Positions 1 to 64,000 of a stretch of 64,000 nucleotides of DNA are shown here, in pieces. The stretch is taken from the NCBI GenBank assembly GCA_037440025.1, contig JBBIUX010000006.1, forward strand, positions 11,296 through 75,295. The letters are read 5' to 3'. This stretch comes from Candidatus Fraserbacteria bacterium (GTDB taxonomy: Bacteria; Bipolaricaulota; Bipolaricaulia; RBG-16-55-9; DRXL01). The notes under the pieces were generated by a model. That model worked only from the letters and a program-made list of their open reading frames with translations, was not told where the DNA came from and made no database searches. Positions within the stretch are counted from its first letter, which is position 1, and every line of letters begins with the position of its first letter. A program made the position numbers and the translations under genes.

Positions 1-1199
1 ACGGGACAAGCTGGGCTGACGTGGATATCGAGCAATTCAAAGAACTCGCCGAGGCCGAACTCTTTACAGAGATCAAACGAACTCTCTCCCGGCTCTATCG
101 AGTACCGTCTGAGCGCGTCTTCGATGTCTACTACAACGAGAGTTGGCTCTATGAGAGTCGAGAGTCTAGGAGTCCGGAGTCTCAAGCTCTAGACTCTGAG
201 GGCTTGGTCTCTGTGACCAGCAAGACGCTCTTGCAATGGTTGCGCGAGCTGGGCTTGGCGTATGAAAAAGACGGCGCGATCTGGCTCAAGGTGACGGCAC
301 TAGGACGCCCGCAAGACAGGGTGCTGGTACGCAGTCAAACCGGCGAGCCGACCTACAGACTTCCCGACATGGCCTATCACGCGAACAAACTCCTGCGCGG
401 CTTCGATGTGATTGTGGACATCTTCGGGGCAGACCATCAAGAGACCTCTCAGGACGTCGTAGCGGCGGTGCGGGCGCTCTATGACCAGGGCAAGCTCCCC
501 CCAGAATGCACCCCCGACAAAATTCGTGTGCTCATCCATCAGTGGGTCAATCTCTTGCGTGGGGGCCAGCCAGTGAAAATGTCCAAGCGCATGGCCACCT
601 TCGTGACCATAGACGAGCTGATTGACGAGATCAAGCAAACGGTTGAACTGGATGAAAAGTCAGAAAAGTCAGACGAATTGAGAGAGGACTTTGCCGTCAA
701 CGTCGTGCGCTATTTTATTCTGATGCGCAGCCCCGACTCCCACGTCAATTTTGATCTGGACTTGGCTAAGAAACAGTCTAAAGACAACCCGGTCTATTAT
801 GTGATGTACGCGTACACACGGATTGGGAGCATCCTGGAGAAGTCTGGAGTCCAGAGTCTGGAGTCTGGGAAGTCAGAAGACTCTAGACTCCCAGACTCCT
901 CAGACTCCAGACTCCAACTCGACTTGCTGTGCGAGCCGGCCGAGTTGAAGCTGATCAAGAAGCTCGACGAATTTGAGCAGGCCGTTCGCGAGGCGACGGA
1001 GCATCTTGCCCCGCACTTTTTGGCAGTGTACGTGCACGAGCTGGCCGGGATCTTTCACGACTTTTACGAGAAGCATCGCGTGATAGACGAAACACATCCC
1101 GAACTGATGCGAGCACGGCTGGCGTTGGTGCGCGCTGTGCAGATCGTCTTGGGGCGCGCGTTCGACCTGTTGGGATTACAAGCGCCGGTGAGAATGTAA
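1..1199 (+). CDS. argS: Arginyl-tRNA synthetase, C-terminal ~390 aa (5' end lies outside window)
   Basis: Reading frame open to position 1; class-I aaRS 'VKMSKR' motif and DALR-type anticodon-binding C-terminus; two in-frame low-complexity inserts (ESRESRSPES..., SGVQSLESGKSEDSRLPDSSDSRL). Confidence 0.8.
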   Translation, partial: GTSWADVDIEQFKELAEAELFTEIKRTLSRLYRVPSERVFDVYYNESWLYESRESRSPESQALDSEGLVSVTSKTLLQWLRELGLAYEKDGAIWLKVTALGRPQDRVLVRSQTGEPTYRLPDMAYHANKLLRGFDVIVDIFGADHQETSQDVVAAVRALYDQGKLPPECTPDKIRVLIHQWVNLLRGGQPVKMSKRMATFVTIDELIDEIKQTVELDEKSEKSDELREDFAVNVVRYFILMRSPDSHVNFDLDLAKKQSKDNPVYYVMYAYTRIGSILEKSGVQSLESGKSEDSRLPDSSDSRLQLDLLCEPAELKLIKKLDEFEQAVREATEHLAPHFLAVYVHELAGIFHDFYEKHRVIDETHPELMRARLALVRAVQIVLGRAFDLLGLQAPVRM

Positions 1200-2116
1200 T
1201 GAGCTGGTTGCAGCGTCTCAAAGATGGATTGCAAAAGACCAAAGAGCAGTTGGTCGGTCGGCTGGCCCAGGTGCTCCAGCCGGGGCGGCGCATTGACGAA
1301 GCGTTGCTGAGCGAGCTTGAAGAAGTTTTGATCACGGCGGACGTCGGTGTCGAAGCGACATTGGAGATCGTGCAGGCGCTCAAAGACCGCGCCGCCGCGC
1401 GCGGCCTGCAAGACTCCTCTGCAGTGCTGGGGGTGCTCAAAGAGATTCTGAAAGAGCGCCTGCGGCCTGCAGAGGGGACGTTGAGCTTGCGCGCTGACGG
1501 CCGGCCCACGGTCTTCTTCATTGTGGGGGTGAACGGGTCGGGCAAGACGACGACGATCGCCAAGTTGGCGCAACATCTCAGAGAAGACCTGGGCAAGAGA
1601 AAAATTATCTTTGCCGCGGGGGACACGTTCCGGGCGGCGGCGATTGAGCAGTTGGGCATCTGGGCCGAGCGTACGGGGGCGCAGCTCGTGAAGCATCAAG
1701 CAGGCGCGGACCCCTCGGCGGTCGCGTTCGATGCCGTGGAGCGTGCTCTGGCCGAGAAGGCCGACGCGCTCTTCATTGACACGGCAGGGCGCTTGCAGAC
1801 CAAACACAATTTGATGGAAGAGCTCAAAAAAATAAACAGAGTCGTCGAGAAGCGTTTGGGGCGGGGAATTGATGAGCGCTTGTTGGTCTTAGACGGCACG
1901 ACCGGCCAGAACGCCATCTCGCAGGCGAAGCTCTTTCACCAAGCCGTCAACGTGACGGGGATCGTCGTCACCAAATTAGATGGGACGGCCAAGGGCGGCG
2001 CGGTCATCCAAATCGCGGGCGAATTACAGTTGCCCATCAAGCTCATCGGGGTGGGCGAGCGGGCCGACGATTTGAGAGAATTCCAAGCAGACGAGTTCGT
2101 CGAGGCGCTGTTGTAG
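1199..2116 (+). CDS. ftsY: Signal recognition particle receptor FtsY
   Basis: SRP-GTPase motifs (GVNGSGKTTTIAKLA, DTAGR, TKLDG); start overlaps argS stop (TAATG). Confidence 0.9.
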   Translation: MSWLQRLKDGLQKTKEQLVGRLAQVLQPGRRIDEALLSELEEVLITADVGVEATLEIVQALKDRAAARGLQDSSAVLGVLKEILKERLRPAEGTLSLRADGRPTVFFIVGVNGSGKTTTIAKLAQHLREDLGKRKIIFAAGDTFRAAAIEQLGIWAERTGAQLVKHQAGADPSAVAFDAVERALAEKADALFIDTAGRLQTKHNLMEELKKINRVVEKRLGRGIDERLLVLDGTTGQNAISQAKLFHQAVNVTGIVVTKLDGTAKGGAVIQIAGELQLPIKLIGVGERADDLREFQADEFVEALL

Positions 2117-2146
2117 ACATTGGCGAGCTTGGTCGTGTGATGTATA

Positions 2147-2413
2147 ATGCGATGTATGATCCGCAAGCAAGTCTATTTAGAGCACCAGCAAGAGAAGTAC
2201 TTGAAGCAGCTCTCCAAGAGACTTGGGCAGAGTGAGGCCGAACTTATCCGGCAGGCCATTGACCAAGCGTTAGCAGCCGATGCGACACTGCTGGCGACGG
2301 ATCTGGAGGCGTGGGAGCAGGAGAAGGCCTTTATTCGCAGTCTCATGGCTCGGAAACCTCTGCGTCGCAGCAGCCGACGCTGGGCACGGGAAGAGTTATA
2401 CGAGGAAAAGTGA
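2147..2413 (+). CDS. Small ribbon-helix-helix (CopG/antitoxin-like) protein, orphan
   Basis: 88-aa ORF 'IRKQVYLEHQQEKYLKQLSKRLGQSEAELIRQAIDQ' resembles RHH antitoxins; no toxin partner adjacent. Confidence 0.3.
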   Translation: MRCMIRKQVYLEHQQEKYLKQLSKRLGQSEAELIRQAIDQALAADATLLATDLEAWEQEKAFIRSLMARKPLRRSSRRWAREELYEEK

Positions 2414-2492
2414 ATGGCAGCCAAGCCGTTTTTTCTTCTCGAGAGGGGGTGCACTTCGTCAATCCCTTTGCTCCAGGAGTCGAGCTCCCACT

Positions 2493-4037
2493 ATGAAAGT
2501 CCTCACTGGTACACAGATGGCCGAGCTGGATCGCCAAGCTATCGAAATCGTGGGCCTTCCCAGCTTGGTGCTGATGGAGAACGCCGGGCGAGCCGTACTG
2601 GCAGAGCTTGCTACGCGCTTCCCTGATCTGGCAGAGAAAAAGAGCGTCATCATCGTTGGGCCGGGCAACAACGGAGGGGACGGGCTCGTCGTCGCCCGAG
2701 GGCTGCTCGATCTGGGTGCCCGGATTGAAGTGCACGTCCTGTGCAACCCTAAGTACTTCTCCCCAGAGACGCGCCATCAGGACGGTATGCTGCGCAAGCT
2801 GGGGTTCAAACTTGAATACCACACCAAGCCAAAGCACACCAGAGAGATCTATCGGGCTCTGAAAGGAGCCGACATCGTGATAGATGCGCTCTTTGGCACG
2901 GGCTTTCGCGGACCGGCGCGCAACCTGCCCGCTTACGCCATCGAGCTGATCAATCTCAGTACGGCGTTCGTTTGTGCCGTTGACATTCCCTCCGGAGTAG
3001 AAGCCGACACAGGCTACGTCACAGGGCCGGCCGTTCAAGCCGATCTGACGGTGACGCTGGCCTTGCCCAAGCTGGGACTCTTGCTCTACCCCGGACGCCA
3101 GTACGTCGGCGAGCTGGTCGTGAAGCCCATCGGTTACCCCCAGACACTGCTAGAACAGTATGCCAGCAAGATGACGTTGGTCGAGCCGGCATGGGTGCGA
3201 GGACGATTGCCCCGGCGCGAGCCGTATAGCCACAAGGGGAACTACGGCAAGGTGTTGGTTATTGCAGGCTCGCGGGGCTACACCGGAGCAGCGGCCTTAA
3301 CGGCCGAAGCGGCCCTGCGTGCTGGCGCGGGGCTTGTCTATCTGGCGGTGCCGGAGAGCTTGCTGCCCGCGATGGAAGCCAAACTGACTGAAGTAATAAA
3401 ACTGGGCTTGCCTGAAGAAGACGGATCGTTGGCACTGGCAGCGCTCGAGAGCATTTTAGCAATCTCTCAGGACAAAGACGTGCTGGTCGTTGGGCCGGGG
3501 CTGGGCCAGCACCCGCAGACGGTGAAGCTGGTATGCCAGCTTGTCGCCCAAGCCAACAAGCCGTTAGTTTTAGATGCCGACGGGCTCAATGCGCTCGCCG
3601 GCCATCTGGACGTTGTGGCGCAGCGTCAGGCCCCGACGGTGCTCACGCCCCATCCCGGCGAGCTGGCTCGGCTCATCGCTCAGAGCGTCGAAGAGATCGA
3701 GGCCGACCGGGTCGGCGTAGCCCGTGAGACAGCGCGACAGTGTACCAGCGTGCTGGTGCTCAAGGGCGTGCCCACGGTCACGGCGACGCCCGACGGGGAG
3801 ATTTTTATAAACTCGACGGGCAATTCGGGGCTGGCCAGCGGCGGCAGCGGCGACGTGCTGACGGGATGTCTTGCCGGCTTGCTGGCTCAAGGGCTTGACG
3901 GTATAACGGCGAGCGTCTGCGCGGTCTACCTGCATGGCTTGGCGGCGGACCATCTCAAACCGACCCTGGGCGAGCGCGGCATGATCGCTGGGGATGTGCT
4001 CAGGGAACTGCCGTATACGCTGCGTGAGTTCGAGTGA
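2493..4037 (+). CDS. nnr: Bifunctional NAD(P)H-hydrate epimerase / ADP-dependent dehydratase (YjeF N- and C-terminal domains)
   Basis: MKVLTGTQMAELDRQAIE..GPGNNGGDGLVVAR (YjeF-N) and GSGDVLTGCLAGLLAQG (carbohydrate-kinase-like C domain). The ORF track N-terminal extension from 2280 is implausible; ATG at 2493. Confidence 0.85.
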   Translation: MKVLTGTQMAELDRQAIEIVGLPSLVLMENAGRAVLAELATRFPDLAEKKSVIIVGPGNNGGDGLVVARGLLDLGARIEVHVLCNPKYFSPETRHQDGMLRKLGFKLEYHTKPKHTREIYRALKGADIVIDALFGTGFRGPARNLPAYAIELINLSTAFVCAVDIPSGVEADTGYVTGPAVQADLTVTLALPKLGLLLYPGRQYVGELVVKPIGYPQTLLEQYASKMTLVEPAWVRGRLPRREPYSHKGNYGKVLVIAGSRGYTGAAALTAEAALRAGAGLVYLAVPESLLPAMEAKLTEVIKLGLPEEDGSLALAALESILAISQDKDVLVVGPGLGQHPQTVKLVCQLVAQANKPLVLDADGLNALAGHLDVVAQRQAPTVLTPHPGELARLIAQSVEEIEADRVGVARETARQCTSVLVLKGVPTVTATPDGEIFINSTGNSGLASGGSGDVLTGCLAGLLAQGLDGITASVCAVYLHGLAADHLKPTLGERGMIAGDVLRELPYTLREFE

Positions 4038-4801
4038 GCGCTATGCTCATTGATAGCCACGCTCACTTAGACAGTCCCCGGTTTGACGCGGACCGCGAGC
4101 ACGTCGTCCGACGGGCGCTCGAAGCCGGCGTCAGGGTTATCTCTATCGCGACCGATCTACGTTCCGGCCACAAGGGCTTAGAGATCGCGCGCAAGTATGA
4201 ACTGCACTGCACAGCAGGGCTCCACCCGCATGAAGCGGACCAGTTCGCTGGGCCGGAGACGCTCGACCAGCTCCGCAAGCTGCTGGCTGAGCCGGAAGTC
4301 GTCGCCGTCGGCGAGATCGGCTTAGATTATTTCAAAGAGTACGCGCCGCGGGAGACTCAGCAAAAAGCGTTGCGGGCGCAGCTGGCGTTGGCGCTCGAAC
4401 TGAATAAACCCGTGGTTGTTCACCTGCGTGATGCGGCTGAAGACTTACTGAAAATTCTGAAGGAGCACTCTGGGGTGCGCGGGGTCGTGCACAGTTTTAC
4501 GGGAGATTGGGCACTTGCACAGAAGCTGCTCGATTTGGACTTGTATCTCTCGGTCAACGGGATCGTGACGTTTGAGAAGTCTCAGACCTTGCGCGAAGCT
4601 GTCGCAAAGATTCCGTTAGAGAGATTATTGGTCGAGACGGACTGCCCGTATTTAGCGCCGGTGCCGGTGCGCGGCCGGCGCAACGAGCCAAGTTTTGTGC
4701 GCTACGTCGCCCAGACGGTAGCCCAGATAAAAAAGCGCTCGCTCGACGACATCGCACGGGCGACGACGCGGAACACCCAGGAGGTCTTTGGGCTCTCATG
4801 A
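4034..4801 (+). CDS. tatD: TatD-family metal-dependent hydrolase/DNase
   Basis: LIDSHAHLD...GEIGLDY...VHSF signature; 4-nt overlap with nnr. Confidence 0.85.
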   Translation: MSAMLIDSHAHLDSPRFDADREHVVRRALEAGVRVISIATDLRSGHKGLEIARKYELHCTAGLHPHEADQFAGPETLDQLRKLLAEPEVVAVGEIGLDYFKEYAPRETQQKALRAQLALALELNKPVVVHLRDAAEDLLKILKEHSGVRGVVHSFTGDWALAQKLLDLDLYLSVNGIVTFEKSQTLREAVAKIPLERLLVETDCPYLAPVPVRGRRNEPSFVRYVAQTVAQIKKRSLDDIARATTRNTQEVFGLS

Positions 4802-5661
4802 GCAAATTGGTGCTAGGCTGTCATCTCTCCATCTCCGGCGGGCTTGACCAAGCCATCGCCCGCGCTGAGACCTTACAAATCAACGCGCTGCAGATCTTCT
4901 CGCACAACGCCCGCAGCTGGAAGATGGGCGCGCTCAAGCCCGAAGACGCCCAAAAGTTTATAGAACGCCGTCGGCAGAGCAGGATCGAGTACGCGGTCAT
5001 CCATACGATTTATCTGATTAATTTGGCCTCGCCCGACCCAAGAATTTTTGGGCTGTCTGTGCAAGCCCTACGGGACGAAGTAAAACGAGCCGGCGAGCTG
5101 AATATCCCCCACGTCAATACGCACATCGGGGCGCACATGGGCCAAGGAGTAGATGCCGGTTTGGAGCGCATCGTCCAAGCGATAGATCAAGTGCTGGCCA
5201 GTCCCGCAGCCCAGCACGCCCCAGGCGTAAAAATTCTTCTGGAAAATTCAGCCGGCGAGGGGACCGAGCTGGGAACTCAGCTCGCTGAGCTGGGGGTTGT
5301 GCTCAACAATATAAAGGACAAGAGCCGAGTCGGGGTCTGCGTGGATACGTGTCACGCGTTCTGCGCCGGCTACGATCTGACGACGCCCGACGGGCTGGAG
5401 AAGACGCTCACAGAACTAGAGCGCACGGTCGGGCTGGAGCGCCTCGAGCTGGTTCACTTGAACGATTCAAAATTTCCCTTGGGGTCGCAGCGTGACCGTC
5501 ACGAGCACATCGGGCAGGGATATATCGGGAGCGAAGGCTTTCGCTTGCTGGTCAATCACAAGGCGTTGCGCGAGAAGCCGTTTATCTTGGAGACGCCCAA
5601 GGACGACGACTCCTCTGATCCGACGAACTTGGCGCGGGTGCGGGCGTTGCGGTATGATTAG
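4798..5661 (+). CDS. nfo: Endonuclease IV (AP endonuclease family 2)
   Basis: LGCHLSISGG..., HxxY/TIM-barrel AP-endonuclease motifs, ~287 aa. Confidence 0.85.
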   Translation: MSKLVLGCHLSISGGLDQAIARAETLQINALQIFSHNARSWKMGALKPEDAQKFIERRRQSRIEYAVIHTIYLINLASPDPRIFGLSVQALRDEVKRAGELNIPHVNTHIGAHMGQGVDAGLERIVQAIDQVLASPAAQHAPGVKILLENSAGEGTELGTQLAELGVVLNNIKDKSRVGVCVDTCHAFCAGYDLTTPDGLEKTLTELERTVGLERLELVHLNDSKFPLGSQRDRHEHIGQGYIGSEGFRLLVNHKALREKPFILETPKDDDSSDPTNLARVRALRYD

Positions 5662-5740
5662 GGACCTAACCCCAACCCCTTCCCTAAAGGGAAGGGGCAA
5701 ACTCCCCTCCCGCTTTAGGGGAGGGGCCTGGGGGAGAGGT
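5661..5740. repeat. REP-like double-hairpin repeat, family A (CTAACCCC-CCCTTCCCTAAAGGGAAGGGG..CCCCTCCCNCTTTAGGGGAGGGG..GGGGAGAGGT)
   Basis: Two adjacent perfect palindromes plus a GGGGAGAGGT tail that supplies the SD for tal; copies at 6412, 8258 (reverse) and 55889. Confidence 0.8.
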
Positions 5741-5748
5741 AAACGATC

Positions 5749-6393
5749 ATGAAATTCTTTCTCGACACCGCCAACGTCAAAGAGATTGCGCAAGCCCACG
5801 AAATGGGGGTCCTAGACGGCGTCACGACCAACCCAACGCTGTTGGCCAAAGAGGGCCGCGACCCTGTTCACGTCGTCAAAGAGATCTGCAAGATCGTCGA
5901 GGGCCCAGTCAACGCCGAAGTGATCAGCACGGACTGTGAGGGGATGCTCAAAGAGGCGCGCCGGTGGGCCGAGCTGAGCGAGAAGATCGTGGTCAAAATT
6001 CCCATGACCCGCGAGGGCATGAAAGCCGTGCGCATACTCTCAGAAGAAGATATTCCCACGAACGTGACGCTGATCTTCTCGCCCAGTCAAGCGCTCATCG
6101 CTGCAAAAGCCGGTGCCTATTACGTCAGCCCGTTTGTCGGGCGTCTTGACGACAGAAGCGAGGACGGGATGCAGCTCGCCTCGCAGATCATTCAGATTTT
6201 TGATAACTACGGCTTCGAGACGGAGGTCTTAGTAGCGAGTGTGCGGCACCCGATACACGTGGTCGAAGCTGCTCTGATGGGCGCGGACATTGCGACCATG
6301 CCCTATGCTGTGTTTGAGAAGCTGTTCGATCACCCGCTGACAGATATGGGGCTGCAACAATTTTTGGCGGACTGGGAGAAGCTGCAGCGATGA
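5749..6393 (+). CDS. tal: Transaldolase / fructose-6-phosphate aldolase family (short TalC/FSA type)
   Basis: [13 protein letters not shown]...GVTTNPTL... , 214 aa. Confidence 0.85.
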
Positions 6394-6845
6394 GCGTGAA
6401 GCCCCCATACTGGGACCTAACCCCCGCCCCCTTCCCTGAAGGGAAGGGGAGTTCCCCTCCCTCTTTAGGGGAGGGGGTAGGGGAGAGGTCAGACCTAGAT
6501 CAAGAGCGTCACCACTACGTCCAGGCGCTGGCGCGCGTCGTGGAGGCCCTGCCCAAAGTGTTCGCTCAGATACCAGAGGTCGAGCGCGTCTGGCTCTTTG
6601 GCTCGTATCTGCGCGGGCGACGCGATCTCTGCACCGATCTCGATCTGATAGTGGTGATGCACTCCAAGCACGATGTAGTGACGCGCACGGCTCACCTCTA
6701 TCACCGCTTGGCAGCGTTGCTTCCGTTGGAGGTGGACATAGATCTGGTGGCGTACACGCCGGAGGAGTTCGCCCGTGAGCGCGAGAGCGGATTTTTGAAA
6801 TGGGCCTTAGCCCAAGGGCAGATGCTCTATGAGAGAGCCGACTGA
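6390..6845 (+). CDS. Minimal nucleotidyltransferase (MNT-type antitoxin-like); true start probably downstream of the repeat
   Basis: [21 protein letters not shown] = GS..D.D nucleotidyltransferase motif; the first ~30 codons are a translated REP repeat. Confidence 0.55.
6412..6490. repeat. REP-like double-hairpin repeat, family A copy
   Basis: Same architecture as 5661-5740; overlaps annotated N-terminus of next ORF. Confidence 0.8.
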
Positions 6846-7278
6846 AGAGGGCCGGCGCTGGCTGGAGCAGGCCGAAGAAGATCTGAAATGGACGCGCCAT
6901 CTTGTGCGCGAGGGGGCGCATCACATCGCGTGCTTTCTCGCCCAGCAAGTCGCAGAGAAAGCCCTCAAGGCGTTTCTGTACGCTCAGGGGCGAGAAATCG
7001 TCTTGGGGCATTCTATCGAGCGGCTGTGTCAAGAGGCAGCCCAGTATTGGGAGGCGTTTGCACGGCACGCCCAGCGCTGGGCCATCTTAGACGGCTACTA
7101 TGTGCCGACGCGTTACCCCAACAGCCTGCCAGGGAGCATCCCTGCAAAAGTCTACACCCGCGAAGCCGCAGAAGAAGCAGCGCGGCTGGCGGAAGAAGTC
7201 GTCAGGGTCGTGCGCGAGCAGCTGAAGGGCAAGGGGAGAGGTCAGAACTATGAGCACTCAGACAGTTCGGTTCCTTGA
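6829..7278 (+). CDS. HEPN domain protein (toxin-like partner of MNT)
   Basis: 149 aa, helical; 17-nt overlap with upstream nucleotidyltransferase ORF, the classic MNT/HEPN operon layout. Confidence 0.55.
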
Positions 7279-8215
7279 GACGCGCACCGCCTTCGGCGAG
7301 GCGCTCCTAGAGCTCGCAGCGAAAGATAGTGATATCGTCGCGCTGACAGCAGACCTGCCCGGCTCGACACGCTTGAGTTGGTTCAAAGAGAAGTTCCCTG
7401 AGAGATTTTTTGACTTCGGCGTCGCCGAAGCCAATATGATGAGCGCCGCCGCGGGGCTGGCCCTCTCGGGCAAAAAGCCCTTCGTCTCAACGTTTGCGAT
7501 CTTCGTCGAAAAGGCATTTGAGCAAATTCGCCAGACCATCGCGTATAACAAGCTGCCCGTCAAAATCGTCGCGACACACGGGGGAATCACGGTTGGTGAG
7601 GACGGCGCCTCCCACCAGACCGTCGAAGACATTGCAATTATGAGGGCATTGCCCAACATGACCGTGATCGTCCCGGCGGACTATTACGAGACCAAGAAAG
7701 TTATTTATGCTGTCTATAATCATCCGGGGCCGGTCTATGTGCGCTTGGCCCGCGCGGCCTTCCCCGTCGTCTTCGATGAGTCTGTGACGTTTGACATAGG
7801 TCAAGCGAAGCTTGTGCGCCCCGGCACGGACGTCACTATCTTTGCGTGCGGGCTGATGCTCTTCTATAGTCTTCAGGCTGCGGAGCTTCTTGCCCAAGAG
7901 AAGATCTCAGCCCAGGTCGTCAACGTTGCTACTGTGAAGCCGTTGGACGCGCGTGTGGTTGACTACGCGCGGGCGACGGGCTGCGCCGTCAGCGTCGAGG
8001 AGCACTCGGTGATCGGGGGACTGGGCGGGGCGCTGGCAGAAATTTTATCAGAGCAGGCCATCCCCTTGGTGCGCGTCGGGGTTCAAGACCGATTTGGGCA
8101 GTCGGGCAAGCCTGAACAGTTACTGGCGCACTACGGGCTGACGGCGGAAAGGATTGCTGAAGCGGCGCGAACGGTTAAGAAACCTCTCCCCCGGCCCCTC
8201 CCCGAAGCGTTTTGA
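7250..8215 (+). CDS. Transketolase C-terminal (pyrimidine-binding + C-terminal domain) subunit of a split transketolase
   Basis: [28 protein letters not shown]... typical Tkt pyr/C domains; no N-terminal subunit gene adjacent. Confidence 0.75.
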
Positions 8216-8329
8216 TGCCACCGCTTTCTGAAGAAGATGCTGCATCAAAACGCTTCGCCCTGAAGGGGGAGGGAAGTTCCCCCTTCCTCTTTAGGGAAGG
8301 GGGCATAGGGGGTTAGGTCGGGAACTTGC
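8190..8329. repeat. Composite repeat: inverted repeat GAAGCGTTTTGATGC/GCATCAAAACGCTTC followed by a family A double hairpin (reverse orientation)
   Basis: 15-nt arms at ~8205 and ~8241 straddle the tkt stop; family A copy 8258-8329. Confidence 0.7.
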
Positions 8330-8547
8330 GCACCATCGTCGCTGACATCTGTCGGCTTAGCGTGATCGCGGTCACGGCGCCGCCCGTGAATATGATGGGC
8401 GCAACAGTGCGCGGCGCACAGAGATCATAGTACGCTGGGGACGGTTGTCCTTGGGATAGACATAGAGAAAGGGTAGACTCAGGCCAAAGAAGAAGAATGG
8501 AAAGAGGGCGCGACGGGTGACTACAGTGAGCAGAGCGAGAGCCCTGC

Positions 8548-8576
8548 TTGACATCGAGGCCCGATTATGCTAGGAT
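8548..8576 (+). promoter_or_regulatory. Putative sigma70-type promoter TTGACA-17-TAGGAT
   Basis: Consensus -35 with 17-nt spacer; a short 25-codon ORF (8610-8687) with GGGAGG SD follows. Confidence 0.45.
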
Positions 8577-8701
8577 ACTACCAAGTTTTTTGTAGAGGGA
8601 GGAAACGACGTGGAGAAGAACCGAGCTCGATGGGGCTCGGGCGGGAACAGGGGCGATCTTCCAACCTCGCTCCACGGTCATTCTTGAAGAGAGCGTTCGA
8701 T

Positions 8702-8731
8702 TTGACAAGAGGGGGGAGCGGGTGTTAGAAT
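8702..8731 (+). promoter_or_regulatory. Putative strong promoter TTGACA-17-(TGt)TAGAAT with extended -10, upstream of a ~215-nt leader
   Basis: TTGACA at 8702-8707, TGtTAGAAT at 8723-8731; GTG start of the large gene at 8951 with AGGAGG SD. Confidence 0.5.
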
Positions 8732-8950
8732 GTCGGCAAATTCACGCCTTGGGAGTGTATCTGGTGCTTTCACACAGAGAGACAGGACCAAGGGCGAGCG
8801 TTTTCGTGAGCGTATGCAGTATCTTCATCGGGAGGTGGTCGCAACTACGAAAGCACGGATCGTTTTGGTAGACGCTCGCATCGGCGCGGGCGTTGTTTGT
8901 TCTGAGCATGTTGGCCATATTTTAGACCCCAAATAGAAGGAGGTATACAA

Positions 8951-11900
8951 GTGAAGAAGAGCAGAGTACAGTTGGCGAGCCTGATCGCCGTGATCGCTTT
9001 TATTGTGGGCATCACGGCCATGGCTCCAGCAGCGCTGGCCAGTAAAGGCCAGGTTCTTCTCACGGATATTAACGGAACGCCCAAGCAATATTGGCGCGTG
9101 GGCGAGACACTCTTTATCACGGTGATCGACCCCGATGAGAACCGTGATTCAGATGAGGTCGAGTTCCTGAAGGGCAGTTTGACGACCCAGTTGGGGGACG
9201 AGGTCCCCGTGGTGCAGCTCTGTGCCGGACCGTGCCCGGAGTTCCCAGATTTGAAGGCCGGTGGGGCCATTGGGGACTTTGTGAGCAGTAGGGAAGGCGA
9301 AGACAAGTTGGTCTTGCAAGAGACCGGAGTCAATACCGGGGTCTTCCGTAGCCAAACCGGTATTCTCATCACCAAAGCGACGGTTGGCCAGCCGGTCACC
9401 TTAGGGGACCAGCTCCTGCAAGTCTTCGATACCGATACGCTCTTTGTGCGCTATCAAGACCCGACCAACCCCAACGATATCGGCATCAATCTGGGCAAGA
9501 TTTATACCGGCACCGCGCCGGGCACCCGAGCACGTGCTATCATCTCTATTACTGATGCTGGTGGGAACCCGGTCAGTCTGACGGACATCGGTCGCACGAT
9601 CTTCGTCACGGTCACTGACGCGGACGAGAACACCAGCCCCACCACCATCGAGACGGTCAAGGCCACGCTCTTCAACGCCCGCACCAAGCAGGCGATGGAG
9701 CTGACCCTGGTCGAGACCGGCCCTGACACGGGCGTCTTCAGAAATGTTGACGGCGTCATCTTAGTGGACTTCAAGAACAAGGGGCGGACGCTGGGCGCCA
9801 GTGAGCTTGATGCGCTCGATAAAGACACCATTCTTGCGTTCTATCAAGCGCCCGCCGGCGTCGTTCCGGTAATAACTCCGCCGACCGGGACACGCACCGA
9901 CGTCGGCGAGAGCGCGCTCATCCGATGTGAGCGCGTCGTCCCGGTGAAATTGGCCCCCGGTGCCGAGAGCGAGATCACCGTGCGCTGCACGGCCAAGCAA
10001 CAGCTGACCGCCATCATCATCAGCGATCGGCCCGATCCGGCCTTCACTGTCACCGGCGACACCCGCGGCGGCACGATCAGCCCGCTCGCCCCGGGACAGA
10101 AGTTCGAGCTCAAATACCGAGTGCGCGCCGGAGCCGCGCCGGGAACCTTCGCCATCACAGGCTCGGCGACCCCGGCAACAGCCGCAGGCGCCGATCCAGC
10201 CAATACCGTGACCTGGACCTCGAACATCGAAGTCGCAGCTTCCGGTGCGGCGAGCGCCTTTGGCTTCGCAGCCCTGAAGGTCACCACGGTAGATTCGAGC
10301 CTGGTGACCGTCACGCGCGACGTGCCCGATACCGTCGCAGCCAATAAGGAGTTCACCGTCAAGGTGAAAGTGACGGCGAAACAAGCGCTTCGCGCTCTGC
10401 TCGTCAACGACAACGTTGATGGCTGCACGCTCGTCGGGGGAACGGTCTCCCGCGCCGGAACTATTACCCCGCTCGAGCCGGGACAGTCGTTTGAGCATAG
10501 CTATAAGCTGACCTGCCCCGAGGGCACCATCACGATCACGGGCACGGTCACCCCGGTGACCGTAGCGGGCGCACAAGCCCCCGTTACTATTAGCTCGACC
10601 TTTACCGTCGGCGCGGTCCCCGTGGCGATGCTCGGCATGGGCGATATCAATGACCCCCATGACTTCGCGGTCGCCCAAGTGAAGGTCGCCCATCGCAACC
10701 CGGCGCGCATCTCGTTCATCGGCCCCACCGGGCAAGAGATCAGCGAGTTGCGCATCGGCGATGACGTCTTCGTCCAGGTCGAGGACCGCGACCAGAACGC
10801 CGACTCCGACAGGGTCGAGCGCGTCGTCGTCATGATCTTCGACATCAACGGCGGCCAGGAGCTGGAAGTCCTGACCGAGACGGGCGTCAACACCAGCGTC
10901 TTCCGCAACACCGGCCCGTTGAAGATCGTTCCCAAGGCTGTGGCTTCCTGCCCCGTCCCCGATGACCTGACGGTCTTCGGCCAGGGCCCGGAGGTCGTCT
11001 TCACGCCCACCGTGGACGCACAGAACGACGGGCAACTGGCAGTCGCCCGCGACGACGTCATCTACGCGACCTACTTCGACGACGATGTCGCAATGATCGA
11101 GAGCATTGACGAGATCAAGCGCGCTCTCGATGCCTTCGACGTCATCGCCATTACGGCTACGATCAAGCCTTCGGCCTTCGATCAGTTTGATAAGAAGATT
11201 CGATTCGTCAACGACGCCGGTCGGCCCATTGAAGAGTACAAGGTGGGCATGGACGTCTTCGTGCAGTTAGAGGACCCCATCTCCAACTTCCGCTCCGATC
11301 TGGTGGAGCAAATCCCGGTGATCGTGCTCGACCGCCACACGGGAGATCGTGAGTGCGTCACCCTGCAGGAGACCGGCCCCAACACGGGTCTGTTTATGAA
11401 CCAGCAGGGGTTGCCACTGCGCCGCGGCCTGCCCAGCGACATCAAGCTGGGCGACGGCATCCTGCAGATGCAGGATCGCGACAACATCGAAGCGCACTTC
11501 CAGGCCGCCGATAACCCCCAAGACTACGCGGCCACGTCCATCGGGATCATCCCGCTCTTTGAGCCGCCGACACCAGTGGCCAGGCCCACGGTCAAGTTCG
11601 ACCCGGCTTCCATCGAGATCGGCAAGCCCGTCTTCATCGAAGTAACGGACGCTGGTCGCAGTGGGACGCTCACGGATGCCGTGACGCTGACGCAGCTGCG
11701 CGGCGGCACGGTCGTCAAGACCTGGAAGGTCACCGTGAATCAGACGGCCCAGGCGGGCGTCTTCCGCAGCGAGTCTATCAGCACGGGTGAGCCCGGCAGC
11801 GGCGCCACCGTTGAAGCCCAAGACGGCGACACTCTCAGAGCCGAGTACGCCGGCGCCGATCCGGCCACGGCCACGCTCTTTATCGCCAAATTCGAAGTGC

Positions 11901-12154
11901 AGGCCTTCACCGTCTCGCCCAACCCCGCGACCACCCGGGCGACCTTCCGGGTTGAGGGCACCGGCATCGAGCGGACCGCCGTGAGCGTCTACGATCTGTC
12001 GGGGAAGCTCGTCTTCACCGGCAGCAGGGCCGGCGCGTCGCTGGAGTGGACCGTCTCTGACGTGGGCAACGGCGTCTACCTCTTCGTGATCACGGCGTCG
12101 GGCAAGGGACAGACCAAGGCGAGCAAGGTCATAAAGCTCGTGGTCTTGCGCTAG
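8951..12154 (+). CDS. Large secreted adhesin-like protein: signal peptide, 5-6 cadherin-like Ca-binding repeats (..D.D.N...ETG.NTGVFR..), two DUF11-like Ig repeats, T9SS type-A C-terminal sorting domain
   Basis: Repeats VIDPDENRDSD / VTDADENTSP / VEDRDQNADSD / LEDPISNFRSD each ending ETGxNTGVFR; C-terminus SPNPATTRATFRV...VSVYDLSGKLV...GVYLFVITASGKGQTKASKVIKL matches the Por_Secre_tail pattern. Confidence 0.7.
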   Translation: MKKSRVQLASLIAVIAFIVGITAMAPAALASKGQVLLTDINGTPKQYWRVGETLFITVIDPDENRDSDEVEFLKGSLTTQLGDEVPVVQLCAGPCPEFPDLKAGGAIGDFVSSREGEDKLVLQETGVNTGVFRSQTGILITKATVGQPVTLGDQLLQVFDTDTLFVRYQDPTNPNDIGINLGKIYTGTAPGTRARAIISITDAGGNPVSLTDIGRTIFVTVTDADENTSPTTIETVKATLFNARTKQAMELTLVETGPDTGVFRNVDGVILVDFKNKGRTLGASELDALDKDTILAFYQAPAGVVPVITPPTGTRTDVGESALIRCERVVPVKLAPGAESEITVRCTAKQQLTAIIISDRPDPAFTVTGDTRGGTISPLAPGQKFELKYRVRAGAAPGTFAITGSATPATAAGADPANTVTWTSNIEVAASGAASAFGFAALKVTTVDSSLVTVTRDVPDTVAANKEFTVKVKVTAKQALRALLVNDNVDGCTLVGGTVSRAGTITPLEPGQSFEHSYKLTCPEGTITITGTVTPVTVAGAQAPVTISSTFTVGAVPVAMLGMGDINDPHDFAVAQVKVAHRNPARISFIGPTGQEISELRIGDDVFVQVEDRDQNADSDRVERVVVMIFDINGGQELEVLTETGVNTSVFRNTGPLKIVPKAVASCPVPDDLTVFGQGPEVVFTPTVDAQNDGQLAVARDDVIYATYFDDDVAMIESIDEIKRALDAFDVIAITATIKPSAFDQFDKKIRFVNDAGRPIEEYKVGMDVFVQLEDPISNFRSDLVEQIPVIVLDRHTGDRECVTLQETGPNTGLFMNQQGLPLRRGLPSDIKLGDGILQMQDRDNIEAHFQAADNPQDYAATSIGIIPLFEPPTPVARPTVKFDPASIEIGKPVFIEVTDAGRSGTLTDAVTLTQLRGGTVVKTWKVTVNQTAQAGVFRSESISTGEPGSGATVEAQDGDTLRAEYAGADPATATLFIAKFEVQAFTVSPNPATTRATFRVEGTGIERTAVSVYDLSGKLVFTGSRAGASLEWTVSDVGNGVYLFVITASGKGQTKASKVIKLVVLR

Positions 12155-12167
12155 CGAACCCACAAAT

Positions 12168-12197
12168 GTAGGGGCACGGCGGCGCCGTGCCCCTACG
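12168..12197 (+). terminator. Perfect 14-bp-stem palindrome GTAGGGGCACGGCG/CGCCGTGCCCCTAC after the adhesin gene (no U-tract)
   Basis: Exact inverted repeat seen directly; 13 nt after the stop codon. Confidence 0.5.
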
Positions 12198-12248
12198 GTA
12201 CACCAATGGTGCAAGCAATACGCAATGTATAAGGAGGTTAAGGAAACG

Positions 12249-13199
12249 ATGAACCGAAGTTTGATTCTGGCGTTGGCGCTCGTCCTTCTGACCGGCCTGA
12301 CGGCTGTGGCCCAAGAGGGCGTGGGAGCCAACCCAGTCTTCAAGAACGGCGTAGACGCGCGCGCGCTCGCCATGGGCGGAGCCTTCGTCGGCGTCGCCGA
12401 CAGCTACTCTGCGTGTTATTGGAACGCCGCGGGCGTCGCTAAAGCCGCTGCCGATCAGTCCATTAAAGTCGGCGGCATGAACACGAACCTGTTTGGAGCC
12501 GGCATCAACTACAATCACGCCGGGGCCACCTTTACGCTCTTTGGGATGCCCTGGGGCTTGAGCGTCTCGTTGGTGTCCATCACCGACATCCCGCTCGGCG
12601 ACGGCAGCATGGGCAGCAACACCGAGCTGCTCGGCACGTTCTGCGGAGCCTTCCCGCTCCCGCTGAACGGGATGAACGTCTCCGTGGGCGGGGCCGGTAA
12701 ATACTACAGCCACACGCTCTTAGATGAGTCGGCCACGGGCATCGGCTTCGATGGCGGCCTGCTGATTGACGGGCTGATTCCGGGCCTGACCATCGGCGCG
12801 GCGGCCTATGACGTGGGCGGCACGAAGATGAATTGGACCACCGGCTCAGTCGGGGTAGTGGACCAGCTCTTCCGTGTCGGCTTTGGCTTTGCCGTCTCGC
12901 CGGACTTTGTGCTGGCGGCGGGCGTGGACCTGTATGCCGGCGGGGAGATGGCGATCCGTGCCGGTGCGGAGTTCAAGGGGATTGGCCCCTTGGCGGTGCG
13001 TGCCGGTGCAGTCCGTCCGGCGGACAGCGAGCAGTTCGCGCTCACCGTTGGCGCCGGGCTGATGCTAGGCACCCTGGGCGTGGACTTTGCGTGGCTGCAG
13101 AACAACATGATCGTCGGCGAGGGCGCCAGCGACACGATCGTGCTCTCGGCTTCGTTCAGCTTCGGCGGCGCTGAAGAGATGGCGCCTCCGTCGCAGTAA
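12249..13199 (+). CDS. Outer-membrane beta-barrel protein, FadL/PorV/PorP-like; likely T9SS-associated
   Basis: Signal peptide, then ARALAMGGAFVGVADSYSACYWNAAGVA (FadL-family N-terminal motif); alternating beta-strand pattern; sits between two CTD cargo genes. ATG at 12249 with AAGGAGG SD. Confidence 0.5.
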   Translation: MNRSLILALALVLLTGLTAVAQEGVGANPVFKNGVDARALAMGGAFVGVADSYSACYWNAAGVAKAAADQSIKVGGMNTNLFGAGINYNHAGATFTLFGMPWGLSVSLVSITDIPLGDGSMGSNTELLGTFCGAFPLPLNGMNVSVGGAGKYYSHTLLDESATGIGFDGGLLIDGLIPGLTIGAAAYDVGGTKMNWTTGSVGVVDQLFRVGFGFAVSPDFVLAAGVDLYAGGEMAIRAGAEFKGIGPLAVRAGAVRPADSEQFALTVGAGLMLGTLGVDFAWLQNNMIVGEGASDTIVLSASFSFGGAEEMAPPSQ

Positions 13200-13281
13200 G
13201 GGGTACGAGACCATGTTCCGAACGGCTATCTTCACATCATCGGATAAGCAACTCGACAACAAAGAGAGAAGGAGGTACGAA

Positions 13282-16200
13282 TTGAAGTTGAGCAAGGCTC
13301 CGAACTTGCGGACGGTTATTATCGCCGTATTGGCTTTTATACTGATCGGAACTGCGGCAGATGCCTTCGGCCGCGAGCTGCGCGTCACCACTGCGGCTGA
13401 CCTCGTTAGCTGTGCGGCGGGTGTAGCGTTGGCAGCCGGCCCTGATGCAGGCCAGGTCTCGGCTCCAGGAGATACCTGTGTGGTTCTCCCGGGAACTTAT
13501 ATAGTAGCTGCCAACATTCTTGTTACTCTACAGAACCTTACCATTCGTTCAGCTATCGGTGCCAATGCGACCATCGTCAACTTAGCTACATTTGCAGTGC
13601 GCATCCAGCGAGATGGTGTGACCATCGGCGGACCAAAGATCGATCAAGGTCTGACCTTCCTGAATGGCAACTTTGCCGGCGCTATCCAGATCGGGACGGG
13701 TGCGCCCGTCGGCCAGGCGGATGAGAATATCACCATTCAGCACAACATCATCCGGAACAATGCCGGACCGGGCATCACAACGGTAGTCCCGACCTCGGTG
13801 GAGCTGTTCAAGTTCTTCCTGAACACGATCCGAGACAATCTCGGACCGGGCATCGTCTTCTTGAACGCCGGGTCGGTGGGCCGTCGTGGCCAGGACCGCA
13901 ACGTGGTCATCGAGCAGAACTACTTCGAGAACAACTTCGGTCCGAATATTATCTTCGGCAACGGCGGCAGCGTCGAACAGACAGCCATCCTGAACAACAC
14001 GATCAACCGAGCGTTCCTCGGCAGCGGCATCCAGTTCAGCAATACCGGCGAGGTGCGCGATTCGCTGATCGTGAAGAACCTTGTTCAGTTCAATACCTTC
14101 TTCGGGATGCTGTTCGTCAACACCGGCCGCGTGGATAACGTCCTGATCAAGGACAACACCGGCCCGACGCTCGATCAAGGGATCACCCGCAACATGGCCG
14201 GCGGCATTTACTTCATACTGCCCGTCACCGAGTTGCGTGACGTCACCATCGAGGGCAACAACATCAACTCGAACCAGAACTTCGCGGTTCCCTTCATCCT
14301 GGGCAACGGTATCTTCACGTTCGTCCCTGGAGACATCGAGGGGCTGGCCCTCACGGGGAACAACATTCGCCAGAACTGCAGCAACGGCGTCCTGAAGCTG
14401 CTCGGTGGCGACTTGGTGCGCTCAAGCTTCGACTCCAATAAGGTGTTCAACAACGGGTTTGGCATCGTCGCCGGCTGTCCCGTCTTCGGACCGAGCGCCG
14501 GCTTCATTGCCATCAACACGAATAATAACATCCAGGACAACAAGTTCTCCGGCAACGAGTTCCGCGAGAACAGTCTGACGGGTGCAACGCTGTTCACCAC
14601 GACCGGTGACATCAGCCGCCTGAGCTGGACCAACGATAAGTTCATCAAGAACACGGTCCGCGGCCTGTCGCTCTTCGTAGCGGCGACCGGCGACATCGCC
14701 GATCTCAGCACCAGCGGCATCGAGGTGTTAGAGAACCAGGCTGGTCCGGGCACGGGCGCAGACATCCGCACCTTGACCGGTGACATGGAGTCGTTCAACG
14801 TTGATAACAGCAAGTTCAACAACAACGGTGGCTTCGGCCTGCGCATCATCTCGCTTGGTGCGCCGCCGGCCCGCGGGGATATTGACTCAATCAAGATCAG
14901 CAACTCGCAGTTCAACTTCAACGGCACGCGCGCCCCGGTCGGTTTGGGAAGCGGCGTCCTGTTGGCTGCAGAGTCCATCCGCACCGTTGACGTGAGCAAG
15001 TCCGTGGGCACGAACAACAACGATCACGGCTTCAGCGCCGCATCCAGCCGCGATCTGGCGCTGTTCACGTTCACTGACGATGAGTTCTCCAACAACGACC
15101 GGAATGTCGATACTATCGGCAACGGCATTGACATCAGTGTCAACGAAGCGGCGAGCGAGATCACCGTGACTGGCAGCAAAGTCAACAGCAATAACAGCGG
15201 TATCAAGATCACGGCGCAAGATCGAATCGGGCGCAACTATGTGATCGAGAACAACCCAGAGATCAACAGTAACCGCGACGCGGGTATTGACTTATTCAGC
15301 GGGCGCGACCTGGATAGCGTGCGCATGGCCAACAACAGCTTGGCGCGCAACGCCATCGGCGTCCGGCTCGATGCCCACGATCGCGGTAGCCGTATCGAAC
15401 TCAACAAGAACAGAATCCTAGGGAACGACGGCGTGGGCGTCGGCGTGTTGCTCAATACCTCCGGCACGACCATCACTGAGAACAGCATCCGCAACAACGC
15501 CACGGGTATCGAAGCGCGCAAGGTGCGTGACAATAAGATCACCAAGAACAACATCGCGCGCAACGAGAACTTCGGCGTGGATGCCAACGCGCTCTCGCCG
15601 GGCGAGTCCATTGATGCCAAGGAGAACTGGTGGGGTGAGCCTTCTGGTCCAAAGCACGCCACCAACCCCGGCGGCATCGGCGACCGCGTCACCGACAAAG
15701 TGACGTTCGTGCCGTTCCTGACCGAGCCGGCCTTCCCCACGGAAGCCGTCTTCCAGATCGAGAACCTTGAACCGCTGACCTTTGATGTCACCGTGGGTGA
15801 CAGCGTGACCTTCAGGTATAGGATCAAGAACAACGGCACCGAAGAGGACACGCAGACCGTGACGATCACGATCAAGGACGGCCTGGGCAACGTCGTCCTG
15901 CAGACGAGCAAGCAGGTCACGGTCAACCCCGCGGGCTTCAGAGAAGATCAGTTCAGCTTCATCTTCCAGACGCCCGGCGAGTACACGGTGACCGTGGAGA
16001 CGCCCGACGACAGCAAGAGAGCCCAGGGAACCGTCGCCGGTGGAGCCGCGTGCTTGCCGTTCGCCTTGGACACCAACAAGAACAAGGTGCTCGACGACGC
16101 GGAGATCATCACCGCGATAGACCTGTGGGTCAAGAACGGCGATGTCCCCGGCTGCAGCCCACCACTGAAGATCAGCGACACCCAGATCATCCAGCTGATC

Positions 16201-16911
16201 GACCTGTGGGTCAAGGGCAGCCAGCTGACCGTGCCGTTGGGCGGCAAGTTCACCCCGGCCTCGGTCGTCAACCCGACGACCGCCAAGGTCGCGACCCTGG
16301 CCGCGAGCGTCCGCACCGTCCGCCCCGGTGAGTCCTTCACCGTGACGGTGCAGCTCGACGCCAAGGACGGCATCAACGGGCTGCTGATCGCCCAGAGCCT
16401 GCCCACCGGTTGGAGCGTCACGCCCGCTCAGCTCAATGGCGCGTACTACAAAGCTTCTGAGAACAAGTGGCTCTGGCTCAACGCCAAGGGCACGGTCATG
16501 CTCAGCTATACCGTGACCGTTCCGGCCAGCGCCGGGCCCGGCGTCTACACCATTGCCGGGCGGGTGAAGGCCGCGGTGCCCAGCGTGGAAGCGGAGCTGC
16601 AGCCCCTGACCGTCGAAGTGCTCGGTGCGCCGGTCGCTCTGGCGGTGAAGTCCATCACGCTCAGCCAAGCGCCGGTGCGCAACTCTGGGGCGTACTTCGT
16701 GGTCGAGGGCGTGGGGATCGCGCAAACGACGGTCCACGTCTTCAACTTGAGCGGCAAGCTGGTCTTCAACCAGAGTGCTCAGGGCAACGTCGTGCCGTTC
16801 TCGGCAGCGAGCGAGTTGGCCAACGGCGTCTATCTATACATCGTGACGGTCAAGGGTGCGGACGGGCAGACCGTGACGAGCAAGATCCAGAAGCTCGTCG
16901 TGCTCCGATAA
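13282..16911 (+). CDS. Secreted right-handed parallel beta-helix (NosD/pectate-lyase-like) repeat protein with an internal EF-hand/dockerin-like module and T9SS type-A CTD
   Basis: Dozens of ~22-aa N/G-rich beta-helix rungs; NWWGEPSGP motif; DTNKNKVLDDAE EF-hand loop; C-terminus ...VHVFNLSGKLV...GVYLYIVTVKGADGQTVTSKIQKLVVLR. Probable TTG start at 13282 with AGGAGG SD (ORF track start 13213). Confidence 0.7.
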   Translation: MKLSKAPNLRTVIIAVLAFILIGTAADAFGRELRVTTAADLVSCAAGVALAAGPDAGQVSAPGDTCVVLPGTYIVAANILVTLQNLTIRSAIGANATIVNLATFAVRIQRDGVTIGGPKIDQGLTFLNGNFAGAIQIGTGAPVGQADENITIQHNIIRNNAGPGITTVVPTSVELFKFFLNTIRDNLGPGIVFLNAGSVGRRGQDRNVVIEQNYFENNFGPNIIFGNGGSVEQTAILNNTINRAFLGSGIQFSNTGEVRDSLIVKNLVQFNTFFGMLFVNTGRVDNVLIKDNTGPTLDQGITRNMAGGIYFILPVTELRDVTIEGNNINSNQNFAVPFILGNGIFTFVPGDIEGLALTGNNIRQNCSNGVLKLLGGDLVRSSFDSNKVFNNGFGIVAGCPVFGPSAGFIAINTNNNIQDNKFSGNEFRENSLTGATLFTTTGDISRLSWTNDKFIKNTVRGLSLFVAATGDIADLSTSGIEVLENQAGPGTGADIRTLTGDMESFNVDNSKFNNNGGFGLRIISLGAPPARGDIDSIKISNSQFNFNGTRAPVGLGSGVLLAAESIRTVDVSKSVGTNNNDHGFSAASSRDLALFTFTDDEFSNNDRNVDTIGNGIDISVNEAASEITVTGSKVNSNNSGIKITAQDRIGRNYVIENNPEINSNRDAGIDLFSGRDLDSVRMANNSLARNAIGVRLDAHDRGSRIELNKNRILGNDGVGVGVLLNTSGTTITENSIRNNATGIEARKVRDNKITKNNIARNENFGVDANALSPGESIDAKENWWGEPSGPKHATNPGGIGDRVTDKVTFVPFLTEPAFPTEAVFQIENLEPLTFDVTVGDSVTFRYRIKNNGTEEDTQTVTITIKDGLGNVVLQTSKQVTVNPAGFREDQFSFIFQTPGEYTVTVETPDDSKRAQGTVAGGAACLPFALDTNKNKVLDDAEIITAIDLWVKNGDVPGCSPPLKISDTQIIQLIDLWVKGSQLTVPLGGKFTPASVVNPTTAKVATLAASVRTVRPGESFTVTVQLDAKDGINGLLIAQSLPTGWSVTPAQLNGAYYKASENKWLWLNAKGTVMLSYTVTVPASAGPGVYTIAGRVKAAVPSVEAELQPLTVEVLGAPVALAVKSITLSQAPVRNSGAYFVVEGVGIAQTTVHVFNLSGKLVFNQSAQGNVVPFSAASELANGVYLYIVTVKGADGQTVTSKIQKLVVLR

Positions 16912-17008
16912 AGCGAGTGGATCTCCTCGGAGGGGCGAAGCAAGACGATGCTTTGCCCCTCCAGGGGAATTACACACTATGGAAATGGAACAGGAGGTTT
17001 AGCAAGAG

Positions 17009-17800
17009 ATGAAGTTCCTTAAGAATCCGCTTGGCTTGTTTGCTTTAGCGGCCTTAGCTGTCGCCGGGATCGCGTTCCTGGTGTGGGCTGCTGGGGCGAA
17101 CGTTAACTGCGTCGGCGGTGTGTGCTATAGCACCAACGGAAGAGCTACCAATGCTGGTGGCACGAATGACGCTAACGTGACTACTGGCGTCTTCACCGGA
17201 GAGAACGACACCGCCTCCATCGAGTGCCGCGTGGTCGGCGACGATGGCGGCGATAATACCTTCAGTGCTGGCGGAGGCAGCGATACCCTCTATTTGGGGC
17301 CTCGCAAGGATGATGGTACTCAAGCAGCTATCACTGTCGAAGGCGAAGACGGCGACGACGTGATCGTTGATGGATGCAGCAGCAATAATACATTGAACGG
17401 TGGCAACGGAAACGACGTCATCATCGAAGATGCCCAAGGTACACTCGACGGCGGCGATGGCAACGACCTGTTGGCCGGCGGCCAGGACAATGACACTCTC
17501 ACCGGCGGCAATGGGAACGATGTGCTCAATCCCGGACCTGGAGATGACACCATAAACTCTTCTTCTGCAGACGGCGACGACATCGTGATCATCCACGCTG
17601 GTGATACACCTGCAGGGGCGACTAGTGACGACTACACCTGTTACGGCCACGACACCATCCTGAAGTTCGGCTACGGAAGGGATGGGGTTGTCGTGCTAAC
17701 TGCAGGACAAAAGACAGAAGAGACTGATCCGCAGACGGGCGGGACGTATACTATCACGGCTGGTGCCAACAGCACCTGCACCATCATCTACGTGGAGTAA
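17009..17800 (+). CDS. Small secreted/anchored RTX-repeat (hemolysin-type Ca-binding GGxGxD) protein, paralogue 1
   Basis: N-terminal hydrophobic segment; GGNGNDVII / [27 protein letters not shown] nonapeptide repeats; conserved C-terminus ...CTIIYVE. Confidence 0.6.
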
Positions 17801-17880
17801 GGGCTGGCGAGAGGACCCTCGGTCACCCGAGGGTCCCTCAGCCAATTAGATATTATTAGGAAAAGGAGGCCAAGCGAGAG

Positions 17881-18786
17881 ATGAAGCTCTTCAAGCTTGT
17901 GCGCAATCATTTCGCTCTGTTCTTTCTAGCGGCCTTGGCGGTCTCCGGCGTGGCCTACCTGGTGTGGGCCGTCGGAGCCAACGTCAATTGTATCGCCGGC
18001 ACGTGCTCCAGCACCAACGGCAACCAAGATACCACTTCTCCCTATGACAGCACCACCGTCTTCACAGGGGAGAACGACACGGCATCTATTGAGGCAGTGG
18101 GGAGTGGAACCAGTTGTACTAACAATATATTCCAACTGGGTGGAGGCACTGATGTTGCCTACATCCTTGACCCCCAGACTGCTTCTAAGGAGCCCATCCA
18201 GGTCCAGGGTGAAAGTGGCGATGACGTGATCCTCGATGGCTCAACGGCGAACAACTGTCTCTTGGGCAATGACGGCAACGACTTCATCGCCGAGGATGCC
18301 GTGGGCATACTCGTCGGCGGCAATGGGAACGACCTGCTCGCTGGCGGCCGGGATAATGACGTTTTGGGAGATACTGATCTTAACGGTACTTGCGCCGCTA
18401 ACGAGAGTGATCCCAACAACGATGTCTTCACCGGTGGGCCAGGCAATGATACCTACTGCACCGCCGATAACGATGGCGATGACATCGTGATCATCCACGC
18501 TGGCGATGTGCCTGCTAACAACAACGAGGATTACACCTGCGAAGGGAACGACACGATCCTGTTGTTTGGGTTCAATTTGGATCTGGTGCAAACCAAGCTT
18601 CCCACGGAGACAACGGGAAACTTCTACAACCTGACGGCTGCTCCGGCTGGCTTAGCTGGGAACCAAGTAGCCGTGGGCGATCCGGTGAACAACCCGACAG
18701 GCTCCAATACAGGAGCACGGTATACCTTCACGGCTAACAATACTGGTGCTGCTACTGGCACCTGCAACATCATCGCGGTCGAGTAA
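17881..18786 (+). CDS. RTX-repeat protein, paralogue 2
   Basis: Same architecture and many identical segments ([28 protein letters not shown]-terminal CNIIAVE). Confidence 0.6.
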   Translation: MKLFKLVRNHFALFFLAALAVSGVAYLVWAVGANVNCIAGTCSSTNGNQDTTSPYDSTTVFTGENDTASIEAVGSGTSCTNNIFQLGGGTDVAYILDPQTASKEPIQVQGESGDDVILDGSTANNCLLGNDGNDFIAEDAVGILVGGNGNDLLAGGRDNDVLGDTDLNGTCAANESDPNNDVFTGGPGNDTYCTADNDGDDIVIIHAGDVPANNNEDYTCEGNDTILLFGFNLDLVQTKLPTETTGNFYNLTAAPAGLAGNQVAVGDPVNNPTGSNTGARYTFTANNTGAATGTCNIIAVE

Positions 18787-18851
18787 GGGCTGGCTATAAA
18801 GAGCGCAGTGGGGAAGCCCTCGGAGCGCACGCTTCGGGGGCTTTTGGTTTT

Positions 18852-18920
18852 GAATCACGGAAGGCACGGAATCGCCACGGAGAGCACAGAAGAATGGTTC
18901 TCTCTGTGCCCTCCGTGATG
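18852..18920. repeat. CACGGAAG-type long hairpin repeat (family C)
   Basis: GAATCACGGAAGGCACGGAATCGCCACGG...CTGTGCCCTCCGTGATG imperfect inverted repeat; same family at 23487, 24298, 25286, 25923, 31209, 31616, 32321, 33231. Confidence 0.75.
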
Positions 18921-18984
18921 CAGAGCTTGCACGGGAAAGGGGGAGTAGGTAGGATAGCAAAGTGATTCTCTGGAGGCATTATAT

Positions 18985-19404
18985 ATGAAATGGCGTCCGG
19001 TCTATCTTGTTGGTATCGGAATCGTCGTGATCGCAGTGATCGGCGGCGGGCTCTGGTGGTGGCAAACGAGTTCCAATACCCTTGCCCCTACCCCACGCTA
19101 TCGCCCTGCCGTGCAAACCCCCCTCAGGACCGATGACCCCAACATCCGCGCAACTCTCGTCGTCTTGCAGTTGGGCAGCAACGAGGGCTTGCTGCGCGTC
19201 GTGCGCCACTACCTGCAACAGAACCCCCAAGCCGACTTCTATCACTTCATCGCCCCAGAGGGGACTATGCTGGCCCTGCGCACGGCAACTTTCTCCGACC
19301 CGGCAAAGCTCCCCCAACGGTTGCGCCAGCGCCTCGCCGCATGGCCCAAGATAACGCGCGCGGGGCGAGAAGGACTATACACCATCTACCATCTGGAGAA
19401 GTAG
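18985..19404 (+). CDS. Hypothetical membrane-anchored protein
   Basis: N-terminal TM helix (VYLVGIGIVVIAVIGGGLWWW); preceded by TAGGATAGC -10-like motif. Confidence 0.4.
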   Translation: MKWRPVYLVGIGIVVIAVIGGGLWWWQTSSNTLAPTPRYRPAVQTPLRTDDPNIRATLVVLQLGSNEGLLRVVRHYLQQNPQADFYHFIAPEGTMLALRTATFSDPAKLPQRLRQRLAAWPKITRAGREGLYTIYHLEK

Positions 19405-19489
19405 CGAGTGAGCCGGACGCGCGTTTGACAACGACTCATCCTTTTTTCTAAACTTAACTTGTTCACACTAAGAAGAGGGAGGAAAGCCC

Positions 19490-21100
19490 ATGCGGCAGAA
19501 GAAACTCTGGCTCCTGGCAGGACTGCTCCTTGCATTCCAGGCTCTAGGTTCCGCAACTATTGAACAGGCGCTCGATCAGAACAAGAACGGCTTCTTGGAT
19601 GACTTAGAGATGCTCCAGGCACTCACTCTCTGGGTACGGCAAACCCCCGTGCCCGGAACAGAGGGCGTGATCATCAGCGATACCCAGATCTTGCAACTGC
19701 TTCAGATGTGGATCAAACAGACACCGATCCCAGGGGAACAGCCACCTCCTCCCCCGCCACCGCCTACAGCCGCCACAGCCTGCCCTGACGCCCCCGCCGG
19801 CGCGCGGGTCTTGACCGTACCCGCTCAGTTTCCCACGATCCAACAAGCCATTCAGAACGCCCGCGACGGCGATAAGGTTTTGGTCAAGCCGGGCACTTAC
19901 AGCGGAGGCATTGTGATCAATAAAGGGATCATCTTCGAAAGCCAGGAGGGCAAGAGCCTCACCAACATTGCCAGCACCGGCGACCAGAAGGGGATCGTCG
20001 TCCTACGGACCGTCGGCGCGGTGATCCGGGGCTTTGGCATCAGCGGGGGAAGATCCGGCATCAGTATCGAAGCCTCCAGTCGAGTCTGTGTCGAACAGAA
20101 TGAAATCTTCAGCAACGTTGGCTCTGGCATTGAGATCGCGGGCAAGCTGACCGAATTGGGCCGCGAAGCCCAGGACATCACCATCGTCAACAACGCCATT
20201 CGCAACAACGTGGGCTATGGCGTCATCGCGACGGAATTCCTGCGCGGGAAGATCCTCGGTAATCAGATCATGGACACGGCAGCTAACCCCGACGGAAGCG
20301 CTGGTTACGGGATCGCGGTCATCGGCGGGAGTCGCGTCGAAATCCGCAAGAATAAAATCTTCCGGTCGCGCTCCCATGGTCTCTTCACCAGCGAGATCAC
20401 CGATCTGCAAATCGCGGAGAACGAGATAAGAATCTCCCCGACAGCACCGGGGGCGACACCGGCAGCGGGGATGGTCGTCGGTCACGGCGCAATTGGAGCG
20501 TTGGTTACAAATAACGCTGTCAGTGAGAGCGAGATCGGCATTCTCATCGAGGAGGTGCGCAGTATCACGCTGCGCGATAATACTATCAGTCGGAGCCGGG
20601 TCGCGGGGGTGCGGGTCAATAGGTCGCTCTTGGTCCGCCTAGAGGGAGATCGCATCACGGAGACACAGCCTCCTCCCATGAGCCCTGAGCGCCCCGCCAT
20701 CGGCGTAGAAGCGCTCAACGACTCCACGGTAAGCTTGACGGGAGTGATCATCCAACGGAGCTTCAGCTATGGCTTGCTGGTGTTGAGCAGGGCGGAAGTC
20801 GAGGTCATGCAGAGCGTGATAGAGCAGACAGCCGGACGACCCGGAGTGTTGGGACGAGGAGTGGGCGTCCAGGGCGCGCTCCTAAAGATGAGAGATAGCA
20901 CCATCGCTCAAAACGCTGACGATGGAGTTGCCGTGCTGGCCAACGGACGGGCGGAACTTTCGGGCAATACAATCAGTGATCATAGCAATTTCGGCATCTT
21001 TGCTGATCCCACTGGCGCCGTACAGTGCCCTGTCGCAAATGTCTTTATCAATAATGAACAGAACCGCTCCGTCAATGTGCCGACAGCTTGCGAAAGCTGA
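19490..21100 (+). CDS. Secreted parallel beta-helix protein with N-terminal EF-hand/dockerin-like module and poly-Pro linker
   Basis: Signal peptide; DQNKNGFLDDLE EF-hand loop + LWV/ISDTQILQL helices; PPPPPPPP; NosD-like beta-helix rungs. Confidence 0.6.
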   Translation: MRQKKLWLLAGLLLAFQALGSATIEQALDQNKNGFLDDLEMLQALTLWVRQTPVPGTEGVIISDTQILQLLQMWIKQTPIPGEQPPPPPPPPTAATACPDAPAGARVLTVPAQFPTIQQAIQNARDGDKVLVKPGTYSGGIVINKGIIFESQEGKSLTNIASTGDQKGIVVLRTVGAVIRGFGISGGRSGISIEASSRVCVEQNEIFSNVGSGIEIAGKLTELGREAQDITIVNNAIRNNVGYGVIATEFLRGKILGNQIMDTAANPDGSAGYGIAVIGGSRVEIRKNKIFRSRSHGLFTSEITDLQIAENEIRISPTAPGATPAAGMVVGHGAIGALVTNNAVSESEIGILIEEVRSITLRDNTISRSRVAGVRVNRSLLVRLEGDRITETQPPPMSPERPAIGVEALNDSTVSLTGVIIQRSFSYGLLVLSRAEVEVMQSVIEQTAGRPGVLGRGVGVQGALLKMRDSTIAQNADDGVAVLANGRAELSGNTISDHSNFGIFADPTGAVQCPVANVFINNEQNRSVNVPTACES

Positions 21101-21138
21101 GAACAAGAGATAACTATACAAAGAGGGGGGCAGACTCT

Positions 21139-23355
21139 ATGCGAGTGATAATTGTTGTTGGGGTGTTGCTAGTGGTCGGAATAGTTGCTGAGGCACAGAC
21201 GCTACGAGTGACCGTGCCGGTGGATCTTGTCAATTGTGTATCGGGAGTGCCGCTGGTCGCGGGCCCGGACGCGGGGAGCGCTGTGGGTCCCGGCGGCGCT
21301 TGCGTTGTCGCTTCGGGCACTTACCCTGTAGCAGTTACCATTACCGTGCCCGGATTGATTCTGATTTCCACAAACGGCGCCATGGCCACGACGATCGCTG
21401 GCCCAGTCACTATAACTGCTGCGGCCAACGGTGTCACCCTTGGTCGAGCAGGCCAAGGATTTATGATCACCGGGGGCCTGACCGTAGGCGCTAATCAGAA
21501 CATTACTGTTGAGGACAGCATCTTCACAGGAAGTGGAGGGCCGGGAGTGTTGGTCGGTGCTCCAGGGGCTGTCCGTAATCTACGTTTTTTGAATCTTCAA
21601 GTACGCGCTAACGGAGGCGGGGGGATCATCTTCACGGGAGGATCTGTCGACGATCTGCTCATCACCGGGAGCGTGATCGAGACCAACGGAGGCCCGGGTA
21701 TAGGTTTCGCTATTGGCGGAAGCGTTCGCAGCTTCAACCTCTCTAGCAACCGCATCATTGGCAATGCGATCGGAGGGATCATCTTCGTTGGCCCCACCAA
21801 CGATGTTGAAGATAGCGAATTTTCTAATCTTATTGTACAAGGCAATGCCGGTCCGGGATTGGCTCTTGCTAACACCGGGCGCGTCATGGGGGTGGTGGTC
21901 TCTGGCAGTAACATCTCCAGTAACACCGGCGACAACGTCGTCTTTGGGAACGGCTTGACCTCAGATGTGGTGTTCGAGAACAACACTATAGAAAACGCCG
22001 CCGCCAACGGCGTAAACTTTTCCAATACTGGTGCGGTGGAAGACTTTGTCTTCCGGAACAACACCATCCAACGCAACGGCTTTAACGGCGTCTTGTTCTT
22101 CAACACCGGCAGGGTAGATAGCATTCAGATCCTTGACAACCGTCTGCGCAATAACGGTTTCCATAATCTTTTTATTAATCATCTGGGGCCTCGTGATTTC
22201 TCGGTCGGGCGGTTGACGATGGAGGGCGGCTTCGTCGACCAAGCGGGCGACAACGGCATCCGTATTGTGACTCTGACCACCGACATTGTCTTCATCACCT
22301 TGACCAATGTTCAAATCAGCAAGAACGGGGGGATAGGGGTCTGCTTACGCACAAACGGGGGAGCTATCGCTGACATCAAGTTTGAAGGAGCAGTTATCAA
22401 AGAAAACCAAGGGGGAGCAGGCTTAACTCCCTGTGATACAGCAGCTGCGCCGATCGGCTCTGGAGCGGAATTGATCACGCTGACGGGGAACATCGGTCCG
22501 GCAGAAGTTACTGGAAGCACCTTTGCCAATAATGGCGGCTTCGGCCTGCGCTTGCAATCGTTGGGGGCCGGTGGCGCGATGGGCGACGTGGGGCCGGTGG
22601 CTGTGCGAAACAGCGCATTCGATCAGAACGGCACGCGGGCCCCGGCGGGCTTGGGCTCTGGGTTCACCGCTCGAGGCCGAGGCGTCCGCGACATCTCCAT
22701 CAACCCCACCACAGCTAATAATAACAACGATCACGGCGTAGATATTCAAGCGACCAGTGATATTAGCAATGTCTCCATTACTGGAGGCGAGTTCTCCAAT
22801 AATGACCGCAACGTAGACACGATTGGCGCGGGGATCAACATCAGCGCCACGCAACGCCTGAGCGGTGTGAAAGTGACAGGAGCCAAGCTGATGTCGAATT
22901 CCCAGGGGGCGCGTGTTCAGGCCGACCGAGCTTCGGATAATCACATCAACCAGTGCGAGATCTCTGGCAATAGACAAGCTGGAGTTGAGGCCTCGATCAC
23001 GTCGGGAGACGATGTGGATGCAACGAACAACTACTGGGGCAGCCCTTCCGGCCCCAGCGGGACCAACGGCGCTGTGGGGCAGGTCACGGCCAGTCCGTTC
23101 TTGAGCGCCCCGCCGGGCGGTCCCACGCCGCCTACACCACCGACGCCACCCACACCGCCAACTCCACCGACCCCGCCGACGCCACCGGCGGGAGGCTTTG
23201 CCGCCTGCGCCGCAGGCGCAGATAACAGAATTGACGATCTAGAAATGCTGGGCATTCTCGATGCATGGATCAAGGGGCAGAGCTATCAAGCCTGCGGGGT
23301 GCCCACGGATTTGGACGTCTTGCAGGCGTTGGATCGCTGGGCGCGGGGAGTGTAG
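21139..23355 (+). CDS. Secreted parallel beta-helix protein, paralogue of the 13282 gene, with (PTPPT)n linker and C-terminal dockerin-like module
   Basis: Long stretches collinear with the 13282 product (NNNDHG..EFSNNDRNVDTIG.GI.IS, NYWGSPSGP); PTPPTPPTPPTPPTPPTPP; ATG at 21139 with GAGGGGGG SD. Confidence 0.7.
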   Translation: MRVIIVVGVLLVVGIVAEAQTLRVTVPVDLVNCVSGVPLVAGPDAGSAVGPGGACVVASGTYPVAVTITVPGLILISTNGAMATTIAGPVTITAAANGVTLGRAGQGFMITGGLTVGANQNITVEDSIFTGSGGPGVLVGAPGAVRNLRFLNLQVRANGGGGIIFTGGSVDDLLITGSVIETNGGPGIGFAIGGSVRSFNLSSNRIIGNAIGGIIFVGPTNDVEDSEFSNLIVQGNAGPGLALANTGRVMGVVVSGSNISSNTGDNVVFGNGLTSDVVFENNTIENAAANGVNFSNTGAVEDFVFRNNTIQRNGFNGVLFFNTGRVDSIQILDNRLRNNGFHNLFINHLGPRDFSVGRLTMEGGFVDQAGDNGIRIVTLTTDIVFITLTNVQISKNGGIGVCLRTNGGAIADIKFEGAVIKENQGGAGLTPCDTAAAPIGSGAELITLTGNIGPAEVTGSTFANNGGFGLRLQSLGAGGAMGDVGPVAVRNSAFDQNGTRAPAGLGSGFTARGRGVRDISINPTTANNNNDHGVDIQATSDISNVSITGGEFSNNDRNVDTIGAGINISATQRLSGVKVTGAKLMSNSQGARVQADRASDNHINQCEISGNRQAGVEASITSGDDVDATNNYWGSPSGPSGTNGAVGQVTASPFLSAPPGGPTPPTPPTPPTPPTPPTPPTPPAGGFAACAAGADNRIDDLEMLGILDAWIKGQSYQACGVPTDLDVLQALDRWARGV

Positions 23356-23483
23356 GCCCTCACCCCGCCCTGCGGGCACCCCGAGACGTTTTGGTGCAGC
23401 ATCTTTCCGAGAAAGCGGTCGCACCAAAACGTCTCGCCCTCTCCCGTAGTTGACCTACGGGAGAGGGGTTGGGGGTGAGGGCC
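23355..23483. repeat. Nested palindromic repeat, family B (GGCCCTCACCCC....GGGGGTGAGGGCC with inner GAGACGTTTTGGTGCAG/TCGCACCAAAACGTCTC)
   Basis: Outer and inner inverted repeats read directly; related copies at 33163, 62278 and in-frame in recG. Confidence 0.75.
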
Positions 23484-23486
23484 TCT

Positions 23487-23573
23487 GAATCACGGAAGGC
23501 GCGGAATCGCCACGGAGAGCACGGAAGATTTTTTCTGTGTCTTCCGTGGCCCGTTCGGTGTCCTCCGTGATTC
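23487..23573. repeat. Family C CACGGAAG hairpin repeat, copy with promoter tail
   Basis: ~135 bp near-identical to 31209-31338. Confidence 0.8.
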
Positions 23574-23578
23574 AAAGT

Positions 23579-23607
23579 TTGACCTGCAGAAGTGCCCAGG
23601 CTATACT
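23579..23607 (+). promoter_or_regulatory. Near-consensus sigma70 promoter TTGACC-17-TATACT embedded in the repeat tail
   Basis: TTGACC 23579-84, TATACT 23602-07, 17-nt spacer; ATG of next ORF at 23634. Confidence 0.6.
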
Positions 23608-23633
23608 GAAAGGGCTGAGGCGAGGTGTGAGCT

Positions 23634-23954
23634 ATGTCTGTCACGAAGTCGCAGCCAAAGCCCCAGGACGTAGAGAAATGGGGCGTCTATGCCAAGGCAA
23701 GTCGGCTCTTCGCGGAAAGGGTCAAAAACCTCCCCGGCGTCCGAGCCGTAGCAGCCAAATATTGCGGGGATTACGTGGATTTGTGGGTCTTCACCGACGA
23801 AGTCCACCAGAGCGAGTTGATCCACCCTGTGGGAGCGGCCCTCAAACAGCTCGGAGAGCAATTTCCTGAACTCCTCTTTGACTCGTTCGTAACACGTCAA
23901 GGGATCCCAGACGGCTTTGTAGCCTTCTTCCATGCCAACGCCCCAGGAGCATGA
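23634..23954 (+). CDS. Hypothetical protein, possibly nucleotidyltransferase-like
   Basis: 106 aa; GDYVDLWVF resembles a degenerate NT-fold motif; 23-nt overlap with next ORF. Confidence 0.3.
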   Translation: MSVTKSQPKPQDVEKWGVYAKASRLFAERVKNLPGVRAVAAKYCGDYVDLWVFTDEVHQSELIHPVGAALKQLGEQFPELLFDSFVTRQGIPDGFVAFFHANAPGA

Positions 23955-24285
23955 GGGGAAATCGCGCGCTATTGAGCGCCTCTTCTCCGTATTCAATGAC
24001 AATGAACCGGATCATTGGGATTGGCTGGCTATCGTAGCCTTCTACGCTGCGCTTCACTGGGTGGACGCTGCCCTGGCACACCAAGGGCTCCATCCGAGCA
24101 ACCATCGAGAGCGGAACCGGATGGCGCAAGGCTTGCCGATCTGGAACGAATATTACGAGCTCTACGCGGTAAGCCGGATTGCGCGCTACGAAGCAGGGCA
24201 TGTGTCCCAACAGATTGCCATACGCATGCGCGATCAGAATTTGCCCGCTGTACGTATCTGGGCTCAACAGACCAAGCAACCATAG
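23932..24285 (+). CDS. Hypothetical protein, possibly HEPN-like (R-x4-H in RYEAGH)
   Basis: 117 aa, helical, Rx4H motif; coupled to upstream ORF. Confidence 0.3.
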   Translation: MPTPQEHEGKSRAIERLFSVFNDNEPDHWDWLAIVAFYAALHWVDAALAHQGLHPSNHRERNRMAQGLPIWNEYYELYAVSRIARYEAGHVSQQIAIRMRDQNLPAVRIWAQQTKQP

Positions 24286-24297
24286 CGTTTGAAAGTA

Positions 24298-24393
24298 GAA
24301 TCACGGAAGGCGCGGAAATCGCCACGGGGGACACGGAAACGGCAGGTGTTTTCTGTGCCTTCCGTGGCTCTTTCTTCTGTGGGCTCCGTGGTT
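24298..24393. repeat. Family C hairpin repeat
   Basis: GAATCACGGAAGGCGCGGAAATCGCCACGG...GGCTCCGTGGTTC. Confidence 0.75.
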
Positions 24394-24486
24394 CAGAAGC
24401 GTTAGGGGATAGGTGAGGGGTGGCAAAGCGAACCTTCATCGGGTATAACTGAAATACCATGACCGCTATGCTTTTAGGAGAACTTA

Positions 24487-24759
24487 GTGCGCATTCGCAA
24501 GCTCCTGTGGAGCCAAGCTATCATCGAGAAATTGCACACAAAGCATCGAGTCTCGCCCAGCGAGGTCAAGGCCGTCTGTGCTGGCGCACATATAACATGG
24601 GCCGGACGACGTGGCACGTATTATCTGCTGGGACAGACCAAGAGCGGACGCTATCTCTTCGTCGTTGTGGCCCATAAAGGCTCCGGGGTGTTCAAAGTCA
24701 TCACTGCCCGAGATATGACCGAAGCCGAACGCCAACGCTTCTCGAGGAGGAGACCATGA
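24487..24759 (+). CDS. brnT: BrnT-family (DUF497) ribonuclease toxin
   Basis: 90 aa, GTG start; ...ETKH.V...EVE.VF...RYLTAFF/ RYLFVVVAHKG pattern of BrnT; overlaps antitoxin start. Confidence 0.65.
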   Translation: MRIRKLLWSQAIIEKLHTKHRVSPSEVKAVCAGAHITWAGRRGTYYLLGQTKSGRYLFVVVAHKGSGVFKVITARDMTEAERQRFSRRRP

Positions 24760-25103
24760 AACTCCCGAAATTTCGCTCCGAACAAGAAGAAGCAGCCTTC
24801 TGGGAGACCCACGACCTCAGCGATTATCTGGACGAGCTTGAGGAGATACAATTCGAGTGGGCTCCGGACGAAGACACCTGCCCCAGCTGCGGCGCGGCCA
24901 TGAAGCCTGAACAGTTCGAAGTCGAACTGCTGGAGGGGCTCTACCTGCGGAATCTGCGGCGATATCGCTGCCCGGTGTGCCAGACGGTCCAACTCACGCC
25001 GGAGTCGTTGGTGCACATCAACCAGACAGACAGCTTGATTAGGCGATTCGGATTAGCAGGGCTTCTGTTGCAAAAGGAGTTAGTAAGCGAGTTCAGAACC
25101 TAG
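24756..25103 (+). CDS. brnA: BrnA-like antitoxin with C-terminal zinc ribbon
   Basis: EEAAFWETHDLSDYLDE BrnA-type motif; CPSCG...CPVC. Confidence 0.6.
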   Translation: MKLPKFRSEQEEAAFWETHDLSDYLDELEEIQFEWAPDEDTCPSCGAAMKPEQFEVELLEGLYLRNLRRYRCPVCQTVQLTPESLVHINQTDSLIRRFGLAGLLLQKELVSEFRT

Positions 25104-25126
25104 CGCAAGCAAAAGCTGGCATCGAA

Positions 25127-25349
25127 GCGCCCCTGGGGGGAGACCCCCGGGGGCGGTGGTTTTTAACCTAACCCCCAAGCCCCCTTCCCAGCGAAGAGTC
25201 AAGAGTCTAGGAGTCGAGGGTCGAGAGACTCCAGACCCCCAGACTCTGGACCTTTCTGTAAGGGAGGGGCTAGGGGAGAGGTCTTGAACCACGGCAAGCA
25301 CGGAACCTGCCACGGGGAATACGGAAGACGGCGGGTCTTTTTCCGTGCC
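25127..25349. repeat. Composite intergenic repeat block: terminator-like GC hairpin+T-tract (family D), GAGTC/GACTC-rich repeat (family E), truncated family C hairpin
   Basis: GCGCCCCTGGGGGGAGACCCCCGGGGGCGGTGGTTTTTAACC; AGAGTCTAGGAGTCGAGGGTCGAGAGACTCCAGACCCCCAGACTCTGGACC; GAACCACGGCAAGCACGGAA... Confidence 0.75.
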
Positions 25350-25367
25350 TTAACGACACAGACGACT

Positions 25368-25478
25368 TTATAAATGCGGTGTCCGCCGCTCCGCCAGGTA
25401 GTCGCGGATCAGAGGAAGCACCGTAAATCCCAAAGCTGTTAGCCCAATGACCAGGAGAATAATGTACAGCGGTAACAT
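25368..25478 (-). CDS. Tiny single-TM peptide (36 aa, MLPLYIILLVIGLTALGFTVLPLIRDYLAERRTPHL), second gene of the small-membrane-peptide cassette
   Basis: Not in ORF track (<60 aa); ATG 2 nt after stop of upstream gene; paralogue of 31509-31616 product. Confidence 0.5.
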   Translation of the reverse strand: MLPLYIILLVIGLTALGFTVLPLIRDYLAERRTPHL

Positions 25479-25480
25479 AC

Positions 25481-25702
25481 TCACCCCCTCGCGATCTTCC
25501 TTAACCGTAAATAGCCGAAAATATAGATCAGCAACCAGATAATTGATCCCAGGACCGAGACCCCCAAGTGAAATCCTTCCGGGTTAAGAAACTGACCGAA
25601 GACCAGCGCGCCAATGGCAATATTCGCCACATCAAACAGCTTCTCGATAACAACGCGCTCTGCTTCGTGCTCTCCCGATAGAGGCTTTTCCTTTTTACTC
25701 AT
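25481..25702 (-). CDS. Small two-TM membrane protein (73 aa), paralogue of 31339-31509 product
   Basis: LFDVANIAIGALVFGQF...LGSIIWLLIYIFGY aligns with LMDVANYAAGALLIGQI...LGGAIWLCFYAIEE. Confidence 0.55.
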   Translation of the reverse strand: MSKKEKPLSGEHEAERVVIEKLFDVANIAIGALVFGQFLNPEGFHLGVSVLGSIIWLLIYIFGYLRLRKIARG

Positions 25703-25789
25703 GCTATTAGCAGTATAGAAGCCCCGTCCGGTTTTGTCAATGGTGGGAGCGCAGGGCGAGTGTTTTCCCCCTCACCCCTTGCTCCCCTC

Positions 25790-26013
25790 TCCCTTCGCGG
25801 TGGTTTTTGACCTAACCCCCCAGCCACCTTCCCAGCGAAGAGTCTAGGAGTCGAGGGTCGAGAGACTCCAGACCCCCAGACTCTGGACCTTTCTGTAAGG
25901 GAGGGGCTAGGGGAGAGGTCTGCATCACGGAAGGCGCGGAATCGCCACGGGGGACACGGAAACGGCAGGTGTTTTCAGTGCCTTCCGTGGCTCTTTCTGT
26001 GGGCTCCGTGGTT
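25790..26013. repeat. Composite repeat block: partial family D, family E (GAGTC-rich), family C hairpin
   Basis: Near-duplicate of the 25127-25349 block in the opposite arrangement around the small membrane gene. Confidence 0.75.
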
Positions 26014-26105
26014 CGAGCTTGCACCGCAAAGCCCCAGGAGGGAGGGAGAGGGGACAGCTTGAACGAAACCGCCGCATAGGGTAGGATGGCTAATCGGAGA
26101 GCACG

Positions 26106-26342
26106 ATGAGCACTGCCATAATGTCGAAACAAACAGAGAAAGCCAAGCAGTTCTATCGCCGGTTGGAGCCCCGCTTGCTCCCTGAGCATCGTGGGCAGAT
26201 CGTAGCCATCGAAATCGAGTCCGGGACTTATTTCCTCGGGGATGACGAGCTGGAGGTCGCCCGCCGTGCCCAAGCCCAATTCCCTGACAAACTCTTTTAT
26301 TTCTTCCGCGTCGGGGAACGCGCCGTCCACAAACTGCGCTAA
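26106..26342 (+). CDS. Small DUF5678-like protein (partner of retropepsin-like protease)
   Basis: 78 aa; stop immediately precedes start of protease gene (TAATG). Confidence 0.4.
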   Translation: MSTAIMSKQTEKAKQFYRRLEPRLLPEHRGQIVAIEIESGTYFLGDDELEVARRAQAQFPDKLFYFFRVGERAVHKLR

Positions 26343-26713
26343 TGCTTCGCGGACGGGTCAATGAGTACGGCGAGCCGCTGGTGGTGATCACCTTGGACTT
26401 GGGCCATAAACGCCAACGGCAGACTGCCATCATTGATACTGGTTTTAACGGTTACCTGAGCGTGCCCAAGCCCGTGATTCAGCAATCTGATTGGCAGTGG
26501 CTTGGCTTTGAGGACTATGAGCTGGCCTCCGGAGCCGTTGTCCGAGAGCAAGTCTACCGGGGAAGAATCATCTTCGATCAGAAACGACTGGAGGTCTACG
26601 TGGTGGCCACTGATTCCGCAGATATTTTGATCGGCACACGATTATTGCAAAGCAAGCGGCTGTTGATCGACTTTAGCAGCGACGCAGTTCACATCAAGGA
26701 CAGTCGCGACTAA
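26342..26713 (+). CDS. Retropepsin-like (clan AA) aspartic peptidase
   Basis: AIIDTGFNGYLSVP = DTG active-site motif in a ~120-aa single-lobe protease. Confidence 0.6.
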   Translation: MLRGRVNEYGEPLVVITLDLGHKRQRQTAIIDTGFNGYLSVPKPVIQQSDWQWLGFEDYELASGAVVREQVYRGRIIFDQKRLEVYVVATDSADILIGTRLLQSKRLLIDFSSDAVHIKDSRD

Positions 26714-26727
26714 GAAGGACAGCCTCG

Positions 26728-26830
26728 AGCGCCCCTGGGGGAGCGATCCCCGGGGGCGGTGGTTTTTGACCTAACCCCCGACTACTACAAAGGTGGGGAG
26801 GGGCTAGGGGAGAGGTCTCGCCGCGTGCAA
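26728..26830. repeat. Family D terminator-like hairpin + GGGGCTAGGGGAGAGGTC tail
   Basis: GAGCGCCCCTGGGGGAGCGATCCCCGGGGGCGGTGGTTTTTGACCTAACCCCC... Confidence 0.7.
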
Positions 26831-26881
26831 ACGGCTTGCACGGCTGTGGCTGGCGGAGTAGGATAACAAGGGTGATCGCGC

Positions 26882-27445
26882 ATGGCCACCAAAGCCCAGA
26901 TCAAATTCACCTACGAAGACTACAAGAGCCTGCCTTACTCAGAGCGCGAGCGCTTTGAGCTCCTGGAAGGAGAGCTGATCCCTATGCCGCCGTCCCCAGG
27001 ATTCGCCCATCAATCGGTCTCGTTGGAGCTGGTTACCCGACTCCATCTCTTTGTGCAGGAGAGAACATTAGGGACGGTCCTTGAGGCCCCCTTTGACGTA
27101 GTGCTGGGAGAGCCCGGGGAAGAGCAGGTCGTGCAGCCGGACATTCTCTTCGTCTCCAAGGAGCGACGCCGTATCATCCAGGAAGACGAAATTCGCGGAG
27201 CGCCTGACCTCGTCGTCGAAATTCTCTCCCCTTCTACGAAAGAGAAGGATCGCACCTACAAGCGCCGTCTCTATGCCAAGTATGGCGTCCGGGAATACTG
27301 GATCGCCGATCCCGACAGTCAGACCATCGAGGTACTCACGCTGGGCAAGCGGGGCTATGAACGGGCCGGGCTCTATCACAAAAACGAGATATTGGAGTCG
27401 CCGCTCTTGTCGGGTCTGCGAATTCCCCTGAGCGAAGTCTTATAG
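26882..27445 (+). CDS. Uma2-family (DUF820) restriction-endonuclease-fold protein, paralogue 1
   Basis: MATKAQIKFTYEDYKSLPY...QPDILFVS...GAPDLVVEILSPST (PD-(D/E)xK-like core). Confidence 0.75.
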   Translation: MATKAQIKFTYEDYKSLPYSERERFELLEGELIPMPPSPGFAHQSVSLELVTRLHLFVQERTLGTVLEAPFDVVLGEPGEEQVVQPDILFVSKERRRIIQEDEIRGAPDLVVEILSPSTKEKDRTYKRRLYAKYGVREYWIADPDSQTIEVLTLGKRGYERAGLYHKNEILESPLLSGLRIPLSEVL

Positions 27446-27455
27446 GACGGAGTCT

Positions 27456-28952
27456 TTGCTCTTTCCAACACGAAGACGGGTTTTGCTATTCGCTGCCATA
27501 GCTCTGTTGGGAGCAGCTTTGGGATTTGGCGGTCTCTTAGAAAGCTGCCAGCCCCCCAATAAAGCGCCGTTAGCGCGCTTCAGCTTTAGCCCCAAAGAGC
27601 CCAAAATCGGGGAGACCGTCACGTTTGACGGCTCGGCTTCGCGAGATCCCGACGGCAAGATTGTCAGCTATCTGTGGGATTTTGGCGACGGAGCGACCGC
27701 TCAGAACGTGACGACAACGCATGCGTTTCAGGAAGACGGCGAGTACGATGTCATTCTGCAGGTAATGGATGACCGCGGCACGAGCTCTAATGTGGAGAAA
27801 ACAGTGCGCGTTGCTCCGCTCAACGAACTGCCTACAGCAAGCTTCACCGTCGCCCCCAGCGAGCCGAAGACAAACCAATCTGTCACTTTTGACGCTTCAG
27901 CATCGGTTGATCCAGACGGCACGATCACAGCTTATACGTGGGAGTTCGGCGATCAAACGACAGGGCAAAACAAGATCGCCACGCACGTCTATAAGACGGC
28001 GGGCACGTACACCGTGAAGCTCACGGTGACGGACAACAAGGGCGCGAAATCTTCGGCCACTAAAGGAATTACTGTTATAGAGGCTCCGCCCAACGAGCCG
28101 CCGTTTGCGAAACTTGACTTCACCCCCGCGACCGCGACGGTCAATGAGCCCGTGAACTTCGACGCTTCCGAATCGCGCGACGACGGCCAGATTGTCAAAT
28201 ATCAATGGGATTTTGGCGACGGTGCCAGCGGTGAGGGTCAGCAGGTCTCGCACACATATAAAACGGCTGGGACGTTTATCGTCAAGCTGACGGTGACAGA
28301 CGATCTCGGTGCAACTGGTTCGACCACGCGCAGCGTGATCGTTCGCGAGTCTGCTGTCATAGAGTCGTTCGCCGTGCCAGGGGAGGAGCCCAGCGGGCTC
28401 GCCTGGGACGGGGAGAACTTCTGGCTGGCTGATATAGACAGCGAGAAGATCTATAAGCTCGATAAAGCCGGGAAGATTCTAAGCTCGTTCGCTGCCCCAG
28501 GGAGCACGCCGACCGGGCTGGCCTGGGATGGGGAGAACTTGTGGGTTGCCGATAGCCTGGATGCACGGATTTATAAAGTCAATCCCCAGAATGGAAAAGT
28601 CACCGGCGCTTTTGATCTCCCCAACTCCGATCCCCAAGGGCTCGCCTGGGATGGCGAGAATCTCTGGGTGATGGACGCCGACACGGGGAAGCTCGAAAAG
28701 CTCGACTCCAACGGGGATGTGCTCGAATCGTTTGACTCCCCCGGCGACTCCCCGGCAGGCCTTACCTGGGACGGCAAAAATCTATGGATGAGTGACAGCG
28801 ATGCCGGGTTAATCAAAATTGACCCAGCGACGGGCAAACAGATCAGCACCGTCAAAGCCCCCGGTCCCGACCCGCGCGGCCTGGCTTGGGATGGGACGTA
28901 TCTGTGGGTCGTGGATGGTGAGGACCTCAAAGTCTATCGGGTGGCGCCATGA
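27456..28952 (+). CDS. Lipoprotein with three PKD domains and a beta-propeller of ~6 'GLAWDGENLWV' blades
   Basis: VTFDGSASRDPDGKIVSYLWDFGDG x3; periodic P.GLAWDG.NLWV.D x6; TTG start, LLESC lipobox-like. Confidence 0.6.
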   Translation: MLFPTRRRVLLFAAIALLGAALGFGGLLESCQPPNKAPLARFSFSPKEPKIGETVTFDGSASRDPDGKIVSYLWDFGDGATAQNVTTTHAFQEDGEYDVILQVMDDRGTSSNVEKTVRVAPLNELPTASFTVAPSEPKTNQSVTFDASASVDPDGTITAYTWEFGDQTTGQNKIATHVYKTAGTYTVKLTVTDNKGAKSSATKGITVIEAPPNEPPFAKLDFTPATATVNEPVNFDASESRDDGQIVKYQWDFGDGASGEGQQVSHTYKTAGTFIVKLTVTDDLGATGSTTRSVIVRESAVIESFAVPGEEPSGLAWDGENFWLADIDSEKIYKLDKAGKILSSFAAPGSTPTGLAWDGENLWVADSLDARIYKVNPQNGKVTGAFDLPNSDPQGLAWDGENLWVMDADTGKLEKLDSNGDVLESFDSPGDSPAGLTWDGKNLWMSDSDAGLIKIDPATGKQISTVKAPGPDPRGLAWDGTYLWVVDGEDLKVYRVAP

Positions 28953-31147
28953 AGTTTTTCAGTCTTTTGGGGATCGGGCTGTTGGCGCTTTCTGTCGGTG
29001 CTGGTGCCCAGACGGGACCGCCGCCAGCCAAATTTGCTTATGACCAACTCGAAAGCCGGCTCGTTGAAGTCGCCCAACGCACCGGAGACAGAACAGCTTG
29101 GGCGCTGCAACACGGGATTCGCTTGGAATCGGGTACCGTGAGCGTCATTCTTGAAAGCGATCAGGTCCGTGAGCAGTCTCTTACGGCGCTCGGCGCTCAG
29201 ATTGAGGCCCGATCTTCCCGTCTGGTGCGCGTGCGCGTGCCCGCTGAAAAGCTCTTTGAACTGGCAGAGAGTTTGCCCCAGAGCGCCTATGTGCGGCTCC
29301 CGCTGCGTCCCTGGGGTGCAACAATCGAAGGTCTCCAGGTGACCGGTGCGAGCGGGTTTCACGCCCAAGGTGTTCGTGGCCAGGGGGTGCGCGTGGCCGT
29401 GATAGATATCGGGTTTTCGGGGCTCTCCGCGGCCATCGCTGCGGGCCGGATTGCTCACGTCGTCTTTCACAAAGACTACACGGGGCTGGGGATGGAAGGT
29501 GGCGACGAACCCCATGGAACAGATGTGACAGAGATTCTCTCCGCCATGGCCCCGGAGGCCGAGTTCTTACTCTATCGAATCACAGATGAAGTTGATTTAG
29601 AGAACGCCGTGGAAGACGCGCTGCAGCGCGGTGTCGAGATTATCAATCACTCGGTCGGCTGGGTGAACACCGATTTTGGCGACGGGACGGGACTGATCGC
29701 ACAGATCGCGCAAAACGCCGTTCGTCGTGGGGCCGTCTGGGTCAACGCTGCCGGAAACGCCGCGCAACGGCATTGGGCAGGGCTATGGCAAGATTTTGAC
29801 AGAGATGGTTGGCTCAATGTCGAAGACGAACGCGAGCGGCTCGCGCTCGAAGTCGAGGCCGGCGACACTATAGAGATCTTTCTGACGTGGGACGAATGGC
29901 CTCGGGCGCGTACGGACTATGATCTCTATCTGTTCTACGATCTTAATGGCGATGGGCAGCTCGATGCCGAAATGGAGATAGTCGCCTCTTCGGTCAATCG
30001 CCAAAGCGGCAGACAGCCCCCAACAGAGAGCATCGAATATCTCGCTCCCCTGCCCGGGCACTATGCTATTGCCGTTGGAGGCCCACCGGAGGCAGCGGGG
30101 AGCGCATTGGAGATTTTCAGCTTTAATCACGACCTGACACCGGCGGTTGCCGCGGGGAGTCTGTTGGCTCCGGCGCAGGCTCCCGACGTGATCGCCGTGG
30201 GTGCTGTAGATTACCAAGAGTATACCCAGGGCACGATCGAGCCTTTTAGCTCCCAAGGGCCGACCAGTGATGGCCGAATGAAACCCGATCTGGCGGCCCC
30301 CGACGGCGTGCTGGTCTCTACAGGGCGCTTCTTTGGGACCTCGGCGTCAGCCCCATTTGTTGCTGGTGCCGCAGCGCTTCTGCTCTCTCTTGAGCCTAAC
30401 TTAAGCCCGGCTCAACTGCGCGTGCGCCTGCTCGCGCAGACTGCTGACGTTGGTCCTGTTGGGGCGGACAACGTTTTTGGCGCGGGCAAGCTGCTATTGC
30501 GCTTTAATACGCAACCGTCGGTTCCCGAACCTGCCGTTTCACAGCTTGATGTAGAGGCGAAGACCAGTGAATTGAAGTGCAAGGAGGGCAAGACAAAGAC
30601 CCTGAGATTCAAAGCGGAAAACACCAGCGATGATGACATTGAAATTGACGAAACCCTCATCGCTACGAATGCCTATTTCGAGCGTGATAGGGACAAGGCA
30701 GCCGGCAAGGTCGTGAAGGCAGACAAGAAGAAGACTCTGTCTGTCAAGGTGGAGTGTCTGCAGACAGAGACCCTCAGCAAGAGCGAATACGAGCAGTATG
30801 TGAGCTTCAGGACCGACGAAGGCGGAGGCCGGATTGCTTATGCTTATCCATCGGGCGTTGGCTCGGTGGTCGCTACGGCTTTGAGTGTCAATGGCGTGCG
30901 GCTCTCCAAGAGCAGAGCGATCTTCGACGTGCAGGGTGCCCCCTTGGCCCAGGTGCAGGTCTTCAGCCTGAGCGGCAAGATGGTCTACGATAGCGGCATG
31001 GTCGCGAGCAGCTCACTCTCCTGGAACCTGCTCAATGAGTCCGGGCAGCGCGTGCCCAATGGCGTCTATCTCTATGTCGTGACGATGCAGGCGCCCGATG
31101 GCCGGTTGGTCAAGAGCAAGATCCAGAAGCTAGTCGTGTTGAGATAG
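28949..31147 (+). CDS. Subtilisin-like S8 serine peptidase with T9SS type-A C-terminal sorting domain
   Basis: D (VAVIDIG), H (HGTDV), S (GTSASAPFVAGAAALL) catalytic motifs; C-terminus VQVFSLSGKMV...NGVYLYVVTMQAPDGRLVKSKIQKLVVLR. Confidence 0.8.
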   Translation: MKFFSLLGIGLLALSVGAGAQTGPPPAKFAYDQLESRLVEVAQRTGDRTAWALQHGIRLESGTVSVILESDQVREQSLTALGAQIEARSSRLVRVRVPAEKLFELAESLPQSAYVRLPLRPWGATIEGLQVTGASGFHAQGVRGQGVRVAVIDIGFSGLSAAIAAGRIAHVVFHKDYTGLGMEGGDEPHGTDVTEILSAMAPEAEFLLYRITDEVDLENAVEDALQRGVEIINHSVGWVNTDFGDGTGLIAQIAQNAVRRGAVWVNAAGNAAQRHWAGLWQDFDRDGWLNVEDERERLALEVEAGDTIEIFLTWDEWPRARTDYDLYLFYDLNGDGQLDAEMEIVASSVNRQSGRQPPTESIEYLAPLPGHYAIAVGGPPEAAGSALEIFSFNHDLTPAVAAGSLLAPAQAPDVIAVGAVDYQEYTQGTIEPFSSQGPTSDGRMKPDLAAPDGVLVSTGRFFGTSASAPFVAGAAALLLSLEPNLSPAQLRVRLLAQTADVGPVGADNVFGAGKLLLRFNTQPSVPEPAVSQLDVEAKTSELKCKEGKTKTLRFKAENTSDDDIEIDETLIATNAYFERDRDKAAGKVVKADKKKTLSVKVECLQTETLSKSEYEQYVSFRTDEGGGRIAYAYPSGVGSVVATALSVNGVRLSKSRAIFDVQGAPLAQVQVFSLSGKMVYDSGMVASSSLSWNLLNESGQRVPNGVYLYVVTMQAPDGRLVKSKIQKLVVLR

Positions 31148-31170
31148 TCGTATAAAAGAACGGAATCGGA

Positions 31171-31295
31171 GCGCCCTTGGGGGGAGACCCCCGGGGGCGT
31201 TGGTTTTTGAATCACGGAAGGCGCGGAATCGCACGGAAAGCACGGAAGGTTTTTTTCTGTGTCTTCTGTGGCCTGTTCGGTGTCCTCCGTGATTC
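31171..31295. repeat. Family D terminator-like hairpin + family C hairpin (second copy of the promoter-bearing unit)
   Basis: GCGCCCTTGGGGGGAGACCCCCGGGGGCGTTGGTTTTTGAATCACGGAAGG... Confidence 0.8.
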
Positions 31296-31300
31296 AAAGT

Positions 31301-31329
31301 TTGACCTGCAGAAGTGCCCAGGCTATACT
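31301..31329 (+). promoter_or_regulatory. TTGACC-17-TATACT promoter (identical to 23579-23607); near-leaderless start
   Basis: ATG at 31339 lies only 9 nt after the -10 hexamer. Confidence 0.6.
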
Positions 31330-31338
31330 GAAAGGGCA

Positions 31339-31509
31339 ATGAACCCGAAACAGCGAGAAGTCTTGGCAGAGAAACTGATGGACGTCGCCAACTATGCAGC
31401 CGGTGCATTGCTGATCGGCCAGATCATTAGCAAAGAGTTCATCATGGCTTGGACGCTCCTGGGCGGAGCGATTTGGTTATGCTTCTACGCGATTGAGGAG
31501 GTGCAGTAA
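31339..31509 (+). CDS. Small two-TM membrane protein (56 aa), cassette gene 1
   Basis: MNPKQREVLAEKLMDVANYAAGALLIGQIISKEFIMAWTLLGGAIWLCFYAIEEVQ; paralogue of the 25481-25702(-) product. Confidence 0.55.
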   Translation: MNPKQREVLAEKLMDVANYAAGALLIGQIISKEFIMAWTLLGGAIWLCFYAIEEVQ

Positions 31510-31616
31510 TGGATACAGTTTTGTTGCTGTTGCTCATCATCCTCGTGGGGGGACTAGCCTTCACGCTGCCCACGATCATTGGGGACTGGCGGCGGGCGCG
31601 CTCCGGGCATAAGTAG
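31509..31616 (+). CDS. Tiny single-TM peptide (35 aa), cassette gene 2
   Basis: MDTVLLLLLIILVGGLAFTLPTIIGDWRRARSGHK; start overlaps upstream stop (TAATG); paralogue of 25368-25478(-). Confidence 0.5.
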   Translation: MDTVLLLLLIILVGGLAFTLPTIIGDWRRARSGHK

Positions 31617-31701
31617 AATCACGGAAGGCGCGGAATCGCCACGGAGAGCACGGAAGTTTTTTCTGTGCCTTCCGTGGTTCTTTCTGTGGACTCCGTGATT
31701 C
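31616..31701. repeat. Family C hairpin repeat
   Basis: GAATCACGGAAGGCGCGGAATCGCCACGGAGAGCACGGAAG-TTTTTTCTGTGCCTTCCGTGG... Confidence 0.8.
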
Positions 31702-31707
31702 CAACGC

Positions 31708-31751
31708 TTGTACAGTGAGGGGGAATGGAGTACCATAACAAGGTGATCTCT
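31708..31751 (+). promoter_or_regulatory. Conserved Uma2 leader: TTGTAC-17-TACCAT promoter-like element + AAGGTGA SD
   Basis: Identical leader at 33303-33346; related TAGGATAAC-AAGGTGATC leaders at 26858 and 33918. Confidence 0.45.
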
Positions 31752-32312
31752 ATGGCCACCAAAGCCCAGATCAAGTTTACTTACGAAGATTACAAAAGCC
31801 TGCCCTACGTGGAGCGCGAGCGCTTTGAGCTCCTGGAAGGAGAGTTGATTATGGCCCCGTCGCCCAATACAGAGCATCAAGAAATTGCTCGTGAACTCTT
31901 CCGCCCTCTGGGGGAGCATATCCGTAGCCATAACCTAGGGAAGATCTATTTTGCTCCTTTAGATGTCGTGCTAGGGGAACCCGGCAACGAACAGGTCGTC
32001 CAACCTGATATTCTCTTTGTCTCTCAAGCCCGTCGCACGATTATCCGCGATGATGAGATCCGCGGAGCCCCAGACTTAGTCGTGGAGATCATCTCGCTCT
32101 CGACGGAAGAGAAGGACCGGGTTTTCAAGCGCCGCCTCTATGCCAAGTATGGCGTCCAGGAATACTGGATCACCGATCCCGACAGTCAGACCATCGAGGT
32201 ACTCACGCTGGGCAAGCGGGGCTACGAGCGGGCGGGACTGTATACGAAGAGCGAGACGCTGAAATCGCCGCTCTTGCCGGGCTTGCACATCCCCCTTGAT
32301 GAGATCTTCTAG
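31752..32312 (+). CDS. Uma2-family endonuclease-fold protein, paralogue 2
   Basis: Same N- and C-terminal sequences as paralogue 1 (~95% nt identity in 3' third), divergent middle. Confidence 0.75.
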   Translation: MATKAQIKFTYEDYKSLPYVERERFELLEGELIMAPSPNTEHQEIARELFRPLGEHIRSHNLGKIYFAPLDVVLGEPGNEQVVQPDILFVSQARRTIIRDDEIRGAPDLVVEIISLSTEEKDRVFKRRLYAKYGVQEYWITDPDSQTIEVLTLGKRGYERAGLYTKSETLKSPLLPGLHIPLDEIF

Positions 32313-32320
32313 AGGCCTTT

Positions 32321-32393
32321 GAATCACGGAAGGCACGGAATCGCACGGAGAGCACGGAAGAACGGCGGGTCTTTTCAGTGTCTTCCGTGGCTC
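32321..32393. repeat. Family C hairpin repeat
   Basis: GAATCACGGAAGGCACGGAATCGCACGGAGAGCACGGAAG...TCTTCCGTGGCTC. Confidence 0.75.
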
Positions 32394-32459
32394 CGCGAGA
32401 GTTCCGGGTTTTCAGGAGACGGCTTGAACGCAACCAAAGAGCGTGATAGGATAAGCTAG

Positions 32460-33088
<629 letters not shown>

Positions 33089-33110
33089 GAGAACCCAACC
33101 CAACGGAATA

Positions 33111-33295
33111 GGCCGCCCTTGGGGGGAGACCCCCGGGGGCGTTTGTTTTTGGGGGCCCTCACCCTGGCCCCTCACCCCTCTGGCTCCCCTCTCCCTCGGA
33201 GGGGAGAGGGGACGGGGGTGAGGGCCTGTGCATCACGGAACGCACGGAAGACTTTCTCTGTGCCTCCCGTGGCTTTTTCAGTGCGTTCTGTGATT
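33111..33295. repeat. Composite repeat block: family D hairpin, family B palindrome, family C hairpin
   Basis: GGCCGCCCTTGGGGGGAGACCCCCGGGGGCGTTTGTTTTTGGGGGCCCTCACCC...GGGGGTGAGGGCCTGTGCATCACGGAACGCACGGAAG... Confidence 0.75.
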
Positions 33296-33346
33296 CCAAC
33301 GCTTGTACAGTGAGGGGGAATGGAGTACCATAACAAGGTGATCTCT

Positions 33347-33940
33347 ATGGCCATCAAAGCCCAGATCAAATTCACCTACGAAGATTACAAGAGCCTGCCC
33401 GAATCTGAGACCGAGCGCTATGAGCTTGTAGAGGGGGAGTTGGTGATGGTTCCTTCACCAGATACAGAACATCAAGATATTGTCGGTAACCTCTTTCGGT
33501 TGCTCAGTGACCACGTCCATAAGCACCGGTTGGGCAAGGTCTACCTCGCTCCCCTGGACGTCGTGCTGGGGGAGCGAGATGAGGAGGAGGTTGTCCAACC
33601 GGATATTCTGTACGTCTCCTACCAGCGTCGGGGTATCATCGCCCGCGAGGAGATCCGTGGTGCTCCAGACCTGATCGTCGAGGTGCTCTCCCCCTCCACA
33701 GCTCAACGTGACCGCACCTTGAAAAAGAAGTTGTACGCACGTCACGGGGTGCAGGAGTATTGGATTGTCGACCCGAAAGCACAAACGCTCGAGGTCTATG
33801 AGTGGCGACCGAAGGGCTTCGAGCGTGTTGGGCTCTATGGTGCTGAGCAAACGCTTACTTCTCGTCTCTTGCCAACCTTACACATTCCCCTGAGAGAAAT
33901 TTTCAATGACCGAGACGGACAAGGTAGGATAACAAGGTGA
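33347..33940 (+). CDS. Uma2-family endonuclease-fold protein, paralogue 3 (3' end reads through the conserved leader of paralogue 4)
   Basis: MAIKAQIKFTYEDYKSLPE...; C-terminus ...DRDGQGRITR encoded by the GGTAGGATAACAAGGTGA leader. Confidence 0.7.
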   Translation: MAIKAQIKFTYEDYKSLPESETERYELVEGELVMVPSPDTEHQDIVGNLFRLLSDHVHKHRLGKVYLAPLDVVLGERDEEEVVQPDILYVSYQRRGIIAREEIRGAPDLIVEVLSPSTAQRDRTLKKKLYARHGVQEYWIVDPKAQTLEVYEWRPKGFERVGLYGAEQTLTSRLLPTLHIPLREIFNDRDGQGRITR

Positions 33941-33945
33941 TCTCT

Positions 33946-34509
33946 ATGGCCACCAAAGCCCAGATTAAATTTACTTACGAAGACTACAAGAGCCTGCCCT
34001 ACGTGGAGCGCCAACGCTTCGAGCTACTCGAAGGAGAATTGATCCCTATGACGCCATCACCCGGTGAGGCCCATCAGGCCACTTCCATAGCCCTGTCGTC
34101 CTTGCTGTACCGATTTGTTCGGGAGCATCAGGTGGGCCGCGTCTACGAAGCCCCATTTGATGTCGTCTTAGGAGAACCAGGAGAGGAGCAGGTCGTCCAG
34201 CCCGATATTCTCTTTGTCTCTCAAGTCCGTCGCACGATTATCCGCGATGATGAGATCCGCGGAGCCCCAGACTTAGTCGTGGAGATCCTCTCACCCTCGA
34301 CCGAAGAGAAGGACCGGGTTTTCAAGCGCCGCCTCTATGCTAAGTATGGGGTAACAGAGTATTGGATTGTGGACCCCGACGCTCGAACTATAGAGGTGCT
34401 GGCGCTGGGCAAGCGGGGCTACGAGCGGGCTAGGCTCTATAAAAAAAGTGAGACGCTGGAATCGCCGCTCTTGCCGGGGTTACACATCGCACTCAATGAA
34501 GTCTTTTGA
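33946..34509 (+). CDS. Uma2-family endonuclease-fold protein, paralogue 4
   Basis: MATKAQIKFTYEDYKSLPYVERQRFELLEGELIPM...; stop overlaps recG start region. Confidence 0.75.
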   Translation: MATKAQIKFTYEDYKSLPYVERQRFELLEGELIPMTPSPGEAHQATSIALSSLLYRFVREHQVGRVYEAPFDVVLGEPGEEQVVQPDILFVSQVRRTIIRDDEIRGAPDLVVEILSPSTEEKDRVFKRRLYAKYGVTEYWIVDPDARTIEVLALGKRGYERARLYKKSETLESPLLPGLHIALNEVF

Positions 34510-36874
34510 TTCTCGGCTCTCCCAACTGCGCAAAGTTTTGCAACTTGAGCAGCGCACCAGCTACCAAGACACCGCTGTCATCGGGGGCTTGGAGGGTTTC
34601 GTCGAGACGTGCGCACAAGAGCTGATGGCTACTCAGACTGAAGCCGTCGTTGCCATCGCACAGCGCTTGAAGAAACTCGTGCGCGGGTACACTATCAAAC
34701 TTCCAGAGGCCCGTCGCGCCGTTGTGCGCGAACTTGAAGATTGCTTGCGGGCTTTGGAGGCCCTCACCCCCAGCCCATCGTCATCCTCACCTCTAGCTCC
34801 TCTCCCCTCCGAGGGAGAAGGGAAAAGGCCAGGTGAGGGTCTACAAGCCTCAGTACGCTTCGCCAAGGGCGTCGGCCCCGAACGGGAGAAGTTACTCAAT
34901 AAGCTTGGCATTCAGACTATTGAAGACCTGTTGACGTACTTCCCGCGCCGCATCGAAGATCGCCGCGAGAGCAAAAAGATCATGCAGCTGCGACACAGCG
35001 ATAAGGTCACCGTCAAAGGGCGCGTGCGGGCCGTGGATGTCATCAGACCCAGAAAAAATCTAGAGATCATCAAAGCGGCCGTTCAGGATAATACGGGGAT
35101 TCTCTATGCCGTCTGGTTCAACCAGCCGTGGCTCAAAAATCAATTAGTGCAGGGCGAGCTGATCGCGCTCTACGGGGCTGTCGAGAGCACGCACGGCCAG
35201 ATGCAGATGAGCAACCCCGTCTGGGAGCCGGCTGGGAAAAATTTTCTCACGGGCCGGCTGGTGCCGGTTTATCCTGCGACGGAAAGGCTCACGCCCACGG
35301 TGCTCTATAGGTTAATTCAGAACAATCTCTCGCGCTCTCGCGATGCGCTCACCGAGGTACTGCCCGAGGACTTGCGGGCACGCCGGGGACTGCTGCCGCG
35401 CGCAGAAGCTTTTGAGAAGATGCACTTCCCCCAAACGGTTGACGAGTACCAACAAGCCCACGATACATTGGCGTTCGAAGAGCTCTTTCTCTTTCAATGG
35501 GGGGTTGCTGTAGAAAAGCAGAAGATCGGCGAGCGCCCTGGACGAAGCTTACACATCTCAAACGAAAGGCTGGACGAGTTTTTCGGAGTGCTGCCCTTCA
35601 AGCTGACGCGAGCGCAAGAGCGAGCGATTGCCGAGATCCGCGCCGATCTGGCGGCTCCCCAACCGATGAATCGGCTCTTGCAAGGGGACGTCGGCTCCGG
35701 CAAGACGGTTGTGGCGACGGCGGCATGCTTGATCGCTATGGAGTCGGACTACCAGGCGGCGCTCATGGCGCCGACAGAGATATTGGCGCAGCAGCACTTT
35801 CGTAACATTACAGAGTTGCTCGCGCGGCTGAGCAAGCCCCCAAGAGTCGTGCTGCTCATCGGGAGCCTGCCGGAGCGCGATAAGGCGTCTCTACGCCGGA
35901 CGATCCAGCAGGGCGACATTGACTTAGTGATCGGCACGCACGCGCTCATCCAAGATGAAGTGCGCTTTCAGCGCTTGGGACTGGCCGTGATTGACGAGCA
36001 ACACCGTTTCGGGGTCGTTCAGCGAGCCCAGCTCGAACAGAAGGGCGCAAATGTAGATATTTTAGTCATGAGCGCCACCCCCATCCCTCGAACGATTACT
36101 CTGACGCTTTACGGGCAATTTGAGGTCTCTCTTTTGGACGAACTGCCCTTTGAGAAGCAGATCCAGACATTCTGGATTTCCGAGGAGAAGCGCGACCAGG
36201 TCTATGATTTTGTCGTGCAAGAGCTGAAGACGGGCGCTCAGGCGTATATTGTCTTCCCCTTGATCGAAGAGTCTGAAGAGCTGGACTTGAAAGCCGCGAC
36301 GCAGGCGAAAGAAGAATTAGAACAGACGTTTTTGAAAGAGTTTCGTGTGGGGTTGCTGCACGGGCGCATGAGCGAGAGCGAGAAGCAAGCCGTCATGAAG
36401 CGGCTCGTCCATAAGGAGCTGGACGTTCTCGTGAGCACGACCATTATTGAAGTCGGAATCGATGTGCCCAGCGCGACTGTTATGATTATTGAGCACGCTG
36501 ATAGATTTGGGCTGTCGCAGCTCCATCAGTTGCGAGGGCGGATAGGGCGGGCCGGAGATAAGTCCTATTGTTTTGCCATCGCGACCCCGCGCAGCGAAGA
36601 GGGCCAACGACGGCTGCACGTCTTTCAGGGCACACTGGACGGCTTTCAGATCGCCGAAGAAGACTTAAAGATTCGCGGCCCAGGCGATATGCTCGGCGTG
36701 GCGCAGCACGGGCTCGACAGCACCTTCAAGGTTGCAGACCTGATAGCAGATATAGATTTGATGAAAGCCGCGCGCGAGGAAGCTTTTCAGTTGGTGCAAC
36801 AGAAGCCGGACGACGCTCTTACAGCCGAGTTTCGGCGTCGCTTCGGGGACAAGTTCGAGCTGGCAAGAGTATAA
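34496..36874 (+). CDS. recG: ATP-dependent DNA helicase RecG
   Basis: Wedge domain + SF2 helicase motifs (GDVGSGKT, DEQHRFGV, MSATPIPRT, QLRGRIGR); carries an in-frame family-B-like palindromic insert near the N-terminus. Confidence 0.9.
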   Translation: MKSFDSRLSQLRKVLQLEQRTSYQDTAVIGGLEGFVETCAQELMATQTEAVVAIAQRLKKLVRGYTIKLPEARRAVVRELEDCLRALEALTPSPSSSSPLAPLPSEGEGKRPGEGLQASVRFAKGVGPEREKLLNKLGIQTIEDLLTYFPRRIEDRRESKKIMQLRHSDKVTVKGRVRAVDVIRPRKNLEIIKAAVQDNTGILYAVWFNQPWLKNQLVQGELIALYGAVESTHGQMQMSNPVWEPAGKNFLTGRLVPVYPATERLTPTVLYRLIQNNLSRSRDALTEVLPEDLRARRGLLPRAEAFEKMHFPQTVDEYQQAHDTLAFEELFLFQWGVAVEKQKIGERPGRSLHISNERLDEFFGVLPFKLTRAQERAIAEIRADLAAPQPMNRLLQGDVGSGKTVVATAACLIAMESDYQAALMAPTEILAQQHFRNITELLARLSKPPRVVLLIGSLPERDKASLRRTIQQGDIDLVIGTHALIQDEVRFQRLGLAVIDEQHRFGVVQRAQLEQKGANVDILVMSATPIPRTITLTLYGQFEVSLLDELPFEKQIQTFWISEEKRDQVYDFVVQELKTGAQAYIVFPLIEESEELDLKAATQAKEELEQTFLKEFRVGLLHGRMSESEKQAVMKRLVHKELDVLVSTTIIEVGIDVPSATVMIIEHADRFGLSQLHQLRGRIGRAGDKSYCFAIATPRSEEGQRRLHVFQGTLDGFQIAEEDLKIRGPGDMLGVAQHGLDSTFKVADLIADIDLMKAAREEAFQLVQQKPDDALTAEFRRRFGDKFELARV

Positions 36875-36881
36875 TAGGGCT

Positions 36882-37184
36882 ATGATCACGCGTGACGACG
36901 TCCTGCACATCGCCAAGCTGGCTAGGCTCAAGCTCACCGAAGAAGAGGTCTCTCTCTTTCAAGAGCAGCTCGGCCGGATTCTCGATTATTTCAGGCAATT
37001 AGAGGAGCTCGACACGGAGAACGTCGCACCGATGAAGCATATCTTAGATGTGCGCAATGTCTTCCGGGCCGACGAGCCTCACCCATCCATGCCTGTGAGC
37101 GAGGCCCTCAAGAACGCCCCCAAGCGCCGCGACGATTACTTTGAAGTCCCCAAGGTCGTCGAGAAGTCTGAAGCCGGAGGCTGA
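36882..37184 (+). CDS. gatC: Asp/Glu-tRNA amidotransferase subunit C
   Basis: MITRDDVLHIAKLARLKLTEEE... typical GatC. Confidence 0.8.
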   Translation: MITRDDVLHIAKLARLKLTEEEVSLFQEQLGRILDYFRQLEELDTENVAPMKHILDVRNVFRADEPHPSMPVSEALKNAPKRRDDYFEVPKVVEKSEAGG

Positions 37185-37246
37185 AGCATCCGACTCAGAA
37201 GATGCAAGCCCAATAAATTGGGCTCGGAGCACACTTGAGTGTGCTT

Positions 37247-38926
37247 TCATCTGCTGAGACGGCGACTTGAGTCGCCGGACACCTGCAGCCGGCGCGAGGC
37301 GATATTATTGTCATAGCGATCAAGCTCAAGACGCAGGGCCGGATCGCGCAACAGGCGAACCGGGTCTTGCAGATGGCGCACGCGTGCCAGCAACGCTGCG
37401 TCAGGCGCCTCGACAGGGGGCACCCACGAGAGCGTCACCGTCGTGGCTCCCCCTGCCGGAATGGCTACAAAGTGGCGAAATGGCGGCTCGTTCAACGGGT
37501 CTGCGTCGTCGTCAACGGGCTGCCAGCCCTCCGGCCAGGCGGAGAGATCAAGCTGGGAGTTGTCCTTCCAATAGAGTTCGACGATCACATTAGAAATATC
37601 TGAAAACCCTCGGTTGTGCACGGTGAGGTGCACACGATTGACAGCGCCCGCCACGGCGTCTTCGTGATCGTTCTCTCCGAAGGGCTGCTCCGTGCCATTG
37701 AGAATGTCCAGAGGGGGGCCATCTACACGAATATCCGGGCTGAAGCCAATCTCTAGCGCGGGGACGCTGCCGTCGTCGGTGATAGTGTCCCGGACGATGA
37801 GTTCTGGGAGGGCTTGCTCTAACAGATAGAGCGCCGCCGGAAGGTTTTCTTCGAAAGTCGGCTGAATTTGCTCAGTGGGCAGAACGAACCCTGGCGTGCC
37901 CGTCGCCGGGCGCAGCTCCACTAAGATAGATAGCCCCGCGGTCTCACTGTAAACCCAATCGGTTGAGACGCCGCCGGCTGGGTAGGGGCAACCTAAACTG
38001 ATCTGACATGCCTGATATGTTTGCCCGTGAACGCCCTGCATGAGCTGGGCCATCGTCTCGACGATCCGGGTGTACTCACCGCCATCAGACGGGGGATTGA
38101 AGCGAGCGTCTTCGCTGAGGGGCACAGGGGGATCGAACGTGTAGGCCCACGGCGCGCCGACGATCTGGGAAAAACTGTGATAGTCAATAAACGCTTTGAA
38201 GCGGTGGCGCGGGTCGAGCACCAGATCACGGATTGATCTGATCTCCGGCTCGGAGAAGGGTTCTGGGCCGCGATAGGTAATGCTGCGGGGGTCACGGCTG
38301 CCGCCAGCACGGGAACCCCATTGGAAGCCCCAATTTCTGTTCAGATCAACGCCGAGGACGTCGTTGCCCAGGTCTCTTCGGTTTTTGCGCCACAGGCGAC
38401 AGAGCTGCTCTGGGGCTGTGGGGCACGGATCTGAGCGCGTGTACTCGTGGCCGTCAGGGTTGACCATCGGGACGACCCAAATCTCTAAGGTATTTATTAA
38501 TTTTTGCACGCGCTCGTCGGTCGCGTAGTTTTGGGCTAAGTATTGAGCGATCAAGAAGGGTACTTCGACGCCGATCCATTCGCGAGCGTGCTGGCCGCCA
38601 ATAAACAGCGTTTCGGGTTCGGTGGGGTCTTCAGTAGAAACGTCGTCGCTGAGTTTGACAGCCCAGATCTCGCGGCCTTGGTGGCTTTGGCCGAGCGAGA
38701 CGACTTGGACAATGTGGGGGTACTGCTCGGCCAGCGCGAAGAGATCGGCTTTCAGCGAGCGAAATTCCCACAGACCAAAGCCGGCAATATGTGAAACCCC
38801 CGTGAAGTCGTAGGCGTGATAGACCCACGACGGCTGGGGCTGCGTCTGGGCTGGCTGGATGCTCCCCACGATGAGAAAGATAACCAACAAAGACGCGCGT
38901 TGCATGGCAGTGCCTCCCTGCTTCAT
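37247..38926 (-). CDS. Secreted M14-family zinc carboxypeptidase
   Basis: Signal peptide; HAREWIG zinc-binding motif region; ~559 aa. Confidence 0.7.
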   Translation of the reverse strand: MKQGGTAMQRASLLVIFLIVGSIQPAQTQPQPSWVYHAYDFTGVSHIAGFGLWEFRSLKADLFALAEQYPHIVQVVSLGQSHQGREIWAVKLSDDVSTEDPTEPETLFIGGQHAREWIGVEVPFLIAQYLAQNYATDERVQKLINTLEIWVVPMVNPDGHEYTRSDPCPTAPEQLCRLWRKNRRDLGNDVLGVDLNRNWGFQWGSRAGGSRDPRSITYRGPEPFSEPEIRSIRDLVLDPRHRFKAFIDYHSFSQIVGAPWAYTFDPPVPLSEDARFNPPSDGGEYTRIVETMAQLMQGVHGQTYQACQISLGCPYPAGGVSTDWVYSETAGLSILVELRPATGTPGFVLPTEQIQPTFEENLPAALYLLEQALPELIVRDTITDDGSVPALEIGFSPDIRVDGPPLDILNGTEQPFGENDHEDAVAGAVNRVHLTVHNRGFSDISNVIVELYWKDNSQLDLSAWPEGWQPVDDDADPLNEPPFRHFVAIPAGGATTVTLSWVPPVEAPDAALLARVRHLQDPVRLLRDPALRLELDRYDNNIASRRLQVSGDSSRRLSR

Positions 38927-38945
38927 TCTTCTTCATTTTCATTGT

Positions 38946-39629
38946 TCATTGGCTCACGGTGACTTCCGTGCCGATGGGCTCCCCGCGCACAATTCGTTCG
39001 AGATTGCCCGCACGGAAGACGTCGAACACTCTTATAGGGATTTTGTTCTCCCGACAGATCGCTAAAGCCGTCAGGTCCATCACGTTCAGTCTCTTGGCTA
39101 TCGCTTCGTCCAGTGTGAGTTCTGTATAGAGCTTGGCTTTGGGATTTTTTTTAGGGTCGGCACTGTAGACGCCGGGGACGTCCGTTGCTTTCAGCAAGAC
39201 TTGAGCAGCGATTTCGCTTGCTCTGATCGCTGCGGCTGTATCTGTCGTCACGAAGGGGTTGCCCGTCCCACCGGCGAAGATCACGATCTTCTTCTCTGAC
39301 AGGGCTTGGCGAGCGCTGCGGGGATCGAGGGGCTCGGTGTAGGCTGTGACCACCGCCGACTGTAACAGCACCGGAGCGCCGTGGTTCTCTAGGCTCTGGC
39401 GCAGCGCTAGGCCGTTGAGCACCGTAGCTAACATGCCCATCTGATCGGCCACCACGCGATCTAGCTCTTTCAGTTCCGCGCCGCGCAGAAAGTTCCCGCC
39501 GCCGATGACCACGGCGATCTCCGTCCCTAACGTGCGAGTGCATCGTATTTGCTCGGAGATGATCTCGAGTGCTGCGGAGTCGAGCCCGCAACCCCGATCT
39601 CCTCCCAGAGCCTCTCCGGAGAGCTTCAA
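38946..39629 (-). CDS. pyrH: UMP kinase (start probably a non-ATG codon slightly upstream)
   Basis: KLSGEALGG...VVIGGGNFLRG...; upstream frame continues RRRILLKLSGEAL. Confidence 0.85.
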   Translation of the reverse strand: MKLSGEALGGDRGCGLDSAALEIISEQIRCTRTLGTEIAVVIGGGNFLRGAELKELDRVVADQMGMLATVLNGLALRQSLENHGAPVLLQSAVVTAYTEPLDPRSARQALSEKKIVIFAGGTGNPFVTTDTAAAIRASEIAAQVLLKATDVPGVYSADPKKNPKAKLYTELTLDEAIAKRLNVMDLTALAICRENKIPIRVFDVFRAGNLERIVRGEPIGTEVTVSQ

Positions 39630-39672
39630 GAGAATGCGGCGACGTGTGTGAACGTGCAGGCCGATAGAATGC

Positions 39673-40281
39673 TCACTTTCCTATTGCAAACCGAGCGAAT
39701 CTCTTCACGATGATCGTCTCGCCCACTTTGTTCGTCAGCTCGCCCAACATATCTTCGACCGTGGTCTTGCCCGTGGGGTCTTTAATGAAGGGCTGCTTCA
39801 GTAAACAGACTTGCTGATAGAAGTTTTTGATCTTCCCCTCGACGATCTTTTCGATCACATGAGCGGGCTTGCCCTCTTGCTGGGCTTGATGGCGATAGAG
39901 CTCTTTCTCTTGCGCGCTGACTGAAGCCGGTACGTCTTCGGGCTTGACGTACTGCGGGGGCGGATACGCCGCCGCAATGTGCATCGCCAAGTCTTTCAAA
40001 ACTTCACGGAACGCTTCACTGTTCGCAGCAAAGTCCGTCTGACAGTTCATCTCGACCAGGACCCCGACGCGCCCGTTATGGTGAATGTACGCTTCGACAC
40101 GTCCGTGCTTGGTCTCTCCAGCCCGCGAGGCGAAGAGTTCTTTGCCCTGCTCGCGCAGGATGAGCTTGGCTTTCTCTAAGTCTCCCTGGGCTTCTTCCAG
40201 GGCCTTCTTGCAGTCGAGAATGCCGATGCCTGTCTCCTCACGGAGCCTTTTCACTAACTCGTTCAACGGTGCCGTGCTCAT
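39673..40281 (-). CDS. tsf: Elongation factor Ts
   Basis: LVKRLREETGIGILDCKKAL (UBA-like N-terminus) and EF-Ts core. Confidence 0.9.
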   Translation of the reverse strand: MSTAPLNELVKRLREETGIGILDCKKALEEAQGDLEKAKLILREQGKELFASRAGETKHGRVEAYIHHNGRVGVLVEMNCQTDFAANSEAFREVLKDLAMHIAAAYPPPQYVKPEDVPASVSAQEKELYRHQAQQEGKPAHVIEKIVEGKIKNFYQQVCLLKQPFIKDPTGKTTVEDMLGELTNKVGETIIVKRFARFAIGK

Positions 40282-41081
40282 GCTGTTGCTCCCTCTTCTG
40301 GGTCTTCGACAACCGTTGGGGCTCCGTTGACCTGTACAGCAGCTGGAATGACTGCCGCGGCCTCCTCCGGCTTCTTGACGGGGGTCTTATCGGCGGAGCG
40401 ACCCTCGCGGCCCTCTAACACGGCATCGGCCATGCGGGCCGTGATCAGCTTGGTCGCTTTGATCGCGTCATCGTTGCCGGGGATGGGGAAATCAATGGGA
40501 TCGGGATCGCAGTTGGTGTCCACAATGGCCGCCACGGGAATCCCCAGCAGCTGCGCTTCGTGAATGGCGTTCTTCTCTAAGATGGTGTCCACCACAAAGA
40601 GAGCGCCGGGCAAATGGTCCATGTAGCGCAGGCCTTCGAGGGTGCGCTGCAGTTTCATCAGTTCGCGGCGCCAGTTCTGTGCCTCTTTGGGCGGCATGCC
40701 GTCGAAAACCCCGGCCTCTTCCATATCTTCTAAATCTTTCATTCGCTGAATGCGCTTCTGGATGATGCCAAAGTTGGTCAGAGTTCCACCGAGCCAGCGC
40801 TGGTTCACATACAGGGCGCCGCAGCGTTTGGCCTCTTCAGCAATGGTCTCTTGGACTTGGCGCTTCGTGCCCACAAAGAGCGCGTTCTTCCCGGAAGCGA
40901 CCGTATCGCGCACGAAGAGATAGGCTTCCTCAAAAAGACGAATGGTCTTTTCTAAATCTATGATATGAATGCCCTTGCGCTCGGTGAAGATATACTCACG
41001 CATCTTGGGGTTCCACTTGCGCACCCGATGCCCGAAATGCACCCCCGTTTCTAATAGCTCTTTGATCGTTAGAAGCTCCAC
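40278..41081 (-). CDS. rpsB: 30S ribosomal protein S2 (GTG start with AGGAGG SD; ORF track N-extension to 41204 unlikely)
   Basis: LLETGVHFGHRVRKWNPKM; acidic/Ala-Pro-rich C-terminal tail. Confidence 0.85.
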   Translation of the reverse strand: MELLTIKELLETGVHFGHRVRKWNPKMREYIFTERKGIHIIDLEKTIRLFEEAYLFVRDTVASGKNALFVGTKRQVQETIAEEAKRCGALYVNQRWLGGTLTNFGIIQKRIQRMKDLEDMEEAGVFDGMPPKEAQNWRRELMKLQRTLEGLRYMDHLPGALFVVDTILEKNAIHEAQLLGIPVAAIVDTNCDPDPIDFPIPGNDDAIKATKLITARMADAVLEGREGRSADKTPVKKPEEAAAVIPAAVQVNGAPTVVEDPEEGATA

Positions 41082-41288
41082 ATCGCTTCCTCCTTTCTCC
41101 AAAGTTCCGAGCGTCTTCTTCCAGCTGGTTTGCCACAGATATATGGACAGGAAGAGACGCGCTAACGGTCCCCCTAATGTAGCAAAACAGGCGTGAATCT
41201 GCAAGTTTGAGAGACCCTGGCCGGTGTGGCTCCGCCTTGATTGCTTCTCAGAGACTTTTACGGCTATAATCGTCTGGGTGAGTGCACT

Positions 41289-42695
41289 GTGCCAGAGACA
41301 TCAGAATTCTCAAGGGCGCTGCCGAAAAACCGTGAGGCCGAACAGGTCATTCTAGGGGCGTCCATGCTGGACCCCGAAGCGACGATTCCCCAGCTGCTTC
41401 AAACCCTTCAGCCTGATGATTTCTTTTGGAAAGCTCATCAGAGTATCTATCGGGGCATTCTGGAGCTCTTCGAGGGTGGCAAACCCGCCGATCTGATCAC
41501 CGTTGGAAATCGTCTTGATGAGCTCAATAGACTCGACGATATTGGTGGCCGGGCATACTTGAGTGAGCTGGTCGCCAAAGTGACCACCACGGCCAGCGTG
41601 CCCTATTACGCGGAGATCATCAAAAAGAAGGCGATCCTGCGTGCGCTCATCGAGGCCGGCCATGAAATTGCCGAGTTGGGGTTTAGCGAAGAGTCCGAAC
41701 TGGAGCCCCTGCTCGATGCCGCTGAAGAGAAAGTCTTTCAGATCTCACGCTTCCAGCTCAAACAGAATTTCTATCTCATTCGGGATTTTCTTCATGAGCA
41801 TCTGGAGCACCTAGAAAGGCTGCAGCGCGATCCCTCGCAGCATACAGTCACGGGGTTGCCCACAGGCTATCGTCGTTTTGACGAGATGACCGCGGGTCTA
41901 CAGCCTTCGGACTTGATCATTGTGGCGGCACGCCCCAGCGTCGGCAAGACGTCTCTGGCGCTCTCCATCGGACGCCAGATGGCGTTGCGCTTTGCCCGAT
42001 GTGTCGGTTTTTTCAGCTTAGAGATGACCAAAGAGCAAGTCTTAGAAAGACTGCTCTGCGCCGAGGCGCGCATTAATTTGCACCGTTTGCGCGGCGGGTA
42101 TCTGCAAACGGACTCGGAGTCATGGAGAAGGATCATCAGTGCAGCAAACAAGCTGCAGAACAGCAAAATTATTGTTGACGACACCCCCAGCATCTCCGTG
42201 TTGGAGCTGAAAGCCAAGGCGCGGCGCATGAAGGCCGAGCATGGGCTGGACGCGCTGTTTGTGGATTACTTGCAATTGGTCGAAGGAGGAGGGCGCAGCG
42301 ACGTGCGCGAGCAGGAGGTGGCGTACATTGCCCGGTCGCTCAAGGGGTTAGCCCGTGAACTGGATATTCCGGTGGTGGCGCTCTCGCAGCTCTCGCGGGC
42401 GCCGGAGCGTCATCAGCCCAGAAGACCCAGGCTGTCGGATCTCAGAGAATCAGGCGAGATCGAACAAACTGCTGATGTGGTGCTCTTTCTGTATCGTGAA
42501 GACCCTGGGGGCGAAGAGAGCTCTGAAGAGTCTGAAGGCCAAGACCATCCGACGGCCCCTTTGGTCCATGAGACCGAGATCATTATTGGGAAGCAGCGCA
42601 ACGGCCCGACAGGATCTTTTAAGCTGCTCTTCCATCGCGCGTACACAAGCTTTGAGGAGCATTACGTCGGGGAGGAGGTCGGGCCGACATTCTAG
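41289..42695 (+). CDS. dnaB: Replicative DNA helicase DnaB (no intein)
   Basis: AEQVILGASMLDPE N-terminal domain, Walker A RPSVGKTSLAL, RecA-like core; acidic low-complexity insert near the C-terminus. Confidence 0.85.
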   Translation: MPETSEFSRALPKNREAEQVILGASMLDPEATIPQLLQTLQPDDFFWKAHQSIYRGILELFEGGKPADLITVGNRLDELNRLDDIGGRAYLSELVAKVTTTASVPYYAEIIKKKAILRALIEAGHEIAELGFSEESELEPLLDAAEEKVFQISRFQLKQNFYLIRDFLHEHLEHLERLQRDPSQHTVTGLPTGYRRFDEMTAGLQPSDLIIVAARPSVGKTSLALSIGRQMALRFARCVGFFSLEMTKEQVLERLLCAEARINLHRLRGGYLQTDSESWRRIISAANKLQNSKIIVDDTPSISVLELKAKARRMKAEHGLDALFVDYLQLVEGGGRSDVREQEVAYIARSLKGLARELDIPVVALSQLSRAPERHQPRRPRLSDLRESGEIEQTADVVLFLYREDPGGEESSEESEGQDHPTAPLVHETEIIIGKQRNGPTGSFKLLFHRAYTSFEEHYVGEEVGPTF

Positions 42696-42763
42696 AGTGC
42701 CCTTGCTCTCTCCTCAGGAGATGCGCTATAATCTCGACAAATTCCCGTGGTCTGGAGGGTGCG

Positions 42764-43555
42764 ATGCAGTCTGAGGTCTTGCTCGAAGTGCGCGATTTGG
42801 TTAAAGACTTCGGTGGCCTGCGTGCCGTCAATCGCTGTTCTTTGTCTGTCAAACGTGGCACGATCACGGGGTTGATCGGCCCCAACGGCGCGGGCAAGAC
42901 GACGCTTTTTAATGTAATCACGGGGTTCCACAAACCTGATAGCGGCCAGGTCATCTTCCGCGGGGAAGAGATCACTGGGCTGCCTGCCTATCGCGTCTTT
43001 CGCAAGAAGCTCTGTCGCACCTTTCAGATTCCCCGCGAGTTCAAGCAGATGACCGTTTTGGAGAACTTAATGCTTGTCCCCGCCGGGCAGCGCGGGGAGA
43101 ATATTTTTTATCCGTGGTTTCTGCCGGGGATCGTGCGACGGCAAGAGCAGGAGGTTCGCGACCAAGCGCTCGCCGTGCTGGAATTTGTCAATTTGCTGCA
43201 TCTGAAGGACGAGTATGCGGGCAATCTGTCTGGAGGGCAGAAGAAATTGCTCGAGTTGGCCCGCACATTGATGGCTGACCCACAAATGGTGCTGCTCGAT
43301 GAACCCGGCGCGGGCGTCAATCCCACTTTGATGAAACAGCTCGTAGCGAATATTGAACGTCTGTGCTCTGAGCGCGGCGTAACGTTCTTGTTGATTGAGC
43401 ACGATATGGATTTTGTGATGAATTTGTGCAATCCGGTGATCGTCATGAGCAACGGGGAGAAATTGGCCGAGGGCACGCCTCAAGAGATCCAACGAGATGA
43501 GCGCGTCTTGGAAGCGTATCTGGGCAGCCAGTACCGCACCATAATGTCGGAGTGA
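42764..43555 (+). CDS. livG: Branched-chain amino-acid ABC transporter ATP-binding protein LivG
   Basis: Walker A GPNGAGKTT, LSGGQKK signature, LivG-type insertion. Confidence 0.85.
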   Translation: MQSEVLLEVRDLVKDFGGLRAVNRCSLSVKRGTITGLIGPNGAGKTTLFNVITGFHKPDSGQVIFRGEEITGLPAYRVFRKKLCRTFQIPREFKQMTVLENLMLVPAGQRGENIFYPWFLPGIVRRQEQEVRDQALAVLEFVNLLHLKDEYAGNLSGGQKKLLELARTLMADPQMVLLDEPGAGVNPTLMKQLVANIERLCSERGVTFLLIEHDMDFVMNLCNPVIVMSNGEKLAEGTPQEIQRDERVLEAYLGSQYRTIMSE

Positions 43556-44262
43556 GCATGGCACTGTTAGAAGCGCAGGGGCTCGTCTCCGGCTACGGCG
43601 GGATGGAAATTCTGCACGGGGTCTCTATCACCATCGAGCCAGGACAGATCGTCTCGATTATCGGCCCCAACGGTGCGGGCAAGAGCACGTTGCTGAAGAC
43701 GATCTTTGGGTTGCTATCAGTAAAATCTGGGAAAGTCGCGTTCAACGGTACGGATATCACGGGCTGGAGCCCTGACCGCATCGTCCGGCTGGGGATGTGC
43801 TTTGTGCCCCAGACGGAGAACGTCTTCCCCTCGCTGACGGTGCAAGAGAACTTTGAGATGGGTGCTTTCATTCGCGATGACGACTATCGCGCTCGCCTGG
43901 GAGAGATCTTTGAGTTGTTTCCCGACTTGAGGGCACGGCGCCATGTCAGAGTGGGGGCGCTCTCTGGAGGGCAGCGCCAGATGGTGGCGATGGGCCGAGC
44001 GCTGATGCTCGACCCAAAGCTCTTGCTCTTAGACGAGCCGAGCGCAGGGCTGGCTCCCAAGCTGGTCGAGCTGCTCTTTGAACGGGTGAGGGAGATCAAC
44101 AAGACAGGGGTGGCGATGGTCATGGTCGAGCAGAACGCCCGAGAAGCTTTGAAATTCTCGGATCATGGCTATGTGCTTGCTTCCGGCGAGAATCGCTTTG
44201 ACGACACCGGGCCGGCGCTCTTACAGAACGAAGAGATCGGGCGGTTGTATCTGGGAGGCTGA
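43552..44262 (+). CDS. livF: Branched-chain amino-acid ABC transporter ATP-binding protein LivF
   Basis: GPNGAGKST, LSGGQRQ; 4-nt overlap with livG. Confidence 0.85.
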   Translation: MSMALLEAQGLVSGYGGMEILHGVSITIEPGQIVSIIGPNGAGKSTLLKTIFGLLSVKSGKVAFNGTDITGWSPDRIVRLGMCFVPQTENVFPSLTVQENFEMGAFIRDDDYRARLGEIFELFPDLRARRHVRVGALSGGQRQMVAMGRALMLDPKLLLLDEPSAGLAPKLVELLFERVREINKTGVAMVMVEQNAREALKFSDHGYVLASGENRFDDTGPALLQNEEIGRLYLGG

Positions 44263-44289
44263 CGAGCAGATTATTGTCTTGATATACTT

Positions 44290-44496
44290 ATGGGTCGGAG
44301 TAAGAAGGTGCGCAGACGTATCGCTGGTTTGGAGCATCAAATTGCGCTTCATCGTGAGAAGATCGCTATAGAGCAAGCTCAATCTTCTCCGGATTGGCGA
44401 AACATCCGCAAGTGGGAAAAAGACATCGCGATCTTGCAGCGTGAGAGTGAACGACTCCGAGCTCGGCTGCCCGGCTGGCGCAAGAGAGGTGTATGA
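44290..44496 (+). CDS. Hypothetical small basic coiled-coil protein inserted in the liv operon
   Basis: 68 aa, Arg/Lys-rich; no recognisable family. Confidence 0.3.
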   Translation: MGRSKKVRRRIAGLEHQIALHREKIAIEQAQSSPDWRNIRKWEKDIAILQRESERLRARLPGWRKRGV

Positions 44497-44499
44497 AAG

Positions 44500-44751
44500 A
44501 TGCTTAAGGCTACAGAGACCATGACGGTCTTACGACCGACGACAGACTTATTAGAGTTAGCTTTAGAGGAGCTAGCTGAGGAGTGTGCCCACGTCTTGCA
44601 TCTCATGGCGCAACTGCGTCGTCTGCCTGAAGGAGACGAGCGCGATACTTTGGAAGGCGAGTTGTCGGCAGCCTTGGTCCATCTGCGAATGGAGTCCACT
44701 TTTGCCTTAAAAGAGTGGGACAAGCTCACCGACAGCTTGCCCGACGATTAA
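44500..44751 (+). CDS. Hypothetical small acidic helical protein inserted in the liv operon
   Basis: 83 aa; 3-nt spacing to previous ORF and 4 nt to livH. Confidence 0.3.
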   Translation: MLKATETMTVLRPTTDLLELALEELAEECAHVLHLMAQLRRLPEGDERDTLEGELSAALVHLRMESTFALKEWDKLTDSLPDD

Positions 44752-44755
44752 AGCT

Positions 44756-45664
44756 ATGCTCGAGCTGACTGTCTATGGGATCATCTACGGGAGCATTATC
44801 GCGCTGGGCGCGATTGGGCTCACTCTGATTTACGGGATTTTGCGGTTTGCCAACTTCGCCCACGGCGATTTGATGAGTGTGGGGGCATATCTCGCTTTTT
44901 TCTTGATTCATGTGCTCTTTCCCCTCTTGGGGGTGCCCCAAGAGCGCTTCGGGGGGACCAGCTTCGGCTGGCAGCTCTTGCTGGCTATGCCCATCGCCGT
45001 CGTCCTCACGGCGCTCTTGGCGATCGCGCTCGATCAGGTCTTTTACAGGACACTGCGCGCTCGGCGGGCGAGCCCAGTGATCTTAGCTATGGCTTCTTTG
45101 GGAACAGCCTTCATCGTGCGCAATCTCATCTATATTCTGTGGGGGCCGGATAAGATCAATTACTTTCCGGGGATCTCTCGACCGGCCTGGCAGCTCCCCT
45201 TTGACATTCGCATCCGGCCTGACGAGCTCATCATCGTCGTGCTGGCGCTGGGTTTAGTGGCGCTCGTCTATCTGTTTTTACAAAGGACAAAGTTGGGCAA
45301 AGCGATGCGTGCGACGGCAGACAATCCCGATCTGGCACGCGTCACGGGGATCAACACCGAACAAGTACGGTTGTGGACGTGGGGGATAGGAGCGGGTTTA
45401 GCGGCAGTCGCGGGGATTATGTACGGGGTGAACGCGCAACTCTTCCCGGAGATGGGCTGGGGTTTTCTGCTCCCGCTCTTTGCTGCTGCCGTGTTAGGGA
45501 CGGTGGGGAATCCCTACGGCGCTTTGATCGGGGGTCTGGTCATCGGGATTGTGCAGCGTCTTTCGACGGAGTGGCTCAATCCGGCCTATCAGCCCGCGGT
45601 CGCTTTTCTCGTCTTAATTGTAGTGCTTCTGGTGCGACCGCAGGGCATTTTTGGGGTAAAATAG
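44756..45664 (+). CDS. livH: Branched-chain amino-acid ABC transporter permease LivH
   Basis: 8-10 TM helices, LivH-type. Confidence 0.85.
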   Translation: MLELTVYGIIYGSIIALGAIGLTLIYGILRFANFAHGDLMSVGAYLAFFLIHVLFPLLGVPQERFGGTSFGWQLLLAMPIAVVLTALLAIALDQVFYRTLRARRASPVILAMASLGTAFIVRNLIYILWGPDKINYFPGISRPAWQLPFDIRIRPDELIIVVLALGLVALVYLFLQRTKLGKAMRATADNPDLARVTGINTEQVRLWTWGIGAGLAAVAGIMYGVNAQLFPEMGWGFLLPLFAAAVLGTVGNPYGALIGGLVIGIVQRLSTEWLNPAYQPAVAFLVLIVVLLVRPQGIFGVK

Positions 45665-45668
45665 CTTT

Positions 45669-46832
45669 ATGGAACTCACTCGCATCATAGCGTTAGTCAC
45701 TTTTGGGGGGCTGGGGGGATGGTTGTTCAGCTTCTTTGCGCGCTCGGCCCGATGGCGGTGGGGGCTGGCCGTCTTGGGAGCTCTTCTCTTTGGGGTCATT
45801 ATGGGGATGGCACCCAGAGAATGGGTAGCATATCTCATGGCGCCCGCTATTACGGCCTGTCTCTATGCGGTCTTGACGCTGGGGCTGAACGTTCAGTGGG
45901 GGTTGACAGGGCTTTTTAATATTGGGATCGCGGCGTTTTTTGCCGTGGGGGCGTTCACCTCGGCGCTCATCACGAAAGCGATGCCTACAGGGCTTGCTGC
46001 TGAATATACCAAGCAGCTCTTTGGGCTCAATCTCCCGTTTATCTTCGGTGTGTTGGGGGCAGCCGTTGTCTGCGGGGTGATCGCGCTGGTGATCGGCTTG
46101 CTCACCCTGCGCCTGCGTGAAGACTATCTCGCCATCTCGACTATTGGGATCTCTGAGTCTTTGCGAATCGTCTTTCAGAGCGAGCGCTGGCTGGCCAACG
46201 GGCCGCAGCCGCTGTCGGGCATCCCCAAGCCGCTCTTCTGTTTGGTTGAAGACCACCCGTGTGCCTGGCTGCCCGGTTTTCTGAAAGAGCTGCTTGCGCC
46301 CTTGGACTCGCGCGACTACGACGTGATCTTGCTTGTGCTTCTTGTGCTCTCTCTTGTGATAATCTTTCTGTTGCTCCAGCGGGTCACGTGGTCGCCGTGG
46401 GGCCGGGTCTCGCGAGCGATCCGTGAGGACGAAGCAGCGACGAGTGCGTTCGGCAAGAACGTCTTTGCGTTTAAGGTGCAAGCGTTCGTCTTGGGAGCTT
46501 GTGTGATGGGCATTGGCGGAGCTTTGTTTACGGCATCGGTGAGCACTATTGATTTTGGGCTCTTTCATCCGATGAGCTATACGTTCATGATCTGGGTGAT
46601 GCTGATGGCTGGGGGATCGGGCAATCACAAGGGCGCGGTCTTTGGGGCGTTTGCCATCTGGGCCATCTGGATGGGCACGACATTTCTCAGCGATGCTCTC
46701 GTGCCCTTTCAGTTCAAGACCCAGGTCTTCTACGTGCGCTATCTGTTGGTTGGGGTCTTGCTCTTAGCCATCTTGCTCTTTCGGCCGCAGGGGGTCTTAC
46801 CGGAGGAGAAGGGGAGCGTACAGAGCAAATAG
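45669..46832 (+). CDS. livM: Branched-chain amino-acid ABC transporter permease LivM
   Basis: Polytopic permease following livH. Confidence 0.85.
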   Translation: MELTRIIALVTFGGLGGWLFSFFARSARWRWGLAVLGALLFGVIMGMAPREWVAYLMAPAITACLYAVLTLGLNVQWGLTGLFNIGIAAFFAVGAFTSALITKAMPTGLAAEYTKQLFGLNLPFIFGVLGAAVVCGVIALVIGLLTLRLREDYLAISTIGISESLRIVFQSERWLANGPQPLSGIPKPLFCLVEDHPCAWLPGFLKELLAPLDSRDYDVILLVLLVLSLVIIFLLLQRVTWSPWGRVSRAIREDEAATSAFGKNVFAFKVQAFVLGACVMGIGGALFTASVSTIDFGLFHPMSYTFMIWVMLMAGGSGNHKGAVFGAFAIWAIWMGTTFLSDALVPFQFKTQVFYVRYLLVGVLLLAILLFRPQGVLPEEKGSVQSK

Positions 46833-46871
46833 AAAAACACAAGCGGGAGCCCCCAGGTCTTTCTCGTCAGA

Positions 46872-47159
46872 TCACTTTCTCTGCGGGATTTCCTTGAGCT
46901 TCTCGGCCAACCACAGATGGATGAGGGCGGTGGTGGGTACTCCTTGGCGTTGGGCCTCCGCACGGAGTTGGGCAATTAAGTTCTTAGCTATGGCGCAATA
47001 GACTTTACTAGAACGGATGTTCACGCGCACATCAACTTCCTTCATGAGGTCTTCGTAGTCGGCGGTGCTATGAGTGTCCCAGAACTCCCAGAGCCCTTCG
47101 AGGGAGCTGAAGCTCTCCGGCAAGGGATCGCGTGTACGACTTCGTTTAACTTTTAGCAT
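46872..47159 (-). CDS. brnA: BrnA-like antitoxin (second copy)
   Basis: EGLWEFWDTHSTADYEDLM motif; ATG at 47159 overlaps brnT stop by 14 nt (ORF track extends to 47195). Confidence 0.55.
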   Translation of the reverse strand: MLKVKRSRTRDPLPESFSSLEGLWEFWDTHSTADYEDLMKEVDVRVNIRSSKVYCAIAKNLIAQLRAEAQRQGVPTTALIHLWLAEKLKEIPQRK

Positions 47160-47430
47160 AGAGTTGTCGCTCCTTCCGGTCCATCTCGCGAGCACTGAGG
47201 ATCAGCGCCTTGCCTGTTCGCTTGTAGATGAAAAATGCCGTCAAGTAGCGTCCGGCCTCCATCCGCCCCAGTGCTCGATAGACGTGTTCACCACGGAAAC
47301 GTCCTCGAAGCATCTTCTTAACCTTAGGGCGATGGGCAAAGACTTCTTCGACCTCTTTTGGCGTGACATGGTGCTTCGTCTCAATCTTGGACACCACTTC
47401 TTCCAGCCATAGGAGTTCTGTGATCTCCAC
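47146..47430 (-). CDS. brnT: BrnT-family (DUF497) toxin (second copy)
   Basis: 94 aa; ...KIETKHHVTPKEVEEVF...GRYLTAFFIYK. Confidence 0.65.
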   Translation of the reverse strand: MEITELLWLEEVVSKIETKHHVTPKEVEEVFAHRPKVKKMLRGRFRGEHVYRALGRMEAGRYLTAFFIYKRTGKALILSAREMDRKERQLYAKS

Positions 47431-47638
47431 AATTGCCTATCCATAGCAGACAGCTGCTTCTTAATACTATCATCTCCGACGGGAAAACACAAGCGGGAGC
47501 CTGTAGGCCCCCGCTCGCCAACTCCGATCGGCGAATGAATTCGCCGTCTGAGCAAGATGGAAGCGTGCTGAAGCGCGCTCGTAGCCCGATTCATCGGGCT
47601 TCCATCTGCTGAGACGGATGCTTGAGCATCCGCCCTCC

Positions 47639-48946
47639 TCACTCAGGCGGGACCTCCTTGACCAGCGCGATCGTCTTGATGCCGCCTGCGGCAGCCTTGT
47701 TGTACTGCCAGATCTCGATGGGAGAGACTATGTCGCCGGCGGCGTCGAAGTCCACCGCGCTGCCCGCGCCCTCGTAATTGATCGTGTCCTGGTCTTTGAC
47801 CAGAGCGCGAAGGGCTTTCTCGAAATCCGCAACACCTATTGCAGTGCCAGGCGGGTTGCAACTGCGGCGCAGCCGGTCGCGCACGGCTGTCCCACTCGCG
47901 GCCACACCGTCTTTGAGAGCCTGAGCATAGGCCAATCCAAGCGCAGCTACCGCATCGTAGGTCGTATCAATATACGGAATCGGCGGGATAGCGCCGTAGA
48001 CCTTCTTGAATTCCTCCTCGAACTTCTTGGCGTTGGGATCCGCTGGATCGGCGGCTGCTACCGTTCCGTAGAAGCCCTCCAGCAGGTCTGCACCCAACGC
48101 TTTGATCATGTCAGCGGACTTGGTACCATCTACGAACAGGAAGCTGCGGTATCTCTGGACTTCGACCGATTCTTTCAGGTAGATCGCAGCATGGCCGGGA
48201 TAGCTGATCGCAATCAGCACGTCCGGCTTGCCGTCCAGAGCCCTGCGCAGCTCGGCCACATAGCTGGCCTGTGGGTCCTCCGGGTGCGGGACCGCCGCGA
48301 GCACCTTGCCGCCGCGCTTCTCGAACGATTTGGCAAAGCGATCGTTTAAGCCTTGGCCGTAAGCGTTGTTGACGTAGAGCGTAGAGGCCGTGTTGTATTT
48401 GACCGGCGCTTCTTTGATCTCGCCCCGCGCCAACATGGCCAGGACGACCCCTTGGAGCGCATCTGAAGCCGTCGTCCGGAAGAGATAGTCATCATCCGGT
48501 TCGACAGTCAACAAGGGCGAGGAGGATGCTGGCGAGAGCTGGGGAACTTTGTTGGGCTTGGAGACTTCGCGGGCGATGGCCAGCGAAGCGCTGCTGGCTA
48601 ACCCGCCGACCAGCCCGACGGCTCCGTCCACTTTGACGAGCTTATTGGCACGATCCACGACTTGAGCGAAGTTGGGGAAGCCGGGGTCTTCGTGGACAAG
48701 TTTCACAATGGGGCCGCCGAGGACTTCCTTAGCGGCTTCGTTGAGGTGCTTCGCGGCGAGATCAGCGCCCTTGCGCTCTGCCGGGCCGAACTCGGCCAAC
48801 GGGCCGGTAGAGTCCAAAAGCGTCCCGATGGTGACCACCGGCGGTTGGGCGAGAAGCACAGGGCCACGGAGGACACCACTGAGAGTCACTGTGCCGACAG
48901 CCAGACCAACTCCTTTTAAGAATGTGCGACGTTTGAGAACTTTCAT
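47639..48946 (-). CDS. LivK-type periplasmic substrate-binding protein (Tat signal RRTFLKG)
   Basis: Type-I periplasmic binding fold; twin-arginine signal. Confidence 0.8.
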   Translation of the reverse strand: MKVLKRRTFLKGVGLAVGTVTLSGVLRGPVLLAQPPVVTIGTLLDSTGPLAEFGPAERKGADLAAKHLNEAAKEVLGGPIVKLVHEDPGFPNFAQVVDRANKLVKVDGAVGLVGGLASSASLAIAREVSKPNKVPQLSPASSSPLLTVEPDDDYLFRTTASDALQGVVLAMLARGEIKEAPVKYNTASTLYVNNAYGQGLNDRFAKSFEKRGGKVLAAVPHPEDPQASYVAELRRALDGKPDVLIAISYPGHAAIYLKESVEVQRYRSFLFVDGTKSADMIKALGADLLEGFYGTVAAADPADPNAKKFEEEFKKVYGAIPPIPYIDTTYDAVAALGLAYAQALKDGVAASGTAVRDRLRRSCNPPGTAIGVADFEKALRALVKDQDTINYEGAGSAVDFDAAGDIVSPIEIWQYNKAAAGGIKTIALVKEVPPE

Positions 48947-49161
48947 AGCAAAAGAAACCCTCCTTTTTTGATAATGTTAAAGCCATCGAGCGCCACAAAA
49001 CAGCTACACCAGGAAATCCACATTTTTATTGTGCGTGAACCACCTCCTGAAGGGGCACGTTGCAACGTGCCCTTACTCCTTCATTTTGGCGCTCGACGGC
49101 CTCGCGTTAGGCGGATTATAGCGTTGAGGCCCTGGGGAAGTCAAGACCCCCTCTTTTTTGA

Positions 49162-50445
49162 TTACTCTGAGGGCATTTCCAGACGAACTGTCTGAATTGT
49201 GCCTCTTGTGTACCGCCAAATTTCAATGGGAGTGATCACGTCTCCGTGGGTATCAAAATTGACCGCGCCGGCGGCTCCTTCATAGTCTATCTCCTTGCCG
49301 TCTTTGAGCGCTTGAAGAGCTTGCTTGAGGCCCTCGACGCCCGCGCTTACGATTTCACCCGGAGGGTTGCTTACAAAACGCAGGGCATCACGGATAGCCA
49401 GACCTTCGGCCTTGGCAGCTTTCTGAATTGCCAAGGCCAGCAAGATCACCGCATCATACGTATTGGCCATAAAAGGCTGCGGCGGCAATTCGTTATACGC
49501 TCGCTGATATGCAGCGTTGAAAATCTCCAGCGAAGGAGTCTTTTCCGACCCCGGCGCGGTGCCGTACATCCCCTCGACGGCTTCAGCTCCGACGGCTTCA
49601 ATGATCTTCTCGGATTTCGTTCCGTCCACAAACAAAAACGTATTGATGTACCCGCCCTCCATCGCTTCTTTGAGATAAATCGTCGCATGTCCTGGGTAGC
49701 CGATGGCGACGAGTACATCGGTCTGAGCTTCGGTCAACTTGCGCAGCTCGGCCACGTAGCTAGGCTGGGTTTCCTCCGGGTGCGCGGCCTCGCTCACCAC
49801 GCGCCCGCCGTAGCGCTCGAACGACCTCTTGAACTCATCTGTAAGACCTTGTCCATAGGGGTTGTTCACGTACATTACGGCGGCGGCCGTGTATCCCAAC
49901 TCAAAAGCCAACTTTCCCAAAATCACACCCTGCAGGGCATCGGACGGACATGTTCGGAAGAGCAAATCTTTGCCTGCATCGTCCGGCAAATTCGTCAAGA
50001 GCGGCGAGGTCGAGGCCGGTGAGATCAGAATGACTCTGTTGGGGATCGTGACGGTCTGTGCCACGGGCACCGTGACCCCGCTGGCCAGTGCGCCGACGAT
50101 CGCCGGGACTTTATCAATCTCGATGAGTTTCTTCGCGCGGTCAATAGCTACGGAAGCCGCCGTCGCTGCGTCCTCGTGCACGAGCTCAAGCGTGCGTCCC
50201 CCCAACAGCCCACCGGCATCATTGATGTGCGTGGCTGCCAAGTCAGCCGAATTGCGCAACGGTGGCCCGAACTCAGCCAACGCGCCGGTATAGTCCAACA
50301 GCGTGCCGATCTTGATCGGCCCCGATGGCTGGGATGGCCCACAGCTTGCCAGCCCTATGAGCCAGCTCAGTCCTGCTATAGCTCCAATGCCCCGTAAGAA
50401 CTCACGTCGCGTGTGCTTCATAGCGTACCTCCTTGAGAGATTCAT
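49162..50445 (-). CDS. LivK-type substrate-binding lipoprotein (RREFLRG Tat motif + LASC lipobox), paralogue
   Basis: Collinear with the 47639 product. Confidence 0.8.
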   Translation of the reverse strand: MNLSRRYAMKHTRREFLRGIGAIAGLSWLIGLASCGPSQPSGPIKIGTLLDYTGALAEFGPPLRNSADLAATHINDAGGLLGGRTLELVHEDAATAASVAIDRAKKLIEIDKVPAIVGALASGVTVPVAQTVTIPNRVILISPASTSPLLTNLPDDAGKDLLFRTCPSDALQGVILGKLAFELGYTAAAVMYVNNPYGQGLTDEFKRSFERYGGRVVSEAAHPEETQPSYVAELRKLTEAQTDVLVAIGYPGHATIYLKEAMEGGYINTFLFVDGTKSEKIIEAVGAEAVEGMYGTAPGSEKTPSLEIFNAAYQRAYNELPPQPFMANTYDAVILLALAIQKAAKAEGLAIRDALRFVSNPPGEIVSAGVEGLKQALQALKDGKEIDYEGAAGAVNFDTHGDVITPIEIWRYTRGTIQTVRLEMPSE

Positions 50446-50515
50446 GCCAATCCTAGAGAGTCAGTGATTTGCTTGTCAAATCTGGGCTGTGCTATGCTAA
50501 TGGCAGGGTGAGTTT

Positions 50516-51082
50516 GTGAAAAAGACCAATGAGATAACAGAACTGATACGACGGCTGCTCACGCATATCGGAGAAGACCCCGACCGTGAGGACTTGCTTG
50601 AAACCCCGCGACGCTTCATCGAGATGATCGAGTCACTCACCGCGGGTTATCACCAAGATCCTCAAGAGCTTGTGGCTGGGGCGATCTTTCCCGTTAAGTA
50701 CGATCAGATGATCGTCGTCAAAGACATTCTGTTTTACAGTCTCTGCCAGCATCATATCCTGCCCTTCTTTGGCAAGGCCCACGTCGGCTATATCCCCAAT
50801 AGCAAGGTGATCGGCATGAGCAAGATCCCTCAGGTCGTTGAACATTTTTCGAAGAAATTGCAACTCCAAGAGTGCCTCAGCGAAGAGATCGCTGACTTCT
50901 TGATGGAGGCGCTCCGGCCCAAAGGGGTCGGCGTCGTCGTCGAGGGCTTTCACTTGTGCATGGCCATGCGCGAGCTGCAAAAAGACGCCTGGTTAGTAAC
51001 CAGCGCCGTGAAGGGTATTTTCAGAAGAGACCCACGCACACGCGGCGAGTTTTTGCAACTTATCGGCAAACGGGGTTTGTAA
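50516..51082 (+). CDS. folE: GTP cyclohydrolase I
   Basis: CQHHILPFFGKAHVGYIPN and downstream cysteine/His ligands. Confidence 0.85.
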   Translation: MKKTNEITELIRRLLTHIGEDPDREDLLETPRRFIEMIESLTAGYHQDPQELVAGAIFPVKYDQMIVVKDILFYSLCQHHILPFFGKAHVGYIPNSKVIGMSKIPQVVEHFSKKLQLQECLSEEIADFLMEALRPKGVGVVVEGFHLCMAMRELQKDAWLVTSAVKGIFRRDPRTRGEFLQLIGKRGL

Positions 51083-51409
51083 ATGGCTACAGAGCGCTCT
51101 CGACAAGTGCTGTTTGAGGTTCAAAGTGTCTTAGGGCGCACGATTCGCCTCACCCGTCGTTATTGGCTCAAGATTGTGCGGGATAAGCACCCAGTCATGC
51201 GCGGTAAGGAACAACACGTGCAAAAAGCTTTGGCTGAACCGGTAGAGGTGCGTCGCAGCAAGTCTGACCCTGCTGTCCATCTCTACTATCGTCGATATGG
51301 TCAGCGGTTTATCTGCGTGGTAGCGCGACATCAGAACGGCGACGGCTTTGTAATTACCACCTATATCAGCGATAATATCAAAGAAGGTGAGATCGTATGG
51401 AGAAGATAA
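51083..51409 (+). CDS. DUF4258 toxin-like protein
   Basis: 108 aa; classic partner of DUF2283; 13-nt overlap. Confidence 0.5.
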   Translation: MATERSRQVLFEVQSVLGRTIRLTRRYWLKIVRDKHPVMRGKEQHVQKALAEPVEVRRSKSDPAVHLYYRRYGQRFICVVARHQNGDGFVITTYISDNIKEGEIVWRR

Positions 51410-51618
51410 AAAAGATCAAGGTGATTTACGATCGGGAGGGGAACACGTTGAATGTTTGGTTTGCAGACCCTCACAAAGAATACACGTGTGAGGAGACCGG
51501 AGAAGAAGTCATATTGGTGAAGGATCGTACAGGGCGCGTGATCGGCTTCGAGAAGCTGAACTTCCTCTCGCAGCCGCTCTTGCACCCAGAACTCGACGTG
51601 GAAGCGGTTGTCAAATAG
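51397..51618 (+). CDS. DUF2283 antitoxin-like protein
   Basis: 73 aa; KVIYDREGNTLNVWF pattern. Confidence 0.5.
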   Translation: MEKIKKIKVIYDREGNTLNVWFADPHKEYTCEETGEEVILVKDRTGRVIGFEKLNFLSQPLLHPELDVEAVVK

Positions 51619-51623
51619 TGATG

Positions 51624-52292
51624 CTAGCGTGATTTTGGCGTATACGAGACCGTGAACTCGACTAAGACCCCGCTGAAATCTTTAGGGGGCCCGGAGATTT
51701 TTTCAGAAAAATGCTCCCAGGCCCCCGACCACGGAGACCAGATATACCCAAAAGAAGCCCGCAGCGTGATCACGTCCGTCAGCACAAACTCAATCCCGAC
51801 ACGGGGAACCACCGAGAGAAAGAGCCGCCTCAGCAGCGTGTCGTGCGCCGTTTGCAAGACGGACTCAAAGTCTTCTTCGGTGAGGGCGCGTTGGCCCAAG
51901 AGCAGTGTGGCTGTGCCCACACCAAGCCCCCCGCTCACAAAACCACGTAAGCTGGGCACGGCTTGCGAGAGCGGCCAGCGCCTGTCCACAAAAGCACTGA
52001 AATAAAAGAGCGAAAGACTCACTCGTCGTGGGCCGCGCTGCGCACCTACGGAACCTTCCGCTAGGGAAAGCCCTAAGGGAAGCCACTCGACCGCGTGCAC
52101 CCGCGTCCAGCTGCCCGTCAACGGCACGGGGGAGGAGAGTGCCGGGAAATCGTTCTTTCCTAGAAGCTCGTTGAGATCACTTACACTGAGATAGAATAGC
52201 CCGGAGACCAGCTCAAAAAGCGATGACGGTTCTTGTGCTAGGGCCATTCCTACACACAGAACTACCCCGGCTAGATAGACGAGTCTTTTCAT
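51624..52292 (-). CDS. Hypothetical exported protein (signal peptide, beta-rich)
   Basis: MKRLVYLAGVVLCVGMALAQEP signal; no family recognised. Confidence 0.4.
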   Translation of the reverse strand: MKRLVYLAGVVLCVGMALAQEPSSLFELVSGLFYLSVSDLNELLGKNDFPALSSPVPLTGSWTRVHAVEWLPLGLSLAEGSVGAQRGPRRVSLSLFYFSAFVDRRWPLSQAVPSLRGFVSGGLGVGTATLLLGQRALTEEDFESVLQTAHDTLLRRLFLSVVPRVGIEFVLTDVITLRASFGYIWSPWSGAWEHFSEKISGPPKDFSGVLVEFTVSYTPKSR

Positions 52293-52322
52293 AAAAAAGC
52301 CTCCTTATAAATTTTCACGCTG

Positions 52323-53258
52323 TCAATGTTCGTACCCCCGATCGGGCAAGAGAATACTTTCTGGTCCGATCTGCATCCTCACGCCCTCTGTTTGGGGTAC
52401 TACTTGGCCGATAACAGTAAACTCACAAACCTGCCGGGCGTCAAGGAGTAGCTCTGACGGGAGCGTGAAGAGCAGCTCGAAATCTTCCCCAAAGAAAAGC
52501 CCCATGGCGAGGAGCTCGTCTTGATCGCGGGCCAGCTCTTCGATCTCCAGAGCAAAGGGGATCGCCGTTGCGTCCAAGCGAAAGCCGACTCTACTCGCCT
52601 CGCCCAGCTGATAGAGCGAACGCGCTAGCCCATCTGAAATATCCATCATGCTGCTCGCCAAGGGCGCGAGCGCCTGCCCTTCGCTCAGTCGGGGTGTGAA
52701 CTGCAAGAGCTGGTTGGCTTGATCGTACTCTTTCTGTTCGAAAAACTGAAGCGCCGCGGCTGTTCGGCCTAAATCTCCTGTGACGCAGACGAGATGCTCT
52801 TCATGGGCACCTTGGCGCCGGACGGGCTTTTGTGCCTCCCCCAGCCCTGTCGTCACTATCGTTAGCTCGCTGTGACGGTCGGTATCACCACCAAGTAATT
52901 TTGTCTCGCACGCATCGCAGCACGCTAAGGCCCCGTCTAAGAGTTCTTCTAAAAATTTTTTATCAAACTCCGGTGCCCCCAGGGCGATCACGACACCGAG
53001 TGGCTTTCCGCCCATCGCGGCGATGTCACTGAGCGAGACGGCCACGGCTCGCCACCCGATCGTGTAAGGCGTCACCCCTTCAGGGAAGTCCGTCTGACGA
53101 TGGAGCATATCCGTCGTCAGCAGAAGATTGGTCTTTTTGAAGGGGATGACGGCACAATCGTCGCCGATGGGAAGCTTGCCGCTCAAGAGCCTGATGACAT
53201 CGCGCTCGCGCATAGTCTTAACTATAACAAAGCGCCTCGGAGCTCGCCACGGCGACAA
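52323..53258 (-). CDS. thiL: Thiamine-monophosphate kinase (AIR-synthase-related fold)
   Basis: LSGKLPIGDDCAV...GGDTD... ; start may be the internal ATG near 53213. Confidence 0.7.
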   Translation of the reverse strand: MSPWRAPRRFVIVKTMRERDVIRLLSGKLPIGDDCAVIPFKKTNLLLTTDMLHRQTDFPEGVTPYTIGWRAVAVSLSDIAAMGGKPLGVVIALGAPEFDKKFLEELLDGALACCDACETKLLGGDTDRHSELTIVTTGLGEAQKPVRRQGAHEEHLVCVTGDLGRTAAALQFFEQKEYDQANQLLQFTPRLSEGQALAPLASSMMDISDGLARSLYQLGEASRVGFRLDATAIPFALEIEELARDQDELLAMGLFFGEDFELLFTLPSELLLDARQVCEFTVIGQVVPQTEGVRMQIGPESILLPDRGYEH

Positions 53259-53339
53259 GCGATTTTTGACGACGGCTCTACCGACTTTTTATGGCCCGTT
53301 GAGCTACACTGCTAGTATCTCGAGACCAAAGGAGACGAT

Positions 53340-54005
53340 ACCTATGCGCAAGTTCATGGCGCTGATAGGCTTGACGGCTCTGTTGGGCTTGAGCACCGAT
53401 GCGGCTCTTGGGACAGGGGGAAACGTAGCTGAAAAGCCGGTTTATGTCGTGGTCATGACGCACGTCGAGGGCGACAGACCCGAACACGAAAGCAGCCCCA
53501 CTTGTGTGAGCGATCTGCGCTATCAGACGGACCCGCTGCCCCTGCCCGGCGTGCCGCCGCGAGGCACTTCGTTTGCCATAGACATCGCGGGCACCGAGCT
53601 GCTGCACGAGATCTTGCAGAAATACGCAGATTTAGATGGCAAGAGGCCGATGTCGGGCCGTATCTAGAATATTCGAGCCGAGTACAAGCTGTCGTAGATA
53701 TGTTCGGCCCGACAGATCTGACGGTGCTCTTTGAGGGAGCCAATCCCAGACTGATGGAGCAGGTCTTCGGCACGTCAGACCGAAACTCAGAGGTCTTAAA
53801 GCGAGCCGGCCCCGTCAACTGGGTCTCTGCGGATGATCCGCCGTTCTTGATTTTGCACGGCGAACGCGACCCGCTCGTCCCCGTCAGTCAGTCTCAAATT
53901 TTCTATGAGAAACTACAAGCGGCGGGCGTGTCGGCGACGCTCGTGATCGTGAAGAACGCCGGGCACAGCTTTGCCCCGATGGGCGGGCCGATCAGCCCAA
54001 AAGGA
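53340..54005 (+). pseudogene. Secreted alpha/beta-hydrolase (esterase/S9-like) remnant: N-terminal part and C-terminal part in different frames, nucleophile region missing
   Basis: Signal peptide ORF 53340-53667; C-terminal motifs (DPPFLILHGERDPLVP, NAGHSF) continue in another frame from ~53640; no GxSxG found. Confidence 0.4.
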
Positions 54006-54144
54006 GGGAATGTCATGCGCGGTTTGAAGTGGGTCGGCTTAGGCGCGGCCTTGGTCTTTTTGGCCTTGGCTGCGGGGAATTCAGGGCGGGTCGGCTTGGC
54101 GCAGAGTCAGCCGAACGTAGGCGGCCATCCGCCGCGAGATCCAA

Positions 54145-54480
54145 TTGGACGATTTCATCGTCATGCCCAACCATCTGCACGGCATCGTGATCATCACCGA
54201 CGGCAGGGGATTGCATTCCGTAGGGGCGCACGGCCGTGCGCCCCTACATCGTGCCCCCAGATCATTGGGATCATTCATCGCCGGTTTCAAATCGGCTACC
54301 ACCCAACGGATCAATCGCATCCGTGGCACGCCGGGAATGCCCCTATGGCAACGCAATTATTACGAGCACGTCATCCGCACCGAGGACGAGCTGAACCAGA
54401 TTCGCGCGTATATTGCCGAAAGTCCCTGGAAATGGGAATGGGACGAGAACCATCCGAGCCACCTGCTGGCTCCCCACTGA
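54145..54480 (+). pseudogene. REP-associated tyrosine transposase (RAYT / IS200-like TnpA) fragment lacking the N-terminal ~50 residues
   Basis: HuH motif VMPNHLHGIV and catalytic-Tyr region WQRNYYEHVIR present; frame closed by TAG two codons upstream of the AIRREIQLDDF segment. Confidence 0.55.
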
Positions 54481-54607
54481 GGCCAGACGAGCAAGCTGTC
54501 AGACGTCGGGGCAAAAGAGAAAACGATCCCGTGGCGCAGCGACCCCTCTGGCTTGCGGAGAACAGAACGTTAGCCTAAAATAGCCAGTAGAGGATGTGTA
54601 GAATTTC

Positions 54608-54880
54608 ATGCTCAACGGCGATGTGGGCCTTCTGGAGCGGATGCGCCGCACTCGCAGCGGTTGGGGCGAAGATGACTTGGACAAGCTCTACCGTAGCTTC
54701 GGCTTCCGTGAGATCACACGCCCCAGAGCTCCGCACCGCGTCTACGTCCACCCCGACCATCCCGATCTGCGGGCCACCGTCGCACGAAAGAAGTCTCTGC
54801 CCAAGGGATATGCAACGACCGCCGTGCGGATCATCGACAAGCTCTTGGAGAGGCAGAAAGCGAAAGGGGGCAATCCATGA
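54608..54880 (+). CDS. hicA: HicA-family mRNA interferase toxin
   Basis: ...HRVYVHPDHPDLRATVARKKSLPKGYATTAVRIIDKL fits the HicA (YcfA-like) pattern; 4-nt overlap with hicB. Confidence 0.55.
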   Translation: MLNGDVGLLERMRRTRSGWGEDDLDKLYRSFGFREITRPRAPHRVYVHPDHPDLRATVARKKSLPKGYATTAVRIIDKLLERQKAKGGNP

Positions 54881-55116
54881 AGAAGGATGTAGGCTACTAT
54901 GACCGCTTGCCGTGGAAGGTTGAGATCGAGCCTGAGCGCCAGGACGACGGCACGATCGTTTACATTGCCTCGCATCCAGAATTTGAGGGTGTGTTAGGCA
55001 GTGGGGCCACGCCTGAAGAAGCGCTGGCTGATCTACACCAAGCGCGTCGGGCCATGATCGAGGCTTTGCTGGCCGAGGGCTATCCCGTGCCCGAGCCGAC
55101 AGCCGTCGCAGTCTAG
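54877..55116 (+). CDS. hicB: HicB-family antitoxin (UPF0150)
   Basis: 79 aa; ...YIASHPEFEGVLGSGATPEEALADL... Confidence 0.55.
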   Translation: MKKDVGYYDRLPWKVEIEPERQDDGTIVYIASHPEFEGVLGSGATPEEALADLHQARRAMIEALLAEGYPVPEPTAVAV

Positions 55117-55312
55117 TATCTTCTTCATCGCGGGCTGCCGAGGACAGCTGATTCAATCTCTTCCCCTAGGCAGATCCTGGGACTGACCATCACAGGAGAG
55201 AAGAGTTTGCAGGCACCGATCTCTTGGTGCAGGGAGTGCAACCCCTTGACAGAGCGGCTTCAGAGCCATATAATTAGGAATCCTAACTATATCAGATCAA
55301 AGGAGGCTCGCT

Positions 55313-55888
55313 ATGAATATCGCTGGCTACACCTACGGGAGCGCCGCTCCCTCGCCCGTCCCGATGAAAGAGTTTGAGGAGCTCAAGCAAGCGGTGCTCT
55401 TCACCGCCGAAGACGCAAAGTACCTCAAGATGGCCGGCGAAGTCCTCAAAGACCAAATTGACGCCGTATTAGATCTCTGGTACGGCTTTGTGGGATCACA
55501 CCCGCATCTGGTCTATTACTTCGCCGGGCCTGATGGCAAGCCCGATGCAGATTATTTAGCTCAAGTGCGCAAGCGCTTTGGCCAATGGATATTAGATACC
55601 TGCACTCGCCCCTACGATCAGACGTGGCTGAACTATCAGCACGAGATCGGGCTGCGCCACCATCGCACCAAGAAGAATCAAACCGATAGAGTGCGCTCCG
55701 TGCCCCACGTCCCGCTGCGCTATCTCATCGCTTTTATCTACCCCATCACGGCGACGATCAAGCCCTTCTTGGCGAAGAAGGGGCACAGCCCCGACGAGGT
55801 TGATAAGATGCACCAAGCATGGTTCAAGTCGGTCACGCTGCAGGTCGCGCTGTGGAGCTCCCCCTATGCGAAAGACGGAGATTTTTAA
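55313..55888 (+). CDS. Protoglobin / globin-sensor-domain protein
   Basis: ~190 aa with protoglobin-like helices (LDLWYGFVGSHPHLVYYF...WLNYQHEIGLRHH). Confidence 0.45.
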   Translation: MNIAGYTYGSAAPSPVPMKEFEELKQAVLFTAEDAKYLKMAGEVLKDQIDAVLDLWYGFVGSHPHLVYYFAGPDGKPDADYLAQVRKRFGQWILDTCTRPYDQTWLNYQHEIGLRHHRTKKNQTDRVRSVPHVPLRYLIAFIYPITATIKPFLAKKGHSPDEVDKMHQAWFKSVTLQVALWSSPYAKDGDF

Positions 55889-56570
55889 CCTAACCCCCCG
55901 CCCCCCTTCCCTAAAGGGTAAGGTGGAGAACTCCCCTCCCACTTTAGGGGAGGGGCTGGGGGAGAGGTCTGGACCAGACTTAGACGAGAAGATCATTGGA
56001 GCGCTGGAGCGGCTCTCCCACGTGCTGCGCACGCTCCTGTGGGAGGAGGCCGTGGAGAGCCGTCTCAGCCCCATCCAGATTCAAACGCTCATCTATCTGA
56101 ATTCTCACACAGGAGATCTCTGCCGTGTGGGGCAGCTCGCCCAGGAGTTCGGGCTGACCCCCGCGACGATGAGTGACGCCGTCGCTTCGCTGGAAGCGAA
56201 GGGGCTGCTCACCCGCAAGCCGTGGCTGGAAGACCGACGCGCGCAGACGCTGCGCCTGACAGCTCAGGGGCGGCGTTCTGCCGAAAAGCTCTCGCGCTGG
56301 GCAGAAGCCCTGCAAGAGTCGCTCGCGCAGCTCTCCGAAACAGAGAAAGCAGAAAGTTTGAAGTTCTTGCTCAAGCTCATTGAGTCGCTCTATCGCGCTG
56401 GTATTATTACAGTCGCGAGGATCTGTCTGACATGCCGGTTCTTTCGTCCCAACGCCCATAGAGATTCCCAAGCGCCGCATCACTGTGCGTTGATGGACAA
56501 GCCCTTGGCCGAGTGCGATCTGAGAGTAGACTGTTTGGAACATGAACTGGCCTTATCGCCCGGCAACTAA
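55800..56570 (+). CDS. MarR-family transcriptional regulator with Cys-rich C-terminal extension (true start probably ~55980, after the repeat)
   Basis: Winged-helix region LNSHTGDLCRVGQLAQEFGLTPATMSDAVASLEAKGLLTRKP; C-terminal CLTC...C...C. Confidence 0.6.
   Translation: MIRCTKHGSSRSRCRSRCGAPPMRKTEIFNLTPRPPSLKGKVENSPPTLGEGLGERSGPDLDEKIIGALERLSHVLRTLLWEEAVESRLSPIQIQTLIYLNSHTGDLCRVGQLAQEFGLTPATMSDAVASLEAKGLLTRKPWLEDRRAQTLRLTAQGRRSAEKLSRWAEALQESLAQLSETEKAESLKFLLKLIESLYRAGIITVARICLTCRFFRPNAHRDSQAPHHCALMDKPLAECDLRVDCLEHELALSPGN
55889..55969. repeat. Family A REP-like double hairpin
   Basis: CTAACCCCCCGCCCCCCTTCCCTAAAGGGTAAGG...CCCCTCCCACTTTAGGGGAGGGGCTGGGGGAGAGGTC. Confidence 0.8.
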
Positions 56571-56631
56571 AGTTGCGGGCTGGGGTTGCGAAGCCCGCTG
56601 AAGCGGGCTTTGTAACTTCTAGCCTGTGGCT

Positions 56632-57180
56632 TCAGCCACCAGGCTTTTTCGCCAGCAGCCAGACCACGCCCACGCCCAGCAGCAGGTCCCCCATGCTGAA
56701 CGCATTGGCAAACGGCACCCAGCTGGGCAGCCAAAAGATATCCCCCAAAACATTGAGCTTCGTCTGCTCGCTCATTAATATGACGTTGCCTGAGACGCCG
56801 TCAGTTAGTAATTTTTCTACTGTTGCAATTCTCCCGGCAGCGCGTAGTGCGTCTATGGACGCCGGCATGTGCCCGCCGTTGGCCGTGATCACGATGAAGT
56901 TTGAAAGCATCCCCAGGGCCATCACCCATAATGCCCGCTCGCGGACATTCACTACAGCAAAGAGCAGCAAGAGCAGATACGACCCAATGTGAAAAAACTC
57001 CATCCCCCAGGTGAGGATAGGCTTGGCCCCCTGACCCAAGGGGAGAATGAGTATCTGAATGAGCACAGCGAGCAGCACCAACCAACTTGCTCGTAGCTTC
57101 AATTGCGCAAGATGTGCTACTCCCCGATGGCGCACCAACCCGATAAGAAGCCCTAGGAGAATCGCCCAGAGGAGGACCAT
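56632..57180 (-). CDS. Polytopic membrane protein (DUF5317-like)
   Basis: 5-6 hydrophobic helices; 28-nt overlap with upstream HD-GYP gene. Confidence 0.4.
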   Translation of the reverse strand: MVLLWAILLGLLIGLVRHRGVAHLAQLKLRASWLVLLAVLIQILILPLGQGAKPILTWGMEFFHIGSYLLLLLFAVVNVRERALWVMALGMLSNFIVITANGGHMPASIDALRAAGRIATVEKLLTDGVSGNVILMSEQTKLNVLGDIFWLPSWVPFANAFSMGDLLLGVGVVWLLAKKPGG

Positions 57181-58472
57181 AACGGCTCCTTCAGCTCATC
57201 GGAGATGACGCGCGCTAAGGCTTCGACGACTTGAGGGTCGAACTGGCGCCCGCTCAGGCCTTGAATCATGCGGACAGCTTCAGCTGGCTCGTAGTGACTG
57301 GGGCGTCCTTGGGATTCGCGGTAGACACGGTCGCTGGTGAGCGCGTGATAGACGTCCGCGACATGAATGATGCGCGCGCCGATGGGGATTTTTTCACCTT
57401 TGAGCCCGTCGGGGTAGCCGGTACCGTCCCAGCGTTCGTGTTCGTACTTGACGATCTGAGCGGCTTCGCTGTACATTTCAAGATTTTTCAAAAGATCGGC
57501 ACCGATGATGGTATGCTGTTTGACGAGCTTCCACTCGGACTCATCGAGGGGGCCCTGTTTGTTGAGAATTTTTTCGGGGATACCGATCTTGCCGATGTCG
57601 TGCACCAGAGCCGCAACGCGAATCGTCTCGATGTGGTCTTCGGGGAGTTCCATCTCGCGGGCGATCTTCTCGGCGAGGTCCGCGACCTCTTCGGAGTGTT
57701 CTGCCGTGTAGGGATCGCGCTCGTGCATCATGTGGACCATCATTTCGATAGTGTGGCGGGTTTCCCGGCGCAGTTTGGTGTAGCCGCGCAGCGTCAGGTG
57801 CACTCCCACCACTGGGATGAGCACAAGCAGGGCTTGCCAAGGCATTTGGGCATAGAGAACGGCTATTAAGATGGCGATAATGCCGAGGGCAAGGACTTGA
57901 AAGGGGAGGTTGCGCATTTTGAACGGCAAAAGCTTTGTAAACTTGATGCGTTGGGTCAAGGTGAGAATTCCAGAAACGAGAATCGTGTTTGTTGTTGTAT
58001 AGCCTAAGTAAGCAAGAACTGGCGGTACCATTTCAGCGAGGGAGGTGTACGGGGGCGGGTGACCTCCGAGCAGTTGGAAGATTCCGATAGCTACCCAACT
58101 GTTGAGTAGAAGCTGACCAGTATTAAACCCAATACGAGAAAAAAACGCAATTGAGCTTCCTGGCAAATAGTGCCATCGCAAAACGATTTCAGCAGGGAGT
58201 GTTCCTAATAAAATGCTCCAGATCATCACCGAAGGGCCAACGATAAACAGCGCGGCACAATAGATAACCTCACTAGTTGAAATCCTACGCTTTAGGGCAA
58301 CTTCAACTTCGAAGATATCAGCTAGGAAGGCAAGAATTGCAGCAATCAGCACTAGCGATATTTGTGTTGGATCACGCTGAAGCTGAGGCAGGTAGAGGCC
58401 AATGGGTATCAAGCTCAGCAAAACAACAGACCATACATACAACTTCGCTTGCCAGCTCATGCTGGCAAGCAT
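57153..58472 (-). CDS. 7TM-receptor-fused HD-GYP c-di-GMP phosphodiesterase
   Basis: N-terminal 7 TM helices; HDIGKIGIP...HERWDGTGYP HD-GYP motifs. Confidence 0.75.
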   Translation of the reverse strand: MLASMSWQAKLYVWSVVLLSLIPIGLYLPQLQRDPTQISLVLIAAILAFLADIFEVEVALKRRISTSEVIYCAALFIVGPSVMIWSILLGTLPAEIVLRWHYLPGSSIAFFSRIGFNTGQLLLNSWVAIGIFQLLGGHPPPYTSLAEMVPPVLAYLGYTTTNTILVSGILTLTQRIKFTKLLPFKMRNLPFQVLALGIIAILIAVLYAQMPWQALLVLIPVVGVHLTLRGYTKLRRETRHTIEMMVHMMHERDPYTAEHSEEVADLAEKIAREMELPEDHIETIRVAALVHDIGKIGIPEKILNKQGPLDESEWKLVKQHTIIGADLLKNLEMYSEAAQIVKYEHERWDGTGYPDGLKGEKIPIGARIIHVADVYHALTSDRVYRESQGRPSHYEPAEAVRMIQGLSGRQFDPQVVEALARVISDELKEPLWSSSGRFS

Positions 58473-59000
58473 TATAGGGAAACTAAAAGAGGGAGTCCAG
58501 TAGGGACTCCCTCAAGGAATTTCAAAATTTTGTTTTAGTTTACGCCCACTTCTCAGGAGCGCCGCTCATGAGCACGAAGGCGCCGAGGATCGCCAAGATG
58601 TAGAGCACTCGTGCCCCGATCTTCCTGCTGAACCAGCCAGTCACCCGCTCCGCCACCTGATCGTTGTATTCTCCCCACTTCATGATAGTTGCCTCCTTTG
58701 GTTAAAGTGATACTATTATTTTATACTAATTTCCGTTATTTGTCAAGGGTTTTGAGCAAAATCGCGTATGATTGTGCTTTTAGGAAGTGGATGTGTAGGT
58801 GGCTGCTTATGAAGTATATTGCTCGCTTTCACCCCGATACTCACTTGTTTGCCCTCCCACAGGAATATTATACACAAAGTTCGATTTTTTAGACATCGAA
58901 CTTAGGCCGTGTCACTGAAGCGATCGCCTGGTCTTACAAAGTCTCCTGGCGGCAACCTCCAGCCCGCGACTTCCCTGCGACTTCAGCCGCCGGGTGTTCG

Positions 59001-60392
59001 TCAGGGGCGAAACTCACGCTTAAAGCGCGTCTCGCCCGTCGTGTCAATGTACTCTAACGTCAGGCGGCCTGTCGTCCCAGAGAGCGTGATCTGCCCAAAA
59101 TTCCAATACTCGTTGCTCCCGTAGAGACGGGTGGGATTGAGCGTCTCGTCCAACGGCCCCATGTACGATGTCAGCGCGCTCAGCGGCCCCGACGTAAACT
59201 CATAGAAATCTATCGTTCGATCTCGGTTAGGATCGTACTGAACGACGTCCACGATGTGCTCATCCCCGGTGAGCCAGACGACGGTCTTGATGCCGTTCTC
59301 GATGATGAAGTTGGAGATCTCCGTGAGCTCGCGCTCGAAGCCCGTGGGGCTCTCGCCGTTAGCCCAGCCGTCGCAGGCCGCCGGACAATCCGAAGGAAAC
59401 GAAAGCTTCACCGTCGAGACGATGAACTTCCAGGTCGCGTCAGAGCTTTTGAGGCGCTCTTTCAGCCAAGCCAGTTGTTCTTTGTCGAGCATTGTCTTTT
59501 CAGGACCGTCGGGCAGCTTGTTATCACTGCGATACTGGCGCGTGTCTAAGATAAAGATTTCCACGTGCTTGCCCCAGCGGAACGAGCGATAGAGACGGTT
59601 CGGGTCTTGCGGATTTGGCGTGATGGGGAAGTACTCAAAGAGCACTTGGCGCCCGATAGCCAATCTCTTGGGGTCTACGGTCGTGCCCGCAAAATTGTTG
59701 ATGACTTCGTGATCGTCCCAGATGACATACAAGCTGCTGGTCACACGGGCTTTTTGATAGGGTTTATCGGCGAACTGGTACTTTTGCTTGGCGCGGTATT
59801 CTTCTAAAGCATTGGCGATGAAATCGCTGCCGGGGAGGTTGGGCGGGCTGGGGCAGCGCTCGTCGTTATACGCCGTATCGCCCAAGAAGAGAAAGAAGTC
59901 GGGCTGCGCGTCTGAAAGATGGTTGAAGATAAAATACTCCGGGCGGCGGCATTGGCCCTGCCCTCCTAAGTCGGCGCTCCAGGCGAATTTTACATCTGAA
60001 GCCGCGTTTGCTTCAGGAGCCGTGACGAACGTCCCGGTGACGGGCTCGCTCTGCTCGTTTCCTAACACTTGGCGAGCGCGATAGTAATAGCGTGTCCCCG
60101 GCTTGAGATTTTTCAAAAAGACTTTTCCGGTGAAATCTGTGCTCTCTGGAAGAGCAACCGGCTCGGCCCGCTGGGCATCGCTGAACTGCTCATCTGTAGC
60201 GTATTCGACAGCGAGCGCCGAGCCGGGAACCTCCAGCCCACGTGCCCAAATGATCGCGCTGTCTGTCGTGACGTCGCCGGAGGAGACCCCGTGCGTGATG
60301 GCCAGCTTCATTCCGGCTCCGACGCTGCTGGTGAATGCCAATATCCCTCCAATGAGCAACAAAACCCCACCCTTGAGAGCGGTTTTCATCAT
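59001..60392 (-). CDS. PhoD-like alkaline phosphatase / metallophosphoesterase, secreted
   Basis: Signal peptide; GDTAYNDE...IWDDHEVINNF PhoD-type metal-binding motifs. Confidence 0.65.
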   Translation of the reverse strand: MMKTALKGGVLLLIGGILAFTSSVGAGMKLAITHGVSSGDVTTDSAIIWARGLEVPGSALAVEYATDEQFSDAQRAEPVALPESTDFTGKVFLKNLKPGTRYYYRARQVLGNEQSEPVTGTFVTAPEANAASDVKFAWSADLGGQGQCRRPEYFIFNHLSDAQPDFFLFLGDTAYNDERCPSPPNLPGSDFIANALEEYRAKQKYQFADKPYQKARVTSSLYVIWDDHEVINNFAGTTVDPKRLAIGRQVLFEYFPITPNPQDPNRLYRSFRWGKHVEIFILDTRQYRSDNKLPDGPEKTMLDKEQLAWLKERLKSSDATWKFIVSTVKLSFPSDCPAACDGWANGESPTGFERELTEISNFIIENGIKTVVWLTGDEHIVDVVQYDPNRDRTIDFYEFTSGPLSALTSYMGPLDETLNPTRLYGSNEYWNFGQITLSGTTGRLTLEYIDTTGETRFKREFRP

Positions 60393-60457
60393 CGTCCTAC
60401 ACCTCCTATAAATTCTCCCGTCATTCTAGCAGCGAAGCGTCGGCCTGCCAAATGCGC

Positions 60458-61348
60458 TCACAGTTCGCTCCAGGCTTGTTCCAGAAGCTGGCGGTGCCTT
60501 GTCTCATTGAGCCCGTTGATCTCCGCATAGCGCGAGTCAAGAGCGATCTGTGCTATCTCTTTGAGCCTGTCTTTGCGGCGACGGAGCTTCTGCGCCGTCT
60601 GCACGAGCGAGCGATAGTACTCACGGCGCAACGCGAACTTCTCTCGATCATAGGGCATTTCGTGGCCGGGGATGAATTTTTCGGCCCTTAGGCGCTCGAC
60701 TTTCGAGAACAGCCCGGCGAGTTTTGTGATCTTGCCCTCAGGGTTCGGGTAGAGAGCGTCGCTGAGAAAGATTATTTTCTCTTTGGGCAGATGAACGATG
60801 ATAGAGTCTTTTGTGTGGCCCCCGCCAGCGTAAAGCAAGCGAAAGTGCACACTGCCGAGCTCAAGTTCCAGCTTCCCCGTAAAAGTGATCTGCGGCAGAA
60901 CCAGACGCAATCCCTCGAACTGCCCCAGATGGAGCGTCGGCACCATCTTCAGCACCCAACCCGACACCCAATCTATTATGTGCTCCGGTGCCCAGTCGTC
61001 GCGCATATTGGCAAGCATTTTCTGTTTGGTGAAGGCATGGGCGATCACCGGGGCTGCAAAGATTTGGTTCCCGAACGTATGGTCCCAATGGCGATGAGTG
61101 TTTATCACATACCGTATGGGCAGGTCGGTGAGATGCCGTAACGCCTCGAGCGCGCGGCGGGCGTGGTCGGGTGAGTTGCCCGCATCAAGCACGACGACGC
61201 CCTCGTCCGTTAGGACAAACCCAATCGTCGGTTCGACGTATTCCCATTGGGGCGGGACGATCCAGACGCGCTCGCTCACTTGGAAGAGTTTTCTCATCCG
61301 GGGCTCGGAAACTTCCTGCACTTCAGGCGAGCGCGGAGGCATAGTCAA
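60458..61348 (-). CDS. MBL-fold metallo-hydrolase
   Basis: INTHRHWDHTFGN = HxHxDH motif. Confidence 0.7.
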   Translation of the reverse strand: MTMPPRSPEVQEVSEPRMRKLFQVSERVWIVPPQWEYVEPTIGFVLTDEGVVVLDAGNSPDHARRALEALRHLTDLPIRYVINTHRHWDHTFGNQIFAAPVIAHAFTKQKMLANMRDDWAPEHIIDWVSGWVLKMVPTLHLGQFEGLRLVLPQITFTGKLELELGSVHFRLLYAGGGHTKDSIIVHLPKEKIIFLSDALYPNPEGKITKLAGLFSKVERLRAEKFIPGHEMPYDREKFALRREYYRSLVQTAQKLRRRKDRLKEIAQIALDSRYAEINGLNETRHRQLLEQAWSEL

Positions 61349-62259
61349 TTGTAGCGCATCAGCAACGCCAAGACAGCTTTCTGCGCGTGCAGTCTGTTCT
61401 CGGCTTCATCGAAGATTGCGCTCTGCGGCCCGTGCGCGACGTCGTGCGTGATCTCTTCTCCATAATGCGCCGGCAAACAGTGCATCACGATCGCGTCGGG
61501 CTTGGCCAGTCTCAGAAGCTCTCGGTTGATCTGAAAATTTTTGAACTTTTTCCGGCGCTCTTGGGCTTCTTGTTCTTGGCCCATGCTCGTCCAGACATCG
61601 GTGTACAGAACGTCAGCGTCCTTAGCCACTGCTGTCGGGTCATGCCCTAGCTCGACCTTCCCCAACCGACGCGCTTGCTCTGTAATCTCGCGATTCGGCT
61701 CGTGTCCCTGCGGGCAGGCAATGGAGATCGTCATCCCCAGCTTGGGCCCGGCTTCCAGCCACGAGTTACAGACGTTGTTCCCGTCGCCGATCCAGGCGAA
61801 CTTTAAGCCCTCAAGCTTTCTCTTCTTCTCGTGCACCGTCAAGAGATCGCCAAGAATTTGGCACGGGTGCAGCAGATCAGAAAGCCCATTGATGACGGGG
61901 ACGTCAGAGTATTTAGCCAACTCTTCGACGATCTGATGACCGAAGACCCGGGCCATGATCCCATCGCAGTAGCGCGACAACACTTTGGCGATGTCTTCGG
62001 TCGTCTCACGCTGACCTAGTTTGATATCATCTGGGCTTAAATAAATCGCGTGGCCGCCCAACTGGGTCATGCCGACTTCGAATGAGACGCGCGTGCGCAG
62101 ACTGGGTTTTTGAAAGATCATCGCGAGGGTCTTGCCCGCGAGCATCGTATGGGTGACCCCCACGCGCAACTCGCGCTTGAGCTGCAGCGCCGTCTCCAAT
62201 AGTGCCCACAGGTCTTCGGCGGAATAATTTTGGAAAGAGACCAAGTCTTTATGGCGCAT
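61345..62259 (-). CDS. argF: Ornithine carbamoyltransferase
   Basis: STRTRVSFE, DVWTSMGQE, HCLPA motifs. Confidence 0.85.
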   Translation of the reverse strand: MRHKDLVSFQNYSAEDLWALLETALQLKRELRVGVTHTMLAGKTLAMIFQKPSLRTRVSFEVGMTQLGGHAIYLSPDDIKLGQRETTEDIAKVLSRYCDGIMARVFGHQIVEELAKYSDVPVINGLSDLLHPCQILGDLLTVHEKKRKLEGLKFAWIGDGNNVCNSWLEAGPKLGMTISIACPQGHEPNREITEQARRLGKVELGHDPTAVAKDADVLYTDVWTSMGQEQEAQERRKKFKNFQINRELLRLAKPDAIVMHCLPAHYGEEITHDVAHGPQSAIFDEAENRLHAQKAVLALLMRYN

Positions 62260-62277
62260 AGTACTTCTCTCCTCCTA

Positions 62278-62346
62278 GGGCCCTCACCCGGCCCTTCGGG
62301 CCACCCTCTCCCGTCTGAACGGGAGAGGGGCTGGGGGTGAGGGCCT
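62278..62346. repeat. Family B nested palindrome (GGGCCCTCACCCGGCCC..CCCTCTCCCGTCTGAACGGGAGAGGGG..GGGGGTGAGGGCC)
   Basis: Inverted repeat read directly; between divergent argF and ilvE. Confidence 0.75.
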
Positions 62347-62444
62347 CCTCTGCAACGCTGGCATCATACTGAAATTTTTTAGCTGTGCCAAGTTGATTTT
62401 TCCCGGTGCTTTGTTTAGAGTGGAAGCCAAGAAGGAGGAGAGCG

Positions 62445-63326
62445 ATGAAGGTCTATCTCAACGGTCAGTTCGTCCCTGAGGAAGAAGCGAAAATAAGCGT
62501 CTTCGATCACGGGCTGCTCTACGGCGACGGCGTCTTTGAGGGTATTCGGGCGTATGATGGCTATGTCTTCAAGCTCGACCGACACATTGACCGGCTCTAC
62601 GACAGCGCCCGGGCGATCTCTCTCGAAATCCCGCTGACCAAAGAGCAGATGGCCCAAGCGATCATTGAAACGTTAAGAACTAATAGACTGCACAGTTCGT
62701 ACATTCGCCCGATCGTGACGCGCGGGCCCGGTGATTTAGGGGTAGACCCGCGCCGCTGCCACGGGAAGCCCTCGGTCATTATCATCGTCAAGGAATGGAA
62801 GTCGCTCTACGGCGAAGAGATCAGCAAGCGCGGCCTGCGCGCTATCGTCGCCAGTACCCGCGCTCGACCACCGGATACGCTGTCGCCCAGCATCAAGTCG
62901 CTCAACTATCTCAATAACATTATGGCCAAGATCGAGGCCAATCACGTCGGCGCGGACGAGGCGATCATGCTCGACAGCAACGGCTTTGTCGCCGAGGGCA
63001 CGGCTGATAACGTCTTCATCGTCAAAGACGGGAAGATCTTCGTGCCCCCAACAGTGACCAATCTGCCCGGCATCACCCGTGAGACGGTGATCGAGCTTGC
63101 CCAACAAGAGAAAATTCCCGTGCGCGAGGAGTTTTTTGGGATTTCGGCGCTCTACATGGCCGACGAGTGTTTTATCACGGGGACGGCTGCTGAGATCGCC
63201 CCAGTCGTCGAGATTGACGGACGAAAGATCGGAGTGGGCACGCCGGGACCGATCACGAGTACATTGCGCAAGAAATTTAAATCTATCACGGGCATCCCGG
63301 AAACAGGTACGTCCATCTACGAGTGA
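62445..63326 (+). CDS. ilvE: Branched-chain-amino-acid aminotransferase (class IV)
   Basis: [37 protein letters not shown]; ATG with AGGAGG SD (ORF track alt-start 62406). Confidence 0.85.
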
Positions 63327-63332
63327 GGCATA

Positions 63333-63613
63333 ATGAAAGTAAAACTGGGAGAAGCTGGCCAGATCAAGCTGCCGGGCAAAGTGCGCCAAGCGTTGCGCCT
63401 GAAAAGCGGCGATACCTTGGAGGTGCAAGTGATTGACGGGCACATTTTTCTGCACCCTTTGCGCGATCCTGAGCAAGCTTGGTTCTGGACCCCAGAGTGG
63501 CAAGCAAAAGAGCGCGAAGCTGATGAAGATTTTCAAGCCGGGCGTTACAAGAGCTTTGCCAAGGCCGAAGACTTGATTAAAGATCTGCAAGCGCGTCGTC
63601 GCTCACGCCGCTG

Positions 63614-63614
<1 letters not shown>
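63333..63614 (+). CDS. AbrB/MazE/SpoVT-type antitoxin
   Basis: MKVKLGEAGQIKLPGKVRQALRLKSGDTLEV swapped-hairpin pattern. Confidence 0.55.

Positions 63615-64000
<386 letters not shown>

Follow-up and report, generated by a model that had tools for sequence, protein, structure and literature searches.

The DNA that separates recG from a conserved gene for a secreted beta-helix protein in an uncultured bacterium of the Bipolaricaulota/Fraserbacteria group is probably a hypervariable islet of self-contained units, whose mosaic palindromic spacers would provide both the unit boundaries and the homology for recombination. These spacers are a local, dense form of lineage-wide BIME/REP/MITE-like intergenic repeats. 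The islet covers ~11 kb (23.36–34.51 kb of the window, the whole 64-kb stretch that was analysed) and comprises ~10 predicted transcription units, almost all co-oriented, which contain toxin-antitoxin-like pairs, four Uma2 nuclease genes, small membrane peptides and one Uma2-PKD-S8 operon (Table 1). In G+C content the island does not differ from its flanks. Most of the genes named in the initial annotation were confirmed, with BrnA-like, DUF433/DUF5615, four Uma2, PKD and S8 proteins scoring above threshold, but the BrnT-like and clan-AA protease-like proteins score under the Pfam and NCBIfam cut-offs, respectively. The PKD and S8 genes, previously taken as separate cassettes, form one unit with Uma2#1; no promoter was found between the three genes, and the tail of the S8 protease is a sorting domain. 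At the opposite end of the islet Uma2#3 extends into the TAGGAT leader of Uma2#4, and the recG start codon (ATG 34496) lies within the 3' end of Uma2#4.

Table 1 Features of the islet and of one outlying boundary, 5' to 3', with predicted promoters and terminators (window positions)
Feature	Position	Strand	Remarks
Outlying composite boundary: terminator-like hairpin (18812-18845), heptad palindrome (18853-18920), promoter TTGCAC-17-TAGGAT (18927-18955)	18812-18955	+	ahead of ORF 18985-19404
Family D palindrome (GGCCCTCACCCC...GGGGGTGAGGGCC)	23357-23483	.	two nested hairpins; directly 3' of beta-helix stop (23355)
Heptad (CACGGAA) palindrome, full size	23488-23572	+	folding, nhmmer
Promoter TTGACC-17-TATACT	23579-23607	+	ahead of Unit 1
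Unit 1: two overlapping small ORFs, 106 + 117 aa	23634-24285	+	no family match
Heptad palindrome	24299-24393	+	13 nt past stop codon; without preceding T-run terminator
Unit 2: BrnT-like (24487-24759), BrnA/CopG-like antitoxin (24756-25103)	24487-25103	+	
Repeat-family intrinsic terminator	25128-25166	+	12-bp GC stem, GAGA loop, T-run; -33 kcal/mol
Family C palindrome (GACCTAACCCCC...GGGGAGAGGTC)	25165-25284	.	nested internal palindrome
Heptad palindrome, right arm truncated	25285-25351	+	abuts 3' end of minus-strand genes
Unit 3: two small membrane peptides (25363-25479, 25481-25702)	25363-25740	-	only minus-strand unit
Unit 3 promoter TTGACA-17-TATACT	25740-25712	-	
Terminator 3'-half remnant (GCGGTGGTTTTTGA) fused to second family C palindrome	25797-25921	.	
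Heptad palindrome, then orphan TTGCAC	25923-26013	+	
Unit 4: 78-aa ORF (26106-26342), clan-AA aspartic-protease-like ORF (26342-26713)	26059-26713	+	
Unit 4 promoter TTGAAC-17-TAGGAT	26059-26087	+	
Terminator (26730-26768), short family C palindrome (26769-26820)	26730-26820	+	without heptad palindrome
Unit 5: Uma2#1 (26882-27445), PKD/beta-propeller lipoprotein (27456-28952), S8 protease (28949-31147)	26836-31147	+	
Unit 5 promoter TTGCAC-17-TAGGAT	26836-26864	+	
Repeat-family terminator	31170-31207	+	conserved ACGGAATCGG just before
Heptad palindrome	31210-31294	+	directly 3' of terminator
Unit 6: DUF6722-like 56-aa membrane protein (31339-31509), 35-aa peptide (31509-31616)	31301-31616	+	
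Unit 6 promoter TTGACC-17-TATACT	31301-31329	+	
Heptad palindrome	31617-31700	+	begins at first base past stop codon
Unit 7: promoter TTGTAC-17-TACCAT (31708-31736), Uma2#2 (31752-32312)	31708-32312	+	
Heptad palindrome, outer right arm absent	32320-32395	+	
Unit 8: promoter TTGAAC-17-TAGGAT (32424-32452), DUF433 (32469-32714), DUF5615 (32711-33088)	32424-33088	+	
Terminator (33114-33152), family D palindrome (33155-33228), short 2+2 heptad palindrome (33231-33295)	33114-33295	+	
Units 9-10: Uma2#3 (33347-33940), Uma2#4 (33946-34509)	33303-34509	+	
Unit 9 promoter TTGTAC-17-TACCAT	33303-33331	+	

The islet spacers are mosaics of a promoter and four palindromic repeat families, namely an intrinsic terminator, a 65–95-nt palindrome of CACGGAA heptads and two G/C-rich REP-like palindromes (families C and D). 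The reuse of the same spacer parts, as initially proposed, is real, with repeat counts, terminators and promoters all far above expectation. For CACGGAAG the window has 22 occurrences where 2.7 would be expected, a count reached in 0 of 100 shuffles, and 16 of the 22 occurrences fall within 23.4–33.3 kb. The terminator 3' half CCCCGGGGGCGNTGGTTTTTGA has four matches with at most three mismatches (25145, 26748, 31189 and 33131; 0 expected), and the same four rank top in the terminator scan, displaying stems of 12–14 bp with 10–11 GC pairs followed by a T-run. These putative terminators start 16–25 nt 3' of the stop codons at 25103, 26713, 31147 and 33088 and form one family common to several genomes, in which the loop is conserved and some pairs are compensatory. 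A canonical T-run terminator occupies only four of the nine boundaries and not nearly every intergenic gap, as had been claimed. Similarly, the suggested order of terminator, heptad hairpin and promoter is found directly only at 31170, whereas a further palindrome family intervenes at 25128 and 33114 and no heptad hairpin follows at 26730. The assignment of a predicted promoter to each unit holds well. The pattern TTG-N-[AC]-C-N17-TA(GGAT/TACT/CCAT) has eight matches, all on the + strand and each 10–30 nt ahead of a + strand start codon, with none on the - strand and a Markov-simulation mean of 0.09. The same type of promoter, TTGACC-17-TAGGAT-N7-ATG, is conserved before recG in more distant relatives lacking the island, a TTGNNC-17-type promoter precedes rpmF in four MAG species, and in the related locus L034 a reused promoter module is present in three copies.

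The heptad palindrome is the main element of these spacers. An nhmmer model built from five copies and searched across the 64 kb identifies exactly nine palindromes, eight of them in the islet (starts at 18851, 23487, 24298, 25285 (truncated), 25922, 31209, 31616, 32320 and 33233), and all nine score far higher on the + strand (27–93 bits) than on the - strand (15–34). Folding also favours the + strand, by 2.4–17 kcal/mol overall and by 10–17 in five of the seven folded island copies, as in 23488-23572 (-58.5 vs -46.0) and 31210-31294 (-51.5 vs -34.6). Consensus heptads in the island number 23 on the + strand against 7 on the - strand, and across the window lineage 46 in one arm against 19 in the other, although outside this lineage the asymmetry is weak or absent (18:16 and 11:9), so that a founder copy may simply have passed the strand bias on. 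Repeats and genes run in the same direction, the HMM orientation being that of the adjacent gene in ~25 of 28 assignable copies (hand tally), and 15 of 34 palindromes in related loci, compared with 0.76% of random positions, lie 3–8 nt from a promoter of this type; these counts do not represent independent events since copies within a genome are related by duplication. Each arm carries one to four heptads, giving versions from 1+1 to 4+4, with heptads paired 9 nt apart and a pair-to-pair spacing of 20–21 nt (~two helical turns). The interior varies between conserved ends, several copies are truncated, the hairpin has no U-tract and no Rfam family is matched. At orthologous sites the outer 20 bp are invariant as sequence and no compensatory covariation was found, a pattern that points to recognition by a sequence-specific reader and not to base pairing alone. 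Families C and D, although located in the same spacers, have no folding strand bias; the family D palindrome at 23357-23483 reaches -92 kcal/mol on either strand.

The initial view of the stretch as accessory is upheld by related loci. Between the beta-helix gene and recG lie 11.1 kb in the window, 2.3 kb in L120 and 2.2 kb in L126; L120 shares ~89% nucleotide identity with the window across recG and 87–91% in the genes downstream. A fourth array-bearing locus (L034, 85% identical to the window at the Unit 3 region) has a gene set that differs again, its contig ending inside the array, and the island is entirely absent from relatives at 80% RecG identity. In the window, L120, L126 and L034, parts of the same kinds bound different genes. 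Whole units of repeat, promoter and gene come and go and change locus from genome to genome, as anticipated for the unit of insertion and deletion. The DUF6722-like pair and a coiled-coil gene lie before recG in the window, L034 and L126 and after the 1232-aa beta-helix gene in L113 and L104, each retaining its upstream palindrome and promoter. A 165-nt composite of ACGGAATCGG, terminator, palindrome and -35 box (window 31157-31310) is 78% identical to a non-orthologous site in L045. Exact stretches of up to 84, 63, 57, 40 and 37 nt are common to different boundaries; the segment 25201-25284 is identical to 25838-25921 (family C), and 23529-23615 and 31251-31337, ahead of unrelated genes, are 98% identical. 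These shared identities of 20–84 nt make homologous recombination between boundaries the likeliest route of unit turnover, by which whole units would be added, deleted, duplicated or moved within the chromosome or with DNA of relatives. Some sister-genome deletions end outside repeats, as in the S8 remnant of L120.

According to the proposed mechanism, each unit would start at the housekeeping-type promoter of the lineage (TTGNNC-17-TAGGAT/TATACT/TACCAT), with a short leader or none, and the heptad palindrome, ending 4–8 nt ahead of the -35 box, would form the 5' boundary of the unit and move together with its promoter and gene. More tentatively, the likeliest role of the palindrome would be that of a highly stable hairpin, formed on the sense strand where transcripts end, stopping or processing read-through of the preceding unit with or without a T-run terminator; unit expression would thereby become independent of the neighbours, and insulation of the units by their spacers is plausible. 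In four related MAG species the rpmF mRNA is also predicted to begin with the palindrome, which lies 3 nt downstream of the -10 box, and this position does not fit an upstream insulator. Nor are the repeats a property of the island, since the families are dispersed genome-wide and lineage-wide. Family C also lies between housekeeping genes (5661, 6414 and 55880), as does the heptad palindrome elsewhere. The latter is spread over many contigs in at least eight related MAG species, and among 767 kb of RecG-anchored loci of other bacteria it occurs only in the two sister islands.

This dispersal, with genome-specific variants that suggest within-genome bursts or concerted evolution, raises the possibility of purely selfish, non-autonomous palindromes (MITE or REP/REPIN-like) occupying the short spacers of an accessory region, with their regularity a by-product of insertion preference and no part in expression or cassette turnover. 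Conserved ends around a variable interior resemble terminal inverted repeats, the size is modular with several truncated copies, and insertions appear nested, with other palindromes within the loop in L002 and inner palindromes in families C and D. This explanation is nevertheless unlikely. No target-site duplication is visible in the compiled flanks, no transposase or RAYT gene was found in the 64-kb window or beside the copies examined in other phyla, and viral contigs carry no copies. Exact 18-mer matches are few per MAG among the matches listed, with nine copies in the 64-kb window, and retention at orthologous sites across three to four species with invariant outer arms, non-random orientation and the fixed 3–8-nt promoter spacing are also unfavourable to it. 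The low copy number among the listed matches, the sequence-invariant outer 20 bp lacking covariation and the regular heptad spacing speak for an array of DNA operators bound by an oligomeric, sequence-specific regulator, in which hairpin capacity would be incidental and the promoter-proximal sites at cassettes and rpmF would form a regulon. The sites lie within narrow limits, -40 to -125 upstream of promoters or +1 to +90 at rpmF, and ribbon-helix-helix proteins such as omega of pSM19035 bind WATCACW heptad arrays before promoters, including that of a toxin-antitoxin operon. An operator role is rendered quite improbable by the window lineage, which keeps consensus heptads in one arm only, the changes in the other arm preserving sense-strand G-U pairing that a double-stranded operator does not need; moreover, no candidate regulator was identified, and an 85-bp operator in 1+1 to 4+4 unit versions is unusual.

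Co-oriented cassettes rich in toxin-antitoxin-like pairs and small genes of unknown function, a similar strand-asymmetric imperfect palindrome between nearly all of them and their different loci in different genomes also recall a cluster of attC sites lacking an integrase, the heptad palindromes being folded single-strand attC analogues for an unlinked recombinase. Such an integron-like origin is very unlikely. RYYYAAC...GTTRRRY core sites occur at no junction, the sole island match lying inside a Uma2 gene, and this failure of the attC criteria weakens the reading. No integrase or other recombinase was found in the 64 kb or in sister loci, a separate predicted promoter serves every cassette, which is not typical of integrons, the palindrome recurs in the rpmF leader and between housekeeping genes, and between orthologous cassettes homology breaks at no one fixed position in it.

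As an islet of self-contained units bounded by mosaic palindromic spacers, the locus has parallels in known systems, in contrast to the initial statement that no comparably regular modular architecture was known: E. coli BIMEs, Correia elements, integron attC arrays and reused "mobile" promoters (PMC3575422) are all comparable. The BIMEs and REP elements of enterobacteria and pseudomonads (PMC2817692, PMC3116915, PMC3733652) likewise combine several short extragenic palindrome families in mosaic intergenic clusters, lie after stop codons and between co-transcribed genes, are dispersed in the genome and have proposed roles in termination and mRNA-end protection. In contrast, the islet elements bear neither a GTAG nor a CGTC end tag, a RAYT gene was not observed, and the main element, 65–95 nt long with one to four CACGGAA heptads per arm, lies at a fixed 4–8-nt distance from the -35 box and is concentrated in a hypervariable cassette array. 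The Correia repeat-enclosed elements of Neisseria, which carry promoters and terminators (PMC2649163; reviewed in PMC10969869), are similarly ~100-nt intergenic palindromes supplying or adjoining promoters, able to act as terminators, forming RNase III-sensitive hairpins when transcribed and varying in presence among strains. They belong to a different phylum, and the islet elements differ in having no recognised TA target duplication or IHF site, in a promoter outside the element whose spacer and -10 box vary between copies, and in their combination with several other repeat families. Integron arrays and integrase-less attC clusters share small co-oriented cassettes, many toxin-antitoxin-like or of unknown function, separated by one imperfect-palindrome family and differing in content among relatives, whereas the islet is without attC core sites (tested) and integrase, its cassettes have their own promoter and often their own terminator, and its palindrome also occurs outside arrays. 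Finally, the near-identical 23529-23615/31251-31337 pair and the triplicated module of L034 resemble the putative mobile promoters described as near-identical promoter-bearing upstream segments before unrelated genes of one genome (PMC3575422), although in the islet the promoter is coupled to a specific upstream palindrome within a cassette array.

The islet at window 23.36–34.51 kb, between a beta-helix protein gene and recG, is best explained as a hypervariable array of autonomous transcription units, bounded by mosaics of dispersed palindromic repeats. Gene families were assigned from Pfam and NCBIfam results on the island ORFs. The units comprise two small ORFs with no family assigned; a BrnT-like ORF (sub-threshold) with a BrnA/CopG-like partner; two small membrane peptides on the minus strand; a small ORF with a clan-AA protease-like ORF (sub-threshold); a single unit of Uma2#1, a PKD/beta-propeller lipoprotein and an S8 protease; a DUF6722-like pair; Uma2#2; DUF433/DUF5615; and Uma2#3 and Uma2#4. 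Both flanks are chromosomal and carry genes for housekeeping and surface proteins: ArgRS, FtsY, TatD and beta-helix proteins on one side, RecG, GatC, PyrH, Tsf, RpsB and DnaB on the other. The island displays the same G+C content as its flanks, and spacers occupy 2049 of its 11155 nt.

That these spacers are built from the same few parts, as the initial annotation proposed, is upheld by the reading of 23.2–34.7 kb and by the repeat census. The motif CACGGAAG occurs in 22 copies in the window versus 2.7 expected, 16 of them within 23.4–33.3 kb. The matches at 38963 and 39011 lie within the pyrH coding sequence with no element at either, and the nhmmer census finds none at the other three outside the arrays (12869, 15738 and 54703). 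The principal element is the heptad palindrome, a hairpin of CACGGAA heptads. A profile built from five copies locates exactly nine of them in the 64 kb: eight belong to the island and the ninth lies at 18.85 kb. Every copy is in + orientation (27–93 bits, against 15–34 bits on the opposite strand). The rest of the spacer DNA is occupied by two G/C-rich, REP-like palindromes, families C and D. Family C also stands in housekeeping spacers of the window, which together with the spread of the heptad palindrome indicates that the repeats are lineage-wide dispersed families and not island-specific devices.

Heptad palindromes range from 1+1 to 4+4 heptads, measure 65–95 nt and all end in (T)GAATCACGG. 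Their outer 19–20 nt (GAATCACGGAAGGCRCGGAA and its complement) stay conserved between loci and between species, in contrast to a drifting interior. In four MAG species compared at the orthologous rpmF site, the outer 20 bp do not vary and a covariation test returns zero compensatory pairs; thus the signal is one of sequence conservation, and covariation provides no argument for RNA structure. Among related loci, 15 of 34 copies lie 3–8 nt from a promoter, as do 0.76% of random positions, and 13 copies of the window lineage are positioned directly 5' of a -35 box. At rpmF (ribosomal protein L32) the palindrome is instead directly 3' of the -10 box, two copies passing the strict motif and two showing variant hexamers. 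It occupies the gap from the conserved promoter, which overlaps the dtd end, to the ribosome-binding site, and is thus predicted to constitute the very 5' terminus of the rpmF mRNA.

In the window lineage the sense strand of the palindrome folds better by 2.4–17 kcal/mol (10–17 kcal/mol for five of the seven copies folded from the island), and consensus heptads are found 46 times on the sense and 19 times on the opposite strand, tandem consensus heptads 8 times and never, respectively. The asymmetry is weak outside this lineage. Regional mutational bias is not its cause, since families C and D, which occupy the same spacers, show either no strand bias or the opposite one. The co-orientation of palindromes and genes implied by the initial annotation is also supported, the profile orientation fitting the neighbouring gene in approximately 25 of 28 assignable copies (hand tally). 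Orientation was established by HMM and manual context, automatic ORF-based calls having been dropped because of spurious antisense ORFs at 57% G+C.

Coordinates of repeats, predicted terminators, shared gene segments and neighbouring features (window numbering unless a locus from another genome is named)
Feature	Position	Strand	Remarks
Family C palindrome (GACCTAACCCCC...GGGGAGAGGTC)	25165, 25808, 26769		very stable fold, either strand
Family D palindrome (GGCCCTCACCCC...GGGGGTGAGGGCC)	23357, 33155		very stable fold, either strand
Family C between housekeeping genes	5661–5741, 6414–6492, 7224–7250, 55880–55970		between AP-endonuclease-like gene and transaldolase; also 3' of gene ending near 55875
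Candidate nucleotidyltransferase/HEPN toxin-antitoxin pair	6490–7240		by eye; bracketed by family C palindromes
Predicted intrinsic terminators	25128, 26730, 31170, 33114	coding	GC stem and T-run
Shared Uma2 5' segments	26859–26960, 31729–31830, 33324–33425, 33926–34025		TAGGATAACAAGGTGATC..ATGGCCACCAAAGCCCAGATCAA
Overlap of recG with Uma2#4	34496–34509		recG ATG at 34496
Palindrome at rpmF	L055 2489–2575, L107 4761–4852, L040 26–119, L010 2390–2470		four MAG species
Two short ORFs	44274–44681		missing from L120
Insert between recG and gatC	L120 8462–8712		250 nt
Uma2 pseudogene site	L045 4930–5290		MAG SKW78
dnaB	41241–42695		insertion of sisters lies near 42450
dnaB insertion	L120 14125–15367, L126 10052–11305		~1.24 kb, in frame

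The promoter pattern TTG-N-[AC]-C-N17-TA(GGAT/TACT/CCAT) has eight matches in the window, all on the + (coding) strand and 10–30 nt 5' of a start codon, against a mean of 0.09 in Markov simulations, and zero on the - strand. With -35 and -10 boxes 17 nt apart, a suitable distance to the start codon and retention in relatives, these are predicted sigma-70-type promoters. TTGACC-17-TAGGAT, followed by 7 nt and ATG, precedes recG in relatives without the island, and TTGCAC-17-TAGAAT is located ahead of the rpmF leader in four MAG species. As this promoter type is common to recG and rpmF of relatives, TAGGAT-like hexamers are taken as the probable -10 box of the lineage, and several units would be leaderless or almost so. 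In the window, the recG start codon falls within the final 14 nt of Uma2#4 and recG is without a promoter of its own. In more distant relatives (L121–L124 and L185), recG has its own leaderless TTGACC-17-TAGGAT promoter, which the array has apparently displaced in the window.

The 3' half of a GC hairpin with its T-run is present in four copies where none is expected, and the four hairpins are the top terminator-like sites within 18–36 kb. Their stems of 12–14 bp (-29 to -33 kcal/mol) start 16–25 nt 3' of a stop codon, with five consecutive T's each within 8–10 nt of the stem, and the family is common to sister genomes with some compensatory pairs. The heptad palindrome is not a predicted intrinsic terminator: its fold is stable (-29 to -58 kcal/mol) but a U-tract is absent 3', the T-rich stretch being located in the loop.

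The leader and the first ~70 nt of the gene are near-identical in all four Uma2 paralogues, the remainder being only 65–84% identical, which suggests gene conversion or constraint on the 5' end. Uma2#3 runs into the -10 box and leader of Uma2#4, and thus the spacer between both is deleted. A search for functional literature on Uma2 returned none.

The comparison with sister genomes that the initial annotation had proposed, performed through a RecG-anchored metagenome scan and blastn, reveals that island content varies, with the same kinds of part arranged around different genes. In the sister locus L120 (~89% nucleotide identity over recG and 87–91% in downstream genes) only 2.3 kb separate the beta-helix gene from recG. 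This gap opens with a terminator, a TTGCGC-17-TAGGAT promoter and a toxin-antitoxin-like pair absent from the window, continues with the final ~110 nt of an S8-type gene and its terminator, a heptad palindrome, a promoter and a Uma2 gene, and closes with a terminator variant, a promoter and the Uma2#4 orthologue. The second sister, L126, contains the DUF6722-like pair, terminator, palindrome, one Uma2, mini-palindrome, promoter and coiled-coil gene. The syntenic L034 contains a minus-strand peptide pair, a DUF6722-like pair, a VapBC pair, one Uma2 and DUF433/DUF5615, its units separated by the same kinds of part as in the window and one promoter module present in three copies. A sulfatase-like gene stands at the site in relatives whose RecG is 80% identical, and these lack the array. 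In L113 and L104 the DUF6722-like pair and the coiled-coil gene, each with an upstream palindrome and promoter, lie 3' of the orthologue of the 1232-aa beta-helix gene; the corresponding window site has neither. The occurrence of units with palindrome and promoter at different loci indicates that the palindrome, as 5' boundary, moves together with the promoter and gene of its unit.

As to whether whole units of repeat plus gene are inserted and deleted, units relocate with palindrome and promoter; not every change is repeat-ended, the S8 remnant of L120 being one example. Among sister loci there are no pairs of filled and empty sites to define insertion boundaries, because sister spacers diverge too much. 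A 165-nt composite (ACGGAATCGG, terminator, palindrome and -35 box) is 78% identical at a non-orthologous site of L045, and exact stretches of up to 84, 63 and 57 nt are common to window boundaries. Such lengths are ample for RecA-dependent recombination. L045 also presents, after its beta-helix orthologue, a degenerate mini-palindrome, a promoter, a Uma2 pseudogene with an internal deletion, and lpdA in place of recG, so that synteny of the islet is not fixed over the group. Outside the island, the two short window ORFs missing from L120 and the insert between its recG and gatC are not bounded by repeat families. The dnaB gene of both sisters contains an in-frame insertion with the frame open (897 aa) and intein-like junctions (...DLRE|CVTGDT ... 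VVHN|SGEIEQ), and its absence from the window dnaB points to a presence/absence polymorphism of an intein.

An exact scan for ATCACGGAAGGCRCGGAA over 185,579 species genomes recovers at least 117 loci. Approximately 31 of the matches listed are true heptad palindromes, most of them on many different contigs belonging to two Fraserbacteria MAGs and to eight or more MAGs of Bipolaricaulota or Acetothermia; the remainder are coding coincidences. The closest named locus listed is L034 (Fraserbacteria G05_MAG_00009, ~78% nucleotide identity). Exact protein look-ups for the source contig retrieve only short Logan contigs of SRR11582161, which break at the repeats. Across 767 kb of loci anchored on RecG in other bacteria, the palindrome is confined to the two sister islands, and the 18-mer scan of viral contigs gives 18 loci, all coding coincidences without a hairpin, and zero palindrome copies. 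Arrays of CACGGAA followed by inverted TTCCGTG are nevertheless found in intergenic DNA of unrelated phyla beside ordinary housekeeping genes (L006, L117, L053, L058, L098, L106, L108, L048 and L091; in Poribacteria L013, L024, L049, L062, L076, L081 and L088), that of L053, a Bacteroidales MAG, ending in a terminator-like T-run. Shared ancestry or a reader in common could account for them, as could a look-elsewhere effect arising from the 18-mer query. Literature searches returned only primer coincidences for 16-mers and 10-mers, and no repeat descriptions in Bipolaricaulota, Acetothermia or Fraserbacteria.

An integron-like reading, in which the junction palindromes would be attC sites, requires R'' (RYYYAAC) and R' (GTTRRRY) around an imperfect palindrome. 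None of the eight junction palindromes qualifies, their ends being GAATCACGG...CCGTGATTC, and the attC expression finds one match per strand in 23.3–34.6 kb, both on the same segment of Uma2#3 (33701–33833). Pfam detects no integrase, transposase or other recombinase among the island ORFs and 30 flanking ORFs (1–43.5 kb). The reading thus fails the attC test and, as regards an IntI tyrosine recombinase adjacent to the array, the integrase test, though an unlinked integrase could lie elsewhere. REP/REPIN palindromes measure 20–40 nt and bear GTAG or CGTC as a tag at one terminus (PMC3733652); the tag is absent from all copies of the 65–95-nt element, and no RAYT (Y1 transposase) gene is found among the ORFs of window 1–43.5 kb. 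Rfam 15 gives zero matches at gathering score in the 64 kb, and at relaxed thresholds a spurious microRNA-precursor match on one palindrome (34 bits against a cut-off of 102). As to Uma2 as a cis-linked partner nuclease, it lies within 8 kb of three of the 31 hairpin loci among the matches listed and of 0 of 86 controls, hence no general association.

Like MITEs, the palindromes combine conserved terminal inverted repeats with a variable interior over the loci and species compared. By eye, the flanks of ~20 copies display no target-site duplication, only an extension of the palindrome (TTTGAATC...GATTCAAA); no split arm pairs enclose a transposase in the loci examined, and copies in other phyla have housekeeping genes for neighbours. 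Purely selfish repeats, which would amount to an ordinary new repeat family, are a weakened explanation given the conservation at orthologous sites, the fixed spacing to the promoter, the orientation bias and the few copies per genome among the matches listed.

In the favoured explanation of a mosaic-bounded array, the repeats would supply a terminator, a stable hairpin or both on the upstream side of each unit's promoter, and may also supply homology for unit-wise recombination of the array. From sequence, the insulated cassettes of the initial annotation remain a fair functional guess. The position at rpmF, like the sequence-specific nature of the conservation, is compatible with protein binding, and arms that do not vary across orthologous sites call for a binding partner. 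A more ambitious and rather unlikely proposal is that the heptad palindrome is a cis-element read sequence-specifically by a protein or RNase of Bipolaricaulota and Fraserbacteria, perhaps far more widely given similar heptad arrays in several other phyla, and that with the lineage promoter it constitutes a portable 5' boundary module allowing units to be cut, pasted and expressed independently of context, an integrase-less, promoter-carrying counterpart of integron cassettes. Should the favoured explanation be correct, the accessory arrays of this candidate phylum would consist of self-contained units (palindrome, promoter, gene and terminator). Shared boundaries would both set transcript ends and give recombination homology, a simple recombinase-free way to shuffle cassettes and nature's equivalent of the insulated expression units that are engineered in the laboratory. 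The predicted promoter (TTGNNC-17-TAGGAT, often leaderless) and terminator provide usable models for a lineage without cultured representatives. The initial annotation knew of no comparably regular architecture; close systems do exist, the closest being BIME/REP clusters, Correia elements (PMC2649163) and reused promoters (PMC3575422), and with respect to these the architecture, here in an uncultured phylum, is not categorically new.

What the first reader, a model, noticed from the sequence alone, without database searches (positions are those of the whole stretch)
23487..31338. Portable near-consensus promoter carried on a hairpin repeat: two ~135-bp near-identical copies drive unrelated gene cassettes
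Two copies (23487-23613 and 31209-31338) share a CACGGAAG-type hairpin followed by an identical tail GTGATTCAAAGTTTGACCTGCAGAAGTGCCCAGGCTATACTGAAAGGG. The tail is TTGACC-17-TATACT, a near-perfect sigma70 -35/-10 pair. One copy precedes a possible NT/HEPN-like pair, which starts 27 nt after the -10. The other precedes the small-membrane-peptide cassette, where the ATG lies only 9 nt after the -10 and would be effectively leaderless. The repeat therefore looks like a mobile promoter that inserts ahead of accessory genes.
Basis: seen in the sequence. Interest (0 to 1): 0.72.

Follow-up and report, generated by a model that had tools for sequence, protein, structure and literature searches.

The report
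Hairpin repeat joined to reused promoters
Two near-identical 130-base stretches ahead of unrelated small genes are real: each joins a hairpin repeat found nine times in this gene island to an ordinary-looking promoter, and the pair most likely became identical when one promoter module overwrote an older related one, not by a promoter jumping in.

Summary
Copies at 23486-23615 and 31208-31337 are about 97% identical, and they share an exact 48-nt tail holding TTGACC-17-TATACT.

They are not a two-copy element. The ~85-nt hairpin has four CACGGAA units per arm and occurs 9 times in the window. All copies are in gene-sense orientation, and all lie in an accessory island (18.8-33.3 kb). Eight of the nine are followed by a same-strand ORF start. 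In five copies a TTGNNC-17-TAnnnT pair starts 4-7 nt after the hairpin; in two more (H5, H8) it lies 12-44 nt after.

Between tail subfamilies the two hexamers are conserved but the spacer is not, which argues for real sigma70-type promoters. Related genomes labelled Bipolaricaulota or Fraserbacteria show the same design, including other tails reused ahead of unrelated genes.

In the closest relatives both cassettes already have their own hairpin plus TATACT promoter, and the two tails differ there. Hairpins and tails also assort independently in the window. The A/B identity is therefore best read as recent gene conversion between existing modules, not insertion of an autonomous mobile promoter.

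No integrase, transposase, Rfam family or paper matches. The NT/HEPN guess is unsupported. I class this as a new member of a known kind: putative mobile promoters and promoter-associated palindromic repeats.

The parts
23486..23574 (+). Hairpin H2 (copy A). An imperfect palindrome with 4 CACGGAA-type units in the left arm and 4 TTCCGTG-type units in the right arm.
   Evidence: DNA fold -28.6 kcal/mol, z -5.8; profile score 82 bits on +, 55 on -
23575..23615 (+). Tail of copy A. The -35 TTGACC is at 23579-23584 and the -10 TATACT at 23602-23607. Identity with copy B ends at 23615.
23634..24285 (+). Two-gene cassette behind copy A (106 aa at 23634-23954, 117 aa at 23932-24285). The pair is conserved and its function is unknown; it is not recognisably NT/HEPN.
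   Evidence: pair conserved in L145-L150
31208..31296 (+). Hairpin H6 (copy B), 0.94 identical to H2.
31297..31337 (+). Tail of copy B. The -35 is at 31301-31306 and the -10 at 31324-31329. It is identical to the tail of copy A.
31339..31616 (+). Small membrane peptide cassette (56 aa at 31339-31509, 35 aa at 31509-31616). The ATG has 9 nt between it and the -10. The N-terminus MNxKQREV is conserved in relatives with the same spacing.
31170..31201 (+). Intrinsic-terminator-like hairpin plus T-run directly upstream of H6. It is one of four near-identical copies (25128, 26730, 31170, 33114).
18851..18955 (+). H1 (internally shortened) plus TTGCAC-17-TAGGAT (18927-18955), ahead of the 139-aa ORF at 18985.
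24298..24394 (+). H3. Its tail is degenerate. It is preceded by AAGTAG, the same 6 nt that end the small-peptide gene in front of H7. It lies ahead of the 72-aa ORF and a CopG-like gene.
   Evidence: (D9)
25285..25351 (+). H4, a truncated copy that lacks the right arm. It is followed by minus-strand small genes.
25922..26087 (+). H5 (0.94 identical to H3), then a decayed TTGCAC-17-GAGGGA, then TTGAAC-17-TAGGAT (26059-26087), ahead of the 78-aa and 123-aa pair.
31616..31736 (+). H7 plus TTGTAC-17-TACCAT (31708-31736), ahead of the Uma2 gene at 31725.
32320..32452 (+). H8 plus TTGAAC-17-TAGGAT (32424-32452), ahead of the DUF433/DUF5615 pair.
33230..33331 (+). H9 (short and diverged) plus TTGTAC-17-TACCAT (33303-33331). 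The tail is 100% identical to that of H7 over 65 nt. It lies ahead of the Uma2 gene at 33320.

Best explanation
The two copies are the most recently homogenised pair in a family of composite intergenic modules that head the gene cassettes of an accessory island.

Each module has two separable parts. The first is an ~85-95-nt imperfect palindrome, TTTGAATCACGGAAGG...CCTTCCGTGATTCAAA. Each arm holds four CACGGAA units spaced 9-11 nt apart. It is a MITE/REP-like repeat family of the lineage labelled Bipolaricaulota/Fraserbacteria. The second part is a sigma70-type promoter, TTGNNC-17-TAnnnT. It usually begins 4-7 nt after the palindrome and fires into the next cassette with a short leader or almost none.

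Shown: the anatomy, the copy number, the orientation, the conservation of the hexamers and their spacing, the reuse of homologous tails ahead of unrelated genes in several genomes, the shuffling of cassette order between close relatives with hairpins at the block ends, and the independent assortment of hairpin and tail.

Inferred: the hairpin-plus-TTGACC...TATACT module that belongs to the 106/117-aa cassette overwrote the older, related module of the small-peptide cassette. The mechanism would be gene conversion, anchored on the left in the hairpin and on the right in the shared GCTATACTG box. The promoter is thus reused through recombination among repeats, not through autonomous transposition.

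Also inferred, with less confidence: the hairpin acts as a boundary element. As sense RNA it would form a stem-loop that ends or protects the upstream transcript and insulates the cassette's own promoter. As repeated DNA it supplies the homology that lets cassettes be duplicated, deleted and reshuffled.
For: There are nine hairpin loci, all scoring 17-27 bits better on the + strand and all between 18.85 and 33.3 kb. None lies among the flanking housekeeping genes.

TTGNNC-17-TANNNT occurs 9 times on the + strand, against 2.1 expected. Seven of these sit within about 45 nt after a hairpin, five of them within 4-7 nt.

Pairwise identity between tail subfamilies is 0.82 for the -35, 0.62 for the -10, 0.36 for the spacer and 0.33 past the -10. 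The spacing is 17 nt in 10 of 11 tails.

The same architecture appears in the syntenic relative L034. There a different tail, TTGCAC-17-TAGGAT, occurs three times, ahead of an antitoxin/PIN pair, the DUF433 pair and RecG. It also appears in L170, where 4 of 6 motif hits follow hairpins, and in L045, L104 and L113.

In L145, L146 and L170 the 106/117-aa cassette has a hairpin plus TTGACC-17-TATACT. The small-peptide cassette there has a different tail...GTGTGCTATACTGGGGGCGATG. The window's tail has the exact TTGACC -35 at 17-nt spacing and GGCTATACT, like the 106/117-type tails; its gapped identity is 0.77 to that type and 0.56-0.72 to the small-peptide type.

Copies A and B differ by about 3%, while the window and L145 differ by about 13% over the same block. 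The homogenisation therefore came after the lineage split.

The pattern is a mosaic. H3-H5 are 0.94 identical in the hairpin and 0.60 in the tail. H7-H9 are 0.66 and 1.00. H2-H6 are 0.94 and 0.94. Upstream flanks pair differently again.

Synteny blocks start at a hairpin start (23486) and end just before the next hairpin (24294), and cassette order differs between close relatives.

Two junctions show imprecise recombination. H3 carries the AAGTAG donor flank. L170 has a deletion through GGCACGG microhomology.
Against: No transcript data exist, so promoter activity and the transcription start are inferred only. The generic promoter scan is not enriched over the region (7 found against 6.4 expected); the case rests on position and conservation.

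The A-to-B direction of conversion rests on tail similarity that is only moderately different (0.77 against 0.56-0.72).

The right-hand homology anchor is short, about 10 nt.

A hairpin role at the RNA level is weakly supported. The sense-strand G.U excess in the window and L034 (55 against 24) is absent in L145 and L146. It may simply reflect shared ancestry of the copies. No covariation test is possible, because the paired cores are invariant and can pair in several registers. Copies with only the left arm persist (L146, L170, H4). This suggests that the CACGGAA units themselves, and not the stem, may be what matters.

Only 64 kb of the source genome could be examined.
Confidence: 0.6

Rival explanations
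1. The hairpin plus tail is a single non-autonomous mobile element, a MITE with an outward-facing promoter. A transposase encoded elsewhere moves it, and it has inserted ahead of both cassettes.
For: Copies A and B have sharp identity boundaries: TGAATCACGG on the left and GAAAGGGC on the right. The hairpin has terminal inverted repeats and many copies. MITE-like relatives with CACGGAA arrays exist in many phyla. Homologous tails precede unrelated genes in several genomes.
Against: The tail lies outside the inverted repeat. No target-site duplication is visible. Hairpin and tail assort independently. Orthologous cassettes in relatives already had their own differing modules. H3 carries 6 nt of a donor flank, which means imprecise ends. 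No transposase recurs beside the elements in 51 loci.
Confidence: 0.12
2. The hairpins are recombination sites of an integron-like cassette array, used by a site-specific recombinase encoded outside the window. The cassettes are then the mobile parts, and the modules mark their junctions.
For: The region is an array of short cassettes (toxin-antitoxin-like pairs, Uma2, small peptides), all in one orientation, separated by similar ~85-nt imperfect hairpins that fold better on one strand. Cassette order and content differ between close relatives, with breakpoints at hairpins.
Against: No tyrosine recombinase was found among the 40 largest ORFs of the window that were scanned. The hairpin lacks the AAC...GTT core triplets of attC. 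Shared sequence extends 40-60 nt beyond the hairpin. Each cassette has its own promoter. Several kilobase-sized surface-protein genes lie between hairpins. The junctions look imprecise.
Confidence: 0.1
3. The CACGGAA units are binding sites for a DNA-binding protein, such as a regulator or silencer of the island. The hairpin is then an operator array placed just upstream of the -35, and its palindromic shape is secondary. This can coexist with the best explanation.
For: The units are spaced 9-11 bp apart, about one helical turn. The 7-nt cores are invariant while the linkers vary. Copies with only the left arm keep four units directly upstream of a promoter (L146, L170). The distance from the last unit to the -35 is constant within 4-7 nt in five window copies and in L034, L045, L104 and L113.
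Against: No candidate binding protein was identified. In other genomes the hairpin sits between a promoter-like box and the RBS, or next to the 3' ends of genes. The invariance of the left arm is partly an ascertainment effect of the search pattern.
Confidence: 0.15
4. The tail is not a promoter. The A/B identity is a neutral leftover of a segmental duplication, and the hexamers match the consensus by chance.
For: The generic promoter-scan count equals the shuffle expectation. There is no expression evidence.
Against: The hexamers and the 17-nt spacing are conserved while the spacer diverges, across 11 tails in 6 genomes. Seven of the nine motif hits on the + strand lie within about 45 nt after a hairpin. 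An ORF start follows within 9-30 nt of the -10 in each case. The ATG-to-TATACT spacing is conserved with the protein N-terminus.
Confidence: 0.06

Closest known systems
Putative mobile promoters (PMPs; Matus-Garcia, Nijveen and van Passel 2012, PMC3488235)
   Same: Both are conserved non-coding sequence of at least 50 nt at 80% identity or more, within 150 nt upstream of non-homologous CDSs. Here the stretch is 130 nt at about 97%. PMP families are often two-member and often head hypothetical genes. That paper itself suggests that families of two or three copies arise by recombination and not by transposition.
   Different: PMP is an operational class with no mechanism attached. Here the module can be dissected into a repeat hairpin plus a promoter that recombine independently. 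The orthologous state in relatives shows homogenisation of modules that already existed.
[quoted passage not shown]
   Same: These are short palindromic intergenic repeats in many copies, placed next to genes, that influence transcription. The hairpin is co-transcribed with neighbouring genes. (PMC3488235 cites both as MITEs carrying partial promoters. That CREE transcripts are processed by RNase III is from my own knowledge.)
   Different: In CREE the promoter elements lie inside the element's termini, and the element has a TA target duplication. Here the complete -35/-10 pair lies outside the palindrome, no target duplication is seen, and there is no sequence similarity.
REPINs (REP doublets forming hairpins, mobilised by RAYT transposases; PMC8049555)
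   Same: Both are imperfect hairpins of about 80-100 nt, made of two inverted arms, confined to intergenic space, forming within-genome sequence populations with subfamilies.
   Different: The arms here are arrays of four 7-nt direct units, not single palindromic REPs. No RAYT gene was seen, although only 64 kb plus scattered loci could be examined.
Integron cassette arrays with attC sites
   Same: Both are one-directional arrays of small accessory cassettes rich in toxin-antitoxin genes, separated by similar imperfect hairpins of 60-140 nt, with fast cassette turnover between relatives.
   Different: There is no integrase in the window and no AAC/GTT core. Each cassette has its own promoter right after the hairpin. 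Homology extends beyond the hairpin, and the junctions are imprecise.

Membership tests
Putative mobile promoter (operational class, PMC3488235) | At least 50 nt at 80% identity or more, shared within the 100-150 nt upstream of translation starts | tested here: met
   130 nt at about 97% identity. The shared stretch ends 18 nt before the ATG at 23634 and 1 nt before the ATG at 31339.
Putative mobile promoter (operational class, PMC3488235) | The downstream CDSs are non-homologous, and the upstream neighbouring CDSs are not duplicated | tested here: met
   The 106/117-aa pair and the 56/35-aa membrane peptides are unrelated. The upstream flanks differ: a beta-helix gene plus a G-rich palindrome on one side, an S8 peptidase plus a terminator on the other.
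MITE | Terminal inverted repeats, small size and no coding capacity | tested here: met
   TTTGAATCACGGAAGG...CCTTCCGTGATTCAAA, 65-97 nt.
MITE | Target-site duplication flanking each copy | tested here: not met
   No direct repeat flanks any of the 9 window copies or the copies in other phyla that were inspected. H3 carries 6 nt of a donor flank instead.
MITE | An autonomous IS with the same termini that encodes the transposase | not testable with these tools
   None was found next to the elements in 51 loci or in the Aquisphaera plasmid.
Integron / attC array | An IntI tyrosine recombinase adjacent to the array | tested here: not met
   No Phage_integrase hit among the 40 ORFs scanned, which cover all large ORFs of the window. 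A site elsewhere in the genome cannot be excluded.
Integron / attC array | R''/R' core sites RYYYAAC ... GTTRRRY at the hairpin ends | tested here: not met
   The ends are GAATCAC ... GTGATTC in all copies.
REPIN / RAYT system | Two inverted REP sequences forming a hairpin, many copies, intergenic location | tested here: inconclusive
   The hairpin of two inverted arms and the multiple copies are met. The arms are arrays of direct units and are not themselves REP palindromes.
REPIN / RAYT system | A RAYT (IS200-like Y1 transposase) gene flanked by REPs in the genome | not testable with these tools
   Absent from the window. The rest of the genome is not available.
Sigma70-type promoter | -35 and -10 hexamers at 16-18 nt spacing, conserved among homologs, upstream of a same-strand gene | tested here: met
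Sigma70-type promoter | A transcript 5' end 5-9 nt downstream of the -10 | not testable with these tools
   No transcriptome data are available for this uncultured lineage.
Known structured RNA (Rfam 15) | A match at a family's gathering score | tested here: not met
   Only a sub-threshold chance hit to a plant miRNA model, at 34 bits against a gathering score of 102. Nothing was found for the related elements in other phyla.

The most novel reading that the evidence does not exclude
The CACGGAA hairpins could be the junction sites of an undescribed cassette system in candidate phyla. It would be integron-like in layout but would lack a linked integrase, and every cassette would bring its own promoter immediately after the repeat. 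The hairpins would serve a dedicated recombinase or DNA-binding protein encoded elsewhere. The many Uma2 nuclease-like genes that sit among them are one speculative candidate. Related elements built from the same 9-nt CACGGAA units occur in at least eight phyla (Planctomycetota, Gammaproteobacteria, Betaproteobacteria, Chloroflexota, Bacteroidota, Thermotogota and others), with no Rfam family and no paper found. The hairpin would then belong to a widespread, unrecognised element superfamily with a conserved protein partner.
Probability: 0.15. Interest if true: 0.65.

Novelty: new member of a known kind. Interest (0 to 1): 0.4.

Why it matters
This case shows in readable detail how an uncultured lineage wires accessory genes for expression. 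A standard boundary repeat joined to a short, near-consensus promoter heads each cassette, and recombination among the repeats moves, duplicates, deletes and re-promotes the cassettes. It is also a worked example of promoter reuse in which the ancestral state can be seen in relatives. That lets gene conversion be told apart from insertion. If confirmed, the promoters (TTGNNC-17-TAnnnT with very short leaders) would be among the first defined for this lineage. The repeat family could also help with binning and with recognising genomic islands. The hairpin's relatives in many phyla are undescribed as far as I could find, and may deserve their own study.

Tried and rejected
- **Integron/attC reading:** rejected. 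There is no integrase in the window and no AAC/GTT cores.
- **Rfam on the region and on related loci:** nothing above threshold.
- **Covariation test of the hairpin:** uninformative. RNAalifold chose an out-of-register fold, because any CACGGAA unit can pair with any TTCCGTG unit and the cores are invariant.
- **Sense-strand G.U bias as evidence for an RNA function:** seen in the window and L034 but not in L145/L146, so it was downgraded.
- **Genome-wide tail count:** not possible. Exact-protein look-ups of two window proteins found no record. The degenerate tail pattern found nothing in metagenome contigs. The hairpin-end plus TTGACC pattern gave 27 chance or coding hits.
- **Viral contigs:** 18 hits, all coding or chance.
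- **Plasmid collection:** no match to the module. The generic CACGGAA element matched only an unannotated intergenic copy in an Aquisphaera plasmid.
- **Recurrent neighbouring gene (transposase):** none. Only surface proteins and Uma2 recur.
- **NT/HEPN identity of the cassette behind copy A:** no support from Pfam, NCBIfam or PDB.
- **Literature:** no paper contains the repeat sequence. Nothing on repeats in Bipolaricaulota was found. The supplement of the PMP paper is not held.


Full report
**1. The observation**

Window 23486-23615 and 31208-31337 align with 5-6 differences, all inside the hairpin. None of 100 shuffles produced a match. The tail contains TTGACC-17-TATACT at 23579-23607 and 31301-31329.

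The ATG of a 106-aa ORF starts 27 nt after the first -10. The ATG of a 56-aa ORF follows the second -10 after 9 intervening nt. Identity stops at GAAAGGGC, 8 nt past the -10, which is about where transcription would start. The hairpin folds much better than shuffled sequence, with z scores of -4.5 to -6.

**2. It is not a two-copy element**

Pattern and profile searches find nine hairpin loci: 18851, 23486, 24298, 25285 (truncated), 25922, 31208, 31616, 32320 and 33230. Each scores 17-27 bits better on the + strand. All lie between 18.85 and 33.3 kb.

This stretch is an accessory island. It holds four Uma2 genes, a DUF433/DUF5615 pair, a CopG-like gene, other small pairs, and large beta-helix, PKD and S8 surface proteins. 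All are on the + strand. Housekeeping genes flank the island: ArgS, FtsY, transketolase, RecG, S2, EF-Ts, PyrH and DnaB.

The hairpin is an imperfect palindrome, TTTGAATCACGGAAGG...CCTTCCGTGATTCAAA. The left arm has four CACGGAA-type units spaced 9-11 nt apart, and the right arm has four TTCCGTG-type units. No Rfam family matches.

**3. The tails behave like promoters**

Eight of the nine hairpins are followed by an ORF start on the same strand. In five of them (H1, H2, H6, H7, H9) a TTGNNC-17-TAnnnT pair starts 4-7 nt after ...CCGTGATT. In H5 and H8 the matching pair lies further out, 44 and 12 nt after the hairpin. H3 has only a degenerate tail. An ORF start follows each -10 within 9-30 nt.

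The loose motif occurs nine times on the + strand of the whole window, against 2.1 expected. Seven of those nine lie within about 45 nt after a hairpin, and an eighth precedes a Uma2 gene. A generic promoter scan is not enriched over the region (7 found against 6.4 expected). The argument is therefore positional and comparative.

Among 11 tail subfamilies from six genomes, pairwise identity is 0.82 in the -35, 0.62 in the -10, 0.36 in the spacer and 0.33 after the -10. The spacing is 17 nt in ten of them. That is the pattern expected of functional sigma70-type promoters.

The near-leaderless layout of copy B is also conserved. In L146 (twice) and L170 the small-peptide gene starts 9 nt after TATACT, and the N-terminus MN(A/P)KQREV is conserved.

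**4. Relatives**

The hairpin core is enriched in MAGs labelled Candidatus Bipolaricaulota/Acetothermia and Fraserbacteria. Four sets of loci are informative.

- **L034** is syntenic with the window. RecG is 78% identical at the nucleotide level, and the M14 peptidase, the DUF433 pair, Uma2 and the small peptides are shared. It has the same architecture but a different reused tail, AATCTCTTGCACAGCGCAGCAGAGCAGGGTAGGATA. This tail occurs three times, ahead of an antitoxin/PIN pair, the DUF433 pair and RecG.
- **L104 and L113**, from two other genomes, carry clear homologs of the window's own tail, TTGACC-17-TATACTGAA, ahead of yet other genes.
- **L170**, a 20-kb stretch of a close relative, has 4-5 hairpins, all sense-oriented and all in its island. 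Four of its six + strand motif hits directly follow hairpins.
- **Other Bipolaricaulota loci** show the hairpin directly upstream of an RBS with no promoter in between. Elsewhere it sits downstream of a TGATAGAAT box, or next to the 3' ends of genes.

Hairpin and promoter are therefore separable.

**5. How A and B became identical**

The 106-aa protein has homologs at 60-89% identity, always paired with a 117-aa partner. In the closest relatives (L145, L146, L170; 89% protein identity) this cassette is preceded by a hairpin plus AAGCTCTTGACCGGCTAGAACTAAAAGGCTATACTGGAGGGC. In the same genomes the small-peptide cassette is preceded by a left-arm hairpin plus GCTTTGCTCCAAGCCGCAGTTGTGCTATACTGGGGGCGATG. 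Both cassettes thus already had a module of this kind, with related but clearly different tails.

The window's tail has the exact TTGACC -35 at 17-nt spacing and GGCTATACT, like the 106/117-type tails of L145, L146, L104 and L113. Its gapped identity is 0.77 to L145/L146. Its identity to the small-peptide type is 0.56-0.72. Copies A and B differ by about 3%, while the window and L145 differ by about 13% over the same block. The simplest reading is that after the lineages split, the module of the 106/117 cassette overwrote the module of the small-peptide cassette. The conversion would be anchored in the hairpin on the left and in the shared GCTATACTG box on the right. The direction is only moderately supported.

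**6. Recombination, not a single mobile unit**

Within the window the parts assort independently (H7/H9):

| Pair | Hairpin identity | Tail identity |
|---|---|---|
| H2-H6 | 0.94 | 0.94 |
| H3-H5 | 0.94 | 0.60 |
| H7-H9 | 0.66 | 1.00 |

For H7-H9 the identical stretch runs 65 nt through the ATG, although the Uma2 genes behind them are only about 75% identical. Upstream flanks pair differently again (H2 with H9, H1 with H6).

Synteny blocks with L145/L146 begin at 23486, a hairpin start, and end at 24294, just before the next hairpin. Cassette order differs between these close relatives.

Junctions are imprecise. H3 is preceded by AAGTAG, the last six bases of the small-peptide gene exactly as in front of H7. 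In L170, hairpin unit 2 is fused to a TAGGAT box through GGCACGG microhomology. No target-site duplications are seen. No transposase recurs next to the elements.

**7. What the hairpin does**

This remains inferred. As RNA the sense strand is 10-16 kcal/mol more stable in the window's copies. G.U pairs outnumber the reciprocal A.C mismatches 55 to 24 in the window and L034. But the copies share ancestry, and the bias is absent in L145/L146. Covariation cannot be tested, because the cores are invariant and several pairing registers are possible.

Three hairpins start within about 12 nt of the upstream stop codon with no other terminator. Others follow a canonical terminator. Four Bipolaricaulota genomes retain a hairpin at one orthologous dtd-gene junction, so some copies persist for a long time.

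I favour a boundary role: a 3' stem-loop or insulator for the upstream transcript, and a source of homology for cassette shuffling. The helical-phase unit spacing and the surviving one-arm copies keep a protein-binding array as a live alternative.

**8. Comparison with known systems**

The A/B pair meets the operational definition of a putative mobile promoter. The paper that defines the class notes that families of two or three copies probably arise by recombination (PMC3488235). Correia and ERIC elements are the nearest mechanistic analogues, being palindromic repeats that carry promoter parts. There, however, the promoter parts lie inside the element.

REPINs resemble the hairpin in shape, but no RAYT gene was seen. 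Integron membership fails on both the integrase and the core sites. No paper in the library contains the repeat sequence.

**9. Verdict**

The proposed mechanism, a promoter-bearing unit that inserts itself, is not supported for this pair. It is a new member of a known kind and of moderate interest.

The unexplained wide distribution of CACGGAA-unit elements across phyla is the most open-ended lead.

Noticed in passing
L006 3821-3889; L117 419-551 and 7446-7521; L106 3802-3854; L053 2399-2436; L108 3669-3757; L095 4520-4666; L041 5315-5514 and 6400-6607; L058; L098; L017 3045-3078; L169 2501-2658: MITE-like elements occur in many distant phyla: Gammaproteobacteria, Betaproteobacteria, Chloroflexota, Bacteroidota, Planctomycetota, Thermotogota and others. 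Their termini are inverted arrays of three 9-nt CACGGAA units (AACCACGGAAnnCACGGAAnnCACGGAA). Some share an identical 26-mer. No Rfam family, no paper and no adjacent transposase was found.
   Followed up: partly
window 24293-24298 and 31611-31616: H3 is preceded by AAGTAG. These are the same six bases that end the small-peptide gene (CAT-AAG-TAG) in front of H7. The homology with L145/L146 breaks just upstream of it. This looks like a donor-flank footprint of an imprecise copying event.
   Followed up: partly
L170 9205-9235: Hairpin units 1-2 (GAATCACGGAAGGCACGG) are fused directly to the TAGGAT -10 box of the 78/123-aa pair. The rest of the hairpin and the -35 seem to have been deleted through GGCACGG microhomology.
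   Followed up: no
window 26882-27445, 31725-32312, 33320-33940, 33937-34509: Four Uma2 (PF05685) paralogs lie within 8 kb. They share a conserved promoter and leader (TTGNAC-17-TAnnAT-AACAAGGTGATC...ATGGCCACC). The same gene family recurs next to hairpins in L002, L034, L045, L146 and L170.
   Followed up: partly
window 25128-25155, 26730-26758, 31170-31201, 33114-33141: There are four near-identical intrinsic-terminator-like hairpins (CGCCCCTGGGGGGAGACCCCCGGGGGCG plus a T-run), each ending a cassette. A related one is at 18812-18845. Terminators are thus also a reused module here.
   Followed up: no
window 23355-23485, 33160-33229; also 5696-5749, 6446-6499, 25894-25921, 26798-26824, 55925-55978, 62321-62368: A second repeat family, of the GGGAGAGGGG...GGGGGTGAGGGCC type and partly palindromic, is scattered over the whole window, including between housekeeping genes. 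It lies directly upstream of H2 and H9.
   Followed up: no
window 25201-25284 and 25838-25921: An exact 84-nt direct repeat brackets a 637-nt segment. The segment holds minus-strand small genes (25368-25702) and the best promoter match in the region, on the minus strand (TTGACA-17-TATACT, 11/12, 25740-25712). The segment is conserved in L034 at 85% identity.
   Followed up: no
L010 2390-2470, L040 26-119, L055 5426-5512 (minus strand), L107 4761-4852: Four different Bipolaricaulota genomes keep a hairpin at the same orthologous junction, between a dtd-like gene and a gene starting MGQGQPKYRRSS. A TGATAGAAT box lies just upstream of the hairpin and an RBS just after it. There the hairpin would lie in a 5' UTR.
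   Followed up: no
window 26106-26713: The 78-aa and 123-aa pair is a conserved cassette, also present in L145, L146 and L170. The 123-aa protein resembles clan AA aspartic proteases (TIGR03698, E 1.7e-13, below the family cut-off).
   Followed up: no

What the first reader, a model, noticed from the sequence alone, without database searches (positions are those of the whole stretch)
25368..31616. Duplicated two-gene cassette encoding a 56-73-aa two-helix membrane protein plus a 35-36-aa single-helix peptide
The 25481-25702(-) and 31339-31509(+) ORFs encode paralogous small two-TM proteins with a conserved core (DVAN.A.GAL..GQ... / LG..IWL..Y). Each is followed by a translationally coupled tiny ORF absent from the ORF track. 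These are 25368-25478(-) MLPLYIILLVIGLTALGFTVLPLIRDYLAERRTPHL and 31509-31616(+) MDTVLLLLLIILVGGLAFTLPTIIGDWRRARSGHK, with stop/start spacing of TGAgtATG and TAATG. The tiny peptides are also paralogous: a leucine-rich helix, an FT.LP.I motif, and a basic tail with a conserved His. Both copies sit between mobile repeat blocks, and one is driven by the portable TTGACC-17-TATACT promoter. Functional guesses: a membrane-active two-peptide toxin (holin-like), an addiction module, or an accessory subunit pair. I cannot assign either protein to a known family.
Basis: partly seen in the sequence, partly recalled or inferred. Interest (0 to 1): 0.7.

Follow-up and report, generated by a model that had tools for sequence, protein, structure and literature searches.

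The report
Conserved pair of tiny membrane-protein genes
The window holds two copies of a small two-gene operon, one gene for a two-helix membrane protein and one for a one-helix membrane peptide. The same gene pair occurs in many uncultured bacterial phyla, is under purifying selection, and has no known function.

Summary
A1 (25481-25702, -) and A2 (31339-31509, +) are paralogues (49% identity, E 3e-12). Each is followed at TGAgtATG or TAATG by a 36- or 35-aa ORF (B1, B2).

The B ORFs are real genes. Their dN/dS is 0.02-0.19, against about 1 or more in the shifted frames, and a Shine-Dalgarno-like sequence lies inside the 3' end of A.

The pair is not private to this genome. A belongs to a family of about 1,150 clusters at 50% identity, found in Bipolaricaulota, Fraserbacteria, Acidobacteriota, Omnitrophota, many Patescibacteria and others. 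In 78 of 86 loci, A is followed within -25 to +45 nt by a one-helix peptide with a basic tail. The control rate is 2.7%.

A is a confidently predicted helical hairpin and is distantly related to Pfam DUF6722, a family of unknown function. B matches no family.

No neighbouring gene is conserved, and no copy was found in the phage or plasmid collections. Cassettes are multi-copy, carry their own near-consensus promoter 9 nt before the start codon, and sit between hairpin repeats in a toxin-antitoxin-rich island.

Best guess, at about 0.4 and untested: a self-contained poison-antidote membrane module. A harmless small membrane complex is nearly as likely.

The parts
25712..25740 (-). Promoter of cassette 1: TTGACA, 17 nt, TATACT. 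The -10 hexamer ends 9 nt before the A1 ATG, so the mRNA is leaderless or nearly so.
   Evidence: The promoter scan gives 11 of 12 matches and it is the only hit in the region. The upstream sequence is shown. TATACT lies 7-9 nt before the ATG in most Bipolaricaulota paralogues.
25481..25702 (-). A1: 73-aa two-helix membrane protein, predicted N-in/C-in, with core motif EKLFDVANIAIGALVFGQF.
   Evidence: Orthologues are 81-93% identical. dN/dS is 0.01-0.06.
25368..25478 (-). B1: 36-aa single-pass peptide, MLPLYIILLVIGLTALGFTVLPLIRDYLAERRTPHL, 2 nt after the A1 stop. The sequence GGGGGTGA just upstream is Shine-Dalgarno-like.
   Evidence: Orthologues are 92% identical and were called by gene callers. 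dN/dS is 0.02-0.10, with 0 second-position changes.
25280..25367 (-). Hairpin repeat built from CACGGAA/TTCCGTG units, downstream of B1. Probably a transcript end or stabiliser.
   Evidence: Folds at -30.6 kcal/mol, z -3.0. Repeat census.
25153..25284 (.). Left copy of the roughly 130-nt direct repeat that brackets cassette 1.
   Evidence: Repeat families D13 (84 nt, 100% identical) and D14 (51 nt, 92%).
25797..25921 (.). Right copy of the roughly 130-nt direct repeat that brackets cassette 1.
   Evidence: families D13 and D14.
31251..31337 (+). Promoter-bearing repeat of cassette 2. TTGACC-17-TATACT lies at 31301-31329, with the -10 hexamer ending 9 nt before the A2 ATG. The repeat is 98% identical to 23529-23615, which precedes an unrelated gene pair.
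   Evidence: and family D12.
31339..31509 (+). A2: 56-aa two-helix membrane protein and paralogue of A1. Its 3' end is about 20-30 nt shorter than in its orthologues.
   Evidence: AlphaFold2 gives pLDDT 90.9 with helices at residues 3-30 and 36-55. DNA alignment with L018 and L019.
31509..31616 (+). B2: 35-aa single-pass peptide, MDTVLLLLLIILVGGLAFTLPTIIGDWRRARSGHK. It overlaps the A2 stop (TAATG), and GAGGAGGTG lies 7 nt upstream of its ATG.
   Evidence: Orthologues in L018, L019, L031 and L032. dN/dS is 0.06-0.19.
31614..31705 (+). Long palindromic repeat that starts at the B2 stop codon.
   Evidence: Folds at -52.4 kcal/mol, z -8.7, and 0 of 200 shuffles fold as well. Repeat families D4, D7, D8 and D10.

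Best explanation
Each cassette is an independent, bicistronic and probably leaderless operon encoding two integral-membrane microproteins that act together.

Shown or strongly supported:
- A is a helical hairpin with its basic N-terminus in the cytoplasm. Its first helix carries conserved polar and small residues (D-x-x-N...G/A-A-L-x-x-G-Q).
- B is a single-pass peptide with a short acidic or neutral N-terminus outside and a basic tail inside. It is translated by coupling to A.
- The two genes duplicate, diverge and move as one unit.

Inferred:
- A oligomerises, because a natural tandem A-A protein exists, and forms a small pore or ion path.
- B docks on A, through helix packing and through contact between its basic tail and the acidic start of A's first helix, and restrains it.

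My committed reading is that the pair is a self-contained poison-antidote membrane module. It would resemble a holin-antiholin pair or a toxin-antitoxin system, but with both partners in the membrane. It would persist as a selfish cassette, shuffled between intergenic repeats. I slightly favour A as the effector and B as the neutraliser, because A is far more conserved than B. The opposite polarity is not excluded.
For: That the genes are real and coupled:
- dN/dS is 0.02-0.19 in frame, against about 1 or above 5 in the shifted frames.
- Shine-Dalgarno-like sequences lie inside the 3' end of A.
- B starts within -25 to +5 nt of the A stop in 50 of 70 distinct cassettes, most often at -1 or -4.

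That the pair is conserved:
- 78 of 86 A loci carry a B-like ORF, against 2.7% in controls.
- All 13 genome loci from at least 6 phyla have one.
- Pairwise identities of A and of B across cassettes correlate at r 0.72, while the largest value in permutations is 0.09.

Topology:
- The A N-terminus carries 3.3 K+R (net +1.5), and the loop is neutral.
- The B tail is net +2.85 and is positive in 94% of cases. The B N-terminus is never positive.
- AlphaFold2 predicts a hairpin with pLDDT 90.9.

Selfish-module traits:
- At least 7 paralogous cassette types occur in close relatives, up to three within 2 kb. L031, L032, L044, L084 and L100 each carry two or three.
- The 123 flanking genes hit 113 different Pfam families, so no partner gene is conserved.
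- Cassette content around A1-B1 differs between strain-level contigs.
- Each cassette has its own near-consensus promoter.
- In the window the cassettes sit among BrnT/BrnA, DUF433/DUF5615 and Uma2 genes.
- Decayed copies are common.
- A tandem A-A protein, P0132, exists.
Against: - There is no homology to any known toxin, holin or defence protein in Pfam, NCBIfam, PHROGs or PADLOC.
- No copy was found in 2.9 million viral contigs, in GenBank phages or in PLSDB plasmids, although those collections hardly cover these uncultured lineages.
- Neither protein has a DNA-binding part, so the autoregulation typical of type II toxin-antitoxin systems is absent. No antisense promoter or known RNA was found either.
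- The pair is kept in small-genome Patescibacteria. In one clade it lies in conserved synteny next to mraZ, which looks more like a housekeeping gene.
- Copies exist with A broken and B intact (L018, L086, L075). One copy has A without B (L057). The ratio of about 7 to 1 is not significant once gene length is taken into account.
- Toxicity, neutralisation and physical interaction were not and could not be tested here.
Confidence: 0.38

Rival explanations
1. A and B form a harmless small membrane-protein complex with a physiological role, such as membrane or ion homeostasis, or modulation of a conserved membrane machine encoded elsewhere. They would then resemble the small regulators of kinases, transporters and respiratory complexes.
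For: The A core is strongly conserved across phyla, and N18, G27, Q28 and G42 are nearly invariant in 141 representatives. Purifying selection is strong. The pair is present in small-genome Patescibacteria, and in one clade it lies in conserved synteny between a 164-aa anchored protein and mraZ. It is absent from the phage and plasmid collections searched. The constitutive-looking promoter has no obvious regulator. Small membrane proteins commonly act as regulators of larger membrane proteins (review PMC12648545).
Against: Many paralogous copies per genome and local arrays of cassettes. No conserved neighbouring gene. Patchy distribution over distant phyla. Frequent decay of copies. Cassette shuffling between strains.
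Confidence: 0.35
2. The polarity is the reverse of my favoured reading. B is a Hok- or TisB-like pore-forming peptide toxin, and A, made first from the same mRNA, is its membrane-embedded antitoxin.
For: B has the size and layout of type I toxins, one helix plus a charged tail. An antitoxin-first gene order with coupling is the commonest type II arrangement (established knowledge). B1 gives a weak Hok/Gef match, E 0.012.
Against: Copies with A broken and B intact exist (L018; L005, L008 and L009; L075; L086). That should be lethal unless paralogous A proteins cross-protect. B is the poorly conserved partner, with no invariant residue beyond Met1, whereas toxins are usually the better conserved partner. 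The Hok match is below threshold and is seen in only 1 of 46 B peptides.
Confidence: 0.12
3. B is a leaderless bacteriocin-like peptide, and A is its two-helix immunity protein.
For: Small peptide and small membrane-protein pairs that occur in arrays are typical of bacteriocin loci (established knowledge). The cassettes are multi-copy.
Against: B is an uninterrupted stretch of about 20 hydrophobic residues with an intracellular-type basic tail. It is not an amphipathic, cationic, secreted peptide. No exporter, leader or modification gene is among the neighbours. No bacteriocin family is hit.
Confidence: 0.04
4. The cassette is a remnant of a phage lysis cassette: a class II holin or pinholin plus a small partner.
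For: A has the size and predicted N-in/C-in two-helix topology of class II holins.
Against: No endolysin or other phage genes are nearby. No relative was found in IMG/VR or GenBank phages. No PHROG or holin Pfam family is hit.
Confidence: 0.03

Closest known systems
Pfam DUF6722 (PF20482), a family of unknown function
   Same: Small two-helix proteins. 15 of 53 and 8 of 141 A-family members match it, with a best E of 7.8e-9. The match covers helix 1, the loop and the start of helix 2.
   Different: Both window proteins score below the gathering threshold: A2 scores 17.6 against 27 bits, and A1 gives no hit. DUF6722 has no known function and no paper mentions it. Whether true DUF6722 genes have a B partner was not tested.
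Type I toxin-antitoxin membrane toxins (Hok/Gef, TisB, Fst, Ibs and others)
   Same: B is a 24-47-aa single-helix peptide with a charged tail. The cassettes are multi-copy and lie in variable contexts.
   Different: In those systems the antitoxin is an antisense RNA. Here there is a conserved, co-translated protein partner and no detectable antisense promoter or RNA. There is no significant sequence match.
Type II toxin-antitoxin operons, including toxin-first ones such as higBA, hicAB and brnTA
   Same: Two small genes with overlapping or abutting stop and start codons. They are self-contained, multi-copy, lie in toxin-antitoxin islands, and often decay.
   Different: Both products are integral membrane proteins. 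There is no DNA-binding antitoxin domain, and no nuclease-, kinase- or gyrase-type toxin fold.
Class II holins or pinholins with antiholins
   Same: A two-helix, N-in/C-in protein of about 60-70 aa with polar residues in the membrane, plus a small membrane partner.
   Different: There is no phage context, no endolysin, and no match to any holin family.
Accessory microproteins of membrane complexes (KdpF, CydX, AcrZ, MgtS)
   Same: B has the same size class and single-pass topology.
   Different: Those are encoded with, or act on, a defined large complex. Here no neighbouring gene is conserved and no family is hit.

Membership tests
Pfam DUF6722 (PF20482) | Score at or above the curated gathering threshold (27 bits) | tested here: not met
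   A2 scores 17.6 bits (E 0.0047) and A1 gives no hit. At the family level, 8 of 141 representatives match with a best E of 7.8e-9, and 15 of 53 match weakly. Distant homology is therefore likely, but the window proteins are not members by Pfam's rule.
Type I TA toxin (Hok/Gef and similar) | Small hydrophobic single-helix peptide | tested here: met
   B1 and B2 each have one hydrophobic stretch of about 20 aa and a charged tail.
Type I TA toxin (Hok/Gef and similar) | Antisense or nearby small RNA antitoxin | tested here: inconclusive
   No second promoter appears in either cassette and no Rfam family matches. A novel RNA cannot be excluded from sequence alone.
Type I TA toxin (Hok/Gef and similar) | Sequence membership of a known toxin family | tested here: not met
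   HOK_GEF gives E 0.012, below threshold, in 1 of 46 B peptides. No other toxin family is hit.
Type II toxin-antitoxin operon | Bicistronic operon with coupled translation | tested here: met
   Junctions are TGAgtATG and TAATG. 50 of 70 cassettes have a gap of -25 to +5 nt.
Type II toxin-antitoxin operon | Antitoxin with a DNA-binding domain that autoregulates, plus a soluble enzymatic toxin | tested here: not met
   Both products are membrane helices only, with no domain hit.
Type II toxin-antitoxin operon | One partner is toxic and the other neutralises it | not testable with these tools
   This needs expression experiments.
Class II holin / pinholin | Two transmembrane helices, N-in/C-in, about 60-100 aa | tested here: met
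   AlphaFold2 hairpin and charge distribution. These are predictions only.
Class II holin / pinholin | Encoded in a phage or prophage lysis cassette next to an endolysin | tested here: not met
   No relative in IMG/VR or GenBank phages. No lysin among the neighbours. No PHROG hit.
Accessory subunit peptides (KdpF, CydX-type) | Encoded in the operon of the partner complex, with a family match | tested here: not met
   The 123 flanking genes hit 113 different Pfam families. No KdpF or CydX match among 46 B peptides.
PADLOC anti-phage defence proteins | Match to a model of a known or candidate defence system | tested here: not met
   0 hits for all four proteins at E up to 10.

The most novel reading that the evidence does not exclude
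The A-B pair founds a new class of toxin-antitoxin or addiction module in which both the poison and the antidote are integral-membrane microproteins made from one coupled, leaderless mRNA. The class would be spread over at least six phyla of mostly uncultured bacteria, including the small-genome Patescibacteria, and has been largely missed because the second gene is only 24-47 codons long.
Probability: 0.3. Interest if true: 0.8.

Novelty: new variant of a known kind. Interest (0 to 1): 0.55.

Why it matters
The family has more than 1,000 sequence clusters, and its conserved partner gene is so short that some annotations skip it. It went uncalled in, for example, the candidate-phyla locus L014.

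If the pair proves to be a protein-protein poison-antidote system that works entirely inside the membrane, it would add a new architecture to toxin-antitoxin biology. It would also give a handle on membrane physiology in lineages that cannot be cultured.

If it is instead a harmless membrane complex, it is still one of the few microprotein pairs conserved from Acidobacteriota to Patescibacteria. It would give the DUF6722-like proteins their first defined partner.

Tried and rejected
- Family scans of all four proteins against Pfam, NCBIfam, PHROGs and PADLOC found nothing above threshold.
- A Pfam scan of 46 B peptides gave only scattered, insignificant single-helix matches to 37 families.
- A profile search of PDB sequences gave a best E of 0.26. 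Foldseek of the A2 model against PDB gave a best E of 1.9. A bare helical hairpin is not discriminating. The AFDB library was not available.
- AlphaFold2 of the natural A-B fusion P0150 without an alignment gave three helices at pLDDT 69.8 and pTM 0.42. That is too weak to read helix packing.
- Searches of IMG/VR, GenBank phages and PLSDB plasmids found no relative.
- Rfam found only spurious sub-threshold hairpin matches on the repeats.
- A literature search for DUF6722 returned 0 papers. Searches for small-membrane-protein pairs or membrane antitoxins found no description of this pair.
- I considered using the excess of broken A genes over broken B genes (about 7 to 1) to assign the toxin role. 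I rejected it as decisive because A is twice as long, the binomial p is about 0.17, and some frameshifts may be assembly errors.
- I considered the in-frame A-B fusions (P0150, L100) as evidence of interaction. In a fusion, however, B's helix would be forced into the opposite orientation to the one its charges predict, so these may be read-through artefacts or pseudogenes.
- P0062 is labelled Caldarchaeum, but it closely resembles the Bipolaricaulota A-IV paralogue. I take it as a likely binning error, not as evidence for archaea.
Full report
**1. What is in the window**

On the minus strand, a 73-aa ORF (A1, 25481-25702) is followed 2 nt after its TGA by a 36-aa ORF (B1, 25368-25478). On the plus strand, a 56-aa ORF (A2, 31339-31509) overlaps a 35-aa ORF (B2, 31509-31616) by one base, at TAATG.

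A1 and A2 are clear paralogues: 22 of 45 residues are identical, E 3e-12. B1 and B2 alone are not significantly similar (E 0.11). A profile scan of all six frames finds no further copy in the 64 kb.

**2. The tiny ORFs are genes**

Orthologous cassettes were recovered from related metagenomic and MAG contigs (L001-L010, L018, L019).

| Comparison | dN/dS | Note |
|---|---|---|
| B1 orthologues | 0.02-0.10 | 0 changes at second codon positions; 9-19 at third positions |
| B2 orthologues | 0.06-0.19 | |
| Same B1 alignments read in the two shifted frames | about 1, or above 5 | control |
| A1 orthologues | 0.01-0.06 | |

Purine-rich Shine-Dalgarno-like sequences lie inside the 3' end of A, 5-8 nt before the B start: GGGGGTGA before B1 and GAGGAGGTG before B2. 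Gene callers had already called both B proteins on the source contig and on related contigs, always as hypothetical proteins.

**3. The pair is a widespread, unannotated module**

Close relatives of this organism carry at least seven paralogous A types, and each has its own B type.

A profile of these sequences found 325 proteins in the 5.8-billion-protein set. A full HMMER scan of the 1.84 billion cluster representatives found 1,158 at E <= 1e-3 and 351 at E <= 1e-10. Nearly all are 56-75 aa long.

Named sources are Candidatus Acetothermia/Bipolaricaulota, Fraserbacteria, Vicinamibacterales and other Acidobacteriota, Omnitrophota, Gottesman-, Davies- and Saccharimonadales-type Patescibacteria, a Deltaproteobacteria MAG, and two MAGs labelled Gammaproteobacteria.

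In all 13 genome loci, a 26-37-aa ORF encoding one hydrophobic helix plus a basic tail starts between -13 and +19 nt of the A stop. In a wider survey (L018-L105):

| Set | Followed by a B-like ORF |
|---|---|
| A hits with at least 150 nt downstream | 78 of 86 (91%) |
| Control: ends of other open frames in the same loci | 58 of 2136 (2.7%) |

Of 70 distinct cassettes, 50 have a gap of -25 to +5 nt, most often -1 or -4. This is the signature of translational coupling. Most of the eight exceptions are A genes broken by a stop or frameshift, or in-frame A-B fusions.

Pairwise identities among A proteins and among their B partners correlate at r 0.72, while the largest value in 1,000 permutations is 0.09. 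The cassette therefore duplicates and diverges as one unit.

**4. Anatomy of the proteins**

AlphaFold2, run with a 53-sequence alignment, predicts A2 as a helical hairpin with helices at residues 3-30 and 36-55 and a mean pLDDT of 90.9.

Across 62 pairs:
- The segment before helix 1 of A carries 3.3 K+R on average (net +1.5).
- The loop of A is neutral.
- The N-terminus of B is never positive.
- The tail of B is net +2.85 and is positive in 94% of cases.

By the positive-inside rule (established knowledge), A is N-in/C-in and B is N-out/C-in.

Helix 1 of A carries the family signature E-K-L-x-D-x-[AG]-N-x-x-x-[GA]-A-L-x-x-G-Q. N18, G27, Q28 and G42 are nearly invariant in 141 representatives. 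This amounts to a polar stripe plus a small-x-x-x-small packing motif.

B has no invariant residue beyond Met1. Its subfamilies are well conserved, for example ...LPTIIxDWRRARxGHK in Bipolaricaulota, Omnitrophota and the Deltaproteobacteria MAG...LDWLGRRKDRxSRNRAA and ...AVRADRKAHHxK in Acidobacteriota, and M[ED]xLAWFLL...GGLxVKKYSK in Patescibacteria.

A natural tandem A-A protein (P0132) suggests that A works as a dimer or higher oligomer.

**5. Expression signals and surroundings**

Each window cassette has one near-consensus sigma-70-type promoter. A1 has TTGACA-17-TATACT and A2 has TTGACC-17-TATACT. In both, the -10 hexamer ends exactly 9 nt before the ATG.

TATACT lies 7-9 nt before the start codon in 10 of 11 Bipolaricaulota and Fraserbacteria cassettes examined. 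With transcription normally starting about 7 nt after the -10 hexamer (established knowledge), these mRNAs would be leaderless or nearly so. This is an inference.

The A2 promoter is part of an 87-nt repeat that is 98% identical to one at 23529-23615. There it precedes an unrelated gene pair.

Both cassettes end in hairpin repeats built from CACGGAA/TTCCGTG units. The one after B2 folds at -52.4 kcal/mol, z -8.7. These repeats lie in at least 10 intergenic sites between 18.8 and 39 kb, so they belong to the island as a whole and are not specific to this cassette. Cassette 1 is additionally bracketed by a direct repeat of about 130 nt.

Neighbours in the window are BrnT/BrnA, DUF433/DUF5615, four Uma2 genes and two unassigned small gene pairs.

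Outside this lineage there is no conserved neighbour. The 123 flanking proteins hit 113 different Pfam families, the commonest in only 5 proteins. The one exception is a Patescibacteria clade in which a conserved 163-168-aa anchored protein precedes A and mraZ follows B.

**6. Comparison with what is known**

- No Pfam, NCBIfam, PHROG or PADLOC model reaches threshold for any of the four proteins.
- A is a distant relative of Pfam DUF6722. 15 of 53 members match weakly, and 8 of 141 match at E <= 0.01 with a best E of 7.8e-9. The window proteins stay below the gathering score. That family has no known function and no paper mentions it.
- B peptides hit 37 unrelated single-helix families, none significantly. 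There is no KdpF or CydX match, and Hok/Gef appears once at E 0.012.
- PDB sequence and fold searches were uninformative.
- No relative was found in IMG/VR, GenBank phages or PLSDB plasmids.
- A recent review of bacterial small membrane proteins lists regulators of kinases, respiratory complexes and photosystems, and type I toxins whose antitoxins are RNAs. My term search of that review and my literature searches found no described pair like this one.

**7. How it most likely works**

Firmly supported: this is a self-contained operon producing, in coupled fashion, a hairpin protein and a single-pass peptide. The two co-evolve and almost certainly act together in the cytoplasmic membrane.

Beyond that I commit, at about 0.38, to a poison-antidote module whose two partners both sit in the membrane. 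The reasons are:
- many paralogous copies, often in local arrays;
- cassette shuffling between strains;
- a patchy distribution across phyla;
- no partner genes;
- each cassette has its own strong promoter;
- residence in a toxin-antitoxin-rich island;
- frequent decay of copies.

I lean towards A as the effector, because it is the conserved, polar-lined and oligomerising partner, and B as its fast-evolving restrainer. The reverse polarity is kept as a separate rival at 0.12.

The main rival, at 0.35, is a harmless small membrane complex with a physiological role. It is favoured by the deep conservation of the A core, by retention in small-genome Patescibacteria with local synteny, by the absence from the mobile-element collections searched, and by the lack of any regulatory element.

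Bacteriocin-plus-immunity and phage lysis readings are unlikely (section 6).

**8. Decay of copies**

- A2 in this window lacks about 20-30 nt at its 3' end relative to L018 and L019.
- The L018 orthologue has an in-frame TAG.
- L005, L008 and L009 carry truncated A genes with B intact.
- L075 and L086 have frameshifted A genes with B intact.
- L057 has A without B.
- L033, L065 and L076 have lost both genes.

The excess of broken A genes is suggestive but not significant.

**9. Verdict**

Novelty: an undescribed, conserved gene pair whose larger member is a distant DUF6722 relative.

Interest is moderate to good at 0.55. It would be high if the all-membrane poison-antidote reading is confirmed by experiment.

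Noticed in passing
window 18856-39011 (clusters at 18856, 23491, 24302, 25299, 25926, 31213, 31620, 32325, 33234, 38964): A family of intergenic palindromic repeats built from CACGGAA/TTCCGTG heptamers separates most small gene cassettes of this island. There are 32 heptamers against about 8 expected. The copy at 31614-31705 folds at -52.4 kcal/mol (z -8.7). They look like REP- or MITE-like elements that may end transcripts and promote cassette shuffling.
   Followed up: partly
window 23529-23615 and 31251-31337: An 87-nt repeat, 98% identical between the two copies, carries the promoter TTGACC-17-TATACT. One copy drives A2-B2. The other precedes an overlapping pair of unassigned genes (106 aa at 23634-23954 and 117 aa at 23932-24285, no Pfam hit), which is a candidate novel toxin-antitoxin-like pair.
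   Followed up: partly
window 25119-25176, 26722-26779, 31163-31220, 33105-33162: A repeated GC-rich hairpin followed by a T run (GCGCCCCTGGGGGGAGACCCCCGGGGGCG GTGGTTTTT). It looks like an intrinsic terminator and recurs after several genes.
   Followed up: partly
window 24487-25103, 26106-26713, 26882-27445, 31725-32312, 32469-33088, 33320-34509: A dense island of toxin-antitoxin-type and related small genes: BrnT plus a CopG/BrnA antitoxin, DUF433 plus DUF5615, four Uma2 paralogues, and a 78-aa plus 123-aa coupled pair with no Pfam hit.
   Followed up: partly
L030, L073, L082, L085, L102 (Patescibacteria-type loci): A conserved 163-168-aa protein with an N-terminal membrane anchor lies 4-11 nt upstream of A on the same strand. 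The copies are 50-76% identical to each other and have no Pfam hit. In L030, L073 and L085, mraZ follows B. This may be a lineage-specific three-gene unit next to the cell-division cluster.
   Followed up: partly
L024 3263-3385, L027 419-532, L028 3303-3407: In three loci a second B-like single-helix ORF follows the first. The tail of the one in L027 (TPTIYHDWKKSRHKH) resembles the tail of the window's B2.
   Followed up: no
P0132; P0150; L100 2893-3261: Natural fusions occur: a tandem A-A protein of 145 aa and two in-frame A-B fusions. The A-B fusions would invert the predicted orientation of B, so they may be pseudogenes or read-through artefacts.
   Followed up: partly
window 21088-23355: A 755-aa beta-helix-type protein carries a (PTP)n repeat near its C-terminus. 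Related contigs carry large NosD/beta-helix proteins next to the cassettes.
   Followed up: no
L002-L009 (one metagenome, JGI 3300059600): Strain-level contigs share the A1-B1 cassette but differ in which other cassettes lie beside it: further A-B pairs, DUF433/DUF5615, or small unknown pairs. This points to a hotspot of cassette gain and loss.
   Followed up: partly
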